From Candidatus Aminicenantes bacterium (GTDB lineage Bacteria > Acidobacteriota > Aminicenantia > Aminicenantales > JAFGBC01), in contig OY969696.1 of NCBI GenBank assembly GCA_963702005.1, forward strand, positions 2,944,001 through 3,008,000: a stretch of DNA of 64,000 nt, read 5' to 3'. Positions 1-64,000 of the stretch are shown one piece after another (within the stretch, counting starts at the first letter, position 1; each line of letters begins with the position of its first letter). Below the pieces are notes generated by a model. It saw only the letters and a program-made list of their open reading frames with translations, was not told where the DNA came from and did not search any database. The translations under genes were made by a program, and so were the position numbers.

Positions 1-1
1 G

Positions 2-970
2 GACCAGGGCCCCGGTTTCTACAGCGTCGGACTGACGCTCGGGAACGGCGAGGTAACGCTCCTCGAGCTGGCGCGCGCCTACGCGGCCCTGGCTCGCGGC
101 GGGCGGTACCGGGGAGAGCGCGGCGTCCTCGCCCTCCTCGACCGGACCGGCCGTTCCTTCTCCGAATCGCGGCCGGAACGCCCGGTTTCCGTCCTGGCGT
201 CCTTGCCCGTTTTTATCATCACGCACATCCTCTCCGACCATGACGCCCGCGTCCCGGCCTTCGGCCGCCGTTCCCCCCTCAATCTTCCTTTTCCGGCCGC
301 CGTCAAGACCGGGACCTCGAAGGACTTCCGTGACAACTGGGCGGTCGGCTATACGCCTTCGTTCACGGTCGGCGTCTGGGTCGGAAATTTCGACGGCAGC
401 CCCATGCACGGGGTGTCGGGCGTCGCGGGCTGCGGGCCGCTCTTCCGCGACATCATGCTCCTCCTCCATGCCGCGGAACCGGCGCCCGTCTTCGCGGAGC
501 CTGCCGGACTCGTCCGTAAAAGGATCTGTCCGGTCTCGGGCGAGCTCCCCACCGCGGCCTGTCCCGGGACCATGGAAGAGATCTTCATCGAAGGAACCGA
601 GCCGCATCGGCTCTGTTCCGCGCACGGTGGCGCCTCATTCAGAGTGAGAGCCGATGCCGCGTCCCCATCCGTTCCGGCCGGAAGCGTCGCCGACCTCAGG
701 GTCGTATTCCCCCAGGACGGCGACATCTTCAAGCTCGACCCCGTCCTCAAGCGGGATTACCAGACCGTCACGGTCCGGGCCGGCAGCCCGTCGGCTGCGG
801 CGCTGAGCGAGGTCGAATGGTGGATCAACGGCCGGCGCGCCGCTCGGACCGGGACGGCCCTCTCCTTTTTCTGGAATCTGCGGCCCGGTTCATATACAAT
901 TAAGGTCACGGCCAGCGACGGAGGCCGCAGGCTGGAGAGCCGCCCGGTCAAGGTCCAAGTCGTTGTCTGA
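2..970 (+). CDS. pbpC: Penicillin-binding protein 1C, C-terminal part (5' truncated by window edge)
   Basis: Frame is open from position 2 ([17 protein letters not shown]); KTGTS transpeptidase motif, RDNWAVGY, and a C-terminal PBP1C-type beta domain. Confidence 0.85.
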
Positions 971-1076
971 GCGTCAAGGAGCGCGCGCCATGAAGCGGAG
1001 AAAGGCATTGGCCTTCCTGAGCGGCCTCGCCATTCTTAAGACAAAGCTCCTGGCCCGTTCCGCAAGGAGTAATCCG

Positions 1077-1454
1077 ATGCAAGAAGAGATCAAGACCGAC
1101 AAAGCGCCCAAGGCCATCGGCCCCTATTCACAGGCCATCGTCGCCAACGGATTCGTTTTCGCCTCGGGGCAGATACCGATCGACCCGGCCACGGGCGAGC
1201 TCAACACGGGCACGATCGAGGACCAGACCCGACGCGTCATCAAGAACCTGACGGCCGTCCTCGAGGCGGCCGGGACGTCCCTCCACAAGGTCGTCAAGGC
1301 GACCGTCTTCCTCCAGGACATGAACGACTTCACCAGGATGAATGCCGTCTACGGCGAATTCTTCAAGCCCCCCTACCCGGCCCGGGCCGCCGTCCAGGTC
1401 GCCCGACTTCCCAAGGACGTCAAGGTCGAGATCGAGGCCGTCGCGGTCAAGTAA
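1077..1454 (+). CDS. ridA: RidA family enamine/imine deaminase
   Basis: [35 protein letters not shown] motifs; AAGGAG before ATG 1077; alternative in-frame ATG at 990. Confidence 0.9.
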
Positions 1455-1678
1455 TGCCCCTCTACGAATTCCTCTGCCGCGCCTGCGGGAGGCGCTTCGA
1501 GCGCTTGGTCCGGATCGGCCGGGAGGGCGAGGTCCGCTGCGCGGCCTGCGGCTGTCCCGACATCCAAAAACTCTTTTCCACGTTTGGGATCCACGGAGCC
1601 GAGAAGGCCGTCTCTTTATCGTCCTCGGCCAAGGGCTGCGCGACCTGCTCCTCGAAGTCCTGCAGCACCTGCCATTAG
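1454..1678 (+). CDS. FmdB family zinc-ribbon protein
   Basis: [11 protein letters not shown]...CxxC pattern and Cys-rich tail; TAATG coupling to ridA. Confidence 0.85.
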   Translation: MPLYEFLCRACGRRFERLVRIGREGEVRCAACGCPDIQKLFSTFGIHGAEKAVSLSSSAKGCATCSSKSCSTCH

Positions 1679-1693
1679 GGCCCGGGCTCGGGG

Positions 1694-3691
1694 ATGCGGA
1701 CCGTAAGGATCGGCGTCGACACCGGGGGGACCTTTACCGATTTCGCCATAGACAGGGACGGCCGCCTCGCCGTCAAGAAGCTTCCGTCCACTCCCCGAAA
1801 CCCGTCGCTGGCCATCCTGGAGGGCATTCGCGAATTTCTGGAGGGGGATGCTCCGGTCGAGATCATCCACGGCACGACCGTGGCCACCAACGCCCTCCTC
1901 GAGCGCAAGGGCGGCCGGATCGCCCTGGTCACGACGCGAGGGTTCGAGGACATCCTGGCTATCGGCCGCCAGGTCCGCAAGCGCCTCTACAGCCTGAGGG
2001 GCGAGGATCGCCGGCCCCTCCTCCCCCGCTCTCTCTGTCTAGGCCTGGCGGAGCGGACGGCGCCGACGGGCGCCGTGGAGAAGAGGCCCGAGCGCCGAGA
2101 GCTTGATCGCATCGCGAAAAAACTCAAGGCGGCCGGGGTCGAAGCCGTCGCCCTTTCTTTCCTTCATTCCTATGCGAACCCGGCCAACGAGAAAGCCGCC
2201 GCCGCCGTACTCGAAGGCCGCGGGCTGCTTCTCTCCGTCTCGAGCCGGCTCCTCCCCGAGCACCGCGAGTACGAGCGGACAGCCGCCACGGCCGTCAATG
2301 CCTACCTGATGCCCGTCCTCGACAGATACCTCGCCTCGCTCGAGACCGGAACGAGGGGGGCGAACCTCCGCATCATGCAGTCCAACGAGGGCACGATCTC
2401 GACGGCCAAGGCCCGGCGCGAGCCGATCAGGACGGCCTTGTCCGGACCCGCCGGAGGCGTCGTAGCCGCCGCGGCGATCGGCCGAAGCGCCGGGATACCC
2501 GACCTCGTCAGCTTCGATATGGGCGGGACATCGACCGACGTCTCTCTCATCGACGGCCGGATCCGCCGGACCCAGGAAAACACCGTCGGCGATTTCCCCG
2601 TCCGCATCCCGATGATCGATATCCACACCGTGGGCGCCGGCGGGGGGTCCATCGCCTCCCTCGACGGCGGCGGCTCGCTCCGGGTCGGCCCGGAGAGCGC
2701 CGGCGCGGACCCCGGCCCGGCCTGCTACGGCCGGGGCGACCTTCCGACCGTCACGGACGCCAACCTCGTCTGCGGCCGCCTCGACCCGGACTTCTTTCTG
2801 GGCGGCGCGATGAGGATCGATTCCGAGCGGAGCCGCCGCGCCGTCGCCCGGCTCGCCCGACGGATGGAAAAAACCCTGATCGAGACGGCCCTGGGGATCA
2901 TCGACATCGCCAACGCCAACATGGAAAAGGCCATCCGGGTCATCTCGATCGAGCGGGGGCACGACCCGCGCCGTTTCGCCCTGTTCTCCTTCGGCGGGGC
3001 GGGCGGGATGCACGCCGCCGAGATGGCCGCCCACCTTCGGATGCCGCGCGTCATCGTGCCCCGCCAGGCGGGAGTGCTGTCGGCGCAGGGCCTTCTTCTC
3101 GCGGACGCCATCAAGGACTATTCCCGGTCGCTGCTCGCCCCCCTCGCGGAGCTTCCCCGGCGCCGGATGAAGCGACTCCTCGACGAGCTCGAACGCAACG
3201 CCCTTGGAGATATGCGTGAGGACGGGTTTCGCGAGAGCGAGGTCCGCTTTTTTGTCTTCCTGGATATGCGCACCCTGGGCCAATCCTATGAGATCACCGT
3301 CCCCTGGCGGCCGGACGCCTGGGACGCCGCGCGGATCGCGGAGGATTTCAGGAACGAGCATCGCCGCCTCTACTCCTATGACCACCCCTCAAAGGACGTC
3401 GAGGTCGTGGCGCTCCGTCTCAAGGCCGTCGTCCCCAGCCCCCGGCCCCGCTGGAGACGCGAGCCCGAGGGTCCCGCCTCGTCGAAACGGGCGCTGCGCA
3501 AGCGGCAGCCCATCGTCCACGGAAAACGTTCCTGGGACGGCGCGGTCTACAGCCGCGGCCTCCTCCGTTCCGGAAACCGGGTCGACGGTCCGGCCCTGGT
3601 CATCGACCCCGAGTCGACCAGTTTCATCCCGCCCGGCTACCGGGGCCGGGTCGACGGCCTGGGGAATCTCGTCATCGACAAAGGATTTTAG
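1694..3691 (+). CDS. Hydantoinase A / 5-oxoprolinase family subunit
   Basis: GVDTGGTFTD, HGTTVATNALLERKG, DMGGTSTD, GAGGGSIA, SAGADPGPACYG motifs. Confidence 0.92.
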   Translation: MRTVRIGVDTGGTFTDFAIDRDGRLAVKKLPSTPRNPSLAILEGIREFLEGDAPVEIIHGTTVATNALLERKGGRIALVTTRGFEDILAIGRQVRKRLYSLRGEDRRPLLPRSLCLGLAERTAPTGAVEKRPERRELDRIAKKLKAAGVEAVALSFLHSYANPANEKAAAAVLEGRGLLLSVSSRLLPEHREYERTAATAVNAYLMPVLDRYLASLETGTRGANLRIMQSNEGTISTAKARREPIRTALSGPAGGVVAAAAIGRSAGIPDLVSFDMGGTSTDVSLIDGRIRRTQENTVGDFPVRIPMIDIHTVGAGGGSIASLDGGGSLRVGPESAGADPGPACYGRGDLPTVTDANLVCGRLDPDFFLGGAMRIDSERSRRAVARLARRMEKTLIETALGIIDIANANMEKAIRVISIERGHDPRRFALFSFGGAGGMHAAEMAAHLRMPRVIVPRQAGVLSAQGLLLADAIKDYSRSLLAPLAELPRRRMKRLLDELERNALGDMREDGFRESEVRFFVFLDMRTLGQSYEITVPWRPDAWDAARIAEDFRNEHRRLYSYDHPSKDVEVVALRLKAVVPSPRPRWRREPEGPASSKRALRKRQPIVHGKRSWDGAVYSRGLLRSGNRVDGPALVIDPESTSFIPPGYRGRVDGLGNLVIDKGF

Positions 3692-3695
3692 CGGC

Positions 3696-5261
3696 ATGGA
3701 ACGGATCGATCCGATCGAGCTCGAGCTCTTCAAGAACATTTTCGTGTCGATCTCGGAAGAGATGGCCGCCGTCCTGGGCCGAACGGCCCTCTCGCCCAAC
3801 ATCAAGGAACGCAAGGATTTCTCCTGCGCCCTGTTCGACGAACGGGGCGAGACCTTCGCCCAGGGGTCCCACATCCCGGTCCATCTGGGGGCGATGCCGC
3901 TTTCGGTCCAGGCGGCGCTCAAGGCCGCCCGGTTCGAGGAGGGCGACCTCGTCGTCCTCAACGATCCCTACCGGGGCGGGACTCATCTTCCCGACATCAC
4001 CTGCGTTTCCCCCGTGTTCGTGGCCGGCCGGCCCCGCTTCTTCGTCGCTAACCGCGCCCATCATTCCGACGTGGGGGGGATGACCCCAGGCTCGATGCCC
4101 CTCGCCGTCGAAATATTCCAGGAGGGCCTGATCATCCCGCCCCTCAAGCTCGTCAAACGGGGCCGGGTCGACGAGGACGTCCTCGGCCTCATCCTCGCCA
4201 ACGTCCGGACGCCCGAGGAGCGCAGGGGGGACCTCCTGGCCCAGATGGCGGCCAACGAGAAGGGAAAACGGCGCGTCGAGGAGACGGTCGTCAAGTATGG
4301 ACTGGCCAAGCTCCGCCGCACGACCGGCCTCATCAGAACATACACCGAGCGCGTTCTGCGCAAAACGCTCCGCGGGATCCCGGAGGGCACCTATACGTTC
4401 AGGGACCGCCTCGACGACGACGGGGTCGGGGGGCGGCCGATCGCCATCCGGGTCGCCGTCACGATCCGCGGAGGCCGCGCCATCGTCGATTTCACGGGGT
4501 CCTCGCCGCAGGTCACGGGGGGCGTCAACGCAAACTTCGCCGTCACGATGTCGGCGGTCCTCTACGTCTTCCGATCGCTGGTCGAGGAGGACATTCCCTT
4601 CAACACCGGACTGATGAGTCCGCTCCGCATCAAGGCCCCGCTCGGCTCGGTCGTCAACGCCGTCTTTCCGGCGGCCACGGCCGGCGGGAACGTCGAGACT
4701 TCGCAGCGGATCGTGGACGTCCTGCTGGGCGCCCTGGCCAAGGCCGTCCCGGACCGCATCCCGGCCGCCAGCTCGGGGACCATGAACAATGTCGCCTTCG
4801 GCGGCCGCGACCCGATTCGGGGAACGCCTTTCGCCTACTATGAGACGATCGGCGGCGGGATGGGGGCGAGCGTCGAGCGGGACGGCCTGGACGGAGTTCA
4901 CACTCATATGACGAACTCCCTCAACACGCCGATCGAGGCCCTCGAGGCTTATCTCCCGATCCGCATCCGCCGTTACGGACTGCGCCGGGGCTCGGGCGGC
5001 CGCGGACGACGGCGGGGCGGCGAGGGGATCGTCCGCGAATACGAATTCCTCGTCCCCTGCCGGGTGACGATCCTCTCGGACCGGAGGCGCTTTCGGCCCT
5101 ACGGCCTCCGGGGCGGGACGCCGGGGGCGCCGGGCCGGAATACGCTCATTTCGGGCGGCCGGGCCATTCCACTTCGGTCCAAGACCAACATCCAGGTCAA
5201 AGCCGGCGACCTCCTCCGGATCGAAACGCCGGGAGGGGGAGGCCTCGGGCGTCCGGGTTGA
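3696..5261 (+). CDS. Hydantoinase B / 5-oxoprolinase family subunit
   Basis: SPNIKERKDFSC, HIPVHLG, NDPYRGGTHLPD, TPGGGG motifs; ATG 3696 just after the A-subunit stop. Confidence 0.92.
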   Translation: MERIDPIELELFKNIFVSISEEMAAVLGRTALSPNIKERKDFSCALFDERGETFAQGSHIPVHLGAMPLSVQAALKAARFEEGDLVVLNDPYRGGTHLPDITCVSPVFVAGRPRFFVANRAHHSDVGGMTPGSMPLAVEIFQEGLIIPPLKLVKRGRVDEDVLGLILANVRTPEERRGDLLAQMAANEKGKRRVEETVVKYGLAKLRRTTGLIRTYTERVLRKTLRGIPEGTYTFRDRLDDDGVGGRPIAIRVAVTIRGGRAIVDFTGSSPQVTGGVNANFAVTMSAVLYVFRSLVEEDIPFNTGLMSPLRIKAPLGSVVNAVFPAATAGGNVETSQRIVDVLLGALAKAVPDRIPAASSGTMNNVAFGGRDPIRGTPFAYYETIGGGMGASVERDGLDGVHTHMTNSLNTPIEALEAYLPIRIRRYGLRRGSGGRGRRRGGEGIVREYEFLVPCRVTILSDRRRFRPYGLRGGTPGAPGRNTLISGGRAIPLRSKTNIQVKAGDLLRIETPGGGGLGRPG

Positions 5262-5332
5262 CCCGTTCGCCGAGGCTCAGGGTTACCCCTATACAAGCCC
5301 CCGCCTGATGGCCGGGGTGTCGAGGGGTTGAC
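5258..5332 (+). repeat. TTGAC-bounded modular repeat, copy 1 (75 bp)
   Basis: TTGACCCGTTCGCCGA...GTGTCGAGGGGTTGAC; same ends as the other five copies. Confidence 0.9.
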
Positions 5333-5357
5333 ATTCAGGCGGCTTTAAAAATAATAT
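5328..5357 (+). promoter_or_regulatory. sigma70-type promoter whose -35 lies in the repeat end
   Basis: TTGACA-N18-TAATAT upstream of ATG 5410. Confidence 0.6.
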
Positions 5358-5409
5358 AGCTATCACGGAGGATTCTTTCCTTCGGGGAATTTGATCAAGA
5401 GGAGGAGGA

Positions 5410-6405
5410 ATGAAAAAAATTCTATATGTCTTTCTGGCCGTCCTCGTTCTTTGCGCGGTCGCCAGCGCTTCCGATGTCATCCTGATCAAGGTCAAAGTTC
5501 AATTGGCCAACGTCCGCACCGAGCCCAACCTCAACGCCCCGGTCGTGACGCAACTCAAGGCCGGGACGCTGCTCGAAGCGAGCGCCAAGAAGGGCGATTT
5601 CTACGAGATCGCGGTCGCCGACGAAAGCGGCAAGATTCTCTCGGGCTACATCCACGCCAACACCGTCGAGGTCGTTCAACAGGCCGCCGAGGAACAGGTC
5701 CAGGAACAACCCGAAGCCGTCCAGGAACAGGCCGTCGAAAAGGAGGCGGCCGAGCAAGAAGCCCCTGAAAAAGAAGCGGCCGAGGAGGCTCCCAAGCCCG
5801 AGGCCGCCGCGGCCGGTTACGAGACCTCTCCTTCAGGGACCGGAATCGGGTTGATGGCCGGCTATGCCATGCCCTCCGGATACGGCGGAGGCCTCGCCTA
5901 CGGAGGAAACTTCACTTTCATGTTCTCGTCCAACTTCGGGATCGAAATCGCGGGCCTGCGCTTTCAAAGCACGGTCGACGAGCCGGCCGAGGCGGACCGG
6001 GAAACGGCTTTGAGTAAGGGGAAACTCAGCGTTATGCCCGTCCAGCTCAGCCTGATCGCCCGCTTCCCGCTCGGTCCTAAGATGATGCCCTATGTCCTGG
6101 CCGGAGGCGGTTATTTCCTCAACAGCTATACCCTCGACTCCGGCGTCAAAAACGATTGGGAGGGCCTGGGGTTTGTCATCAGCGAAAAGGTCGAAAACAG
6201 CGTCGGCTTCCACTTCGGCGCCGGCCTGGACTACTTTTTCACCCCCAAGCTGGCCCTGAGCGCCGTGGTCAAATACTGCATGTCGACCTTCAAGGGAAGC
6301 TGGAGCCTGAAAGAGACCGTCAGCGCGACCGAGGCCAGCGGCGATTTGAAAGACCTGAAGCTGAAGCCGTTCATCTTCGGACTCGGCCTCAAGTATTTCT
6401 TTTGA
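5410..6405 (+). CDS. SH3-domain outer-membrane beta-barrel protein
   Basis: Signal peptide, SH3b-like ANVRTEP...GYIH, acidic linker, amphipathic strands ending GLGLKYFF; strong RBS. Confidence 0.75.
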   Translation: MKKILYVFLAVLVLCAVASASDVILIKVKVQLANVRTEPNLNAPVVTQLKAGTLLEASAKKGDFYEIAVADESGKILSGYIHANTVEVVQQAAEEQVQEQPEAVQEQAVEKEAAEQEAPEKEAAEEAPKPEAAAAGYETSPSGTGIGLMAGYAMPSGYGGGLAYGGNFTFMFSSNFGIEIAGLRFQSTVDEPAEADRETALSKGKLSVMPVQLSLIARFPLGPKMMPYVLAGGGYFLNSYTLDSGVKNDWEGLGFVISEKVENSVGFHFGAGLDYFFTPKLALSAVVKYCMSTFKGSWSLKETVSATEASGDLKDLKLKPFIFGLGLKYFF

Positions 6406-6425
6406 GATTAAAAGGAGCAATTCCC

Positions 6426-8129
6426 ATGACGAACATCATCAAAAGAAATAAGCGGGTTCTCTTGGTTGTTATCGCCTGCGCGGCGGCCCTGACGGCGTTC
6501 CTCCCCTTGAAAGCCCGGGTCCAGGACGGCTGGCGGATTGCCAACCTTCCGCCCCTGGCCGACAACGCCGCGCCGGTCCATCCCAAGCTGGACGGCGCGC
6601 TGAACCGGGTCTACAACCTCTACTTGACCAAAGGCCTGTCCGGCGCCAAGGACTTCATCGGCCAGAGACGCATGATCGATATGGAAGGGGACCTCATCCG
6701 CGCCGTCGCCGTCGGACGGAGGCACGATCCGATAGCCGGCGAGTTCTTAACGACCCGGCTCCAAGCCGGCATCCTTCGCCTGGGCGGGCGCGTCGAAACA
6801 TCGTACCGGGAGCTCGTCCAGTGTTTGGTCCCGATCAACGGCTTGGCCGCGATCGCCGACCTCCCCGACATTGAGCTCCTCAGGCTCCCCCTCAAACCCA
6901 GGCCGCTGGCGGTGACCGTGACCAGCGAGGGCGTTGCCAAGACGGGCGCCGACACATGGCAGTCGGTCAATCCCTACCGGACCTCGGGAGAGGTCAAGGT
7001 CTGCATCCTTGATATAGGCTTCGACGGCTACCAGAGCCGTATCAGCGAAGGCGAGCTCCCCAGCGACGTCACCGTCCACTCGTTCCGTTCGGACGGCAAG
7101 ATCGAGAGCGGGACCGTCCATGGAGCGGCCTGCGCCGAGATCGTCCATGACATGGCCCCCGACGCCAAGCTCTACCTCGTCAACTTCAACACCGAAGTTG
7201 AGCACCACAATGCCGTCGACTGGCTCATCAACGAAGCCAAGGTCAACGTCATCTCCTACTCGGTCGGCTGGACGAACGCCGGAGACGGGAAAGGGACCGG
7301 CCCGATCAATGAAGATGTCAAGAAGGCGTCCCAGGCCGGGATCATCTGGGTAGGCGCATCCGGGAACTACGCTCTGGACCATTGGGAAGGAACCTTCAAG
7401 GACGGCGACCACGACAACTTGCACAACTTCTCCGGCGCCGACGAGATCCTCGACTGGTACGTCCCGGCCCTCTATTATGTGGCCGCCTGGCTGAGCTGGG
7501 ACGACTTCGGGACCTGGGACGGGACGAACTACTCAGGCTCCAACCAGGACTACGACCTCTACCTTTACATCTGGACCGGTTCGAGCTGGAAGTACGTCGA
7601 CAAATCCGTCAACGTCCAGAACGGGGGCGACTGGCCGACCGAATCCGTCGGCTATTGGTACAGCTACTCGTCGACCCGCTGGGGGATCGCCATCAAGAAA
7701 AAGAGCGCGACCCGGGCCTGCAAGTTCGACCTGTTCACGATGGGGAACACCAAGGCCATCGAATACAACGTCCCCGGGGGGAGCCTGAGCAGCCCGGCCG
7801 ATTCGGCCGAGTGCGTTACGGTCGGCGCCACGGACTTTAGTGACGACTCTTACGCAACTTATAGCTCGCGCGGTCCGACCAACGATAACAGGATCAAGCC
7901 GGATTTCTGCGCTCCGACAAGGGTATCGACCGCGTCCTATGGGACCGAGGCTTTCAGCGGAACATCGTCCTCGACGCCCCACGTCGCGGGGGCCTTCGCC
8001 CTGCTCAAGGGGAAGCTCCCCTACAGCCTCAGCCAGATCAACACCATCCTCCAGGGGCGCGCCCTGGACCTGGGGACGGCGGGCAAGGACAATCAGTTCG
8101 GGATCGGACGGCTCAAGCTGACGAAGTAG
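6426..8129 (+). CDS. Secreted S8 (subtilisin-like) serine peptidase
   Basis: Catalytic triad contexts ILDIG, HGAACA, GTSSSTPHVAG; signal peptide; AAAGGAG RBS. Confidence 0.88.
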   Translation: MTNIIKRNKRVLLVVIACAAALTAFLPLKARVQDGWRIANLPPLADNAAPVHPKLDGALNRVYNLYLTKGLSGAKDFIGQRRMIDMEGDLIRAVAVGRRHDPIAGEFLTTRLQAGILRLGGRVETSYRELVQCLVPINGLAAIADLPDIELLRLPLKPRPLAVTVTSEGVAKTGADTWQSVNPYRTSGEVKVCILDIGFDGYQSRISEGELPSDVTVHSFRSDGKIESGTVHGAACAEIVHDMAPDAKLYLVNFNTEVEHHNAVDWLINEAKVNVISYSVGWTNAGDGKGTGPINEDVKKASQAGIIWVGASGNYALDHWEGTFKDGDHDNLHNFSGADEILDWYVPALYYVAAWLSWDDFGTWDGTNYSGSNQDYDLYLYIWTGSSWKYVDKSVNVQNGGDWPTESVGYWYSYSSTRWGIAIKKKSATRACKFDLFTMGNTKAIEYNVPGGSLSSPADSAECVTVGATDFSDDSYATYSSRGPTNDNRIKPDFCAPTRVSTASYGTEAFSGTSSSTPHVAGAFALLKGKLPYSLSQINTILQGRALDLGTAGKDNQFGIGRLKLTK

Positions 8130-8135
8130 GGCGGG

Positions 8136-9005
8136 TCAGAAGGATAAGCGGAGGCCGGTCCGGATAAAGAATCCCGAGAGGTCGATCCGGGCCGGCTTGA
8201 CGTTCGACGACCGGGCGGGGTGGGGTTCGGCGTCGGCCAGGGTCCAGAGCGGATAATTTTTGCCTTCGAGCGTGTAGTCATAGCGCCAGAGGGTTTTCGT
8301 TCCCGACTCGGAATAATCGCCGTTCAGACTCTCCGATCCCTTCAAGGTCCAGGGGCCGCACGGGCCGGAGAAGCGGGCCCAGCGGCCTCCCCCGTCGAGG
8401 ACGATCGAAAGGCCCTTGCCGAGCGCGAAATCGAGACCGAGGCGACCCTGGAGCCCGAGGCAGGTCCCGGATGCCCGCCAGGTCTCCGTCCCTTTGTCCG
8501 TGATCCAGAGGGAGCGGATCGTATAATCCCGCTCCCAGCGGAGCCTGGCAAAGTAGAGCGCGACGCCGCCGTCGGCGTGGGCGGACACGCGTCCCCAAAC
8601 CGGAAGGCGGTAGGCCGCCGTCAGCGTCAAAGGCACCGCGCTCAAGACGGGCCTGACATTTTCCGTGGACTGGACGATCCAGTAGTTGTAATCGATTCCG
8701 CTCGACTTTTGGGCCCGGAGGTAGCCGATGCCGAGGGCCAGGCTGAAACGGGGAGAAAGCTCCGCTTCGACCTCGGCCAGGATGTCGAATCCGGCGGCCG
8801 GGCGGCGCAAAGATCCGGCGACAAGGTCGGCTTCGGCTTTGAGGAGATCGTTCAAGCCCAGGAGCCCCCGGCTGAAATCGCCTCCGTTGACGGACAGCCA
8901 GCCGCCGGTCAGACGGACGCCCCAGCCGCGAATTCCGGCGGACGACGCCGTCGCCAGCAAGGCCAGACCGAGGCTCACGGAATAGATTCGTCTTCCTGCG
9001 TCCAT
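8136..9005 (-). CDS. Outer-membrane beta-barrel protein, unknown function
   Basis: Signal peptide, alternating strands, C-terminal GLRLSF; start moved to ATG 9005 (GGAGG RBS) because the longer ORF begins inside the repeat. Confidence 0.7.
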   Translation of the reverse strand: MDAGRRIYSVSLGLALLATASSAGIRGWGVRLTGGWLSVNGGDFSRGLLGLNDLLKAEADLVAGSLRRPAAGFDILAEVEAELSPRFSLALGIGYLRAQKSSGIDYNYWIVQSTENVRPVLSAVPLTLTAAYRLPVWGRVSAHADGGVALYFARLRWERDYTIRSLWITDKGTETWRASGTCLGLQGRLGLDFALGKGLSIVLDGGGRWARFSGPCGPWTLKGSESLNGDYSESGTKTLWRYDYTLEGKNYPLWTLADAEPHPARSSNVKPARIDLSGFFIRTGLRLSF

Positions 9006-9072
9006 CACGGCGTCCTCCCTGGATTTCCTCGTCTCGAGTCTCAGCCCTTTATAGCGGAAGGGAGGGGGGCGT

Positions 9073-9243
9073 GTCAAACCCTCGACACTCATACTAAGCC
9101 GTTTCCGGCTTAGTATGAGTGCTGCAAGGCTGGGCTTGGCCAGGGTTAACCCTGAGCCGCGCTTATCGTCCCCGCTTTGAAAGGCGGGGCTCCGATTTTA
9201 AGCCCCGCCTTTCAGGGCGGGGTAGCGTCGGCGAACGGGTCAA
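9073..9243 (-). repeat. TTGAC-bounded modular repeat, copy 2 (171 bp)
   Basis: GTCAAACCCTCGACAC...GCGTCGGCGAACGGGTCAA; 16-bp perfect stem 9086-9121; inverted hairpin doublet 9170-9222. Confidence 0.92.
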
Positions 9244-9290
9244 TCGGACCAGGCCGTCGGCCCCCCCGGGGGCGTTGAAGACCGTTCAGG

Positions 9291-9319
9291 TTGGCAGCCC
9301 CTCCCCTTTCTGATATAAT
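9291..9319 (+). promoter_or_regulatory. sigma70-type promoter
   Basis: TTGGCA-N17-TATAAT upstream of GTG 9346. Confidence 0.55.
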
Positions 9320-9345
9320 TTTTGGGGAGCGGGAAGGAAAGGAAC

Positions 9346-10704
9346 GTGCCGTCCATCAATATTCTTGTCGTCGAGGATGAAAAACTCGTCGCCAAAGATA
9401 TCAGCAACATCCTGAAACACATCGGCCACCGGGTCGTTGATATCGTCACGACCGGCCAGGACGCTCTTCGCAGGGTCGAGGAAACCGGCCCCGACCTGGT
9501 CCTGATCGATATCGTCCTGAAGGGCGCCCTGGACGGAATCGCCACGGCCGGACTCATCCAGGAGCGCTTCAGGATCCCCGTCATCTATCTGACGGCTTAC
9601 GCCGACGATACGACTCTGGCCCGGGCCAAGGTCACCGAGCCGTTCGGCTACATCCTCAAGCCCTTCGACGAGCGGGACATCAAGACGGCCATCGAAATGA
9701 TGACCTATAAGGCCCGGATGGACCGCACCCTCCGTGATCGCGAAAAATGGCTGGCGACCATCCTCCGTTCGATCGTCGACGGCGTCATCGCCGTCGACGC
9801 CGCCGGCCGGGTGACTTTCATGAACACGCTGGCCGAGGTCTTGACGGGACGCCCCCTGGCCGAGGGGGCCGGTCAATCCATCGAGAGCGTCGTCCGGATC
9901 TCTCCGGAGCTGGGGACCTCCTCGCAGAGCGAGGCCCTCCTGACGAGCGGGGACGGCCGGCAATACACCATCGAATCGCAGACGTCGCCCATCCTGGACA
10001 TGAGCGGCCAAAAAGCGGGATACGTATTCGTCTTCCGCGACATCAGCCAGCGCCAGAAGACCGAGTACGAGCTCCAGCGGAGCTGGGAACAGATCAAGAA
10101 GAGCCTATCCGGTATCGTCCGGGCCATCTCGCAGATGACCGAAATGCGGGACCCCTACACGGCCGGCCATCAGCGCCGTGTCGCTCAGCTTTCTTCCGCC
10201 ATCGCCAAGGAGATGGGGCTTCACAACGACCAGGTCGAAGGGATCCGTCTGGCCGGGGAAATCCACGACATCGGAAAGATTCACGTCCCCGCCGAAATCC
10301 TCAGCAAGCCCGGCCGCCTGACCCCCGTCGAGTTTGCCCTGATCCAGACCCACGCCCAGGCCGGCTATGAGATTCTGAGGTCGATCGAATTCCCCTGGCC
10401 GATCGCCCAGATCATCTGGCAGCACCACGAACGGCTCGACGGATCGGGCTATCCCAACCGGGTCAAGGGACGGGAGATCCTGCTCGAAGCCCGCATCCTG
10501 AGCGTCGCCGACGTCGTCGAAGCCATGTCCTCGCATCGCCCCTACCGGCCCGCGCCCGGCGTCGCCAAGGCGCTGGAGGAGATCGACCACAACAAGGACA
10601 AGCTCTATGACTCCGATGTCGTGGAAGCCTGCACCGCCCTGTTCAGGGCGGGCCGTTTCGCTTTTGACGGGCCAAAACTCTCCTCCGGCGACCACTCGTC
10701 TTAG
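9346..10704 (+). CDS. REC-PAS-HD-GYP response regulator / cyclic dinucleotide phosphodiesterase
   Basis: VVEDE receiver, PAS segment, RDPYTAGHQRRV, HDIGKI, HHERLDGSGYP. Confidence 0.9.
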   Translation: MPSINILVVEDEKLVAKDISNILKHIGHRVVDIVTTGQDALRRVEETGPDLVLIDIVLKGALDGIATAGLIQERFRIPVIYLTAYADDTTLARAKVTEPFGYILKPFDERDIKTAIEMMTYKARMDRTLRDREKWLATILRSIVDGVIAVDAAGRVTFMNTLAEVLTGRPLAEGAGQSIESVVRISPELGTSSQSEALLTSGDGRQYTIESQTSPILDMSGQKAGYVFVFRDISQRQKTEYELQRSWEQIKKSLSGIVRAISQMTEMRDPYTAGHQRRVAQLSSAIAKEMGLHNDQVEGIRLAGEIHDIGKIHVPAEILSKPGRLTPVEFALIQTHAQAGYEILRSIEFPWPIAQIIWQHHERLDGSGYPNRVKGREILLEARILSVADVVEAMSSHRPYRPAPGVAKALEEIDHNKDKLYDSDVVEACTALFRAGRFAFDGPKLSSGDHSS

Positions 10705-11876
10705 GCCCGGCCGTAAAACTCCTTCACCGTCGAAACCACGTAACCCTGCTGGTCTCGAGTCAGCTCGGGATAGAGGGGAAGCGCCAGGACTTCACGGGCG
10801 GCCTTCTCGGCGCGCGGGAAATCGCCCTCCCGGTAGCCGAGGCCGGCGAAGCACTTCTGAAGGTGGAGCGGCAGCGGATAATAGACCGTGGAGCCGACGC
10901 CCTTCGTCCGCAGAAACTCCTTGAGCTCGTCGCGCTTCCGGGCCCGGACGACGTACTGATGATAAGTGTGGAAATTCTTGACTCCCGAGCCGCGATAGAC
11001 GGCTTTAGGAATCGCGATCGAGCCGTCCGCGACGAGCCCCTCCTCCTCGAAAGCGCGGTCGTAGGCGGCGGCCTTCTCGCGGCGCGCCTCCTGCCAGCGG
11101 TCGAGGTGCCCGAGCTTGACGCGAAGGACGGCCGCCTGGATCGCGTCGAGTCGGAAATTTCCCCCCATCTCGTCGTAGGTGTAGCGTTCCCGTTCGCCGT
11201 GGACCCGGAGGGTCCTGAGCCTGGCCGCGAGCGGTTCGTCGTCGGTCAGGACCATGCCGCCGTCCCCGTACCCGCCCAGGTTTTTGGTCGGGTAAAAGGA
11301 GAAGAACCCGCAGCGCCCGATGGCGCCCGCCTTTTTGACGCCCCGGGACGAGGGATATTCGGTCCCGATGGCCTGGGCGGCGTCCTCGATCACGGACAGG
11401 CCGCGGCGGCCGGCGATCTCCAGGATGCGGTCCATATCCGCGCATTGGCCGTAGAGATGGATGGGAACAACGGCCTTGACCTTTTCCGGGGACGCAGGCT
11501 CGGCCCGCCCGCCCAGGACGTCTTCGAGGCGGGCCGGGTCGAGGTTGTAAGTCGCCTCGTCGATATCGCAGAAGACGGGCCTGGCCCCGAGACGGGCGAT
11601 CGCGCCGGCCGTGGCGAAGAAGGTGAAGGGCGTCGTGACGACGGCGTCCCCCCGGCCGATCCCGAGGGCCATCAGCGAGACGATCTGGCCGTCGGAGCCG
11701 GAGGAGACGCCCACGGCGAAGCGCGCGCCGCTGTAGGCGGCGACCTCTTTTTCCAGGGCCTCGACCTCGGGACCGAGGATGAACCCCTGGCCGGCGATGA
11801 CTTCGAGGACCTTGCGGTCGATCTCATCCTTGATGGCCCGGTATTGAGCCTTCAGGTCCAAGGAGGGAACGTTCAT
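10701..11876 (-). CDS. DegT/DnrJ/EryC1/StrS PLP-dependent sugar aminotransferase
   Basis: IEDAAQAIG, FSFYPTKNLGGYGDGG, LPLYPEL motifs. Confidence 0.92.
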   Translation of the reverse strand: MNVPSLDLKAQYRAIKDEIDRKVLEVIAGQGFILGPEVEALEKEVAAYSGARFAVGVSSGSDGQIVSLMALGIGRGDAVVTTPFTFFATAGAIARLGARPVFCDIDEATYNLDPARLEDVLGGRAEPASPEKVKAVVPIHLYGQCADMDRILEIAGRRGLSVIEDAAQAIGTEYPSSRGVKKAGAIGRCGFFSFYPTKNLGGYGDGGMVLTDDEPLAARLRTLRVHGERERYTYDEMGGNFRLDAIQAAVLRVKLGHLDRWQEARREKAAAYDRAFEEEGLVADGSIAIPKAVYRGSGVKNFHTYHQYVVRARKRDELKEFLRTKGVGSTVYYPLPLHLQKCFAGLGYREGDFPRAEKAAREVLALPLYPELTRDQQGYVVSTVKEFYGRA

Positions 11877-11923
11877 GGCCTGCACTTTAGACAAATTCGC
11901 CGCCCTTGTCAACGCCGCCCGAC

Positions 11924-12409
11924 TCAGCTCCCTTCGACCTTGCGGATCCGGGCTTTCTCGATTTGGAGACGCCCCTGGTAAGATACATAATTGAGGAGGA
12001 TGAGGACGCGATCATGGCCGCTGAGCTCGCGGTTGAAGACGCCCCGGAGGCCCTTGAGCGGCCCTTCGCTGACCTCGATCTCATCGCCCGGCGCGGGCTT
12101 ATCCCGGAACGTCCGAACTTCGATGAAGCCTTCGACTTCGCGGGCGCGCAGCTCCTCGATGACGGCATCCGGGAGCGAGACCGGTCCGGCATCATTCCCG
12201 ACGATTTTTTTGACCCCCCGCGTGTAGTGGACGAGCTTGTACTGGCGGGGATGGTCGAAGCGGAGGAACGCGTAGCCGGGGAAGAAAGCCCGAACTCTCT
12301 CCCCTTCCCTGCAGCGCGGAAGGTAGAAATCAAACGAAGCCTGCTGGAAGAGACGCTCGACCTGGAACTCTTTTTTGGGCTTGAGGTTGAGAAGGAACCA
12401 GCTGACCAT
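11924..12409 (-). CDS. NusG paralog (RfaH/UpxY-like antiterminator)
   Basis: NGN domain (WFLL..KPKKE..FFPGYAF..YTRGV) plus KOW motif (GDEIEVSEGPLKGLRG); ATG 12409. Confidence 0.85.
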   Translation of the reverse strand: MVSWFLLNLKPKKEFQVERLFQQASFDFYLPRCREGERVRAFFPGYAFLRFDHPRQYKLVHYTRGVKKIVGNDAGPVSLPDAVIEELRAREVEGFIEVRTFRDKPAPGDEIEVSEGPLKGLRGVFNRELSGHDRVLILLNYVSYQGRLQIEKARIRKVEGS

Positions 12410-12413
12410 GATC

Positions 12414-13238
12414 TCAGTCGCCGATCCTGAGGCGCTTGTAGAATTCGGGCCGACGATCGGGGAGGAAATGCCGGCGGGCGGGGGAGCGGCGGAGCTCGGC
12501 CATGTCGCAGTCCGCGACCAGGATGGCCTCCCGCCCGCGCGGAGCGCGCTTGACCAGGGCGCCGTCCGGGCCAGCGATGAAGGACTCGCCCGCGAACTGG
12601 AGCGCGCCCTCCTTCCCCACCCGATTGGCCAGGGCGGCGAAATACCCGTTCTGGAAGGCGGCGACTCTGACCTCGGCTTCGAAAAGGCCCTTGGGCCATT
12701 CGTTCCAAGTGCCCGCTTGAGGGATGACGACGATCTCGGCGCCGGCCAGGGCCAGCCCCCGCATGTATTCGGGGAAATGCCGGTCATAGCAGATACAGAC
12801 GCCGACGCGGCCGGCCCGCGTCGCGAAGACGAGGTCCGTGTCCTCGGCGGGCGCATAGTATCCCCGCTCGCGAAAGCCGGGCCCGTCCATGATGTGGACC
12901 ATGCGGGTGACGCCGAGGAGCCGTCCGTCGCCATCGATGACCGGGGAAGAATCATAGGTCCGGCCCTTCCGTCGTTCGAAGAGGTTGAGGACGACCACGA
13001 CGCCGGCCCGAGCGGCCAGGGACGAGAAACGGTCCGTGGTAGGCCCGGGGACGGGTTCCGCCTGGGCGAGGGCCGTGGCCGTCGCGCGGCGCCGGGGCAG
13101 GAAAGGGAGGAAGGCGAGCTCGGGAAAAACGATGATCTGGGCGCCGGAGCCGACGGCCTTTTCGAAAGCCCTGACCCCCCGCTCCAGGTTGGCGGTCTTG
13201 TCCCGGGAAGCCCGCCGCTGGATGAGCGCGATCCTCAT
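12414..13238 (-). CDS. Carbon-nitrogen hydrolase (N-carbamoylputrescine amidase-like)
   Basis: FPEL, ICYDRHFPE, NRVG, FAGESF motifs. Confidence 0.85.
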   Translation of the reverse strand: MRIALIQRRASRDKTANLERGVRAFEKAVGSGAQIIVFPELAFLPFLPRRRATATALAQAEPVPGPTTDRFSSLAARAGVVVVLNLFERRKGRTYDSSPVIDGDGRLLGVTRMVHIMDGPGFRERGYYAPAEDTDLVFATRAGRVGVCICYDRHFPEYMRGLALAGAEIVVIPQAGTWNEWPKGLFEAEVRVAAFQNGYFAALANRVGKEGALQFAGESFIAGPDGALVKRAPRGREAILVADCDMAELRRSPARRHFLPDRRPEFYKRLRIGD

Positions 13239-13523
13239 GCGGATATCTTAGTCCAGCTTCCCATCCGCTTCAATCCCCTCCGCTTGAAGATCTGGTCGCT
13301 TTATCGTGAATTGGCCGTGAAAAACCGCTCCGGGGACTAGCGAGGCTTGTCCCCTTCGCGGGATCCCGCGGACACCAGTCCGTGGAGCTTCAGGGTCGGC
13401 CGCGATTAGCCGCAAACGGTGAGAAGGATGGCGTAGAAAATCCCCCCTCCGCTCATCGGGGCCGGTTATTGACGGGGCAGCCGGTCTCGTCTAATCTAAA
13501 AAAAGGGACAAAGGTTTTCGATC

Positions 13524-14084
13524 ATGAAGAGAGCCGTTGCGCTCATCCTCGTTCTGGCCGCGGCCTCGGCCGCTCAAGCGGCCGCGCCCTCCCGCCTCAT
13601 CGGAAAATTCGCCCAATTCCGGCCGTCCACGAATCCCCTCAAAGCCGACTACGGAACATCGCTGGGCTACGGCGGCGAAATCAACATCAGCCTTTCGAAC
13701 TACCTGGACCTCTGGCTGGGCGCGATGTATCACCCCCAGCAGAACCACCTCAGCGCCGGCTCGAGGATCTCGCTGACTCCGATCGATGCCGGACTCAAGC
13801 TGAAGCTCCCCGTGCCGTTTCTGGGAACCCCTTACTTCGGGGCGGGCGCCGTCTATTGCACTTACACCGAGAAAGCGGCCGGCGTCGAATCCAGCCAATC
13901 CGGCCTCGGGTACTGCCTCCAGACCGGCATAGTCATCCCCCCCTGCACGGGCCGCTCCTGCAGCAATGCCCTGTTTTCGGTCGATCTTTTTCTGAACTAC
14001 AGCAGCTGCGAAGTCGCCGTCGCCAACCGCACCCTCGAAATCGGAGGGCTCAGGATCGGCGTCGGCTGGGGCGTCGGTTTTTAG
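13524..14084 (+). CDS. Small outer-membrane beta-barrel-like protein
   Basis: Signal peptide, PYFGAG strand, terminal Phe (GWGVGF). Confidence 0.65.
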   Translation: MKRAVALILVLAAASAAQAAAPSRLIGKFAQFRPSTNPLKADYGTSLGYGGEINISLSNYLDLWLGAMYHPQQNHLSAGSRISLTPIDAGLKLKLPVPFLGTPYFGAGAVYCTYTEKAAGVESSQSGLGYCLQTGIVIPPCTGRSCSNALFSVDLFLNYSSCEVAVANRTLEIGGLRIGVGWGVGF

Positions 14085-15475
14085 GCTCCGGTCCCCGTCG
14101 CCGCCTCCACGTCCGCGACCGTCTTGGGAATGGGTTTGCCCAGGACGCGGCGGCCGTCGGCCGTGACCAGGACGTTATCCTCGATCCGGACGCCGCCGAA
14201 GTCCCGGTAAGTCCCGGCTTTATCGTAATCGATGAAATCGGCGAACTTGCCGGCCTTTCTCCACTTATCGATCAGGGGCGGGATGAAGTAGATGCCGGGC
14301 TCGACCGTCACCACGAAGCCGGGCTCAGGCTCCCGGGCCAGCCGGAGATAGGCCAACCCGAACTGGCCGCTCCGCTTGAGTTTTTCGGTGTAGCCGACCA
14401 GCGCTTCGCCGATGTCCTCCATGTCGTGGACGTCGAGCCCCATCATGTGCCCGAGGCCGTGGGGGAAGAACAGCGCGTGGGCTCCGGCCTGGACGGCGGC
14501 CGCGGCGTCGCCTTTCATCAAGCCCAGATCCTTAAGCCCGGCGGCGATGACGCGGGCCGCTTCGAGGTGGACCTCCCGGTACTTAAGGCCGGGCCGGATG
14601 GCCCGGATGGCCGTTTCCTGGGCCCGCAGGACGATCTCGTAGATCTCCCGCTGCCGGGGCGTGAATCGTCCGCTGACCGGGATCGTCCGGGTGATATCCG
14701 AGGCGTAGCCGCGCGGCGATTCGGCGCCCGAATCGTCGATGAGGAGCCGCCCCTCGGCCAGGACGTTGCCGTAGCCGTGATTGTGGAGGACCTGGCCGTT
14801 GATGGTCACGATCGAAGGAAAGGCCGTCCGGCAGCCGCGGCCGAGCGCGATCCCCTCGATCCGGCCCATGATCTCATACTCGTGGATTCCCGGCCGAGTC
14901 ATGGCCATGGCCGCCCGGTACATCTCGTGGGAAACGTCCAGGGCTTTTTCGATCTCGTCGATCTCCTCCTGAATCTTGACCGACCTCTGGGCGATGACGG
15001 CCCGGCGCAGCGCCTCCGAGGCCTTGGCTTTGACGTCCCTGGCCGGAATGCCCAGCCAGCCGCCGAGCTTGCGGGCGGCCTCGGCCCGGTAGGGAGGAAG
15101 AAAATGGATCTTCCGCCGCTTGGCCTTGGCCTGCTTGAGCGCCGCCTCGAGCTTGGCCAGGGGCCGGGCCGTCCCGACGCCGGCCAGGGCCGCCCTGTCC
15201 TTGACGGTCGGCAGATGGCCCATCCAGATGACATCCTCGAGGCCGATATCGTCGCCGAAGACGATCTCCTTGTCGCCGTCGATATCGACGAGTCCGGCCA
15301 GCCCGGGCTGGTCGAGTCCGAAGAAATAGAGAAAGGAGCTGTCCTGCCGGAAATGGTAGGTGTTGGCGGGATAGTTCATGGGGCTCTCGTCGTTCCCGGG
15401 GAACAAGACGAGGCCGGAGCCGAGCTGGGTCCTGAGCCGTTTCCGGCGTTCGCTGTAGATGCGGGCGTCAAACAT
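14081..15475 (-). CDS. pepP: Xaa-Pro aminopeptidase (M24B)
   Basis: FRQDSSFLY, DSGA..YASDITRT, HGLGHMMGLDVHD, TVEPGIY, GGVRIEDN. Confidence 0.92.
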   Translation of the reverse strand: MFDARIYSERRKRLRTQLGSGLVLFPGNDESPMNYPANTYHFRQDSSFLYFFGLDQPGLAGLVDIDGDKEIVFGDDIGLEDVIWMGHLPTVKDRAALAGVGTARPLAKLEAALKQAKAKRRKIHFLPPYRAEAARKLGGWLGIPARDVKAKASEALRRAVIAQRSVKIQEEIDEIEKALDVSHEMYRAAMAMTRPGIHEYEIMGRIEGIALGRGCRTAFPSIVTINGQVLHNHGYGNVLAEGRLLIDDSGAESPRGYASDITRTIPVSGRFTPRQREIYEIVLRAQETAIRAIRPGLKYREVHLEAARVIAAGLKDLGLMKGDAAAAVQAGAHALFFPHGLGHMMGLDVHDMEDIGEALVGYTEKLKRSGQFGLAYLRLAREPEPGFVVTVEPGIYFIPPLIDKWRKAGKFADFIDYDKAGTYRDFGGVRIEDNVLVTADGRRVLGKPIPKTVADVEAATGTGA

Positions 15476-15560
15476 GCGGGCCTCCTCGACGCGCGAAGGT
15501 TACGGTTCGCGGATAGATATACCAAAGGACCGGGAGGAAGGCAATGGGCCTTCTCCCCGC

Positions 15561-17924
15561 CTAAAGGGACTCGTGCTCCGTTCTCCGGATGATTTCATCC
15601 TGGAGGGCCTTGCCCAGGTCGACGAAATAGTCGCTGTAGCCGGCGACCCGGACGATGAGGTCGCGGTATTTATCCGGATGCTTCTGGGCCTCGCGCAGGA
15701 CGGCCGCCGTCACGATGTTGAACTGGATGTGATGGCCGTCGAGCTTGAAGTAGGACCGGATGAGGTGGAGGAGCTTCTCGACGCCCGAATCGTCGCTGAG
15801 GACCTGGGGCGTGAATTTCTGGTTGAGGAGCGTCCCCCCGGTTCGGACGTGATCCATCTTGGACACCGACTTGATGACGGCGGTTGGGCCGTGCCGGTCG
15901 GCGCCCTGAACGGGAGAGACGCCCTCCGAGAACGGCTCGCCGGCCTTCCGGCCGTCCGGGGTCGCGCCGGTGACCTTTCCGAAATAGACGTGGACCGTCG
16001 TCGGCAGCAGGTTAATCCGGTACTGGCCTCCCCTCGTGTTGGGGCGGCCGTTGATCGCGTCGTAGTAAAGCTCGAAGACGCGCTTCATGATGCCGTCGGC
16101 ATAGTCGTCGTCGTTCCCGTAGCGGGGCGTCTTGTTGAGGAGATACTGGCGGAGGCCTTCCCGGCCTTCGAAGTTGCGGCGGAGGGCCTGGAGAAGGTCC
16201 TTGAGCGGAACCTTCTTTTTGTCGTAGACGCCGAATTTGAGGGCCGTCAGGGAGTCCGTGATCGTCCCCAGCCCGACGCCCTGAATGTAGGACGTGTTGT
16301 AGCGGGCGCCCCCGTCATGGTAGTCGCGGCCCCGGGCGATGCAGTCGTCGATGAGAAGGGACAGGAAGGGCGTCGGGAGGTATTCGGCGTAGATCCGTTC
16401 GATGACGGAGTTCCCCCGGATCTTGACGTCGATGAAATGCCGGACTTGGGCGGCGTAAGCCTCGAACAGCTCATCGAAGGAAGCGAACGCGGCCGCGTCT
16501 CCGGTCCGGAGGCCGATCGTCTTTCCCGTCCGGGGATCGACGCCGTTGGCGAGCGTGATCTCGAAGACCTTGGCCAGGTTGAAGTAGCCGGTCAGGTTGT
16601 AGTTTTCGCGGCCGAAGACCCCGACCTCGACGCAGCCGCTCGATCCGCCCCTCCGGGCGTCCTCCAGGGTCTTGCCCTGGCGAAGGAGCTCCTCGACGAT
16701 GAGATCGGCGTTGAAGAAGGAGGGCTGGCCGAATCCGGTCTTGACGATCTGGATGGCCCGCTTGAGGAATCGGTCCGGGCTGCGCTTGCTGATCTGGACC
16801 GAGGCGCTCGGCTGGAGGAGCCTCATTTCTTCGACGACATCGAGGAGCAGGTAGGTCATGTCGCCGACCGCGTCCTCGCCCTGGGGAGTCAGGCCGCCGA
16901 AATTGATCTGGCAGAAGTCCGTGTACGTCGCGCTTTCTTCGGCGGTGACTCCGACCTTGGGCGGGGCGGGCTGGTTGTTGAACTTGATCCAGAAAGCCTG
17001 GACGAGCTCGCGGGCCTGGTCCTGGGTCAGAGCGCCGTTCTCGATCCCCTTCCGATAGAAGGGCGCCAAATGCTGGTCGAGCTTGCCGGGGTTGAAGGAA
17101 TCCCAGGTGTTGAGCTCGCTGATGACCCCCAGGTGGACGAACCAGTAGGCCTGGAGGGCCTCCCAGAAATCGCGGGGCGGCTGGGCGGGAACGCGGCTAC
17201 AGACCTCGGCGATCCGGTTGAGCTCTTTCTTACGACGCGGATCCTTCTCTTTAAGGGCCAAGGCCCGGGCTTTCTCCGCGTAGCGCTCGGCGAGCCTGAT
17301 CAGGGCGTCGGCGGCCACGGCCATGGCCTGGAGCTCCTCTTCTTTGCGAAGGGCCTCGGGGTCCCGGGCGAAATCGAGCCCGGCCAGGCTGCGCGCGATG
17401 TCCTGTTTGAAGTCGAGGAATCCCTTGCGATAAATCTTGTCGTCAAGGACGGTGTGCCCGGGCGCCCGCTGCTCCATGAATTCCGTAAAAACGCCCGCAT
17501 CGTAGGCGTCCCTCCACTCCGGAGTCATCTCGTCCAGGATCTTTTCGCGGACGGTCTGGCCCTTCCAGAAGGGAATGATCCGCTCCTTGTAGATCTTGCG
17601 GGTCTCGGGGCTGACCTTGTAGGGGATCTTCTCCCGCGTATTCAGGATGTCGAGGTCCTGGAGACTATGGACGTTGATCTCGGGAAAGGTGGGCGTCGCC
17701 TTGGGGCCGGGCCCTCGCTCTCCGACGATGAGTTCCCCGTCGCCGATGGCGATCGCCCGGCGCTCGCAGAGGTATTTAAAGGCTAGGGCCCGCTTCAGGG
17801 GGACGGACAGGGTGGCCGAACGATGGCTTTCGTAGAATTCGGTCATGAGCAGGGCCCGTTCCGGGCTCAGGAACGGCTTCGCCCTCAAGCTTTCTTCGCG
17901 CAATCTTTTGATACGTTCGTTCAT
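15561..17924 (-). CDS. hypD: Glycyl radical enzyme, trans-4-hydroxy-L-proline dehydratase
   Basis: EFMEQRAPGHTV, NTWDSFNPG, ESATYTDF, SGCVE, LTGYFN, LLPTT, RVAGYSDYF match recalled HypD active-site contexts. Confidence 0.85.
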   Translation of the reverse strand: MNERIKRLREESLRAKPFLSPERALLMTEFYESHRSATLSVPLKRALAFKYLCERRAIAIGDGELIVGERGPGPKATPTFPEINVHSLQDLDILNTREKIPYKVSPETRKIYKERIIPFWKGQTVREKILDEMTPEWRDAYDAGVFTEFMEQRAPGHTVLDDKIYRKGFLDFKQDIARSLAGLDFARDPEALRKEEELQAMAVAADALIRLAERYAEKARALALKEKDPRRKKELNRIAEVCSRVPAQPPRDFWEALQAYWFVHLGVISELNTWDSFNPGKLDQHLAPFYRKGIENGALTQDQARELVQAFWIKFNNQPAPPKVGVTAEESATYTDFCQINFGGLTPQGEDAVGDMTYLLLDVVEEMRLLQPSASVQISKRSPDRFLKRAIQIVKTGFGQPSFFNADLIVEELLRQGKTLEDARRGGSSGCVEVGVFGRENYNLTGYFNLAKVFEITLANGVDPRTGKTIGLRTGDAAAFASFDELFEAYAAQVRHFIDVKIRGNSVIERIYAEYLPTPFLSLLIDDCIARGRDYHDGGARYNTSYIQGVGLGTITDSLTALKFGVYDKKKVPLKDLLQALRRNFEGREGLRQYLLNKTPRYGNDDDYADGIMKRVFELYYDAINGRPNTRGGQYRINLLPTTVHVYFGKVTGATPDGRKAGEPFSEGVSPVQGADRHGPTAVIKSVSKMDHVRTGGTLLNQKFTPQVLSDDSGVEKLLHLIRSYFKLDGHHIQFNIVTAAVLREAQKHPDKYRDLIVRVAGYSDYFVDLGKALQDEIIRRTEHESL

Positions 17925-17927
17925 GGA

Positions 17928-18836
17928 TCATTCTCCCGATCGGACTTCGAATCCGTACGACTCGAGCCGGGCCTTGACCCGTTGGAGGACCGCGGCGGAT
18001 GGGACCGGGAAGTCCCGCCCTTCGCGGGCTCGGATGAGCCGGCGGCGCTTATCCTGGCCGAGGCGGTGGTAGGGCAGCAGACTGATCCGGCGGACCGAGT
18101 CGAGGGAACGGAGGAACTCGGCCGTCCGGCGGATGTTGTCGTCGTCGTCGTTGACGCCCGGTATGAGGGGGATGCGGACTATGATCACGGCCCCGGAGCG
18201 GGCCAGCCGCTTGAGGTTTTCCAGTATGAGGGCGTTGGATTCCCCGGTCAGCCGGGCGTGTTTCTTGGGGTCCATGACCTTGAGGTCGAACAGAAACAGG
18301 TCGCTGAGGGCCCGGACCCGCATGAGAGTGTCGGGGGGAACGAACCCGCAGGTGTCGACGGTCGCATGGATCCCGCGCGTCCGGCATTCCCTCAGCATCT
18401 CCTCGAGGAACTCGGGCTGGGCCAGCGGCTCCCCGCCCGAGAAGGTGACGCCCCCCCGCGATTCCTCGTGGAAAACGGCGTCCTTGGCGACTTCGTCCAC
18501 GACCTCCAGGGCGGACATCCGGTGACCCGCGATTTCGATGGCCTGAGTCGGGCAGATCTCGGCGCAGGTCCCGCAGGCCTGGCACTTGTCGGGATCGACG
18601 CGGGGCCGCCCGTCCAGCTTGCGGATGGCTTTCTGGGGGCAGCCCAACAAGCACTCCCGGCAATCGCGCAGGCAGCGATCGGGGCGGACGACAAGCTCGG
18701 CGCCGGGACCCTGGCCCTCCGGATTATGGCACCAGAGACAGTGCAGAGGGCAGCCCTTGAGGAATACGGCCGTCCGGATGCCCGGTCCGTCGTGCAGGGC
18801 GTATTTCTTGATATCGAAGACGATGCCTTCGCTCAT
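17928..18836 (-). CDS. Glycyl-radical enzyme activating enzyme (radical SAM with ferredoxin insert)
   Basis: HDGPGIRT..FLKGCPLHCLWCHNPE, two CxxCxxC clusters, GGVTFSGGEP. Confidence 0.93.
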   Translation of the reverse strand: MSEGIVFDIKKYALHDGPGIRTAVFLKGCPLHCLWCHNPEGQGPGAELVVRPDRCLRDCRECLLGCPQKAIRKLDGRPRVDPDKCQACGTCAEICPTQAIEIAGHRMSALEVVDEVAKDAVFHEESRGGVTFSGGEPLAQPEFLEEMLRECRTRGIHATVDTCGFVPPDTLMRVRALSDLFLFDLKVMDPKKHARLTGESNALILENLKRLARSGAVIIVRIPLIPGVNDDDDNIRRTAEFLRSLDSVRRISLLPYHRLGQDKRRRLIRAREGRDFPVPSAAVLQRVKARLESYGFEVRSGE

Positions 18837-19552
18837 GTGTCCTTGGCCGGGGTTTTTCGGCCGCCGGCGCCGGCCGCCCCGGGGTAGTAGCGGACGATGA
18901 ACCGCTCTTGGGTCCGATAGGACCAATGGACGTCGCGGATGAACCGGGCAGCGTCTTCGAAGCGGCCCTGGCGGAGGTGATCGAGCAAGTTTTCGTGCTC
19001 GCCGCAGGACGCCTCCTCCCATTCCTTGACCCAGCTCTCGGGCCGGGGAAAATCATAGAGCCGCTTCTTAAGATTGTTGATGATCTTGACGAGGGATTCG
19101 TTGCCGCAGGCGCCGAGGTAGCTGTTATGAAACTTGAGGTTGCGGTCGTAGTAAAGATCGAAGTTGTCTTCGGCCAAGGCCTTGCGCATGCCATCGCAGA
19201 GCTTTTCCATGCTCTTGATGGCGGCGTCCTTCAGGTTATCGCGCGACAGGAGCAGGGCGGTCGCTTCCAGGGCGCCTATGATTTCATAATAATTCTTGAT
19301 ATCCTTGAACCCCAACGGATTGACGATGACGCCGCGCCGGGGAAGGATGGTGACGAAACTCTCCATCTCGAGCTGCAGCAGGGCGTCCCGGAGAGGTGTC
19401 TTGCTGACACCCAGCATGCGGGACGTCTCGTCCATGTTGATCACGGAACCGGGCAAGAGATGGCCTTTGTGCATCTCCTCTCGGATATATTCGTAGACCT
19501 GCTCTTTCAGGGACTTGATATTCAGGAGCGGCTTCTTTCCTCCCGAGTTCAT
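18833..19552 (-). CDS. GntR (FCD) family transcriptional regulator
   Basis: SLKEQVYEYIR..LGVSKTPLRDAL..LE HTH; FH..GN FCD motif. Confidence 0.9.
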   Translation of the reverse strand: MNSGGKKPLLNIKSLKEQVYEYIREEMHKGHLLPGSVINMDETSRMLGVSKTPLRDALLQLEMESFVTILPRRGVIVNPLGFKDIKNYYEIIGALEATALLLSRDNLKDAAIKSMEKLCDGMRKALAEDNFDLYYDRNLKFHNSYLGACGNESLVKIINNLKKRLYDFPRPESWVKEWEEASCGEHENLLDHLRQGRFEDAARFIRDVHWSYRTQERFIVRYYPGAAGAGGRKTPAKDT

Positions 19553-19579
19553 ACTAACTCCTCCAAATCCTTGTTATGT

Positions 19580-19664
19580 AATATATCAGATATCATTGAC
19601 CTTGTCAAATAACAAGGGTTTTAGCTTCATGTTCCCTCATTTGTCCTCCGATATTAGATATCAT
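19580..19664. promoter_or_regulatory. gntR promoter with two candidate operators
   Basis: Minus-strand TTGACA-N17-TATATT (19608-19580); ATATCAGATATCAT 19583-19596 and ATATTAGATATCAT 19651-19664. Confidence 0.6.
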
Positions 19665-19767
19665 AAGAATTTTGAGATTATAAGATTCACCAAACTAAGT
19701 CAAGACAATCCATTTCTAAAAATATATAATTTTGCTGCGAAATATAAATACCGGTGGAGGTATTTTC

Positions 19768-20196
19768 ATGCTTAAGGGAATCTCTCCTTTGCTGAGCCCG
19801 GACCTTCTAGCCGTCCTGAGCCGCATGGGACACGGGGATGAAATCGTTTTAGCCGATGCTCACTTCCCCGGCGAGAGCTCGAATCCCAGGGTCATTCGGG
19901 CCGACGGCCTCCGGATCGCCGACCTGCTCGACGCCATCCTGCCCCTGTTCGTCCTAGACGACTATGTGAAGGACCCGCTGACCATGATGGCGCCCGAACC
20001 CCGCGACACCCTCGACCCGGCCGTTGAAAAGTCTTTCCGGGATGCCGTCGACAGGCACGCGCCGAGAACGCCGCCTATCGCGAGGATCGGCCGCCGGGAA
20101 TTTTACGAGAAGGCGCGGAGAGCCTACGCCGTGGTCATGACCGGCGAAACGGCCAAGTACGCGAACATCATCCTCAAAAAGGGCGTAACGATCTGA
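19768..20196 (+). CDS. fucU: RbsD/FucU family sugar mutarotase
   Basis: [42 protein letters not shown]. Confidence 0.88.
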
Positions 20197-20213
20197 GAAA
20201 TCAAGCGGCCTGA

Positions 20214-20296
20214 GTCAACCCTTCGACACCCATACTAAGCCGTTTTCGGCTTAGTATGATTACTGCAAGGCTGGGTAGCGTCGGCGAACGGGTCAA
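20214..20296 (-). repeat. TTGAC-bounded modular repeat, copy 3 (83 bp)
   Basis: Near-identical to copy 4; overlaps the TGA of the 20293 gene. Confidence 0.93.
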
Positions 20297-21411
20297 AGCC
20301 CATAGACGCAGGACCGTCCGGCCGCGGCGTAGATCGCGAGTTTTTCGGGCGGCGTATCGAAGAAGTGGTCCGAGAGGGACAGAATATAGCCGCCGTCTCC
20401 GCCGACCTTCTCGAACAGCTCCCGGACCTTGAAACGGATGAGGTCGGGAGCGCCGTCGTTCAAGACCTGGTTTTGATCCAGGCCTCCGATGAGCGCGAGC
20501 CGACCCCGGACCTTGGCGGCGAACTGCCAGGGTTCCTGGTTGCCTCCGATCGACGGCGGCGCGAGCGTCTCCGAGGCGTCGCAGCCGTTGGCGACGATGT
20601 GCTCTTCGATCCCGAGCGTCCCGCCGCAGGTATGGTAGACGATCCTGAATCCCAGCCCGCGCAGCGCCTCGTGGAGTCTGCGATCGTAGGGCAGGCAAAA
20701 AGCGGCATGGAGGGCGGGCGAGATCAGGGTCGAGGAAGCCGCTCCCCCGCCCGTCTCGACCAGGTCGAAGCGGGCGCCTTTCATGGACTCGACGAAGCGG
20801 AGCTTTTTTTCGAGAAGGATGCCCAGAAAGCGGTGGACCCAATCCGGCTTGTCGAAGGTGGCCAGGATCAGGTCGTTGGCGTCGGCCAGACAGCAGGCGT
20901 GCTGCCAGCAGCCAGCCTGATCTCCCCAGACGTAGCCGCGGACGATGCCGGCGTCGCCGACGGATTCCGAGAGCGCGGCGACGGCCTTGAGATCGCACTT
21001 GGGCACGGGCATGTACTTGCCGACGAGCTCGATGTCCTCGTCTCTTTTGACAAGATATTCGGTTATCCAGGTCGTTTGGAGATTCCCCTCAGTCTTCCAG
21101 GTCAGTCGACCTTCGGGCGTCGTGACCGTGTAGCGGACGATCCGGCGCTCGAGTTCTCGGCTCAGGACATCGGCTTCGATCCGCCATTCCCCGGTCGAGG
21201 TGACGGAAACGAGCGCTTCCTCCTTGGAGCGGCCCGCGTTTTCGGAGTACTGGACCTGCGCGTCCAGTCCGAACTTGACAAAGGCTTCGAGCTCGCCGAT
21301 CCCCCCGAGGTAAGCGGCGAGATGGTAGGGCTGCCACTGATGGACGGTCACAGGCAGACGGTCCGGCTTGCCCCTGTCGAGGGCCGTAAGAAGTCTTTGG
21401 CGGGAGGTCAT
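20293..21411 (-). CDS. Uroporphyrinogen decarboxylase / MtaA-CmuA-like family protein
   Basis: MTSRQRLL..PDRLPV start, YHTCG, LIGGLD, GGYILS; ATG 21411 overlaps the upstream stop. Confidence 0.8.
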   Translation of the reverse strand: MTSRQRLLTALDRGKPDRLPVTVHQWQPYHLAAYLGGIGELEAFVKFGLDAQVQYSENAGRSKEEALVSVTSTGEWRIEADVLSRELERRIVRYTVTTPEGRLTWKTEGNLQTTWITEYLVKRDEDIELVGKYMPVPKCDLKAVAALSESVGDAGIVRGYVWGDQAGCWQHACCLADANDLILATFDKPDWVHRFLGILLEKKLRFVESMKGARFDLVETGGGAASSTLISPALHAAFCLPYDRRLHEALRGLGFRIVYHTCGGTLGIEEHIVANGCDASETLAPPSIGGNQEPWQFAAKVRGRLALIGGLDQNQVLNDGAPDLIRFKVRELFEKVGGDGGYILSLSDHFFDTPPEKLAIYAAAGRSCVYGL

Positions 21412-22976
21412 GGCCGTCCCTTCGCTCGTTTGGTCCGGACCGACAGGCTCCGGGCCGAGGGCGCGAGCGCGATGCCGCCGCGGGCCGTGCAGCGGAGCTC
21501 GCAGGGCAGCAGGAGGCCCGTCGCGAAAACGGCGTCCACGGTTTCGTCGAGCGGGATGGGATTGGCGTAGCCGCCCAGGACGAGATCGGCCGCGCCGAAA
21601 GCCGCCGAGGCCGCGGCGGCGTTCCTGGTATGACAGGGGATTTCGCAGAAGCCTTGGACCAGGTCGCAAACCGAGCCCATCGTATTCTGGAAGGAGATCG
21701 CGGCCGCGTCCAGGGCGCTGCGAACGCTCCCGCCGGCGGCCTCGACGACCGCGGCGGCGGCCATGGCCCCGGCCGCTCCGATCTCGACCTGGCAACCGGC
21801 TATTTCCGCCGCGAAAGTCGCCCGTTGCGAAACGACGAGGCCGATCGCGCCCGCCGCCATGAGGGATAACGCGACGCTCCGAGCGGATAGGGATTTTTCT
21901 TCGGCCAGGGTCAGTAGCGCCCCGGGGATAACCCCCGACGAGGCTCCGGTCGGCGCGGCGCAGACGACGCCGCCCGAATTCGAAGCGTGGAGGGCGGCCA
22001 TGGCCCGGGCCGCCGCCCGCGCGTGCGGCCCTCCTATGGCCAGCCGGCCCGCGGCTTCGGCCTCGAGGATTCCACGGGCCGCCGGCCCGAGAAGTCTCAT
22101 CCGGACGTTGTCGTCATCGAGCCCGCTGGCGACCGCCGCCTTCATGATCTCGTAGCGGGCCAGGATTTCGGCCAGAATTCGGTCTTCGTTAAAACCGAGG
22201 AGACGCGATTCGTAGGCCAGGGCCGTCTCGCCCAAGGACCACCCGTTCCGCTCGGCGCAATCGGCCATCCCGGCCGCATCGGAGAACAGGGCCTCTCCCC
22301 TCTTAACGAAGAAGAGCGGAGCGACCGTCCGGACGGCACGGACGCCGGAGAGCGATCTCAACTGATTCACAAACGTTTCATCGAAAGGCTTGTTGTTCTT
22401 GAAAGTCAGCTGAACCCCTCCTCGTCCCGGCGACCTGACGGTTTCGACGCGGCCGCTTGAAACGAGGATGCTTTCCTCGATTCCTGAGGCCGAGCCCGGA
22501 TCGGCGCTGACGAGAAGGTCGAAGGACTTTCCATTCAAAGAGGCGGGATAGCCGTCGACCTCGCTGATAACGACGCCCCCGCCGCCGGTGGATTTGGCCG
22601 TCGCCGCCAATCCTCGGCCGTCCCTCGAACGAAGAACGATGCAGACTGTGTTGGGGTGATCGGCCCCCTCGAGCTTCTCGGTCCGGAATTCGACGGAGAG
22701 TCCGGCGTGCTCGGCCTTGCCGAGGGCGTCGAGGAAACGAACGTCCGTAATCTCCCAGCCCAACAGGCCCGCCGCAAACGCTCTGTCGGCGCCCTGCTCG
22801 CGAAAGGTCCGGGCGTAAGAACCAAGGGGGTCGAAGCTGAAGGCCGCCGACTCCGGAGCCGCCCCTAAAAGGGAGCGGGCCATCCGCCCGATGTGATAGG
22901 ACCCCGCCGTGTGCGAGCTCGACGGCCCGCGCATGACGGGACCCAGAACGTCGTTGAGGATACTTAGAAATTCCAT
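21408..22976 (-). CDS. Fe-S L-serine dehydratase, fused beta-(ACT-like)-alpha form
   Basis: GPVMRGPSSSHTAG and HPNT (beta); AAPTGASSG, AGCQVEIG, CDLVQGFCEIPC, ELRCTARGG (alpha). Confidence 0.85.
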   Translation of the reverse strand: MEFLSILNDVLGPVMRGPSSSHTAGSYHIGRMARSLLGAAPESAAFSFDPLGSYARTFREQGADRAFAAGLLGWEITDVRFLDALGKAEHAGLSVEFRTEKLEGADHPNTVCIVLRSRDGRGLAATAKSTGGGGVVISEVDGYPASLNGKSFDLLVSADPGSASGIEESILVSSGRVETVRSPGRGGVQLTFKNNKPFDETFVNQLRSLSGVRAVRTVAPLFFVKRGEALFSDAAGMADCAERNGWSLGETALAYESRLLGFNEDRILAEILARYEIMKAAVASGLDDDNVRMRLLGPAARGILEAEAAGRLAIGGPHARAAARAMAALHASNSGGVVCAAPTGASSGVIPGALLTLAEEKSLSARSVALSLMAAGAIGLVVSQRATFAAEIAGCQVEIGAAGAMAAAAVVEAAGGSVRSALDAAAISFQNTMGSVCDLVQGFCEIPCHTRNAAAASAAFGAADLVLGGYANPIPLDETVDAVFATGLLLPCELRCTARGGIALAPSARSLSVRTKRAKGRP

Positions 22977-23015
22977 GGGCGCGCCGCCATTATAGCCCAA
23001 TTCCGGGGGCGCGCG

Positions 23016-23450
23016 CTAAGCGGAGGGACGTTTATGATTCAGGCCCGCGAGGACGCTCTCGAGCTCCTGCACTTCGAACGGCTTCTGGATAAAGGCCAAG
23101 GGCTTCGTGGTCCACGCCCTGTCCATGGTTTCAGGATCGCTGAAAGCCGTCAGGTAAACGACCGGGATCCGGAAACGAGCCTGGATCGTCCGGGCGGCGC
23201 GGACGCCGTCGATCTTACCTTTCAGCCTGATATCCATCAGGATGACATCCGGACGGACCTTCCCGGCTTCCCTGATCGATTGCTCCCCCGAGGTCACGAT
23301 CCCCAAAACGGTGTGCCCGAGCTTGGTCAGTATTTTTGTGATGTCCGAGGCGATGATAACCTCGTCCTCGACGATCAGGACCTTGACGCCGGACCCGTTA
23401 TGAGGCGTCGCCCTCGGCGATCTGCTTTTGTTCAGACAGAGGGAGCCCAT
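23016..23450 (-). CDS. Stand-alone response regulator receiver
   Basis: LIVEDE, ILMDI, YLTA, KPF motifs; start codon uncertain. Confidence 0.8.
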   Translation of the reverse strand: MGSLCLNKSRSPRATPHNGSGVKVLIVEDEVIIASDITKILTKLGHTVLGIVTSGEQSIREAGKVRPDVILMDIRLKGKIDGVRAARTIQARFRIPVVYLTAFSDPETMDRAWTTKPLAFIQKPFEVQELESVLAGLNHKRPSA

Positions 23451-23577
23451 TTGTTTTCACGGATTTAGTCGTAGCAACCGGATAAAGATTGAAAGCCGGA
23501 ATCCGAGCATCCCTCTCCGGATCTCGGGCTAAGAGAGGCCGAAGCCTCCTTTATGGGGGGAAATACGGTGTGTCGGA

Positions 23578-23654
<77 letters not shown>

Positions 23655-23665
23655 GTGCCGAGTTT

Positions 23666-23752
23666 ATTATATCAAAACCGGACCTCTTGTCAAAAGCTTT
23701 CTTGCCATCCCCTTCCAATTCCTTGACAAGGCTTTAACGCCCTTTCTATAAT
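23666..23752. promoter_or_regulatory. Back-to-back sigma70 promoters (tRNA and nuoJ)
   Basis: Minus: TTGACA-N16-TATAAT 23693-23666; plus: TTGACA-N18-TATAAT 23723-23752. Confidence 0.75.
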
Positions 23753-23765
23753 GACTCCACCTGAT

Positions 23766-24260
23766 ATGACTTCGATCCTCTTCCTGCTTCTCGCCCTGAC
23801 AAGCGTCGGCGCCGTCCTGGCTATGCTCCTGAGCCGCCGCCAGACCTACGCCGCCCTTTTTCTCGTCTTGGCTTTCGCCGCCCTGGGCGGCATCTTCGGA
23901 TTGCTCGACGCGCCCTTTCTGGCCGCCGTCCAGATCCTGATCTATGCCGGGGCCATCATGGTCCTGTTCATCTTCGTCGTCATGATGATCGACCCGCGCC
24001 GGAACCTTCGTTCCGAACCGAGGGCCTGGTTCCTCCCGGCGGCGATCATTCTTTCGGTCTCCCTCCTTGTTGAAATCTTCTGGGCGGCTCGCGGTACGCT
24101 TGTCCGGCTGGGCGAAGCCCAGGCCTGGTCGTCTTCGCCGGCCGAGATCGCCCGCCTCCTGTTCTCGAAATACCTTTATCCGTTCGAGCTCGCATCTCTC
24201 CTGATCCTGGCGGCTCTGGCGGGCGCCGTCGTCCTATCCCGGAAAAAGGACTCTCCGTGA
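23766..24260 (+). CDS. nuoJ: NADH-quinone oxidoreductase subunit J
   Basis: QILIYAGAIMVLFIFVVM, YLYPFELAS; ATG 23751 overlaps the -10 box so 23766 is preferred. Confidence 0.9.
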   Translation: MTSILFLLLALTSVGAVLAMLLSRRQTYAALFLVLAFAALGGIFGLLDAPFLAAVQILIYAGAIMVLFIFVVMMIDPRRNLRSEPRAWFLPAAIILSVSLLVEIFWAARGTLVRLGEAQAWSSSPAEIARLLFSKYLYPFELASLLILAALAGAVVLSRKKDSP

Positions 24261-24559
24261 TTCCCCTGGCTTGGGTCCTCGCTTTGAGCCTCGTCCTGTT
24301 CGGGCTCGGCGCCGTAGGCTTCCTGATAAAAAAAGACCTCCTGAGCCAATTCATGTCCATCGAAGTCATGCTCAACGCCGCGGGCCTTGCCTTCGTGGGC
24401 TTCGCCGCGGCCTCCCGCGACCTCTCCGGCCAAGTCATAGTCTTCTTCATCATCACCGTGGCCGCGGCCGAGGCCGCCCTCGGTCTGTCCATCATCCTCC
24501 TCGTCTTCCGCAGGAAAAAGACGGTCCGGAGCGACGACATCCGGCTGATGAAAGGCTGA
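24257..24559 (+). CDS. nuoK: NADH-quinone oxidoreductase subunit K
   Basis: MSIEVMLNA, VAAAEAALGL motifs. Confidence 0.93.
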   Translation: MIPLAWVLALSLVLFGLGAVGFLIKKDLLSQFMSIEVMLNAAGLAFVGFAAASRDLSGQVIVFFIITVAAAEAALGLSIILLVFRRKKTVRSDDIRLMKG

Positions 24560-24563
24560 TGGG

Positions 24564-26462
24564 ATGAGCGCCTTGGCCCTCATTTTAGTCATCCCCGCGG
24601 CGAGCGCCCTCGTCCTCATCCTGGCCGGGAAAAAGCTCCCCCGCGTCTGGATCGGACTTCAAGCCTGCGGGGCCGTCCTGGCCTCATTCCTGCTCGGCGG
24701 CTTGATCTTAATCCGAAGTCTCCAGGCCGGATTACCGGACGGGGGCCGGATCGAAACGTTCTTCAGCTGGATCCGGGCCGGGGCGTTCGACGTCTCGGTC
24801 TCTCTCAGGCTCGACAGCCTCAGCCTGCTCATGATTCTCGTCGTCAGCGGCGTCGGTTTCCTGATTCACGTCTACTCGACGGGCTACATGGCCGGCGATC
24901 CGAGCTATGCGCGCTACTTCGGGCTCCTCAACCTGTTCGTGTTCGCCATGCTCATTCTGGTCACGGCCTCCAACCTCGTCCTGATGTTCGTGGGCTGGGA
25001 AGGCGTCGGCCTCTGCTCCTACCTCCTGATCGGGTTTTGGTTCGAGCGGGACGCCGCGGCCAAGGCCGGCCACAAGGCTTTCCTCGTCAACCGGATCGGC
25101 GACGCGGGCTTCATCATCGGAATCCTCTTCCTCCTCGTCACCGTCGGGAGCGGCGAATTCGAGGCCGTCGAAAAGGCCGTCGCCGGCGGAGTCCTGGCCC
25201 CGGGCTTGGCAACCCTGATCGCCCTTCTCCTCTTCGCCGGAGCCACGGGCAAATCGGCTCAGATTCCGCTCTATCTCTGGCTGCCCGACGCCATGGAAGG
25301 TCCGACCCCGGTCAGCGCCCTTATTCACGCGGCGACCATGGTTACGGCCGGCGTCTATCTTGTCGCCCGCCTCCACGTCCTCTACTCCTTCTCCGAGACG
25401 GCCTCCCTGGTCGTGGCCGTCATCGGCGGCCTGACCGCGGTCTACGCTGCGTCCATGGCGCTTGTTGAGAACAACATCAAGAAGGTCCTGGCCTATTCGA
25501 CGATCTCCCAGATCGGATATATGTTCATCGGCTGCGGCGTCGGCGCCTACGCTTCCGGACTATTCCATCTTTGCACCCATGCGTTCTTTAAAAGCCTCCT
25601 CTTTCTCGGCGCCGGCAGCGTCATGCACGCCCTGGCTGGCCAGGCGGACCTGCGGCGCATGGGCGGCTTGCGCCGGGATCTCCCCAAGACCCATTTTGTC
25701 TTCCTGGTCGGAACCCTGGTCATCGCCGGAGTCCCCTTCCTGTCGGGGTTCTTCTCCAAGGACGCCATCCTGACCTCGGCCTACGCAAGCGGCCGATACG
25801 GGATCTGGGCCTTGGGCGTCTTCGCTGCTTGCCTCACCTCCTTCTACATATTCAGGCTCTACTTTCTCGTTTTCTGGGGAGAGTCACGGCTCCCCGGGCA
25901 AAGCCGGAGTCACATCCATGAATCTCCCGCCTCAATGACCGTTCCCATGGCCGCCTTGGCTTTTCTCTCGGCCGTCGCAGGATATATAGCGTTGCCGGCC
26001 GTTTTCGGAAAAAACGCCGATCTTCTCGGCCGATTCCTCGGGTCGGTTCTCCCCGCCTCCGAAGGAGCTCGTCTCACGGCCGGGGCGGAATGGCTCTTGA
26101 TGTCCGGCTCCGTGCTCGCGGCCGCGGCGGGAATCGGCATCGCCTATATCTTTTACCAAAAAAATCAAGCGCTGCCGGTCCGTTTGGCTCACAAGCTCTC
26201 CGGCCCCTACCGCCTCCTGGCCCGCCGCTATTATGCCGACGAGGCTGTGGACGCCGTCATCGTCCGCCCGCTCCTTCAAGGCGCCCGGGCCGTTTACGAG
26301 CATTTCGACCTCAAGGTCGTCGACGGGGCCGTGAACGGGGCGGCTTCGGCCGCGGAATTCCTGGGCCGGACCGTTTCGGTCCTTCAATCGGGATTCCTCA
26401 GGGATTATGCCTTGCTCATTCTGGCCGGGGCCGCCGCGGCCCTGGCCGTCTTTCTATTCTGA
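24564..26462 (+). CDS. nuoL: NADH-quinone oxidoreductase subunit L
   Basis: GWEGVGLCSYLLIGFW, KSAQIPL..WLPDAMEGPTPVSALIHAATMV. Confidence 0.95.
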   Translation: MSALALILVIPAASALVLILAGKKLPRVWIGLQACGAVLASFLLGGLILIRSLQAGLPDGGRIETFFSWIRAGAFDVSVSLRLDSLSLLMILVVSGVGFLIHVYSTGYMAGDPSYARYFGLLNLFVFAMLILVTASNLVLMFVGWEGVGLCSYLLIGFWFERDAAAKAGHKAFLVNRIGDAGFIIGILFLLVTVGSGEFEAVEKAVAGGVLAPGLATLIALLLFAGATGKSAQIPLYLWLPDAMEGPTPVSALIHAATMVTAGVYLVARLHVLYSFSETASLVVAVIGGLTAVYAASMALVENNIKKVLAYSTISQIGYMFIGCGVGAYASGLFHLCTHAFFKSLLFLGAGSVMHALAGQADLRRMGGLRRDLPKTHFVFLVGTLVIAGVPFLSGFFSKDAILTSAYASGRYGIWALGVFAACLTSFYIFRLYFLVFWGESRLPGQSRSHIHESPASMTVPMAALAFLSAVAGYIALPAVFGKNADLLGRFLGSVLPASEGARLTAGAEWLLMSGSVLAAAAGIGIAYIFYQKNQALPVRLAHKLSGPYRLLARRYYADEAVDAVIVRPLLQGARAVYEHFDLKVVDGAVNGAASAAEFLGRTVSVLQSGFLRDYALLILAGAAAALAVFLF

Positions 26463-26464
26463 CC

Positions 26465-28054
26465 ATGATACCGCTGTTGAGCCTGCTGACCTTCGCCCCG
26501 CTCGCGGGAGCGATCCTCATTATCCTCCTCCCCGGCCGCGCCAAGGGACTGCTCAGAACGACGGCCCTGGCGGTGAGCCTCTCCGTCTTCGCCCTGGCCG
26601 TCGTCATCTTTATCCGCTTCGACGGGATGTCCGGCGCCTACCAGTTCGTCGAGAAGAAGGCTTGGCTCGGCTACGGCATCCACTACAACGTCGGCGTCGA
26701 CGGGATCAGCCTGACTCTCATCCTCCTCACCGCCTTCATCTTTCCGCTCGCCCTCCTCTCGGCCCATTCGGCGGTCGGGGAACGCGTTAAGGAATTCCTC
26801 GTCTTCATGCTTCTCCTCGAGACGGGAATTCTGGGCGTCTTCGTCTCCCTTAACCTTTTTCTGTTCTATGTCTTCTGGGAAGCCATGCTCGTCCCCATGT
26901 ACTTCCTGATCGGGATCTGGGGAGGCGGCCGCCGCGTCTACGCGACCCTCAAGTTCGTCCTGTTCACGATGGCCGGGAGCCTCCTCATGCTCGTCGGCAT
27001 CCTCGTCTTGTTCGTCCTTCACGCTAAGGCCACCGGCGTTTACTCCTTTGCCATCGCCGACCTGGAAGGGATGGTCCTCAATCCGAGGCTCCAGACCTGG
27101 CTCTTCCTGGCCTTCGGCCTGGCCTTCGCCGTCAAAGTGCCCCTCGTCCCCTTCCATACCTGGCTCCCCGACGCCCACGTCGAGGCGCCCACGGCGGGCT
27201 CGGTCGTCCTGGCCGCCGTCCTCCTCAAGATGGGTGCCTACGGCTTCCTCCGCTTCGGCTTGCCCTTCTTCCCCGACGCGGCCCGGCGCTTCCTTCCCGC
27301 GCTCTCCATCCTCGCCCTGGCCGGGATCATTTACGGCGGACTGATGGCCCTCGTCCAGAAGGACATCAAGGCCCTGGTCGCTTATTCGAGCGTAAGCCAC
27401 ATGGGGCTGATCATGCTGGCCGCTTTTTCGCTGAGCCTCGAGGGAATGGAAGGGGCCCTTCTCCAAATGGTCAACCACGGAATCAGCACGGGCGCTCTGT
27501 TCCTTGCCGTCGGCGTCCTGTACGAACGGGCTCATACGCGGCGCATCGACGACTTCGGAGGGGTCGGCCGCCTCATGCCCATCTTCGCGGCCCTGTTTCT
27601 CGTCAGCCTGCTGTCCTCGATGGGCCTTCCCGGCCTCAACGGGTTTACCGGCGAAATCCTCTGCTTCTTCGGCGTGTTCCGGGTCAGCCGCGGGCTGGGG
27701 ATCGCCTCCGTCGCGACCGTCATCCTGGCCGCCGCCTATCTCCTCTGGATGTTCCGCCGCGTCATGCAAGGCCCCGTGACCAAAGACGCGGTCCGTTCGT
27801 TCAAGGACATCACCTTGAGGGAAGGACTGGTCCTCGTCCCGCTCGTCGTCGTCATGGTCTGGATCGGGATCGCCCCGCGCGTCTTATTGAGCAAAATGGA
27901 TGCGTCGGTCGCCGCCCTCACGGCCAAACTCAAAGCCGGCCCGACCGCCCTCTCGGCGGAGCGCACGCCCGCATCAGCCCGCCCGATCGTAACGGCCAAA
28001 GCGCTCCCGACGGCCGCCTCCGAAGCCGGCGGAAAGGAGACGCGCAGGCCGTGA
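26465..28054 (+). CDS. nuoM: NADH-quinone oxidoreductase subunit M
   Basis: FYVFWEAML, PFHTWLPDAHVEAPT, AYSSVSHMG. Confidence 0.95.
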   Translation: MIPLLSLLTFAPLAGAILIILLPGRAKGLLRTTALAVSLSVFALAVVIFIRFDGMSGAYQFVEKKAWLGYGIHYNVGVDGISLTLILLTAFIFPLALLSAHSAVGERVKEFLVFMLLLETGILGVFVSLNLFLFYVFWEAMLVPMYFLIGIWGGGRRVYATLKFVLFTMAGSLLMLVGILVLFVLHAKATGVYSFAIADLEGMVLNPRLQTWLFLAFGLAFAVKVPLVPFHTWLPDAHVEAPTAGSVVLAAVLLKMGAYGFLRFGLPFFPDAARRFLPALSILALAGIIYGGLMALVQKDIKALVAYSSVSHMGLIMLAAFSLSLEGMEGALLQMVNHGISTGALFLAVGVLYERAHTRRIDDFGGVGRLMPIFAALFLVSLLSSMGLPGLNGFTGEILCFFGVFRVSRGLGIASVATVILAAAYLLWMFRRVMQGPVTKDAVRSFKDITLREGLVLVPLVVVMVWIGIAPRVLLSKMDASVAALTAKLKAGPTALSAERTPASARPIVTAKALPTAASEAGGKETRRP

Positions 28055-29478
28055 ACTCCCTTCTGGCGGCCGCCCCCTTGATCGCCGTTTCGTCGGGCGC
28101 GCTCATCGCGCTTCTGGCCGACGCGTTCATCACGAGGACGAACAAGAGCCACCTGGCCGGCCTGTCCCTGTTGTCCCTCGCCGCGGCCATGGCCTTCGCG
28201 GTCATGTCCTGGGACAAGGGTTATCATTATTTTGGGGAGACGCTTCGCCTCGACAACGTCTCGATTCTTCTGTTCGGGCTCATCCTGACCCTGGGCGCCC
28301 TCATCGTCCTCATCGGCCTGAAGTCCCATTCCTCTCCCGCCCTGGTTGAAGGAGCCTTCTATCCCCTTCTTCTCCTCGCGCTCGCCGGGCTTATGGTCAT
28401 GGTCTCGACCTCCGATCTTATCGTCGTCTTCCTCGGCCTCGAGGTCCTGTCCATCTCCTGCTATGCCCTGGCCGGACTGAGGATGTCCGATCCCAAGTCC
28501 AACGAAGCGGCCGTCAAGTATTTCCTGCTGGGAAGCTTCGCCAGCGCGTTCCTGATCTTCGGGATCGCGCTCCTCTACGGAGCGGGCCGGACGACGGATA
28601 TCGCCTCGCTGGCCTCGATCGCCCGGACCGAACGGGGCTGGCTCGCTCTGGCCGGGTGGGCGTTTGTCGTCGTCGGCTTCGGCTTCAAGATCGCCCTGGT
28701 TCCCTTTCACGGCTGGGCCCCCGATGTCTACGAAGGATCTCCGACGCCGGTCACGGCCTTTTTCTCGGTCGGGCCCAAAGCCGCCGGCCTGGCCGTCCTG
28801 ATCAGGATCGCGCTGGCCGCGTCGCCCGGGACATTGCCGGGCGCGGCCTTCATGAAGCTTCTGGCCGGACTGGCCGTCCTGACCATGATCGTCGGGAACC
28901 TGACCGCGCTGCGCCAGACGAACCTCAAAAGGCTGCTGGCCTATTCGAGCATCGCCCATTCGGGATATCTTCTCCTCGCCGTCCTGGCCCGGAATGGGAC
29001 GGGCCTTCTCTTCTACCTCGCGGCCTATCTGTTCATGAACGTCGGCGCTTTCGCGACGCTCGCGGTTTTCTGTCGGAGGGCCAATGGAGAGGAGCCGGTC
29101 GAGCTCGACGATCTGGCCGGGATCGGATTCCGCTATCCTTGGATCGGAGCCTGTATGACCGTATTCCTGCTGTCCCTGGCCGGGTTTCCGCCCACGGCCG
29201 GATTCCTGGCCAAGTTTTTCGTTTTCAGCGCGGCCGTCCGCGAGGGCCAGGTCGGGCTGGTCGTCATCGCGGCCGCCGCGACGCTCGTCTCCGTTTTTTA
29301 TTATCTAAGGATCGTCGTCATCATGTACATGGCGACGCCCAAGCGCGAGACGACCGTCGACCTGGAGAATCCCGCCCTCTATCTCGTCCTCTTTGTCTGT
29401 CTCTTGGCCGTGCTGGAGCTGGGACTCTTCCCCGGCAATTTCTTGGTCCTCGTCCGCAGGGCCGCGGGCGGGCTTTGA
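28051..29478 (+). CDS. nuoN: NADH-quinone oxidoreductase subunit N
   Basis: EAAVKYFLLG, FKIALVPFHGWAPDVYEG, KRLLAYSSIAH. Confidence 0.95.
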   Translation: MNSLLAAAPLIAVSSGALIALLADAFITRTNKSHLAGLSLLSLAAAMAFAVMSWDKGYHYFGETLRLDNVSILLFGLILTLGALIVLIGLKSHSSPALVEGAFYPLLLLALAGLMVMVSTSDLIVVFLGLEVLSISCYALAGLRMSDPKSNEAAVKYFLLGSFASAFLIFGIALLYGAGRTTDIASLASIARTERGWLALAGWAFVVVGFGFKIALVPFHGWAPDVYEGSPTPVTAFFSVGPKAAGLAVLIRIALAASPGTLPGAAFMKLLAGLAVLTMIVGNLTALRQTNLKRLLAYSSIAHSGYLLLAVLARNGTGLLFYLAAYLFMNVGAFATLAVFCRRANGEEPVELDDLAGIGFRYPWIGACMTVFLLSLAGFPPTAGFLAKFFVFSAAVREGQVGLVVIAAAATLVSVFYYLRIVVIMYMATPKRETTVDLENPALYLVLFVCLLAVLELGLFPGNFLVLVRRAAGGL

Positions 29479-29768
29479 GGTTCGGGCTCCTTCTTATCCG
29501 GCCCGGCGGCCCGCTTTATCATGGTCCGCATGATGTCGGCCTTCTCCTCATCCTGATGCTCGATGTACCTGAACAGGTAGTAGAGCGTGATGAAGGTCGA
29601 GATGAGGCAGAGGACGATGACGACGAACGAGAGGCGGATGACGGTCCATTCCGGGTAGGTGTCCCCCTTGAGGATGTCCTCGAGGGAAAGGACGCCGAAG
29701 AGGACCGCGAGCCCGGCCAACAGAACCAGGGCTTCGCTGATCCTAGCCCAAAGTTTAAGCTTTTTCAA
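29379..29768 (-). CDS. Small two-TM hypothetical protein
   Basis: TTG 29768 with purine-rich RBS and upstream promoter; two hydrophobic segments; 3' end overlaps nuoN by 100 bp. Confidence 0.55.
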   Translation of the reverse strand: MKKLKLWARISEALVLLAGLAVLFGVLSLEDILKGDTYPEWTVIRLSFVVIVLCLISTFITLYYLFRYIEHQDEEKADIMRTMIKRAAGPDKKEPEPQSPPAALRTRTKKLPGKSPSSSTAKRQTKRTR

Positions 29769-29829
29769 CGGTCTAGTCCCCTTTCTCGATTGGCTTGTAG
29801 GACCGATGATAAAACACGCGGGGAGCCAA

Positions 29830-29912
29830 GTCAACCCTTCGACACTCATACTAAGCCGTTTCCGGCTTAGTATGAGTACTGCAAGGCTGGGTAGCGTCGG
29901 CGAACGGGTCAA
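29830..29912 (-). repeat. TTGAC-bounded modular repeat, copy 4 (83 bp)
   Basis: GTCAACCCTTCGAC-[15-bp stem 29844-29877]-ACTGCAAGGCTGGGTAGCGTCGGCGAACGGGTCAA. Confidence 0.93.
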
Positions 29913-30613
29913 CTTCCCTCACCCCGTAGGACCGGCACCCTGCGTTCACGGAGGACCAGGATGAAGAGGAAAACGGCCAGGACCAGGGCGAAATGGCACT
30001 GGATGGAGGGGAGGACGCCCTGAGGCTCCCGGAGCAGGATCCGGACGGCCAGCGAAGGCAGAACGAATCCCAGGACACCCGCCTGAAGGTCGGCCAGATG
30101 CTTGCGGATGACCGGGTCCCGCTCGCCGGCCAAGCCGGCCGTCGTCCCGAAGATGAGGACGGCCAGGCCGGACTGGTAGAAGGCCCCGAACAGGATCTCG
30201 AAGGGCGGAGAGTGGAAGTAGCGCGCGATGACCATCTGGCAGACGGACTTGGTCACGCACCCCGGCTCGATAAAGATCCAGCCGATGATCAGGGCCGCCG
30301 CTGCGAACCAGATAAGCGGCAGAGCGATAAGTCCCCGGCGGCGGGGAGAAATGAGCTGAACCATCAGCCACAGGCCGAGCGGAGGCAGCCAGCTGATATC
30401 GAAATAGGCGAGGCGCGTGAAGAGGAGGTTGGCGGGGGCGGCGCAGACGGCGACTTCGGCGAACTGATAGCCGGCCAGCAGCAGAAAGATCAGGGCCGTC
30501 GGCATCAGGATCCGCTTCCGGCCGGGACTCGTCAGCGCGAAGGCGGCGCCCAGGAATTCGAGGATGCCCGTCACGACGGCCAACAACGGCGAGTAGCCGG
30601 ATGGGAATATCAT
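29909..30613 (-). CDS. Multi-pass (about 7 TM) membrane protein of unknown function
   Basis: About seven hydrophobic segments; ATGA coupling to the upstream gene; stop lies inside the repeat end. Confidence 0.7.
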   Translation of the reverse strand: MIFPSGYSPLLAVVTGILEFLGAAFALTSPGRKRILMPTALIFLLLAGYQFAEVAVCAAPANLLFTRLAYFDISWLPPLGLWLMVQLISPRRRGLIALPLIWFAAAALIIGWIFIEPGCVTKSVCQMVIARYFHSPPFEILFGAFYQSGLAVLIFGTTAGLAGERDPVIRKHLADLQAGVLGFVLPSLAVRILLREPQGVLPSIQCHFALVLAVFLFILVLRERRVPVLRGEGS

Positions 30614-31506
30614 GGCGGTTTACGCGCCTCCTCGCTTGCGTTTTGTTCTTTTCTCAACTGAACGTAGGCCGAGGCCGAGGCCAGCGGGAGGGGCCGCATC
30701 CGGGTGCCGGAAAAATAGCGATCGATCGCCAGCCTTGCTCCCAGATCGCAGACTCCATTGTAGTCATCGAACACCACGATCCCCCCGTCCGACGTCCTTG
30801 GGATCGTAAACTCGCACGCCTCGTAGGTGCCCTGATAGAGATTAGCGTCAATATGGACAAAAGCCAAATGGAGATCGCGCGCGTTCAGTTTCAGGAACGT
30901 ATCGGAAAACAATCCGGGGAGCACTTCGACCCGGTCATCGATACCGAGCGTTTCGGCCCTTTGCCGGATGATATCCACCTGGTTCTTGACGAGCGGAAAT
31001 TCGCGCTCAAAACGAAAAGGATCATACTGCGAGGGGGCCGGCATTCCTTCGAATGTATCCAGCATTAAAACCTTCTGGGAAAGGCCGTTCATCTTGCCGA
31101 GCAACGCTATGAGGAGGGCGGTCGTCCCCCAGAATGAGCCGCATTCCATCACATCGCCCGGCGCCGATCTCGCCCGCCACCAGGCGCCGGCGAGCGCTTC
31201 CGCGCGAATCGGAGGCATCGAAAAACGCGCCCCGGTCTCGGCCAGACGGGCCAAGGCGGCCTGGAAATTCGGAGTCGGCGGAAAATTCGCATAGGTCCGC
31301 GTGCGGAACTCCCTCAAAGGATTGATCAGGACCATCGGATCCGACACGGGCAGCGACAGCGAGCGGCGCTGCCGGAAATAGCGAGGGACGGCCCACAGGT
31401 AGTATTTGAGGCCGAGCTGGACGGAGCGCATTATTTTTTTTGGGATGGAGGAGGCGTAATAGGCATCCTCGAAAACGTCGGCCACGTCCTTTGCCCGTTG
31501 CCTCAA
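30610..31506 (-). CDS. TylF/MycF family O-methyltransferase
   Basis: GDVMECG..G, DTFEGMP, GLFSDT, HIDANLY, GGIVVFDDY; start codon uncertain. Confidence 0.82.
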   Translation of the reverse strand: MRQRAKDVADVFEDAYYASSIPKKIMRSVQLGLKYYLWAVPRYFRQRRSLSLPVSDPMVLINPLREFRTRTYANFPPTPNFQAALARLAETGARFSMPPIRAEALAGAWWRARSAPGDVMECGSFWGTTALLIALLGKMNGLSQKVLMLDTFEGMPAPSQYDPFRFEREFPLVKNQVDIIRQRAETLGIDDRVEVLPGLFSDTFLKLNARDLHLAFVHIDANLYQGTYEACEFTIPRTSDGGIVVFDDYNGVCDLGARLAIDRYFSGTRMRPLPLASASAYVQLRKEQNASEEARKPP

Positions 31507-31646
31507 AGTCCCGCCCGGATCATGTTATTGGCGCTGAAGGCAGTCTTCTTTTCGAGTTCTTTTCTCGTCTCCCGCTTTTCGGCCCGCCCTGATTCATGAA
31601 GATTGATCGCGAGGCGAGACTTACTCTATCGCCGGGGAGGATCGAT

Positions 31647-31907
31647 GTCAACCCCTCGACTCCCCGGCCGAAGCTCCACGGACTAATGCTCATTGGAGCG
31701 CCAGTACTCATGAACCGTTTCCGGTTCATGAGTGCATGAATGCCAGGGCTTGTTCGGGGTTAACCCTGAGCCCACTCAGCCCCATCCCGTCCAAAAGGGC
31801 TGAGTACAAAAGTGTCGCTTCTCGTCCCCGCCTTTCAGGGCGGCACCCACGAACCGTTCCCGGTTCATGAGTACTGCAAGGCTGGGTGGCGTCAGCGAAC
31901 GGGTCAA
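31647..31907 (-). repeat. TTGAC-bounded modular repeat, copy 5 (261 bp, composite)
   Basis: Same ends; two ACTCATGAACCG-type hairpins plus GGGTTAACCC and CCGCCTTTCAGGGCGG modules. Confidence 0.92.
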
Positions 31908-32632
31908 GAACGCCGGGACGCCTCGGCCACCTTCTTCGCCGGATAGCCCACGCTCTGGGCGAACAGGACGCGCTGTTCCGGACGCAGCTTGAATTCCTTG
32001 GGGGTATTCTCCTTGTCGCAGTTGTGGAACCAAGCCGCCAAGCCCTGCGAGGCGGCGAACAGATAGACATTCTGGGCGATGAGACCGGTGTCCGTAAAAT
32101 AATAGGACTTCTGGACCTCCGGATCTCCGATCGACCGGTCCGGCTGCCCTTCCCCCACGACGTATCGGCCGGTATCCACGATATAGAAGATATTCAGGGG
32201 AGCGCTCGGGGCGGAGCGCCGGCCGGCCCTGGCCCGAAAGTCGCCCGAGACGACGGGCAGCAGACGGTGAGGAACCGCTTCATAGAGGTAAACCCCTTGA
32301 GGCAGGACGACGTAGAGGTCGATCTCTTGCGAGTTGCTGGCGGACGCGGCGGTTCGCCCCGGCTTTCCCATGAGTCCCGCCTCCGGGCGGTTCACCCCGA
32401 ATGCCGCCCAGAGTAGATTCGAGAGCGTCTGGGGAGACAGCGGCTCGGGGCCGATCGTCCGGGTCGTCTTCCTGTCCTTCAGGGCGGCCAGCACGGACTT
32501 GCCGCCGTCCGTCTCCGGTTCGGGAAGAGTGATAGGCTGCAGCTCCTGCGCGGACCCTAAGGCGGGGACATTGAGCTTGGCGATGGCCGGCAAAGCCGCC
32601 ACCGCGCCCTTGACGAATGTCCGTCGTTTCAT
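31904..32632 (-). CDS. Nitroreductase / SagB-ThcOx family protein with twin-arginine signal
   Basis: MKRRTFVKG Tat motif; LSNLLWAAFG, RTAASASN, AQNVYL, VGYP. Confidence 0.82.
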   Translation of the reverse strand: MKRRTFVKGAVAALPAIAKLNVPALGSAQELQPITLPEPETDGGKSVLAALKDRKTTRTIGPEPLSPQTLSNLLWAAFGVNRPEAGLMGKPGRTAASASNSQEIDLYVVLPQGVYLYEAVPHRLLPVVSGDFRARAGRRSAPSAPLNIFYIVDTGRYVVGEGQPDRSIGDPEVQKSYYFTDTGLIAQNVYLFAASQGLAAWFHNCDKENTPKEFKLRPEQRVLFAQSVGYPAKKVAEASRRS

Positions 32633-32662
32633 CCGATCCTCCTTCATCCGATAGTCTCGCCG

Positions 32663-35071
32663 CTAAAAGCTCCCGGGCGCCGTGAGACCCCGGGCCAACA
32701 GGGACAGAATTTCCAGAAGATAACGATCATAGTTAAACAGTATAAAACCGCCCGTTTTTTGCTTCCGCGTTTCAAGAATCTGGACGATGACCCGGTCGAC
32801 CGGAAGCGATTCGCTCGAAGCCCCGATCCCGGGACGGACCGGCACCCGGCCGCCCACCTGATGGATTTGACGCCGGACGGATTCGGCGAAAGCGGTCGAA
32901 TCCGATGTATAGTCCATGGGCAGGACAAAATCGAGGTAGCCCGCGCGGACCCAGCTCAGCCAGTCCTGGCCGACCGATTCCCGGCAGTCCGGATAATCCG
33001 AGAAAACGGCGGCCGAGATCCGGACGGCCGGCTTGATCGTCTTGACGCGATCGTGGACGTCCTTGACCAGCCGCGTGATCTGCAGGCAGCGCCAGTCCCG
33101 ATACTCCTGCCGGAGCGAGCCGCTATAACAGTCCATCGGCCAGTCGGAAACGGCCTTTCCACGGTAGGCTTCAAACCGCTTCCGGCATCCTCCGCAATAG
33201 CAGGTCGTATCGTCGGGATAGCGGATATAGTCAAAATGAATGCCGTCCACGTCATAATGGCTGACGACCTCGAGGAGCGAATCCCGTTCCAGGGCTTCGT
33301 TGAGGGGGTTCGAAGGGCAGAGCCAATCGACGTCGTTCCCGTAAGCATCGACTTGGGTCCGGTCGGCCGCTCTCATCTCGCGGATGAACGACGGCGGCGC
33401 CGAGAAAAGATTCCAGTCGACCTTCCAGACATGCATTTCCAGCCCGGCCGACCGGCAGGCGGCCAGACACTGGGCGACCTGGTCGCCATAACGGCGGAAT
33501 TCATCCGAGCGGGGAAGAAGCTTCGACGGATAGTGGGCTCGACCGCCGTCCAGCATGTTTGGAAAAACGGCGCCGAAGCCGCTCCCCTTCAACTCCCGAG
33601 CCGAGCGCGGCCAATCGCCCGGCCAGACGCCCGTGCCCGTATGATTCCAAACGGCGCGGAACTCCCCCGTCCGCGGGCGCTGGCAGAGAGCATAGGCTTT
33701 GACAAGAGCCTCATGCGCGGCGAAGGCCGGGGACAGCACGGCCGGGTAACGTTTCTGGGCAAAGGCCGTCTTCGCGGTCGTCCATGAATTCTCGGCCGCC
33801 GCGAGCGCGTCTGCCACGTCCTTGGGGTTGAGACTGGCCGGGCCGAGCTTTGCGATCCCGGCATACGCCTGCTCGAAGCTTTTATAAAGGGCGACTTCTC
33901 CCAAGACGTCCAGGACCCCACGGGCGATGCCCGGGGCGACTTCGGGCGCATCGTGCATGAGCAGGGCCAGGATCATCTGCTGCTTCCCGAGCGGATCGTC
34001 CGTCAACAGAACATGCGACATGTAAGAGCCGTGAGGGCCGTTCAGCAAAGCGGGATAATCCAGGATTTTTCCGCTGTCGTCCTCCCAGCGGGCCAGGACT
34101 TTCGTGGCCGACTGCGAGGACGCTACGATCATGAAATTCCAAGACGCCTGCAAAACGCGCTTGGGCATTCCCGGCAGTCTCATCGTGAATGACAGGGCGC
34201 TGACTTCGGTCTCGGTCCAATCCGTCTGGTCGACGCCGAGAAGGTCCGTGATCCGGTCATCGATGTCGTAGAAGGCCCAGACCTTTCCGCCTCCGGCGAT
34301 GAAGGTTCGGACGCGGTCGACCTCGCCGTCGGACAGGGCGCCGTTGTAGGGAAAGATAGCGAGCCGCGAACCGGCCAGACCGCCGGACTCGACATCCCCG
34401 TCGGAGATCTCGCCGAAAGAGACCTTGAACCGGGTCAGCCATTCCCGGAAAGGTCGGATGTACTCATCCCCCTCCTCATCCGATCCGCGGGCTCGCACGA
34501 TCGTTACGGACGGGCTGTAGGCCCAGAGACGGTCCGCATAGATCACGGTATCTTGCGAAGTCGAACGCCAGGGCGAGAGCCGAATCGCGTCGATCCGATC
34601 CCATCCGGCCGGATCATCTTCCGTGGCGAAATCGCCCTTCTGGAAAACGAGCGTGTTCCAGCCGGAGCCCCCGATGTCCTGACTCTCGGCGTACCAGCCG
34701 AATTGACTGTGAAAATAGAGGGTCACGACATCCACGGGTCCCGGGTTCGAACAATACAGGCGCAGCGCGAAGCACTGATAGCCGCTGAGGTCAAGCGACA
34801 CGGTCCGGTCCCAATAGCTGCGCTCGCGATCGGAGCCGGTGAAATCGCAGGGAAACACGCCGAGAAGCTGAGAGCCCCAGGGCCCGCTTTTCGCGATTTC
34901 GGTCTGCGGCGACCCCGGGCCGCTCTGCCAAGCGGCCCTGATCGCCGCCGCCGTCGGATAGCTGAAGGTATCTATCTCAAGGCCCAGGGAAGCGGCGGCC
35001 GAGATTAAAACGATCAGCAACCCGCCCAGCGGCGCCGCCCACGCCGGAAATCGATTCGATCCCTGAATCAT
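32663..35071 (-). CDS. Secreted glycoside hydrolase-like protein (GHL10/DUF187-type C-terminal domain)
   Basis: EFRAVW, YDVDGIHFDYIRYP, ISAAVF, QDW..W...GYLDFVLPMDY; signal peptide. Confidence 0.78.
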   Translation of the reverse strand: MIQGSNRFPAWAAPLGGLLIVLISAAASLGLEIDTFSYPTAAAIRAAWQSGPGSPQTEIAKSGPWGSQLLGVFPCDFTGSDRERSYWDRTVSLDLSGYQCFALRLYCSNPGPVDVVTLYFHSQFGWYAESQDIGGSGWNTLVFQKGDFATEDDPAGWDRIDAIRLSPWRSTSQDTVIYADRLWAYSPSVTIVRARGSDEEGDEYIRPFREWLTRFKVSFGEISDGDVESGGLAGSRLAIFPYNGALSDGEVDRVRTFIAGGGKVWAFYDIDDRITDLLGVDQTDWTETEVSALSFTMRLPGMPKRVLQASWNFMIVASSQSATKVLARWEDDSGKILDYPALLNGPHGSYMSHVLLTDDPLGKQQMILALLMHDAPEVAPGIARGVLDVLGEVALYKSFEQAYAGIAKLGPASLNPKDVADALAAAENSWTTAKTAFAQKRYPAVLSPAFAAHEALVKAYALCQRPRTGEFRAVWNHTGTGVWPGDWPRSARELKGSGFGAVFPNMLDGGRAHYPSKLLPRSDEFRRYGDQVAQCLAACRSAGLEMHVWKVDWNLFSAPPSFIREMRAADRTQVDAYGNDVDWLCPSNPLNEALERDSLLEVVSHYDVDGIHFDYIRYPDDTTCYCGGCRKRFEAYRGKAVSDWPMDCYSGSLRQEYRDWRCLQITRLVKDVHDRVKTIKPAVRISAAVFSDYPDCRESVGQDWLSWVRAGYLDFVLPMDYTSDSTAFAESVRRQIHQVGGRVPVRPGIGASSESLPVDRVIVQILETRKQKTGGFILFNYDRYLLEILSLLARGLTAPGSF

Positions 35072-35117
35072 GCTGGCTTAATCCTGCCGTCGTTATGATG
35101 CCGCGCGGCTCTATTTT

Positions 35118-35208
35118 TTTATACAGGTTGCCCGTGAGCCTGTCAATCTCCCGAGTTTTCTCACGGCGCCGGCCTGAATTGACAACCCTTTCTGTCTCGT
35201 TCTATCAT
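35118..35208. promoter_or_regulatory. Divergent sigma70 promoters
   Basis: Minus: TTGACA-N17-TATAAA 35146-35118; plus: TTGACA-N18-TATCAT 35179-35208. Confidence 0.65.
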
Positions 35209-35216
35209 CCGTTGGG

Positions 35217-35375
35217 ATGAAAAAAGGCCAAGCCGTCTTCCTTGTCGCCGCTCTTAGGATCTTGGCATCGCCGGGATTCGCTCATCTCACAATCGCCCGG
35301 GGTGGAAAAGCCCTGGCCGCGGTGGTTGTCGCCGAAAAGGCCTCCGAAACAGAGCGCCGGGCGGCCTGTCAATGA
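35217..35375 (+). pseudogene. Truncated paralog of the N-terminus of the 36014 DUF4838 gene
   Basis: 52 aa ...IARGGKALAAVVVAEKASETERRAA aligns with IARGGRAVAAVVVSENASATELQAA. Confidence 0.75.
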
Positions 35376-35376
35376 A

Positions 35377-35871
35377 TTATCGACTCGGCCTCGTGAATCC
35401 TACCGATAGGCCAGCCCAGATCTGGAAACCTTCATTGGGATGATAATAAGGAGTCAGGCCGAGACGAAACAGCAGGCCCCCTCGAGTCGTCAGGCGCAAT
35501 CCCAAAAAACTTCCCCAAGTCAACCGATGTCCTCTAAAATTCTCCATTAAAAAGTAGTCATCTCTGTAGACAATAACGGGACCGATACCGGCCTCGAAGC
35601 CGCGGTCGACAAACGAAACCATCATCAACAGGCTGCCCAATCCCCCGCCTGCTCGAAGACAGACCTGTTCGTTCATCATGTATTCCACATTAAAGCTGCC
35701 GTAGATCCCGGTTCCCAAGGCCTCGAAATAGACTCCGCCCGCACCCTTGCGGGATTGGGCCGCAAAGGTGGAAACCGAGAGCGCCGCCGTCAAGAAGAAA
35801 ATGAGCACGATCGGCTCCCCCGCGGATCCAAGCGAAAAGGTCTTGACTAGATTAAGTGCGCTTTTAGTCAT
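35377..35871 (-). CDS. Hypothetical exported beta-strand-rich protein, lower GC
   Basis: Hydrophobic N-terminus, Gly/aromatic strands (FRLGLTP, WAGLSVGF); visibly more AT-rich than neighbours. Confidence 0.6.
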   Translation of the reverse strand: MTKSALNLVKTFSLGSAGEPIVLIFFLTAALSVSTFAAQSRKGAGGVYFEALGTGIYGSFNVEYMMNEQVCLRAGGGLGSLLMMVSFVDRGFEAGIGPVIVYRDDYFLMENFRGHRLTWGSFLGLRLTTRGGLLFRLGLTPYYHPNEGFQIWAGLSVGFTRPSR

Positions 35872-36013
35872 AACTTCCCCCAAATATTTTTACTACGAAT
35901 CTTCCCCGTCAGTCAATTTTTTTTATCCGGCTGGCCGAGGCTTGCGAAGAAGGTATCTGCGCTTGTATTTAAAGCCGCATGGAAATATCATCGGTTACAG
36001 GTAGGAGAGAATC

Positions 36014-37807
36014 ATGGTCCCGATAAGATCCGTGAAAACGTTCGTGCTGGTGATCATCGCCGTATTGATCTTGACGACGGCCGGTGCGGCCCAGATCGTC
36101 ATCGCCCGGGGCGGCCGAGCCGTCGCCGCGGTGGTTGTTTCGGAAAACGCATCCGCGACGGAGCTTCAAGCGGCACGGGAGATCGCTTTTTTCCTCCACA
36201 TTGTGACCGGCGGCGACTTCGCGATCGTCAGCGCCGCCCCGCCGTCAAGGCCCAGGCTGCTCGTGGGAGAGGGCGCAGCCCGAATCGCCGACCCGGCCTT
36301 CGCGGCTGCGTCCCTGGCGCCGGAGGAAATCCTCATCCGTTCCGCCGGCGGCGATCTCATCCTCGCCGGCGGCAGCCCGCGCGGAACGCTCTATGCCGTC
36401 GAGACGTTCCTCGAAGACGTCGTCGGCTGTCGCTGGTGGACGTCGACGGCCAGCCATATCCCATGGAAGCCGACGCTGAATATCGGCCCCCTCTCCGTTC
36501 GCTATGCTCCGCCCCTCGAATACCGCGAACCCTTCTGGTACGTCGCCTTCGACGACATCTGGTCGGCCCGGAACAAGGCCAACGGCATTCGCTCCGGCGG
36601 AAACGACCTCTACGGCGGGAGGCATATTTACGAGGGCTTCGTCCACACCTTCTACCCGCTCATCCCCCCCGAGAAATACTTCAAGGACCACCCCGAATGG
36701 TTCGGCGAGATCAACGGGCGGCGAACGGGCGAGAACGCCCAGCTCTGCCTGACCAACGAGGAGATGAGGCGGGAGCTGGTCAGGAACCTCAAGGAGCGGC
36801 TGCGCCTCAATCCCAAAGCCACCATCGCCTCGGTCTCGCAGAACGACTGTTTCAATCCCTGCGCCTGCCCGCTCTGCCGGGCCGTGGATGAAGAGGAAGG
36901 GAGCCCGTCGGGCCTTCTCCTCCGCTTCGTCAACGCCGTCGCCGCGGACATCGAGGAGGAGTTTCCCGGCGTCGCGATCGACACCCTCGCCTATCAGTAC
37001 ACCCGTAAGCCGCCCAGGATCACCCGGCCGCGTCCCAACGTCATCGTCCGGCTCTGCAGCATCGAATGCTCCTTCAGCAGACCCCTCGACGACGAAACCA
37101 ACAAGGCATTTTACGACGACCTCAAAGGGTGGTCGGCGATCGCCGACCGGCTGTTTATCTGGGACTATACGACCGACTTCTCCCACTACATCCAACCCCA
37201 TCCCAACACCCGGGTCCTCGGCCCGAACATCAGGCTCTTCGTCCGGAACAAGGTCCGGGGGATCTTCGAGCAGGGCGCCTACCAATCCTGGGGGTCGGAG
37301 ATGGCCGAGCTTCGAGCTTGGATGCTGGCCAAGCTCCTCTGGAACCCGACGCTCGACCCCTCGAAGCTAAGAGGGGAATTCATCAAGGGGTATTACGGCC
37401 GGGCGGCCGGCCGCATTTCGGCTTACCTGGACCTCCTCGACGGGGCCGTCCAGGCCGCCGGGGATAACATGGGCTGCTACTCGCCGCCCGATGCCAAGTT
37501 CCTATCCCTGGACACTCTCGTCCGGTCCTGGGATATCCTGAAGGAAGCTGAGGGCAGCGTCCGGGGGACGATCGAATACGCCAGCCGTATCAGACGCGTT
37601 CAGATGCCCGTCGTCTATGTCGTCCTGGCCAAATGGGATGCCCTCCGCAAGGAGGCCCAAGACCGGAGACTGGCTTGGCCGTGGATGTCCGGGAGGGCGG
37701 AATGGCTCGACTGGTTCCTCAAGGCCGCCCGGGCCGAGGGCGTCACGATGATCTCCGAGTGGCAGACCTTGGACGACTGGGCAAGCAAGGGCGGCCAGGC
37801 CCGCTGA
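36014..37807 (+). CDS. DUF4838-domain secreted protein (glycoside hydrolase-like)
   Basis: RGTLYAV..FLE..GCRWW, HTF..L..P..YF.DHPEWF, QLCLTN, SQND, TLAYQYT motifs. Confidence 0.8.
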   Translation: MVPIRSVKTFVLVIIAVLILTTAGAAQIVIARGGRAVAAVVVSENASATELQAAREIAFFLHIVTGGDFAIVSAAPPSRPRLLVGEGAARIADPAFAAASLAPEEILIRSAGGDLILAGGSPRGTLYAVETFLEDVVGCRWWTSTASHIPWKPTLNIGPLSVRYAPPLEYREPFWYVAFDDIWSARNKANGIRSGGNDLYGGRHIYEGFVHTFYPLIPPEKYFKDHPEWFGEINGRRTGENAQLCLTNEEMRRELVRNLKERLRLNPKATIASVSQNDCFNPCACPLCRAVDEEEGSPSGLLLRFVNAVAADIEEEFPGVAIDTLAYQYTRKPPRITRPRPNVIVRLCSIECSFSRPLDDETNKAFYDDLKGWSAIADRLFIWDYTTDFSHYIQPHPNTRVLGPNIRLFVRNKVRGIFEQGAYQSWGSEMAELRAWMLAKLLWNPTLDPSKLRGEFIKGYYGRAAGRISAYLDLLDGAVQAAGDNMGCYSPPDAKFLSLDTLVRSWDILKEAEGSVRGTIEYASRIRRVQMPVVYVVLAKWDALRKEAQDRRLAWPWMSGRAEWLDWFLKAARAEGVTMISEWQTLDDWASKGGQAR

Positions 37808-37827
37808 TTCTCAGGATCGGCCCGAAC

Positions 37828-38307
37828 TCATTCGCGCGGGTCCAGCAGCGCACAATCCCGTCGAACCCCGCGAATCGCGGTTAGAACAATGATTAAAAGG
37901 CCCCACCCAAAGTACAGAATGTGAAGAAAGGCCACTGACCGGAGCAGCGCCACCTCAACCGTGATCCAAACGATCAAGATCACGCCGGCCGCTAACGAAG
38001 CGGCCCAACTCCAGTGAACTCGCTTAAACGGATTAAGCGCTTCCGGCCAACGCCAGCGCGGCCTCTTCCATAGAGCATAGGCAACGGCCATAGGAAAGAT
38101 CCCGTTTAGGGAGAACAAAATAGCGCCCGGCATAAGAAAATTTCGGAAGGGGGAATATTTCAGCATGCTGATGGGCATCTTGAGCAAATGCCCATCAGGG
38201 GCAACCATCAACGCCCCGCCGCCCGCCAAGGCCCCCAAGCTTAAAAGAATCAGGAGAAGCATCAATAGCCGCACGACGGCGGGGCTGCGATCGCCGTCAT
38301 TTTTCAT
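37828..38307 (-). CDS. Hypothetical four-TM membrane protein, lower GC
   Basis: GALAGG..PDG..SPF.NFL.PG pattern; AAGGAG RBS. Confidence 0.7.
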   Translation of the reverse strand: MKNDGDRSPAVVRLLMLLLILLSLGALAGGGALMVAPDGHLLKMPISMLKYSPFRNFLMPGAILFSLNGIFPMAVAYALWKRPRWRWPEALNPFKRVHWSWAASLAAGVILIVWITVEVALLRSVAFLHILYFGWGLLIIVLTAIRGVRRDCALLDPRE

Positions 38308-38350
38308 TTCCGGACGCTCCTTATAACGGGAATTTTCTCCCTAAGAAAAA

Positions 38351-38739
38351 AAACGGCTGGAGGGGGACATAAGCCGAATTCTGTTCCCGCGTGAACGGGG
38401 GCGGTTATTTATCTGGCCGGCCGGTTGCCCGGACGGTCCTGCGGCCTACCCACCCCTTCGGACGGGCCGTCCTCGAACGGGGTCTCTTTGGCCTTGCTCC
38501 GGATGGGGTTTGCCGTGCGCCCCGTGTCGCCACGAGGCCGGTGAGCTCTTACCTCGCCGTTTCACCCTTGCTCCTCCCGGGCCCGGAGGCCCGCGAGGGG
38601 CGGTCTGGTCTCTGTGGCACTTTCCCCCGGTCGCCCGGAGTCGCCGTTAGCGACCATCCTGCCCTATGGAGTTCGGACTTTCCTCCCCCTCCTCCTCAGT
38701 CGGAGGAAGGAGCAACCGCCTCGCCCACTCCAGCCGTTT
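38351..38739 (-). ncRNA. rnpB: RNase P RNA, type A
   Basis: GAGGAAAGTCCG, GGAAAGTGCCACAGA, GGGTGAAACGG..GGTAAGAGC, GGAGCAAGGC, AACAGAATTCGGCTTA; complementary ends AAACGGCTGGAG/CTCCAGCCGTTT. Confidence 0.97.
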
Positions 38740-38762
38740 AAAACTTACCAGTTCTTATTCTC

Positions 38763-38791
38763 TTTATACAGGTTACCGCACGACGTGTCAA
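38763..38791 (-). promoter_or_regulatory. rnpB promoter
   Basis: TTGACA-N17-TATAAA just upstream of rnpB. Confidence 0.7.
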
Positions 38792-38980
38792 TCGCCGCTG
38801 AGGGCTTCCTAGCGCGGACGGGATGGCGGGCATAATCCCTCAGGTCCGGCCGGCGTGCCGCTGATTGACTTCTATTTCCGGCTATGTTAGTTTTTTTTTA
38901 TGGGGGCAAATATCAAAGCTATCGGCTTTCGGTCGTTTTCTTATTTGATCCCCATCATTTCCATCTCCTACGGAGGCCCC

Positions 38981-41083
38981 ATGAAAAGAGCCATGGTCTT
39001 TTTCGGTTTGGCGTTGGCCGTCCTGGCGCCGGCATCATTTCCCTTCCCTCCAGGGCCTCCGTTCGATTCCCCTCAGGCCTATTCCTCGGTGCCCGATTTT
39101 GGGAGCATCCCCCTGCATTTCATCCCGAACAGCGGACTTTATGACGCCCCGGCCTTGTTCTATGCCAGGACATCCCGCTACACTCTGTGGCTGACGAAGA
39201 ACGGCCTGGTGTTTGACGTCATGAGCCGTCGGGCTTCCGGCGCCCCGGCCGAGAGGAGCGTCTCGAGGCTTGAATTCCGCGGGACGAACCCCGATCCGGA
39301 TGTCGTGGCCGCGGATCCCTCCGAATACAGGGTCAGCTATTTCGAGGGGAACGACCCCAGCCGCTGGCTAACGGGCATCCCAACCTCCTCGACGGTCGTC
39401 TATCGCGGGGTCTACCCTCGGATCGACCTTAAGATCTACGGAGTCGAGCGCGAAGTCGAGTACGACTGGGTCGTGAAGCCGGGCGGTGACCCGGCCCTCA
39501 TCCGATTCGTCTACGAGGACGCGCAGCGGACGGACATTGAAAAGGACGGGAGCCTTGTCGTTGAGGCGGGGCTCGGCGGCTTCAAACACGGCAAGCCCGT
39601 GGCCTATCAAATAATCGAGGGCCGCCGGAGGACGGTCGAGGCCGCCTTCATGAAGGCGGGAAAAAACGAATACGGAATCAAGCTCGGTTCCTACGATAAA
39701 TCCCTTGATTTGATTATCGACCCCTATATCATGGCCTATGCCAGCTACCTGGGGGGGTCGCTGACCGAGTCGGTCGGCGGACTGGTCGTCGACGGCGAGG
39801 GCGCCATCTATATCGCCGGTTATACCTCAAGCCCCAATTTTCCCGCTCCCTCCCGATCGGCCGCGGCCAGGAGCGACGAATTTGTCACGAAGATCTCTCC
39901 GGACGGCACCTCCCTTGTCTATACGGCGTTTTTAGGGATCGGAGCGATCGATAAATATTTCGAGCTGCCCGGGCTCGCCGTCGACGCGGCCGGAGCAGCC
40001 TATCTCGCCGGCATGACGGGATCTCCGAATTTTCCGGTCAAGAACGCGTTCCAGAAAAAATACGGCGGCGGACTCCATGACGGCTATGTGGCCAAGATCG
40101 CCCCCGACGGCAAAAGCCTCGTCTATTCGAGCTACCTGGGCGGGGACGGAGCGGACACCTGCCTGTCGATCGCCGTCGACGCCAAGGGCGCCGCTTATGT
40201 CACGGGCTATGGCGGGAGTTCGAACCTTCGCATGAAAAACCCCTTCCAAGAAAAGAATTCCGGCCTTAACGACGGCTTCGTCAGCAAGGTGGCCCCGAAC
40301 GGAAAGAGCCTGGTCTATTCCACCTATATCGGCGGCACGCTCGACGAGTGGACCCAGGGCATCGCCGTGGACAGCTTCGGCGCCGCCTATATCGCAGGGC
40401 TCACGGAAAGCCATGACTTTCCCTTGAAGAATCCCTATCAGAAGGCCAATAAGGGTTCGGGCGACCTCTTCATCACGAAATTCGCACCGGACGGCCAGAG
40501 CCTCGTCTTTTCCACCTTATTGGGCGGGCCGGGCTATGACGAGGTCTTGGTCATCGCCCTGGGCGCGGGCGGAACCGTCTATATCGCGGGGCATACCGAG
40601 GGCGCCTTCCCGCTGAAGAAACCCTTCCAGCCGGCCCGCAAAGGCCCGACGGACGCGATCGTGGCCGAACTCGCGGCGGACGGCCAAAGCCTTGTCTTCT
40701 CGACCTACCTGGGCGGCAGCGGGGAGGATTGGTGCAACGGGTTGGCCGTGGACCGCGACGGGGCGGTCCTTGTGACGGGGGAGACGGGAAGCTCCAATTT
40801 TCCCAAAAAGGACGCGTGCCAGCCGATCAAAAAGGGGGACTATGACGCCTTCGTGACGAAATTCTCGCCAACCGGCCAAAGCCTCCTGTTTTCGACATTT
40901 CTCGGCGGGTCCGGCTCGGATTTCGGCTTCCGGATCGCCGCCGGCGTGGGCGGAGAGATCTATGTCGCCGGCCGCACGAACAGTCTCGGCTTCCCCCTCC
41001 TCAAGCCCTATCAAAAGAAATATGGCGGCGGCGACTACGACCTGTTCCTCTCGAAATACGACTCAATTTCGCGGACGAGATGA
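38981..41083 (+). CDS. SBBP beta-propeller repeat surface protein
   Basis: Repeated K.SPDG.SLV(Y/F)S(T/S)YLGG...IAVD..GA.Y.AG.T.S.NFP units; signal peptide; GGAGG RBS. Confidence 0.85.
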   Translation: MKRAMVFFGLALAVLAPASFPFPPGPPFDSPQAYSSVPDFGSIPLHFIPNSGLYDAPALFYARTSRYTLWLTKNGLVFDVMSRRASGAPAERSVSRLEFRGTNPDPDVVAADPSEYRVSYFEGNDPSRWLTGIPTSSTVVYRGVYPRIDLKIYGVEREVEYDWVVKPGGDPALIRFVYEDAQRTDIEKDGSLVVEAGLGGFKHGKPVAYQIIEGRRRTVEAAFMKAGKNEYGIKLGSYDKSLDLIIDPYIMAYASYLGGSLTESVGGLVVDGEGAIYIAGYTSSPNFPAPSRSAAARSDEFVTKISPDGTSLVYTAFLGIGAIDKYFELPGLAVDAAGAAYLAGMTGSPNFPVKNAFQKKYGGGLHDGYVAKIAPDGKSLVYSSYLGGDGADTCLSIAVDAKGAAYVTGYGGSSNLRMKNPFQEKNSGLNDGFVSKVAPNGKSLVYSTYIGGTLDEWTQGIAVDSFGAAYIAGLTESHDFPLKNPYQKANKGSGDLFITKFAPDGQSLVFSTLLGGPGYDEVLVIALGAGGTVYIAGHTEGAFPLKKPFQPARKGPTDAIVAELAADGQSLVFSTYLGGSGEDWCNGLAVDRDGAVLVTGETGSSNFPKKDACQPIKKGDYDAFVTKFSPTGQSLLFSTFLGGSGSDFGFRIAAGVGGEIYVAGRTNSLGFPLLKPYQKKYGGGDYDLFLSKYDSISRTR

Positions 41084-41261
41084 CATGATTAGACGCCCGA
41101 AAGGGCCTTCCGTCGTCAGCGGCCCTCCCGCCCGGGGGAGCCGGGGCTCTCCTCCTCGTCCGAGGCGGGACCGCCCGCCTCTCCCATTCCAACCGTTATA
41201 CTAATTCCTTACGGCCCTCATTTCTCATACAAGTTACGGCGCGGCCTGTCAATCTCTCTCA

Positions 41262-41375
41262 TTGACCCGTTCGCCGACGCCACCCAGCCTTGCAGTACTC
41301 ATGAACCGGGAACGGTTCGTGGGTGCCGCCCTGAAAGGCTGCACTCATGGCTTCCATAAGTGTCGAAGGGTTGAC
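41262..41375 (+). repeat. TTGAC-bounded modular repeat, copy 6 (114 bp)
   Basis: TTGACCCGTTCGCCGACGC...GTGTCGAAGGGTTGAC; first ~75 bp nearly identical to the reverse complement of the right part of copy 5. Confidence 0.93.
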
Positions 41376-41505
41376 TCTCCACCCTGATCGGCATTATATT
41401 TTATTAATAAATGCCCGAAGGCGGCGATCTTACAGCCAATCGAGCGGGGCAGTGGGCCGTGGTTGAAGACTTTTCCTTGCCCGGCCCGGATGGAGAAAGA
41501 CGGCC

Positions 41506-43080
41506 ATGAAAAGCAAAACCACACGGCGTTCGAACGCAAGGGGGACGAATCGTCCGGACAACCGTCCCCGCCCCGCCGGGGGCGGCCCGGCTGACGCGGG
41601 CCGGGAGCGCAACCTGTTGAAAGCCATCCTCGATACGATTCCCGATAAGGTCTACTTCAAGGACCTCGACAGCCGTTTCATCCGAAACAGCTTGGCCCAT
41701 GCGAAATCCTTCGCGGTCGAAGATCCCAACGACCTCATCGGCAAGACGGACTTCGATTTCTTCTCGGAAGAGCATGCCCGGCAGGCGTTCGAGGATGAGC
41801 AGAGGGTCATCCGAACCGGAAAGCCCTTGATCGGGATCGAGGAAAAAGAGACCTGGCCCGACGGCCACGTCAGCTGGGTGTCCACGACTAAGATGCCCCT
41901 GAAGGATGACAAGGGAGAAATCGTTGGGACCTTCGGGATCTCCCGGGACATCACGGCCCAGAAGGAGGCCGAACAGGCCATGATCCGCGAGCGCTATTTG
42001 CTCCATGCGCTCCTGGATACGATCCCCGATCATATCTACTTCAAAGACGTCGACAGCCGTTTCATCCGGAACAGCCGGGCCCATGCGAAATCCTTCGGGG
42101 TCGAAGATCCCAACGACCTCATCGGCAAGACGGACTTCGATTTCTTCTCGGAAGAGCATGCCCGGCAGGCGTTCGAGGATGAGCAGGAGATTATCCGGTC
42201 CGGAAAGCCCTTGATCGGGATCGAGGAAAAGGAAACCTGGCCCGACGGCCATATCACTTGGGCGTCCACGACCAAGATGCCCCTCAGGGACGAAAAGGGG
42301 CAGATCGTAGGGACGTTCGGTATCTCACGCGACATCACTCGCCAGAAAGAAACCGAACAGGAAGCCAAGAAGCTCACCGAGGCGCTGAAACGGTCCAACC
42401 GGGAGCTCGAGGAGTTCGCCTATGTGGCTTCTCATGACCTCCATGAGCCTCTTCGGATGATCTCGAGCTACCTTCTGCTTATTTCCCGGCGCTACCAGGC
42501 CCAGCTGGATCAAGACGGCCGGGAGTTCATCGGCTTCGCCGTGGACGGGGCCCAGCGGATGCAGGCCATGATCAACGACCTCCTCACCTATTCGCGCGTC
42601 ACGACCCAGGGGAAAATATTTTCCCAAATAGAGCTCGAAGCCGTGTTGCAGCGCGCCCTGTTGAACCTCAAGGTCGCTATCGCCGAATCGGGCGCACGGC
42701 TGACGCACAACCCGCTGCCGGCCGTCAGCGGGGACGATCGTCAGATCGAGCGCCTGTTGCAGAACCTCATCGGCAACGCTTTGAAGTATCGCCGGCCGGA
42801 CGTCGCTCCGGAGATCCAAGTCTCCGCAGAGAAAAGAGACTCCGAATGGGTCTTCGGAATCCGCGACAATGGGATCGGGATCGACCCGAAATATTTCGAC
42901 AGGATCTTCGGCATTTTTCAGAGGCTTCATACCCGGGAGCAATATAAGGGAACCGGGATCGGGCTGGCGATCTGCAAGAAGACCGTGGAGCGCCACGGCG
43001 GCCGGATCTGGGTGGAATCGGAAGAGGGGAAAGGGGCGACCTTCTACTTCACGCTTCCGGTCCAGACCGAGCTAGCCTAA
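41506..43080 (+). CDS. Cytoplasmic PAS-PAS sensor histidine kinase
   Basis: Two PAS/PAC repeats, FAYVASHDL.EPLR H-box, NLIGNALKY, DNGIG, GTGIGLAI. Confidence 0.93.
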   Translation: MKSKTTRRSNARGTNRPDNRPRPAGGGPADAGRERNLLKAILDTIPDKVYFKDLDSRFIRNSLAHAKSFAVEDPNDLIGKTDFDFFSEEHARQAFEDEQRVIRTGKPLIGIEEKETWPDGHVSWVSTTKMPLKDDKGEIVGTFGISRDITAQKEAEQAMIRERYLLHALLDTIPDHIYFKDVDSRFIRNSRAHAKSFGVEDPNDLIGKTDFDFFSEEHARQAFEDEQEIIRSGKPLIGIEEKETWPDGHITWASTTKMPLRDEKGQIVGTFGISRDITRQKETEQEAKKLTEALKRSNRELEEFAYVASHDLHEPLRMISSYLLLISRRYQAQLDQDGREFIGFAVDGAQRMQAMINDLLTYSRVTTQGKIFSQIELEAVLQRALLNLKVAIAESGARLTHNPLPAVSGDDRQIERLLQNLIGNALKYRRPDVAPEIQVSAEKRDSEWVFGIRDNGIGIDPKYFDRIFGIFQRLHTREQYKGTGIGLAICKKTVERHGGRIWVESEEGKGATFYFTLPVQTELA

Positions 43081-43122
43081 AAAGTCCCTCAAGGAAACGC
43101 GCTGTTCGGAGGCATCTGGCCG

Positions 43123-44547
43123 TCAGCGACCATCCTGCCCGCCGGAGTCAGGGCTTTCCTCCGCCTCTCCCACTCCGGCCGTTATTTTGATGCCGTACTG
43201 GTCTAATTTCTTATACAAGTTGCTGCGAGGGGTGTCGATTTCCCGGGCCGTCTGGGAGACGTTCCAACCGTTAGATTCGAGCTTGGCCAGGATGAAATCC
43301 TTCTCGGCCAGGTCCCTGAACTCCCGGAGCGTCTTGACGGCCTTGGCGTCCGGAAGAAGCACCGCCCGCTCGCCCGTGATCGTTTCGGGCAGGTCTCGCT
43401 TGCGGATGACGTCGCCGTCGGTCATGATGATGAGCCGCTCGACCAGGTTCCGCAGCTCGCGGACGTTCCCCTTCCAGGGGTATTTCATCATGGCCTCAAG
43501 GGCCTCTTCGGCGAATCGCTTGGGCCGGGCGTTGTTCTCCTCGGCGTAGTTCCGGCAGAAATAATCCGCCAAGATCGGGATGTCCTCCCTGCGCTCGCGG
43601 AGCGGGGGCGAGACGAGCGGGACGACGTTGAGCCGGAAGAAGAGGTCTTCCCGGAAGCGGCCCCGGCCGATTTCGTCGCGAAGGTCCTTGTTGGTCGCCG
43701 CGATGACCCGGACATCGACCTTGTTCGTCCGGCTGGAACCCACCTTCTGGACTTCGCCCTCCTCCAGGACCCGGAGGACCTTGGACTGGGTTTTAAGGCT
43801 CATGTCGCCGATCTCGTCGAGAAAGATGGTCCCGCCGTCGGCCTGCTCGAACTTGCCCGACTTTTTCTCGGTCGCTCCGGTGAACGCCCCTTTCTCGTGG
43901 CCGAACAGCTCCGATTCGATGAGCTCCTCGGGTATCGCCGCGCAGTTGACCTGGACGAAGGGCTCCTTGGCCCGGAGGCTCTGGTTGTGGATGGCCCGGG
44001 CGATGAGTTCCTTGCCCGTCCCGCTTTCGCCGAATAGGAAGACCGTCGCGTTGGTCGGGGCGATTTTCTGGACTTCCTTCCAAAGGGCCTGGATGAGGGG
44101 GTGGTGGCCGATGATCTCATAGCGCTTCTCGGCCTTCCGCTTGAGATCCTGGCATTCGCGGAGGAGCCGGTTCTGGGTCAGGGCGTTCCGGATCCGGAGC
44201 AGGACCTGGTCCCGGGACAGGGGCTTCTCCATGAAGTCGAAGGCGCCTAGCTTGGTCGCCTCGACGGCCGTCTTGACGGTCGCCTGGCCTGAGATCATGA
44301 TGACGTCGGGGGCGTAGGGCTTCCGGCGCAGCTCCTGGAGAATGCCTAGTCCGTCCTTCCCCGGAAGCATGATGTCGAGGAGGATGAGGTCGGGCATCTC
44401 CTGGACGGCCAGCAGGTCCAGCGCGTCCTCTCCCGAGGAGGCCTCGACTACGATATAGCCCTCGTACTCGAGGATCATCCGCAGTGATTTGCGGATGTTC
44501 TCCTCGTCGTCGACGATCATGATCCGGGCCTTGATGTCATTTTTCAT
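43123..44547 (-). CDS. sigma54-dependent response regulator (NtrC/NtrX family)
   Basis: REC domain, GESGTGKE, GAFTGA, FLDEIGDM, Fis-type HTH. Confidence 0.93.
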   Translation of the reverse strand: MKNDIKARIMIVDDEENIRKSLRMILEYEGYIVVEASSGEDALDLLAVQEMPDLILLDIMLPGKDGLGILQELRRKPYAPDVIMISGQATVKTAVEATKLGAFDFMEKPLSRDQVLLRIRNALTQNRLLRECQDLKRKAEKRYEIIGHHPLIQALWKEVQKIAPTNATVFLFGESGTGKELIARAIHNQSLRAKEPFVQVNCAAIPEELIESELFGHEKGAFTGATEKKSGKFEQADGGTIFLDEIGDMSLKTQSKVLRVLEEGEVQKVGSSRTNKVDVRVIAATNKDLRDEIGRGRFREDLFFRLNVVPLVSPPLRERREDIPILADYFCRNYAEENNARPKRFAEEALEAMMKYPWKGNVRELRNLVERLIIMTDGDVIRKRDLPETITGERAVLLPDAKAVKTLREFRDLAEKDFILAKLESNGWNVSQTAREIDTPRSNLYKKLDQYGIKITAGVGEAEESPDSGGQDGR

Positions 44548-44706
44548 CGGTCTGCTCCGCAACCCCCGCTATTTTACCACAAATCCGCCCGGGAATAATT
44601 CCGGGGACCTCAGACCCGATCCGAATTAAGTCGTGTGTCCCCAGAATTATTTTACATGCGGCGTAAAATTATTTAACATGAAGGGGCAGGCCCAAGGAAA
44701 CAAAAT

Positions 44707-44722
44707 TGGCACGAAATCCGCA
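44707..44722 (+). promoter_or_regulatory. Candidate sigma54 -24/-12 promoter
   Basis: TGGCACGAAATCCGCA: GG-N10-GC spacing, 21 bp before ATG 44744. Confidence 0.55.
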
Positions 44723-44743
44723 TTACAAAGAACGGCGGGCCGG

Positions 44744-46129
44744 ATGAAAGCGAGAAATAACTCGACCCTCCTTCCCTCCTCCTTCCTTTTCCTCGCCGCT
44801 TTTCTCACGGCCCACCCCCTCTTTTCCTCTCCGGCTGAGGTCAGCAAATTTTTCAGCCTCGACAACGGCCTGAGGATTTTCCTCCTCGAGAAGCGCGATG
44901 TCCCGCTCCTCAACATCGCGACGGCCGTCAACCTGGGCTCCAAGGACGAGACCGCGGAGACGAACGGCCTCGTCCACATCCTGGAGCACTGCATCCTGTT
45001 TCGGGGGACCGAGGCCCGCGCCGGGGGTGACGCGGGCCTCGGGGCGAGGAGCCACGGCGCCTACTTCAACGCCCATACCGATCAGGACCTGTCCCTGTTC
45101 GAGATTTCCCTCCCGGCCGCCGAGGCCGATTTCGCCCTCCGCCACCAGCGGGAGTTGCTGTTCAGCCTCGGACTGAGCCCGGAGGAGCTCGCGTCGGAGA
45201 AGGAGATCATCCTCGAGGAGCTCAGCATGCTCGAGGACGACGCTCAGAGGTACGCCGGATTCCTCGCTCAGCAGAGCGTATTCAAGGGACACCCTTACGA
45301 GAAGCCCATCTATGGGTCCCGGGACATCATCCGGTCCGTCACGGCCGACCAGGTCCTCGCTTTTTACAGGAAGTTCTTCGTCCCGGCCAACGCGGCGCTG
45401 GCCGTGGTGGGGGACTTCGACGTCGCGGATATGGAGGCCCGGGTCCGGGCCGCCTACGGCGATTTGGCCAAAACACCGTTCACGCCCGCCCATTTCCCGA
45501 AGGCGGCCCGTCTCGAGAAATCCGTCGAAATCAGCGAGACCCGGGACGTTCAAGAGGCGACCCTCGTCCTGGCCTGGGCCGCGCCGGACGCCGATAATCC
45601 CGATCAGTTCGCCATAGACGTCCTGACCGAGATCTGCGGCCGCGGCGTCAATCCCATGCTGAACAGCGTCCTCCGGGGCGGCCGCCGCGACCTGATCAAG
45701 ACACTGTCCATGAGCTATCTCGCCCACCGCTACGGAGGCGTTACCTTCCTGACCATGACCCTGGAGCCGGGGAACGTCGCCGCCGCCAAGCGGCAGGCCG
45801 TCGATTTCATGATGAAGGCCCGGAACCTGAACTTCGCCAAGGACGACTATATGGGCGAGGACCGCCTGTACGTCTTCGATTTTCTGGGGAGCGCCAAGAA
45901 CCAGATCCGGTTTGCGACCGAAGCTTTTCAGGAGAACGGCCTCGCCATCGCCCGCTCCCTGGCCAAATACGCCCTCTTCTCGGACAACACGGACGGTACG
46001 AACTACCTGGCGGCGATCGAGCGCTTGACGTCCTCGGACCTCAGGAGGGTCGCGGCCCGCGTCTTCAGCGAAGGCGAGTTCGCTTCCGTCGTCATCCTTC
46101 CCAAGGATAAACAAGGAGAACGGAAATGA
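44744..46129 (+). CDS. M16 family zinc peptidase, catalytic subunit
   Basis: LDNGL, HILEH inverted zinc motif, FNAHT, HPY, VVGD. Confidence 0.88.
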   Translation: MKARNNSTLLPSSFLFLAAFLTAHPLFSSPAEVSKFFSLDNGLRIFLLEKRDVPLLNIATAVNLGSKDETAETNGLVHILEHCILFRGTEARAGGDAGLGARSHGAYFNAHTDQDLSLFEISLPAAEADFALRHQRELLFSLGLSPEELASEKEIILEELSMLEDDAQRYAGFLAQQSVFKGHPYEKPIYGSRDIIRSVTADQVLAFYRKFFVPANAALAVVGDFDVADMEARVRAAYGDLAKTPFTPAHFPKAARLEKSVEISETRDVQEATLVLAWAAPDADNPDQFAIDVLTEICGRGVNPMLNSVLRGGRRDLIKTLSMSYLAHRYGGVTFLTMTLEPGNVAAAKRQAVDFMMKARNLNFAKDDYMGEDRLYVFDFLGSAKNQIRFATEAFQENGLAIARSLAKYALFSDNTDGTNYLAAIERLTSSDLRRVAARVFSEGEFASVVILPKDKQGERK

Positions 46130-47445
46130 GGGAGCGGACGGCCGGCTCGGCCCGGGCGAGTATCCTCGCCCTCCTGGTCGGGCTCCTGGCCGGTCCGGCT
46201 CTTCAGGCCGACGCCGAGGCCGGAGCGACCCTCCCCTCGCGCCGCTCGCTCGAAAGCGGATCGGCGCTCATTTATCAACGGGATACCGCCTCGGCGGTCA
46301 CGGTCCTAGGAATAGTCATCGGCGGCGGGAAAGCGGCCGAGCCCGACGGTAAGCAGGGCCTGGCCCATCTCGTGACGCGGCTGTCGCTCGAGATCACCGA
46401 TGAGGGCAAAGCCCAGGACCTGATGAGTCAATCCACCCGGCTGTCGACGGCGGTCGAGCAGGATTACGCTCTCATCCTCATCGAAAGCCTTTCCTCCCAT
46501 TTCGAGGAAGCCTTGAAAACGGCCTCCGAAATCATCCTGGATCCGCTTTTCTCCGGCTTCCGGATCGATTTCATCAAGGAAGCCATGGCCCATCAAGCCA
46601 AGCTCGAGCAGGATGACGCGGTCCGGGCCGGCCAGCCGGCCGCTTTGAGGGCGTTCTTCGGCCCCGCCGGCTACGGCGCCTCGGTGTTCGGGAGCGAGGA
46701 AAGCCTCAAGGCCATCCAAAAGGACGATATCCGACGCTTTTACAGAGACCGTTTCAGGGCCGGCAACGTATCGTTCATCGCCGTTTCGGACCTCGAAGAA
46801 GCAACCATCGAAGGCTGGCTCCGAAAATATTTCGCCAAGCTCCCGGCCGGAAGCCCCTCCCCGTCCGATGTTCTTCCCGCGCCCGCCCTCAAGGAGAAAG
46901 AGATCACGCTCGACAAGGACGCCAAGCAGACCTTCGTCTCCTTCGCGTTCCCCCTCCCCATCCTGTCGCTCCGGACGTATGCGCTCGGCTCGCTCCTCGA
47001 GACGGGCTTGGGCAAAGGAGTCGATTCGAAGCTCTGGCCCCTGAGGTCGAAGGCCCGGCTCGCTTATAATGTCGGCGCCCGGGCGACGGCCGGCCGCGGC
47101 GGCGGCGTCCTCGAGGCTTACCTCGAAACCGACGCGAAGAAAACGAGGGCGGCCCTTGAAGCTCTCGAGACAACGCTCAAGGACTTCGCCGTCTCGGGAT
47201 TCAGCGGGCATGAGCTCCAAATAACCAAGGGCTACGCCAAAGCCGATTTTCTCAGAGCCTATGAAGGGAAGGAGCCTCGCGTCAGGCTTCTAGCTTTCTG
47301 CGAGGGATCGGGCCTTGGGCTCGACGCTTACAACCGTTTCGCCGAACTGGTGGATGACGTCGGTCTGGAAGATATGAACGCCTTCTGCCGGAGCGTCCTC
47401 GAGCCTTCCCAAGCGGCCCGGATCCTCATCGGGCGCCTCCAATAG
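46126..47445 (+). CDS. M16 family peptidase, non-catalytic partner subunit
   Basis: GLAHL without HxxEH; LR.K.RLAY motif; coupled to the previous gene. Confidence 0.82.
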   Translation: MRERTAGSARASILALLVGLLAGPALQADAEAGATLPSRRSLESGSALIYQRDTASAVTVLGIVIGGGKAAEPDGKQGLAHLVTRLSLEITDEGKAQDLMSQSTRLSTAVEQDYALILIESLSSHFEEALKTASEIILDPLFSGFRIDFIKEAMAHQAKLEQDDAVRAGQPAALRAFFGPAGYGASVFGSEESLKAIQKDDIRRFYRDRFRAGNVSFIAVSDLEEATIEGWLRKYFAKLPAGSPSPSDVLPAPALKEKEITLDKDAKQTFVSFAFPLPILSLRTYALGSLLETGLGKGVDSKLWPLRSKARLAYNVGARATAGRGGGVLEAYLETDAKKTRAALEALETTLKDFAVSGFSGHELQITKGYAKADFLRAYEGKEPRVRLLAFCEGSGLGLDAYNRFAELVDDVGLEDMNAFCRSVLEPSQAARILIGRLQ

Positions 47446-47462
47446 GCCCGGACCCGGAAGTT

Positions 47463-48832
47463 TGTTATTTAAAGTTGAAAAGTGGACAGTTTAAAGATGA
47501 AAAGTGGACACCTGGGTTACATTCCTCAAGAAGGAGGAATGTATGGAACAGGTTCACAGACGGTTCACGACCGAGCATGTCCGGAATCTCTTCAGGGGGT
47601 ACACGGAGGGCCTCCTGGACCGCGCGGTTGTCGAAGAGGCCCTCGGCATCGGAAAGGCCCGGTTCTTTGCCCTTCTCAAGCTCTATAGGGAGGATCCTGC
47701 GGCGTTCTCGATCGCTTATCACCGGCGGTCCCCCGCGAAGCTGCCTCTCCAGGCCGAAGGGGAGATGAAGGGGGCGCTGATCGCCGAAAAGGCTCTCATC
47801 GAAGACCGGACCCTCCCGATCACCTCCTACAACTACTCCGCCATCCGGGACCGACTCCTCAAGCGGGGAATCAAGGTCTCGGTCCCGACGATCATTAGCC
47901 GGGCCAAGGCGTTAGGATGTTACAAGGGACATCCTCCGAAGAAGCTCCACGACCGGCAGGTCCTGACCACCGCGATCGGCGCCCTGATCCAGCACGACGC
48001 CTCTCATCACCGCTGGTCTCCTTACGCCCAGGAACAATGGGTCCTGATCAGCTCCCTGGACGACTACAGCCGCAAGCTCTTGTATGCCGACCTGGTTCCC
48101 CACGAGACCACCTGGGCCCATATCCAGGCGGCTGAGGCCCTGATCTGTCGCTATGGCTTACCTTTACAGTATTACGTGGACTCCCTGCGCGTCTTCCGCT
48201 TCGTCCAGAACCGGGACAGTTTTTGGAAGAAGTTGAACCTCAGGACCGATGACGTCGATCCCTACTGGAAGCAGGTCCTGAAGAGTCTGGGCGTGGAGAT
48301 CATCTATGCTCTCTCGCCCCAGGCCAAGGGCAAGATCGAGCGCTCCTATCGCTGGCTTCAGGATCGGATCGTGCGGACGGCGGCCCTCGAAAAGCTCTCC
48401 ACCCTCGAGGAGGTCCGCCAGGTCCTCCAAGAACGAGATGCATCGCTATAATCGACTCCAAGTCCACGCGACGACCGGCGAGATCCCCGATTATCGCTTT
48501 GCGAAGGCTCGCAGGGCCGGCCAGTCCCTCTTCCGCCCCTTCCTCGTTCCTAAACCCTACCACGCCTCCAAAGATGTCTTCTGCCTCAAGGAAACGCGGG
48601 TGGTCAACCCCTATCGACGCCTCTCCTTCTACAAACAGGAAATCCCGATTAAGCACGTCCCCCCGGGCGAAGAGGTCGACCTGCACCTGGTTCCTAACCT
48701 CGCCAATGAGACCGTGGAGATCCGAGTCTGGTGGCACAACTCAATGGTCGCCTCCACTAAGTTCCCGATTAAGGCTTTTCCACGTGTCCACTTTTGAAGT
48801 TTAAAGTGTCTACTTTTCAACTTTTCCCAACA
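47463..48832 (+). mobile_element. IS1202-family (ISNCY/IS481-related) insertion sequence, 1370 bp
   Basis: TGT...ACA ends, imperfect IRs with repeated AAAAGTGGACA, 16-bp direct repeat CCCGGACCCGGAAGTT at 47447-47462 and 48833-48848. Confidence 0.88.
47543..48797 (+). pseudogene. DDE transposase, frameshifted near 48425-48436
   Basis: LIQHDAS.H.W, LDDYSR, YYVD, SPQAKGKIER..LQDR; continues in another frame as EMHRYNRLQVH..TGEIP. Confidence 0.85.
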
Positions 48833-48841
48833 CCCGGACCC

Positions 48842-48877
48842 GGAAGTTTTGACAACCATTTGCGTCTAAACTAGGAT
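48842..48877 (+). promoter_or_regulatory. Overlapping ECF-like and sigma70 promoters of the efflux operon
   Basis: GGAAG-N16-CGTCTAAA 48842-48870 and TTGACA-N17-TAGGAT 48849-48877. Confidence 0.5.
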
Positions 48878-48935
48878 AGAGGTCTATATAAAAAGGTCGC
48901 CTAAGATCGCGCCAAAGGAGGATCGATCGAATCCC

Positions 48936-50285
48936 ATGAACGATAAGAGCGCTCAAGGCAAGAAACGAGGAAGACGAAGGGCTATTCCGCTGTTGCTCCT
49001 CCTGCTCGCCGCAGCGGCCCTCGGCGCGGCCGACGATGAGGTCCTGACCCTCGAATCGGCCATCCGGCTGGCTCTCAGCCGTAACGAGCTGGCCCTGCAA
49101 GCCGACCAGCGGCTCAACGCTGCCGAGGCCCGGATAGGCCAGGCGCGCGCGTATTTTCTGCCTACCCTAACCGGAACGGGCACCTATACCCGCCGGCCCT
49201 TTGAGGTCAAGAGATCGGTTGGCAACTCTCAGATCGTCGTCCAAAGCCTCAACGGCATCGCCGGGGTTGCCTTGCTCAACTTGACGATCTTCGATTCCCG
49301 GAGCCTTCCGACTTTGCTCCAAGCACGCTCGGACCGAACCGCCGAAAGGTATGCGACGGTCGAGGCCAAGCGTCAACTGGCCTTCGAAGTCGGCAACGCC
49401 TTCCTGACGACGCTCGGCGTGGATCAGGTCCTGGACGCCGCCAAGCACCGGTTCGAATACGCCCGGCAGGCCCTGGAGGCCGCCCGGGCGCGCTACGCGG
49501 CCGGGCTCGTCTCGGTCAACGACGTGACCCGGGCCGAGCTCGAGTACGCGACGGCCGAAATGGGGATTACTCAAGTCCAAGGCCAGGTCGAGACGACCTA
49601 TCTCCAGCTCGGCAATCTCCTCGACGAAAAAATCACGGCGGGGCGGAAGCTCCAGATTCCCGAATTCCTCCTCCAGGCCGCCGAGATCGAGCAGACGGCC
49701 GTCGAGGACCTCATCGCCCAGGCGCAGGACCGACGCTTGGATTTGACCTCCCTCCGCTGGCGAGCCAAGGCCCTGCACGCGTTGACCATCGAACCCCTGC
49801 TTAAATGGCTGCCCGCCCTGTCTTTCAACGGTCAGTATCGCTACACGAACGAGGCGGGCCTGACCGGCCGGAGCACGAACTGGAACTTAGGGCTGACCTT
49901 GACTTGGAGCGTTTTCGACGGCCTGGCCCGGAACTCCGAATACTCGGAACGGAAGGCCAATGCCATCCTGTCCGACCTCGAGGTCCAGGCGACCTTGCGG
50001 AAGGTTGAGCTCGACGTCCGCGACGCCTTTGTATCGCTCGAAAACCAGAGGGCGGCCCTCAAGCAAGCCACGGTCGCCGACGAGGTCGCCAAAAGGAACG
50101 CCGCCGAGACGGCCGAGCTCTATCGTCAGGGACTGAGCACGGCCCTTCAGGTCGCGGACGCTAACGTTCGCCTCTTCGAAGCCGAAGTCGCACTGGTCCA
50201 GGAGCGCTACGGCCTCGCCATCGCCTACCTCAATCTCGAAGCCGCACTCGGATTCGATCCGTTCGGTAAGGAGCCCCACCAGTGA
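48936..50285 (+). CDS. TolC family outer-membrane efflux protein
   Basis: LTLESAIRLAL, ARAYFLP, RYAAGLVS..DV, LYRQGL. Confidence 0.9.
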   Translation: MNDKSAQGKKRGRRRAIPLLLLLLAAAALGAADDEVLTLESAIRLALSRNELALQADQRLNAAEARIGQARAYFLPTLTGTGTYTRRPFEVKRSVGNSQIVVQSLNGIAGVALLNLTIFDSRSLPTLLQARSDRTAERYATVEAKRQLAFEVGNAFLTTLGVDQVLDAAKHRFEYARQALEAARARYAAGLVSVNDVTRAELEYATAEMGITQVQGQVETTYLQLGNLLDEKITAGRKLQIPEFLLQAAEIEQTAVEDLIAQAQDRRLDLTSLRWRAKALHALTIEPLLKWLPALSFNGQYRYTNEAGLTGRSTNWNLGLTLTWSVFDGLARNSEYSERKANAILSDLEVQATLRKVELDVRDAFVSLENQRAALKQATVADEVAKRNAAETAELYRQGLSTALQVADANVRLFEAEVALVQERYGLAIAYLNLEAALGFDPFGKEPHQ

Positions 50286-51436
50286 AAACACAACACCCCT
50301 GGATCCCCTTGATCTTGACGCTGGCCGTGAGCTTAGCTTCCGCCGACTGCAAGAAAGGCCCGGCGGGGGGCGGCGGCGAGCAGAGAGCCTTCGACCGGTC
50401 CAAGATCACTTTCCCGGTTGAAGTCCAGACAGTGGAACTTCGCTCGCTCGTCTACACCGTGAACGCAGTGGGCTCCGTTGACGCCTTTGAGAAAGTCCAG
50501 GTCACGGCCCGGGTTCCGGGCGTCGTGGACCGGGTCCTTTTCGCCGAAGGGAACTACGCCAACGTGGACCAGATCCTGGTCGAGATCGAGCCCGAACGTT
50601 ATCGTCTGGCCGTCGAAGCGGCCCAGGCCGCCTACGACAAAGCCCTGGCCGCCAAGGCCGACGCCGAGGCGGGTCTCAAGCGGCGCGAAACGGTCATCAC
50701 CCAGAATCCCGGGCTGATCCCGGGCGAGGAGCTCGAGACCTGGCGGACCAAAGTCCTGCTGGCGGCCTCGGATGTCGCCCAGACCAAGTCGTCCCTTAAT
50801 CAGGCCAACCTCAACCTCCACGACGCCTATGTCCGGGTTCCTTTTTCGGGCATCCTCCAAACGCGGACGGTCCAGACCGGACAGTATGTCGAGACGGGAA
50901 CGGTCCTGGCCACCCTCGTCCGGCGCGATCCCATGCTTCTCCGCTTCAAGGTGCCCGAGCGGGACGCCGCCCGCTTCCGGATCGGGATGAAGGCCCTGTT
51001 TAAGGTCAGGGACAACACCCGGGACTACGGCTCCCGGATCGTCCACATCGCCGCCGCCGCCGACGATGTCACCCGGCTCGTCGACGTGACGGCCGAGGTC
51101 GACAACATCCGGGACGAGGCCCTCCGGCCCGGCTCGTTCGCAGAGATCACGGTCCCGGTCAGCAGCGAGCGGAAAGCACCGGTCATACCCCAGACGGCCA
51201 TCCGGCCCAGCGACAGGGGATTCCTGGCCTATGTCGTCGAGAACGACAAGGCCGTGGAACGCATCCTGAGCCTGGGCATGAGGACGGCCGACGGCCAAGT
51301 GGAGGTCCTCTCGGGCCTCACGCCCGGCGAGACTCTGGTTATCCGCGGCGGCGAGGCCTTGCGCAACGGGGCGCCGGTCCGCCTGGGGATGGCCAAGCCG
51401 CAAGCCAAGCCGGCCGTCAATCAAGCCACGAAATAG
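50282..51436 (+). CDS. RND efflux periplasmic adaptor (MFP)
   Basis: VTARVPG, VRVPFSG, LRPGSF, VEVLSGL.PGE motifs. Confidence 0.9.
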   Translation: MKTQHPWIPLILTLAVSLASADCKKGPAGGGGEQRAFDRSKITFPVEVQTVELRSLVYTVNAVGSVDAFEKVQVTARVPGVVDRVLFAEGNYANVDQILVEIEPERYRLAVEAAQAAYDKALAAKADAEAGLKRRETVITQNPGLIPGEELETWRTKVLLAASDVAQTKSSLNQANLNLHDAYVRVPFSGILQTRTVQTGQYVETGTVLATLVRRDPMLLRFKVPERDAARFRIGMKALFKVRDNTRDYGSRIVHIAAAADDVTRLVDVTAEVDNIRDEALRPGSFAEITVPVSSERKAPVIPQTAIRPSDRGFLAYVVENDKAVERILSLGMRTADGQVEVLSGLTPGETLVIRGGEALRNGAPVRLGMAKPQAKPAVNQATK

Positions 51437-51460
51437 CAGTCGCGTGAGAGGACGTCTTTC

Positions 51461-54400
51461 ATGAACCTGACAGAAACCTGCGTCAAAAAGCCCGTCCTGG
51501 CCTGGATGCTGATGGCCGCGACGATCGTCTTCGGCCTCGTGGCCGCGTCGCGGATCGGCATCAGCCAGTTCCCGGACGTTGATTTCCCGAATATCTCAGT
51601 GTCCGTCGTCTGGGAGGGCGCCGCTCCCGAGGTCGTCGAGAACGACATCGTCGAGCCCCTGGAGGAAGCCCTCGTGCAGGTGGAAGGGCTCCGGACTATC
51701 ACCTCGTCCTCGCGGATGGGCTCGGCCAACATCACCATCGAGCTCGAACTCTCGCGCAACGTGGACCTGGCCCTCCAGGACGTCCAGACCAAGGTCTCCC
51801 AGGCGGCCCGGATCCTCCCCCGCGATATCGACCCCCCGGTCATCTCCAAGTCCAACCCCGAGGACCAGCCCATCATGATGGTCTCCATGGGCGGACCCTA
51901 CCCGGCCCGAGTGATCAGCGACTACATCCAGTACGGACTGAAGGAAAAGATCCAGACCATCCCGGGCGTCGGCGAGATCACCATGATGGGCGTCCAGACG
52001 CGAAACGTCCGCGTCTGGCTGGATGCGGCCCAGCTCGACGAAAAAGGCCTGACGGTCAGCGACGTCATCCAGGCCCTCCAGCGGGAGCACATCGAACTGC
52101 CGGCCGGCCGGCTGGAGACGTCGGGGCGCGAGGTCAACGTGAGAGTCCTGGGCGAGGCCATGGACCTCGAGACCTTCCGCCACATCGTCATCCGCGAAAT
52201 CAACGGCGCGCCCATCTACCTCAGCGACGTGGGCATGGTCGAGGACGGCTTCGAGGACGTCCGGCGCATGGCCCGTCTGGACGGCATCCCGGCTCAGGCC
52301 ATCGGGATCAAGAAACAGCGCGGGGCCAACGCCGTGGCCGTGGCCCGGGCGGCCAAGGAGGCCATCGCTCAGTACCAGAAGACCTTGCCGGAAGGGATGC
52401 GGATCAGCGTCGTGTCCGATTCGACCACCTTCATCAAGGACTCGGTCAAGGAGATCCAGCTCGAGCTCTTCCTGTCGGTCATTCTGACCGCGCTCGTCTG
52501 CTGGATGTTCCTCGGATCGTTGTCCAGCACTCTGAACGTCATCCTGGCCATCCCCATGTCTCTCATGGGAACGGTCGCCATCATCTATTTCCTGGGGTTC
52601 ACTTTCAACACCTTCACCCTGCTCGGACTGGCCCTGGCGGTGGGCATCGTCGTCGACGACGCCATCATGGTCATGGAAAACATCTTCCGCCACCGGGAGG
52701 GCGGCAAGGGCCTGGTGGCCGCCGCCCTGGAGGGAACCCACGAGATCGCCTTCGCCGCCCTGGCCGCCACCCTGGCCGTGGTGGCCATCTTCGTCCCGGT
52801 CATTTTCATCAAGGGCATCATCGGACGGTTCTTCCTCCAATTCGGCATCACTCTGTGCCTGGCCGTGCTCCTATCCTACGTCGAAGCCGTGACCTTGGCT
52901 CCCGCCCGCTGCTCGCAGTTCCTGAAGACCACCCGCGAGGGACGAAGCCGGATGGGCCTCCTTGTGGATAACAGCTTCCGCTGGCTCGAGAGGACCTACG
53001 CCAGGGTTCTGCGGGTCGGCCTGCGCAAGTCGGGTTTGGTCCTGATCCTGGCCGCCGTCCTCTTCGTTGTCTCCCTGGTGGTCATGACCCGCATGCCGTC
53101 CGAGTTCGTCCCCTCCCAGGACCTGAGCCGGCTCATGATCCGGCTCACGACCGCGGTCGGCTCGGACCTGACCGAGACCGACAAGCTCGTCCAGAAGTGC
53201 GAGGCCATCGTCGCCCCGAAGCCGGAAGTCAGCCAGATCTTCGCCTTCATCGGCGGCTATGGGGGCCAGGTCAACGGCGGCAGTCTCTTCGTCAGCCTGG
53301 TCCCGCCCAAAGAGCGCAAGCTGACCCAGGCCCAACTCTCGGCCATTGTCCGCCGGGAACTCAATTCCATCCCGGGTGTCCGCGCGGTCCTGCAGGATCT
53401 TTCCCAGCAGGGCTTCACCGCCCAGCGCGGCTTCCCGGTCGAATTCTCGGTGCGCGGTTCCGACTGGGACAAACTGGTCTCGGTCAGCCAGGACGTTATG
53501 GCCAAGCTCCGTGAAAGCGGACTGGTCGTAGACCTGGATACGGACTACCAGCTGGGCATGCCCGAGCTGCGCGTCTTCCCCGACCGGGCCATGGCCGCGG
53601 ACGTCGGCGTCTCGATCGACGACGTGGCCACCAGCCTGAACGCCCTGGTGGGCGGACTGCGGGTGGGCAAATATAGTTCCGGCGGCCGTCGGATCGACGT
53701 CCGGCTCAAGCTCATGGCCTCCCAGCGCTCTCGGCCGGAAGACATCGCCCGTCTGCAGGTCCGGACGCGATCAGGACAGCTCGTGCCTCTTTCCTCCCTC
53801 GTGACCACGGTCGAGCGACCCGCCCTCCAGGCCATCACCCGCCGCGACCGCGAGCGGGCCATCTCGATCTACGCCAACGTCGCCCCCGGGCATTCCCAGA
53901 ACGAAGCCATCGGCTTCGTCGAGACCATGGCCAAGGACCTGCCCGTCGGCAACCGCATCGTCCTCGGCGGGGCCAGCGTCGCCTTCCGCGAGTCGATGGG
54001 CAGCCTGCTCTTCGCCATGATCCTGGGCATCGCCATCGCCTACATGATCCTGGCCTCGCAGTTCAACTCCTTCAAGCACCCCGTGACCATCATCACCATC
54101 CTGCCCCTGTCGATCGCCGGCGCCGCCTTCGCCCTCCTGGCCACGGGACGGAGCATCAACGTCTTTAGTATGATCGGTCTTTTGCTGCTCATGGGGATCG
54201 TCAAGAAAAACTCGATTATTCTCGTCGACTACGCCAACAATTTCAGGAACCAGGGTTTCGACGCCAGGACATCCATGGAGAAGGCGGGGCCGATCCGGTT
54301 GAGGCCCATCCTAATGACGGCAACGGCGACCCTGATGGCGGCCATCCCTCCCGCCCTGGGCCTCGGTTCCGGGTCCGAGATCCGCACACCCATGGCCATC

Positions 54401-54514
54401 GCGGTTATCGGCGGCCTGGTCCTGAGCACGATCCTGAGCCTGGTCGTCGTGCCGGCCTTCTACGTCATCGCCGACCGGCTGGGCGGGAAACGAAAACTCA
54501 AAAAGGCGGAATAG
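51461..54514 (+). CDS. RND efflux permease (AcrB/AcrD/AcrF family)
   Basis: FPDVDFP, GIVVDDAIMVMENI, GIVKKNSIILVD, RLRPILMT. Confidence 0.95.
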   Translation: MNLTETCVKKPVLAWMLMAATIVFGLVAASRIGISQFPDVDFPNISVSVVWEGAAPEVVENDIVEPLEEALVQVEGLRTITSSSRMGSANITIELELSRNVDLALQDVQTKVSQAARILPRDIDPPVISKSNPEDQPIMMVSMGGPYPARVISDYIQYGLKEKIQTIPGVGEITMMGVQTRNVRVWLDAAQLDEKGLTVSDVIQALQREHIELPAGRLETSGREVNVRVLGEAMDLETFRHIVIREINGAPIYLSDVGMVEDGFEDVRRMARLDGIPAQAIGIKKQRGANAVAVARAAKEAIAQYQKTLPEGMRISVVSDSTTFIKDSVKEIQLELFLSVILTALVCWMFLGSLSSTLNVILAIPMSLMGTVAIIYFLGFTFNTFTLLGLALAVGIVVDDAIMVMENIFRHREGGKGLVAAALEGTHEIAFAALAATLAVVAIFVPVIFIKGIIGRFFLQFGITLCLAVLLSYVEAVTLAPARCSQFLKTTREGRSRMGLLVDNSFRWLERTYARVLRVGLRKSGLVLILAAVLFVVSLVVMTRMPSEFVPSQDLSRLMIRLTTAVGSDLTETDKLVQKCEAIVAPKPEVSQIFAFIGGYGGQVNGGSLFVSLVPPKERKLTQAQLSAIVRRELNSIPGVRAVLQDLSQQGFTAQRGFPVEFSVRGSDWDKLVSVSQDVMAKLRESGLVVDLDTDYQLGMPELRVFPDRAMAADVGVSIDDVATSLNALVGGLRVGKYSSGGRRIDVRLKLMASQRSRPEDIARLQVRTRSGQLVPLSSLVTTVERPALQAITRRDRERAISIYANVAPGHSQNEAIGFVETMAKDLPVGNRIVLGGASVAFRESMGSLLFAMILGIAIAYMILASQFNSFKHPVTIITILPLSIAGAAFALLATGRSINVFSMIGLLLLMGIVKKNSIILVDYANNFRNQGFDARTSMEKAGPIRLRPILMTATATLMAAIPPALGLGSGSEIRTPMAIAVIGGLVLSTILSLVVVPAFYVIADRLGGKRKLKKAE

Positions 54515-54600
54515 GATTCCTCATTCAAAATCGGCCGGCGGGAAGAAAAAAGGACCTGTTTCGTCTAAAATATGAACTATCGTACAGGAGGTCTGAGATC

Positions 54601-56427
54601 ATGAAAAAGCCGTTCATCGCCGTGTCTTTGATCCTGATTTTGGCGCTCTTCTCCGGGGCCCAACAGGCCCAGCCCCAGCAACCGAAGCCCGAGGACATTC
54701 TCAAGAACCTGGTCACCGTCGAGACACCGCTGGCCGTCCCCGACGCCCTGAAGACGGGATTCGAATCCATCACGGCCAAAGACTCGATCACTCTGCTCTC
54801 CTACTTGTCCTCCGACCTCATGGAGGGCCGCGAGACGGGGACGCGCGGCTACCAACTGGCCGCCGAGTATGCCGCCTCGCTCCTGTCCTTGTGGAAGGTC
54901 AAGCCCCTGGGAGACGCCCCGCGGCCCCAGGGATTCGGCCGCTTCAGCCCGCCCGCCCCCGGGGCTCCGGCCGCTCCCCCCGTCGAGAAGACCTACTTCC
55001 AGAACATCATCTTCAAGGAAATCAGCGACGCGGCGGCCGAGATGACGCTTGAAGTCCACAAGGGCGATCTGATCAAGACCCGCGTCTACCAGGCCGGGGT
55101 CGATTACGCGAGCATGTCGTCCACTCCCGAGACCGTCAGCGCCCCGGTCGTTTTCGCCGGCTACGGAATCACGGAGAAGACCGTCGGCTACGACGATTTC
55201 AAGAACCTCGACGTCAAAGGAAAGATCATCCTCATCCTGTCCGAGGCCCCCGGCAAGGACGACCCGAAGTCTCCGTTCCAGGCCACTAAGGAGCTCAAGG
55301 ACAAGTACTTTCCAACCTTCAGCCCGATGCAGATGATGAGGATGGGCGAGGGTTTCAGCAAGATTCGAGAGATCGCCAAGCTCGGCCCGGCCGCCGTCCT
55401 CCAAGTCCAAAATAAGGGCAAGGACGCCGACATCTACCGCTCCCTGGGCGATCCCCGCCCGACGAGCGACGACCGGCCCATCATCAACCGCCCGCGCCGC
55501 CGTCTGCTGGTCCCGGGCACGGCCGGCAACATGCCCTGGGAACGCTCCTCCGTCATCACGATCACTCGCGAGATGGCCGACGCCGTCCTGGAAGGGAGCG
55601 GCCTCAAGCTCGACGACCTCCAGAAGAAAATCGAGACGACCTACAAGCCGACCTCGCTCGTCATCCCCGGGACCCGGCTGACCCTGACGACGACGGCCAA
55701 GACGTCCCTGGTCAAGGCCATGAACGTCCTCGGCATCATCGAGGGCACGGACCCGGTCCTAAAGGATGAGTTTGTGTTCATCGGCGCCCATCTTGACCAC
55801 CTGGGCGCCTTCGGCGATTACGTCTTCAACGGGGCGGACGACAACGGCTCGGGCTCGGTCGGCGTCCTGAATATCGCGCGGGCCATGGCCCTCAGTCCCC
55901 GGAAGCCCAAGCGCTCCGTCGTCTTCGCTCTTTGGACGGGTGAAGAGGAAGGCTTGCTCGGCTCCCGCGCCTATGTCATGAACCCGGCCGTACCGCTGGC
56001 CAAGACCGTCGCCTACTTCAACCTGGATATGATCAGCCGGCCCTACGACGAAAAATCCATCCAGCGGATGGCCTTCATGATGAACGTCCCGGCCGGCCCG
56101 GACCTCCTCAAGAAGATCCACCCGGCCAATTTCCTAATCCTCAACTTTGCGGCCGGAGCCGGACTGGCCGAAGCGCTCCGGGCTGCCGATCAGTACGTCG
56201 GCCTGGACCTCTACCTCCGCGAAGCCCAAGCCCAGGAAGGCCGCGGCATGGGCGGCTCGGATCATTCGTCCTTCGCCGGCGTCAAAATCCCCTGGCTGTT
56301 CGCGATGGCCTCGATGACCGATGATTATCACCAGACGAGCGACAGCGTCGAAAAGGTCAGCGGGGACCTGATCGAAAAAACCTCGCGCCTCGCTTTCGCC
56401 ACCATCTACGGCCTCGCCGACAAATAG
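54601..56427 (+). CDS. Secreted M28 aminopeptidase with PA domain
   Basis: GAHLDH, GADDNGSG, GEEEGLLGS, NLDMI, SDH, DYHQ. Confidence 0.9.
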   Translation: MKKPFIAVSLILILALFSGAQQAQPQQPKPEDILKNLVTVETPLAVPDALKTGFESITAKDSITLLSYLSSDLMEGRETGTRGYQLAAEYAASLLSLWKVKPLGDAPRPQGFGRFSPPAPGAPAAPPVEKTYFQNIIFKEISDAAAEMTLEVHKGDLIKTRVYQAGVDYASMSSTPETVSAPVVFAGYGITEKTVGYDDFKNLDVKGKIILILSEAPGKDDPKSPFQATKELKDKYFPTFSPMQMMRMGEGFSKIREIAKLGPAAVLQVQNKGKDADIYRSLGDPRPTSDDRPIINRPRRRLLVPGTAGNMPWERSSVITITREMADAVLEGSGLKLDDLQKKIETTYKPTSLVIPGTRLTLTTTAKTSLVKAMNVLGIIEGTDPVLKDEFVFIGAHLDHLGAFGDYVFNGADDNGSGSVGVLNIARAMALSPRKPKRSVVFALWTGEEEGLLGSRAYVMNPAVPLAKTVAYFNLDMISRPYDEKSIQRMAFMMNVPAGPDLLKKIHPANFLILNFAAGAGLAEALRAADQYVGLDLYLREAQAQEGRGMGGSDHSSFAGVKIPWLFAMASMTDDYHQTSDSVEKVSGDLIEKTSRLAFATIYGLADK

Positions 56428-56523
56428 GCTCGGGATCCGAATTCGGGCCGGCCGGTCGGGCAACCTTTCCGGCCGCCCCTGCGTCTTTTAGGGGTGTAGT
56501 TTCTTAGCAAGGAGGTTGCCGTT

Positions 56524-57333
56524 ATGACCGCAAGAACTCGAATCGCAGCGATCGGCTTGGTCTTTCTCCTGGCCGGCGGAGGCGCTTTCCTCCGCGCCGA
56601 TTACCAGGAGGAATTCGCCAAGACCGTCCCCCTCAAGGCGGGTGGCATCTTCAGCCTCGAGAACGTCAACGGGCGGGTCTCCATCTCCACCTGGAAAGAA
56701 GACAAGGCCGAGATCAAGGCCCTGAAGGTCGCCGAACGCGACAAGGAAGACCTCAAGGAGGTCGAGATCGTCGTCGAGGAGAAGGCCGGGGTTGTCAGCG
56801 TCAAGGCCGTCTGGCCGAAATACAGCCATAACCTTCGCGTCTATGTCGATTTCGACGTCCGGGTCCCGGAAGGCGCCCTGCTCAAGGGCGTCGAGACGGT
56901 GAACGGCGATGTCCATGTCACCGGGCCCTACGGCGCCATCGACGCCGAGACGACCAACGGGACGATCGAGGCTTCCGACGCCAAGGGAGATCTTGACGCC
57001 GAGACCACCAACGGCGATATCTTGGTCCGCGGCGTCGAGGGCCGCGTCAAAGTCGAAACAACCAACGGCTCCATCCGGCTCGAACAGGTCCGCTTCGCGG
57101 GCGGCCTCGAGGCGGAGACGACCAACGGCGGCATCACCCTGCGGCTGGAGGACCCGGACAAGGTCAACGCCAACCTCCGGGCCGAGACGACCAACGGTCA
57201 CATTTCCTTCGACTTCCCGGTGACCCTCAAGAAAATGCGGAAGTCGCCCCACGATCTGGAGGTCGAAATCGGGCAGGGCGGACCGCTGATTTCCCTGTCC
57301 ACGACCAACGGCTCGATCACGGTCACCCGCTGA
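56524..57333 (+). CDS. DUF4097 family beta-strand repeat protein
   Basis: Signal peptide and repeated ETTNG.I units; GGAGG RBS. Confidence 0.85.
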   Translation: MTARTRIAAIGLVFLLAGGGAFLRADYQEEFAKTVPLKAGGIFSLENVNGRVSISTWKEDKAEIKALKVAERDKEDLKEVEIVVEEKAGVVSVKAVWPKYSHNLRVYVDFDVRVPEGALLKGVETVNGDVHVTGPYGAIDAETTNGTIEASDAKGDLDAETTNGDILVRGVEGRVKVETTNGSIRLEQVRFAGGLEAETTNGGITLRLEDPDKVNANLRAETTNGHISFDFPVTLKKMRKSPHDLEVEIGQGGPLISLSTTNGSITVTR

Positions 57334-57631
57334 CCCGAAACCGCATTTCCGCATCGGGGGGGAGGCCGTCCGCCCCCCCCGGTATTCATCCGCCGAGATA
57401 ACGCCCCGACCTCGCTCACCGCTCTCTTTGGAGCTGGTCCCGAATAGATAGAGGCCAGGGAGTCCTGGCCTTGAAACTAAACGATCGAAAGGGGGGATAG
57501 GAGGGAGAATCAGGAGGTCATTCGCTCATCGTCCCATTAGACCTCCGACTCGGCCCGCTTATTCCAGGTTGGTTCTTCTAGAAGACCGGAACACCCGGAC
57601 CGGAGAAAAATATGATAGAATAAATGTGTTC

Positions 57632-57988
57632 ATGAGCCTCGATACGACGACGAACAAACCGCTCAAATTCGGGGTCAATCTGGCCGGCCTCCTGATCGCA
57701 GGCTGGCTTCTTTGGCCGTTCTACAAGATCGACGCCTCCGACTATGCCCACGCTCGAGCGAATGTTTATCGCCTGGCCTTCGGGCTCATGATACTGATCA
57801 TGTACTTGGGGAAGCTGACTTTCGACGTCCTCGCGCCCCAGGGACTGGCCCGGCGCGTCTCGAATCTCAAGACGGCCGGGCTTCTCCTGTTCGGCCTGCT
57901 GATCACCGCCTTCATCATCTATGTGGTCATCCAGGCCGGAGCCCTCTTCCTCCAGAACGGAGCCAGCCAGGATACGGTTCCCTTCTGA
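57632..57988 (+). CDS. Small three-TM hypothetical protein
   Basis: Hydrophobic segments and genome-typical codon usage. Confidence 0.6.
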   Translation: MSLDTTTNKPLKFGVNLAGLLIAGWLLWPFYKIDASDYAHARANVYRLAFGLMILIMYLGKLTFDVLAPQGLARRVSNLKTAGLLLFGLLITAFIIYVVIQAGALFLQNGASQDTVPF

Positions 57989-58072
57989 AGACAATTCACA
58001 CATCGTTTCCATTCCGCTTGGACCGCTTGCGGGTTTCTCCGCTCTATGATATATCTGCCCGGTATCCTTACG

Positions 58073-58975
58073 ATGAAAACGCTGCTTATCGTCAATCCCG
58101 CCGCGGGGCACGGCCGGGGGAAAAAATGCTTCGAGCGGCTGGGGCCGCGGCTCGGGGACGCGATTCCGGGACTCATCGTCCGGATTTCGGAATATCCCGG
58201 CCACGCCGTCGAGCTTGGGCGACGGGCGGGCGAGGAAGGGTTCGAACGCCTGATTCTCCTGGGGGGCGACGGCACGCCCTTTGAGGTCGTCAACGGCCTT
58301 TATGCCGGCGGACGTCCGGAGACGCGTCCCGAGATCGGCCTGATCCCGGCCGGGACCGGGAATTCCTTCGTCCGCGACTTCGGCGTTCTCAGCGCCGATC
58401 AGGCCCTCGACAACATCCTGGCCGGCCGCCGCCACCTCGTCGACCTCATCGAGTTCGAGCATGAGTTCGGCTTCGGAACCGCCCGGCGCTATGCCCTGAA
58501 TATCCTGGGCGTCGGCCTCATCGCCGATATCCTCCAGCTGACCAACGAGCGCCTCAAATTCCTGGGCGCCGCCGGGTACAGCCTGGCCGTTCTCCTCCGG
58601 TTGGCCAAAGGCATGGCCAACCGGATCGAGATCGAGACGGACGGCCGCGCCCGGACGGTCGCCGACAGCGCCTTGGTCGTCTCCAACTCCAAGTACACGG
58701 GCGGCAACATGATGATCGCGCCGGGCGCCGACCTCTCGGACGGCCGCGCCGACCTCGTCCTCTTCAACCGGGTCAACCGCCGCGAGATCGTCGCCATCTT
58801 CCGGGGCGTTTTCTCGGGCCGCCATACGGCGCACCCTAAAGTCGAGGTCCTCCAGGCCGCCCGGATTTCCGTGGCCGGAACCCCTTCCCTGCGCGTCATG
58901 GCCGACGGCGAGCTGCTGGGGATGACGCCGCTCCGGCTCAGAGTCCTCCGGGGCGAGCTGACCATTCTGGTATGA
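58073..58975 (+). CDS. Diacylglycerol kinase (YegS/DagK) family lipid kinase
   Basis: VNPAAG, GGDGT, PAGTGN, DGE motifs. Confidence 0.9.
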   Translation: MKTLLIVNPAAGHGRGKKCFERLGPRLGDAIPGLIVRISEYPGHAVELGRRAGEEGFERLILLGGDGTPFEVVNGLYAGGRPETRPEIGLIPAGTGNSFVRDFGVLSADQALDNILAGRRHLVDLIEFEHEFGFGTARRYALNILGVGLIADILQLTNERLKFLGAAGYSLAVLLRLAKGMANRIEIETDGRARTVADSALVVSNSKYTGGNMMIAPGADLSDGRADLVLFNRVNRREIVAIFRGVFSGRHTAHPKVEVLQAARISVAGTPSLRVMADGELLGMTPLRLRVLRGELTILV

Positions 58976-59694
58976 CCGGCATCGGCGAACGTCTCCGCTC
59001 CAATCTCCTCTGGGGTGCCGCCCTTCCCGTCTTCGCGGCCTCCTGCGTTTGTCTCTGGCTGGCGTCTTTCGTCCTCGGCGGCCGCGCTCTGGAACGCCTG
59101 CTCAAGTTTTTATGCCGGCTCGTCCTCTCCGTATGCGGCATCCGCGTCCATGTCCGCGGCGCCGAAAACGTCCTCCCCGGAAGGCAGTATATCGTGATGA
59201 TGAATCACGTCAACTTCTTCGATCCTCTGGTCCTTTGCTCGGGCTTCCCGGGGATGGCCCGCGGGGTCGAGGAGGAAAGCCATTTCCGCTGGCCGGTCTA
59301 CGGAGCGACCATCCGGCGCCTCGGCGTGATCCCGATCAGCCGCAGGGACAGGACCAAGGCCGTCGAGAGTCTACGGCGCGCGGCGGTCTGGATCCGGTCG
59401 CGTCCGGATTATTCCTTCGTCATCCTTCCCGAAGGGACGCGGACCCTCGACAACAAGCTGAGCGAATTCAAACGGGGAGGGTTTCTGCTGGCCTTGGAGA
59501 CGGGCTTGGACATCCTTCCCATCGTCCAAACAGGGGCCTTCCGGATCGCCCGCAAGGGAAGCCTGCTCATACGTCCCGGCCGGGTCGAGCTGACGATAGA
59601 GCCGGGCGTGTCCCCGGCCGGCTATACCGGGGATAAGGTCGCCGAGCTCCTGGAGCGCGTCCGCGCCGTCTTCCTGCGCCGCGCCGAAGGCTGA
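58972..59694 (+). CDS. Lysophospholipid acyltransferase (PlsC family)
   Basis: NHxxxxD and PEGTR motifs. Confidence 0.88.
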   Translation: MTGIGERLRSNLLWGAALPVFAASCVCLWLASFVLGGRALERLLKFLCRLVLSVCGIRVHVRGAENVLPGRQYIVMMNHVNFFDPLVLCSGFPGMARGVEEESHFRWPVYGATIRRLGVIPISRRDRTKAVESLRRAAVWIRSRPDYSFVILPEGTRTLDNKLSEFKRGGFLLALETGLDILPIVQTGAFRIARKGSLLIRPGRVELTIEPGVSPAGYTGDKVAELLERVRAVFLRRAEG

Positions 59695-63216
<3,522 letters not shown>

Positions 63217-63304
63217 GGTAGGACTCCTTGGCCGGTCGGGTCTTTAAAAATCCAAACAGTTCATTATGCTCATTTCAGGGAAAATTTCAATAAAAAAAGC
63301 GGCT

Positions 63305-63910
63305 TCAGTCCTTGAGCTCGGTCCGTCCTTCCAATGCCTTCTTGATCGTCACCTGGTCGGCGAAGTCGAGGTCCGAGCCGACCGGAAGCCCCATGGCCAG
63401 GCGGCTCAGCTTGGCCCCGGAGTCCTTGAGGAAGCGGACGAGGAAGAGGGCCGTCGCCTCGCCCTCGACGGTCGGGTTCGTGGCCAGGATGATCTCGCGG
63501 AAGCGGCCCGTCCGGACTCTGTCCAAGAGACGGTCGACCTTGAGCTCCTCCGGGCCGACGCCCTTGAGGGGGGCGAAGGTCCCGAGAAGGACGTAATACC
63601 GGCCGTGGAAGGCGCCGGTTTTTTCGATCGAGGCGATGTTGAAGGGCTCCTCGACGACGCACAGGACGTCGTCGCTGCGGGAAGGATCCGAGCAGATCGC
63701 GCAGGGATCGACGTGGGTGATGTTATTGCAGCGGGAGCAGTAGAAGATGGACCGCTTGGCGTCGCGGATGGCCTCGGCCAGCCGGTCGCCCTCCTCGGCG
63801 GGCAAGCCGAGAATGTGGAAGGCGATCCGCTGGGCCGTCTTGGCGCCGATGCCGGGGATGCGGCGGAGCTCCTCAATCAGACGGTGGAGGGGCTCGGCGA
63901 ACTCGAACAT
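63305..63910 (-). CDS. recR: Recombination mediator RecR
   Basis: PGIGAKTAQR, C4 zinc finger, ATNPTVEGEATA. Confidence 0.96.
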   Translation of the reverse strand: MFEFAEPLHRLIEELRRIPGIGAKTAQRIAFHILGLPAEEGDRLAEAIRDAKRSIFYCSRCNNITHVDPCAICSDPSRSDDVLCVVEEPFNIASIEKTGAFHGRYYVLLGTFAPLKGVGPEELKVDRLLDRVRTGRFREIILATNPTVEGEATALFLVRFLKDSGAKLSRLAMGLPVGSDLDFADQVTIKKALEGRTELKD

Positions 63911-64000
63911 CAGAACATGCCCGGGATCTTGAGGCCAGCTCCCAAGCTCCCCAGCCGCCGGGCCATTTCCTCGTCGGCTTTGGCGGCCGCGTCGCGGACG
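63910..64000 (-). CDS. ybaB: YbaB/EbfC nucleoid-associated protein, C-terminus (truncated by window edge)
   Basis: ...DAAAKADEEMARRLGSLGAGLKIPGMF*; TGATG-coupled to recR, the conserved ybaB-recR order. Confidence 0.8.
   Translation of the reverse strand, partial: VRDAAAKADEEMARRLGSLGAGLKIPGMF

Follow-up and report, generated by a model that had tools for sequence, protein, structure and literature searches.

Six copies of a modular element and its genome-wide family

The 64-kb stretch of DNA analysed here (the window) holds six copies of a gene-less element family without coding capacity. All six were located where the initial annotation had placed them and in both orientations, as it had claimed (copies 1 and 6 on the + strand, copies 2–5 on the − strand), and both ends are present in each. 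The left-end 16-mer, TTGACCCGTTCGCYGA, matches six times in the window with no mismatches, against 0.14 matches expected, a number reached in none of 100 shuffles of the window. The right end, GTCGA(A/G)GG(G/T)TTGAC, is found in all six copies, the element terminating in ...GGGGTTGAC, and a search of the window for further copies or fragments of either end gave none beyond the six.

Copy 1 (75 bp, 5258..5332, +) is composed of a C module and one D-like hairpin (CCCCCGCC..GGCCGGGG). Its flanking target pentamer TTGAC lies at 5258-5262, the element proper at 5263-5332 and its own terminal TTGAC at 5328-5332. Copy 2 (171 bp, 9073..9243, −) has modules D0, D1, C and B+A, with the target pentamer at 9239-9243 and the element-borne TTGAC at 9073-9077. 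Copies 3 (20214..20296, −) and 4 (29830..29912, −) are both of the 83-bp B+A form, and their right-end TTGACs lie at 20214-20218 and 29830-29834. Copy 5 (261 bp, 31647..31907, −; right-end TTGAC at 31647-31651) consists of a 113-nt scaffold with B+A in the D1 arm, a module E, and a module X in the D2 loop, while copy 6 (114 bp, 41262..41375, +) has its right-end TTGAC at 41371-41375. The module inventory given in the initial annotation thus holds with two additions, the D-like hairpin of copy 1 and the two further shared modules, E and X, of copy 5. Growth by nesting, which it had also proposed, is borne out by block-wise insertions into a common scaffold: the interiors grow by discrete nested insertions.

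A genome-wide search for the left end returned 82 exact matches and 151 at ≤2 mismatches, of which 132 show family similarity past the 16-mer and 19 do not. This gives ~132 copies of 68–361 bp in the 4.3-Mb Candidatus Aminicenantes genome, a count in which tandem and nested copies are non-independent. The 113-nt form has one hairpin at a distance of 18 nt from the left junction and a second at 15 nt from the right end, and this 113-nt core, with the palindrome GGGTTAACCC at the element centre, is found conserved in two families of the order. The 68–83-nt forms have one hairpin only, yet they are numerous (n = 12 for the 83-nt form alone), and recognition may therefore depend on the ends and not on a pair of subterminal hairpins. 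The ends show weak mutual complementarity, and the six bases before the right-end TGAC vary together with the C module inside the element (AATCAT/ATGATT, AACCCC/GGGGTT, AATCCT/AGGATT and ATCCCT/AGGGAT). As to novelty, an Rfam scan of the window at gathering score matched RNase P RNA and one tRNA only, and none of the elements; with permissive settings, copies 2 and 5 yielded only hairpin noise far under threshold, and a literature search found no paper on the element family.

Junctions, empty sites and replication-strand bias

The initial annotation had read the two TTGACs as a direct repeat bounding the element. To the contrary, the left TTGAC is the target flank, the right TTGAC is element-borne, and there is no target-site duplication. 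Among 112 copies with an exact right TTGAC, the left pentamer is also TTGAC in 88, and is another pentamer (CTGAC, ATGAC, GTCAC and others) in 24, in none of which is the deviant pentamer mirrored at the right end. At one locus compared between an empty and an occupied allele, the left CTGAC, which contains the TGA of the upstream gene, is present in both genomes, and the right TTGAC is absent from the empty site and present in the full one. Neighbours in five tandem pairs have one TTGAC in common. The claimed targeting of TTGAC agrees with the target logo, in which conservation is limited to the pentamer and the following A/T.

The family is mobile, as the initial annotation had proposed for a non-autonomous system: orthologous sites with a single pentamer are found empty, and near-identical copies point to a burst. 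At the copy 1 locus, the related genomes G001 and G002 lack the element, and their orthologous promoter contains TTGACATT once only. In a metagenome contig that is ~96% identical over 3.8 kb (run X3, record 17), position 9077 directly abuts sequence resembling 9244-9262, so that copy 2 is absent from this strain, with one GTCAA left. At the copy 4 locus G001 has a spacer without an element, TTGACT-N17-TACCAT, in a poor alignment. We also examined 34 copies of G001, 15 of which have collinear flanks in the present genome; eight of these loci are clean empty sites here, three are occupied in both genomes and four could be assigned to neither class. In all eight clean pairs, as for copies 1 and 2, the junction falls exactly after the left, TTGAC-like pentamer, although in seven of the eight the orthologous pentamer here differs from that of G001, which fits divergence and ascertainment but is not clean. 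One unoccupied site lies in the window at 34980..34992 (−; genome positions 2978980-2978992) with the pentamer TTGAG, where the G001 orthologue has TTGAC and a 185-bp copy. Among the 14 copies of the 112-nt form, six are identical and the others carry ≤2 substitutions.

[quoted passage not shown] As controls, 53% of 3317 gene calls (our own, crude) share this orientation, as do 251 of 479 promoter-like TTGACW sites that carry no element (copies against sites, Fisher odds ratio 4.8, p = 9e-12). The lagging-strand bias and the pentamer junctions without duplication match IS200/IS605-type "peel and paste" movement in trans.

Promoter context of the right end

The sigma-70 −35 hexamer has TTGAC as its core, and the terminal TTGAC of the element is placed as a −35 box would be. 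A TATAAT match of at least 4/6 at spacer 16–18, outside the element, follows 72 of 107 right ends; the same criterion is satisfied by 11% of 9554 genomic TTGACs and 32% of 1982 intergenic ones, and the enrichment is modest when the element ends (67%) are compared with 924 intergenic TTGAC[AT] (52%). The AT content past the right end peaks (66–76%) exactly at +23..+30. According to the crude gene calls, a same-strand gene start is faced by 87 of the 107 right ends (81%), at a median of 65 bp, and 17 of the 107 lie inside called genes. The TTGAC(A/T)-N17-TAnnnT context recurs in copies taken from a different family of the order.

The window copies illustrate this arrangement. Beyond copy 1, a −10-like hexamer can be read at 5350..5357 (+), either as AATAAT at spacer 16 or as TAATAT at spacer 18 from TTGACA at 5328-5333, forming a putative promoter with an ORF start downstream at 5410. 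Candidate promoters are likewise formed by TATAAA at 9048..9053 (−), 18 bp past the TTGACA of the copy 2 right end, and by TATCAT at 29806..29811 (−), 17 bp past the TTGACT of copy 4. Copy 5 is followed by TAGAGT at 31623-31628 (−), 17 bp past TTGACA, and copy 6 by TATATT at 41395-41400 (+), 18 bp past TTGACT; the region past the copy 3 right end has no convincing −10 (best 3/6).

The right ends therefore lie in a promoter-like context. From the sequence, a promoter entered by the element appears to stay intact, and we infer that the rebuilt promoters work. The coincidence of the right end with promoter −35 boxes, missed in the initial annotation, is the main biological point of this analysis; this placement and the lagging-strand bias are what is new relative to that first reading.

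Candidate enzymes, mechanism and alternatives

We favour, with a probability of roughly 0.6, a non-autonomous family that, like IS200/IS605, moves in single-stranded form, through a Y1 enzyme acting in trans, and whose insertion into −35 boxes rebuilds the promoter. Both the single-strand mechanism and the enzyme class are inferred. A HUH Y1-type transposase supplied in trans would make two top-strand cuts, one at the left flank, 3' of a TTGAC-like pentamer, and the other 3' of the element's own terminal TTGAC. It would then join the excised strand to the 3' side of a further TTGAC that lies exposed on the lagging-strand template, with no duplication of the target. Insertion in a −35 box would leave a fresh TTGAC before the old spacer and −10, so that the promoter would be rebuilt and the insertion tolerated. 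Head-to-tail arrays would form because the terminal TTGAC of the element is itself a target, and the interior would grow as smaller hairpin modules were later inserted into the arms and loops of hairpins.

The kinship with IS200/IS605 suggested in the initial annotation is thus sustained by the lack of duplication and by the strand bias, but not by an enzyme, since the search of the genome turned up no Y1 transposase that shares the element's ends. Its statement that the window has no cognate enzyme can be refined: HUH Y1 enzymes are encoded in the genome, none with the element's ends. A copy enclosing a HUH gene, which it had proposed to look for, did not turn up, as no left-end..right-end pair encloses a Y1 gene in this genome or in 80 public loci scanned. 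A resident IS200-like element (11 copies) has ends unlike those of the family and follows the same logic, with flank ...TTGCAC and own end ...TTTAC; a close IS200-like TnpA was not found in the element-bearing genomes G005 and G025 and is present in the element-free G017. Three RAYT-like Y1 genes are each flanked by their own different repeats (GTCGTGTGTCCCCAGAATTATT; GCACTTTGTGACAAAGTGTAGGTTTGACCCCG; the third a single-locus repeat), the flanking repeat families numbering 64 and ~52 copies.

These RAYT-like genes, together with the hairpin-module mosaic of the interior, the constant placement directly upstream of −35 boxes, the 113-nt core conserved across two families and its central palindrome, would suit REP/BIME-like repeats maintained by the host, spread by recombination, gene conversion or a domesticated RAYT-type enzyme, and kept upstream of promoters for binding of a regulator or nucleoid protein or for shaping promoter activity. 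We regard this as unlikely. The repeats next to the RAYT-like genes belong to other families, and inverted element copies, as in a REPtron, were not found around any of the three. Nor do elements and enzyme co-occur: a RAYT2-like protein is present in 22 of 41 relatives, many of them element-free, whereas elements are abundant (at least 14 left ends) in only four of the 41, and in G001 one element copy interrupts the RAYT2-like gene itself. Moreover, empty and full sites are exactly delimited, with their junctions at the pentamer, dispersed copies are near-identical, some lie within called genes, and the replication-strand bias points to transposition rather than recombination.

A site-specific or RNA-guided recombinase, of the IS110 family or of tyrosine or serine type, with TTGAC as crossover core in donor junction and target, would also leave a pentamer on each side without true duplication, and crossover at the 3' edge of TTGAC would give the observed junctions, as the core remains on either side after IS110-type recombination. 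The genome's four full IS110-family copies and a fragment all lie inside or adjoining elements; these copies, however, use the element as a target, inserting in module A after ..CATGAG, and have their own unrelated ends (GTAACATGATAGCG...CATCATAGAAG). The targets are conserved only at five bases and an A/T, which is too little for a site specified by a guide RNA, and the 84% strand bias is not predicted, so that we consider such a recombinase quite improbable. A classical DDE-derived MITE with terminal inverted repeats and a 5-bp TTGAC duplication could be read from the TTGAC on both sides of 88 of 112 copies and from the partial complementarity of the left end ACCCGTTCG to the right end CGAAGGGT. 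It is already contradicted by the junction data, namely the 24 unmirrored deviant pentamers, the CTGAC empty site opposite CTGAC...TTGAC and the single pentamer, not two, between tandem copies. The sole DDE element seen at the end of a copy is IS481-like and comes with inverted repeats of its own and a duplicated AGGGG. We give a MITE origin hardly any credence.

Comparison with known systems supports single-strand movement by a Y1 enzyme in trans. IS200/IS605 elements and gene-less PATEs are described as inserting 3' of an element-specific pentanucleotide without target duplication, with hairpins near both ends in IS200/IS605 and the top strand on the lagging-strand template (PMC5027513), and TTGAC is listed as the predicted target-adjacent motif of one TnpB-bearing IS200/IS605 member (PMC12415229). 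The present family shares the pentamer insertion, the lack of duplication and the lagging-strand template; hairpins near both ends are seen in its 113-nt form. It differs in that no autonomous partner with its ends was found, the short forms are single-hairpin, the motif cleaved at the right end is identical to the target, the interior is strongly modular with much nesting, and the target is the −35 core, with insertion apparently rebuilding promoters. Like REP/BIME/REPIN sequences with RAYT (TnpA-REP; PMC3333891, PMC6006769), the elements are high-copy intergenic hairpin mosaics in a genome with Y1 HUH genes lacking IS features; in contrast, they lie upstream of gene starts (81%), oriented and with fixed asymmetric ends, they are not in inverted pairs, and the RAYT-like genes here adjoin two other repeat families.

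Correia/ERIC-type MITEs are short, abundant, structured and intergenic and can carry promoter parts, but have terminal inverted repeats and duplicate TA or a similar target, neither of which holds for the present family. Insertion sequences with an outward −35 at one end are reviewed as forming hybrid promoters with a −10 in the target (PMC9330008), the same pairing as seen here. There the hybrid promoter arises now and then as a by-product and switches on silent genes, whereas here the −35 is itself targeted, like appears to be replaced with like at about two-thirds of sites, and the element is miniature and without a transposase.

A more specific reading, which we put forward only tentatively, is a dedicated promoter-homing transposon that evolved to find its safe harbour in the genome at the −35 hexamer and that brings a replacement −35 at its own end, moved perhaps by a Y1/RAYT-class enzyme without a flanking signature or by a class not yet tied to such elements. 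If this is true, elements would sit at a few percent of the genome's promoters, each insertion would shift UP elements and activator sites 70–360 bp away from the −35 and place a common structured module upstream, and regulation could be rewired genome-wide.

For the favoured reading, single-strand movement in trans with promoter rebuilding, the features that mark single-strand transposition (a pentamer as target, absence of duplication and a bias to the lagging strand) would reach into an uncultured lineage. To judge from the nested modules and from the insertions of IS110 and IS481-like elements in them, the elements act as landing pads gathering mobile DNA away from genes, and the matched occupied and empty promoter alleles can be used for testing the effect of upstream sequence on promoter strength. 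If true, this would be a clear natural case of a transposon with a core promoter motif as target and an end of its own that repairs the damage, and would explain how a selfish element can build up to more than 100 copies in a 4.3-Mb genome despite sitting before genes.

Copies, size classes and distribution of the TTGAC element

The initial annotation had described six copies of a short, gene-less element, here termed the TTGAC element, and all six were found, at 5258–5332 (+), 9073–9243 (−), 20214–20296 (−), 29830–29912 (−), 31647–31907 (−) and 41262–41375 (+) (copies 1 to 6). The left-end 16-mer has six exact occurrences in the window, where 0.14 would be expected, GTCGA(A/G)GG(G/T)TTGAC terminates every one of the six copies, and no seventh copy or end fragment is present in the 64-kb window. 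The module inventory (A, B, C and D) was likewise correct, and we add to it a D-like hairpin in copy 1 and two more shared modules in copy 5. The left junction consists of TTGAC followed by CCGTTCGCC and then hairpin D1, and the right end runs from hairpin D2 to the terminal GTCGAGGGGTTGAC.

The window corresponds to bases 2944001–3008000 of a single 4.31-Mb contig (C1) with a G+C content of 60.4%, in which the left end is found 82 times exactly and 151 times at up to two mismatches; family sequence continues past it in 132 of these 151 matches and is absent in 19. The exact terminal TTGAC is present in 112 copies, and five head-to-tail pairs reduce the number of distinct right ends to 107. 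Elements measure 68–361 bp, the commonest sizes being 75, 83 and 111–113 bp. Fourteen copies have the 112-nt form, six being identical and the others one or two bases apart, and this near-identity indicates a recent burst of copies.

Among 41 genomes of the order, the element is abundant in four, left ends at ≤1 mismatch numbering 117 in the present genome, 166 in a genome of the same genus (G001), and 24 and 14 in two genomes of another family. In a separate scan of one genome per species, the assemblies in which the 19-mer is accompanied by family sequence are, among the matches listed, all labelled Candidatus Aminicenantes or Aminicenantia, except for one labelled Acidobacteria and one labelled Eubacteriales; listed 19-mer matches in other taxa are coding-sequence coincidences. 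No Rfam family for TTGAC elements was detected in a scan of the window, with copies 2 and 5 searched permissively, and neither a published account of the family nor its left-end 14-mer was found in the literature searched. The sole Rfam matches in the window are a bacterial RNase P RNA class A at 38355–38731 (−), with 270 bits, and one tRNA at 23581–23654 (−).

Insertion anatomy and mobility

Empty orthologous sites, as anticipated in the initial annotation, were found for copies 1 and 2 and in comparisons with G001, and contain one TTGAC-like pentamer and no element. The putative promoter orthologous to that of copy 1 has a lone TTGACATT, without element, in two same-genus genomes. Copy 2 is absent from a public metagenome contig (~96% identity over 3.8 kb), in which 9077 is joined to sequence resembling that from 9244 onward, with one GTCAA remaining; contigs assembled from the four DNA runs tend to break at elements, and parts they leave uncovered are uninformative. 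For copies 2 and 4, the intergenic spacers of G001 are too divergent for a clean alignment.

Comparison of 34 G001 copies with the present genome revealed 15 in which both flanks are collinear, comprising eight clean empty pairs, three sites occupied in both genomes and four assigned to neither class. Collinearity is restored in all clean empty pairs by removing CCGTTCGCC...TTGAC and retaining the left pentamer. In one empty/full pair the left CTGAC, which holds the stop codon of the upstream gene, is present in both genomes, and the right TTGAC is missing from the empty site. The left pentamer differs from TTGAC in 24 of 112 copies and is mirrored at the right in none of the 24, and tandem neighbours have a single pentamer in common. 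The junction, empty-site, tandem and pentamer data together indicate that the left TTGAC comes from the target and the right TTGAC belongs to the element, with no target duplication. There is no target conservation 5′ of the pentamer, and on the 3′ side it is limited to the next base (A 43%, T 48%, G 0%). The TTGAC element family is real, mobile and non-autonomous.

Strand bias, candidate enzymes and folding

[quoted passage not shown] Genes are co-oriented in just 53% of cases (1769/3317), and gene orientation is therefore not the cause of the bias. According to PMC5027513, the signature of IS200/IS605 single-strand transposition consists of a specific pentanucleotide 5′ of the insertion point, lack of duplication and a preference for the lagging-strand template. 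All three properties are present in the TTGAC element, which behaves like an IS200/IS605 derivative but for which no matching transposase was found.

The Y1_Tnp matches in the genome number 14, of which eleven belong to near-identical IS200-like copies and three to RAYT-like genes. The IS200-like copies, with a 147-aa TnpA, are found at 11 places in C1 (e.g. 1259969–1260409; loci L005–L012), and their ends differ from those of the TTGAC element: the six copies whose flanks were read are inserted after TTGCAC in a different repeat, GCACTTTGTGACAAAGTGTAGGTTTGACCCCG, which has about 52 copies, and their own right end is TTTAC. They are all in + orientation at 0.72–2.08 Mb and all in − orientation at 2.58–3.78 Mb, and most or all of the eleven follow the replichores like the TTGAC elements, the − copies at 2.58 and 2.61 Mb, which precede the 2.76-Mb terminus estimate, fitting only with a terminus at ~2.5–2.6 Mb. 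Among the 41 genomes, a close IS200-like TnpA is present in the present genome, G001, G017 and G019, and was not found in the two element-bearing genomes of the other family. Each RAYT-like gene is likewise bordered by repeats other than the TTGAC element, and two of these repeats belong to families of 64 and ~52 copies. The repeat GTCGTGTGTCCCCAGAATTATT, with 64 copies genome-wide, has inverted copies flanking the RAYT-like gene at 2326423–2327076 and one copy in the window at 44630–44651 (+). The repeat of a second gene, RAYT2, has GGTTTGACCCC in common with the right-end/left-end junction of the element, but no other connection was found, and co-occurrence fails, the RAYT2-like protein being present in 22 of the 41 genomes. 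In the sister genome G001, similarity of the RAYT2-like gene (C140:1519–2337, L155) ends at residue 244, exactly where a copy of the element is located (C140:2252–2337), and the element seems to have interrupted this Y1 gene.

The initial annotation had suggested a search for a copy enclosing or adjoining a cognate enzyme gene, and none was found: the genome has no Y1 gene with matching ends and no TnpB (PF07282), and no long left-end to right-end pair encloses a Y1 gene in the present genome or in the 80 public loci scanned. The model in which a Y1 transposase acting in trans would move the TTGAC elements is therefore given a probability of about 0.6. The IS110 and IS481-like neighbours of the elements have ends of their own. 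A single short match to an IS91-type Y2 (PF04986) at C1 4152795–4153148 (−), in a 223-aa open frame, is probably a fragment, and the element catalogue holds no element ends near it.

In the canonical 113-nt form, 18 nt separate hairpin D1 from the left junction and 15 nt separate D2 from the right end. This form folds into two domains hinged at the palindrome GGGTTAACCC, whose left half pairs with TGACCC of the left junction; its right half pairs with the six bases preceding TGAC at the right end. The first stem is uninformative because it is invariant. Compensatory variants (AATCAT/ATGATT, AACCCC/GGGGTT, AATCCT/AGGATT and ATCCCT/AGGGAT) support the second (C/right-end) stem, with a mean of 5.4 Watson–Crick pairs for own pairs versus 4.1 for mismatched classes; it was tested sequence by sequence, given that the RNAalifold consensus of the 113-nt class favoured a local 3′ hairpin over it. 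By eye, the simple guide/cleavage-site pairing rules of IS608 showed no fit to the TTGAC element.

Nested insertions and promoter-like context

Growth by nesting, as initially proposed, is supported by the alignment of ten size classes, which consist of one scaffold with clean block insertions. A 38-nt D1 block converts the 75-nt form to the 113-nt form, the 31-nt D0 and the 42-nt E are further interior blocks, a B+A block interrupts D1 or D2 in the 5′ arm, and the 67-nt X block occupies the loop of a hairpin. Elements in the other family of the order share this 113-nt core but have other inserts, specific to their lineage. At 9191–9224 of the window, contigs of two metagenome runs (X3 and X4) have a form shorter by 32 bases (one D hairpin block), belonging to copy 2 or to a look-alike elsewhere, so that strains, or else individual copies, may vary at the level of modules.

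Long left-end to right-end pairs of 1409–1461 bp, considered as autonomous copies, are actually IS110-family insertions in module A. IS110-family copies are located at C1 2353905–2355313, 3155965–3157379, 3583726–3585186 and near 4077115–4077543, with a fragment at 988626–988928 (loci L001–L003). Since every copy (343–345 aa, PF01548+PF02371) is inside or beside a TTGAC element, these elements serve as landing pads for the IS110 family; the four full copies follow ..ATGAG at the foot of the module A hairpin, in either orientation. The inverted repeat at the IS110 ends is ATGAT(A/G)GCGAAACGC, and a similar sequence, CTGCGAAACGCCTGC, is a module in some elements. A right-end variant in ...GGGGTGTAC beside a transposase was rejected as a partner: it belongs to an IS481-like element (rve_3), which is bounded by inverted repeats of its own and shows an AGGGG duplication. 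The IS481-like element at C1 2815400–2816659 (346 aa, rve_3 + HTH_32; L262) interrupts a 113-nt copy within its right end, and a second copy of the IS481-like element is found at C1 1352977–1354090. In one public assembly (L192), a related transposase adjoins an element end, and the TGTACTC stub seen at the IS481-like element also follows the TTGAC element copy at 4072940.

A match of at least 4/6 to TATAAT, at a 16–18 bp spacer from the element-borne TTGAC, is found for 72 of the 107 right ends, compared with 11% of all 9554 genomic TTGAC, 32% of 1982 intergenic TTGAC outside elements and 52% of 924 intergenic TTGAC[AT]. TAnnnT follows 50% of element right ends versus 6.5% of all TTGAC, and the A+T maximum (66–76%) falls exactly at +23 to +30. 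According to our own rough gene calls, 87 of the 107 right ends face a same-strand gene start, at a median distance of 65 bp. A −10-like hexamer lies beyond the right end in five of the six window copies, the exception being copy 3, and copies in the other family of the order have a like promoter context. These sequence features suggest that element right ends function in promoters. In G001, the unoccupied alleles corresponding to copies 1 and 4 (the latter poorly aligned) contain TTGAC(A/T), a spacer and a −10-like hexamer, which indicates that the predicted promoters at these copies are older than the insertions. What sets the TTGAC element apart is its targeting of the −35 core of putative promoters, which its own end would then rebuild.
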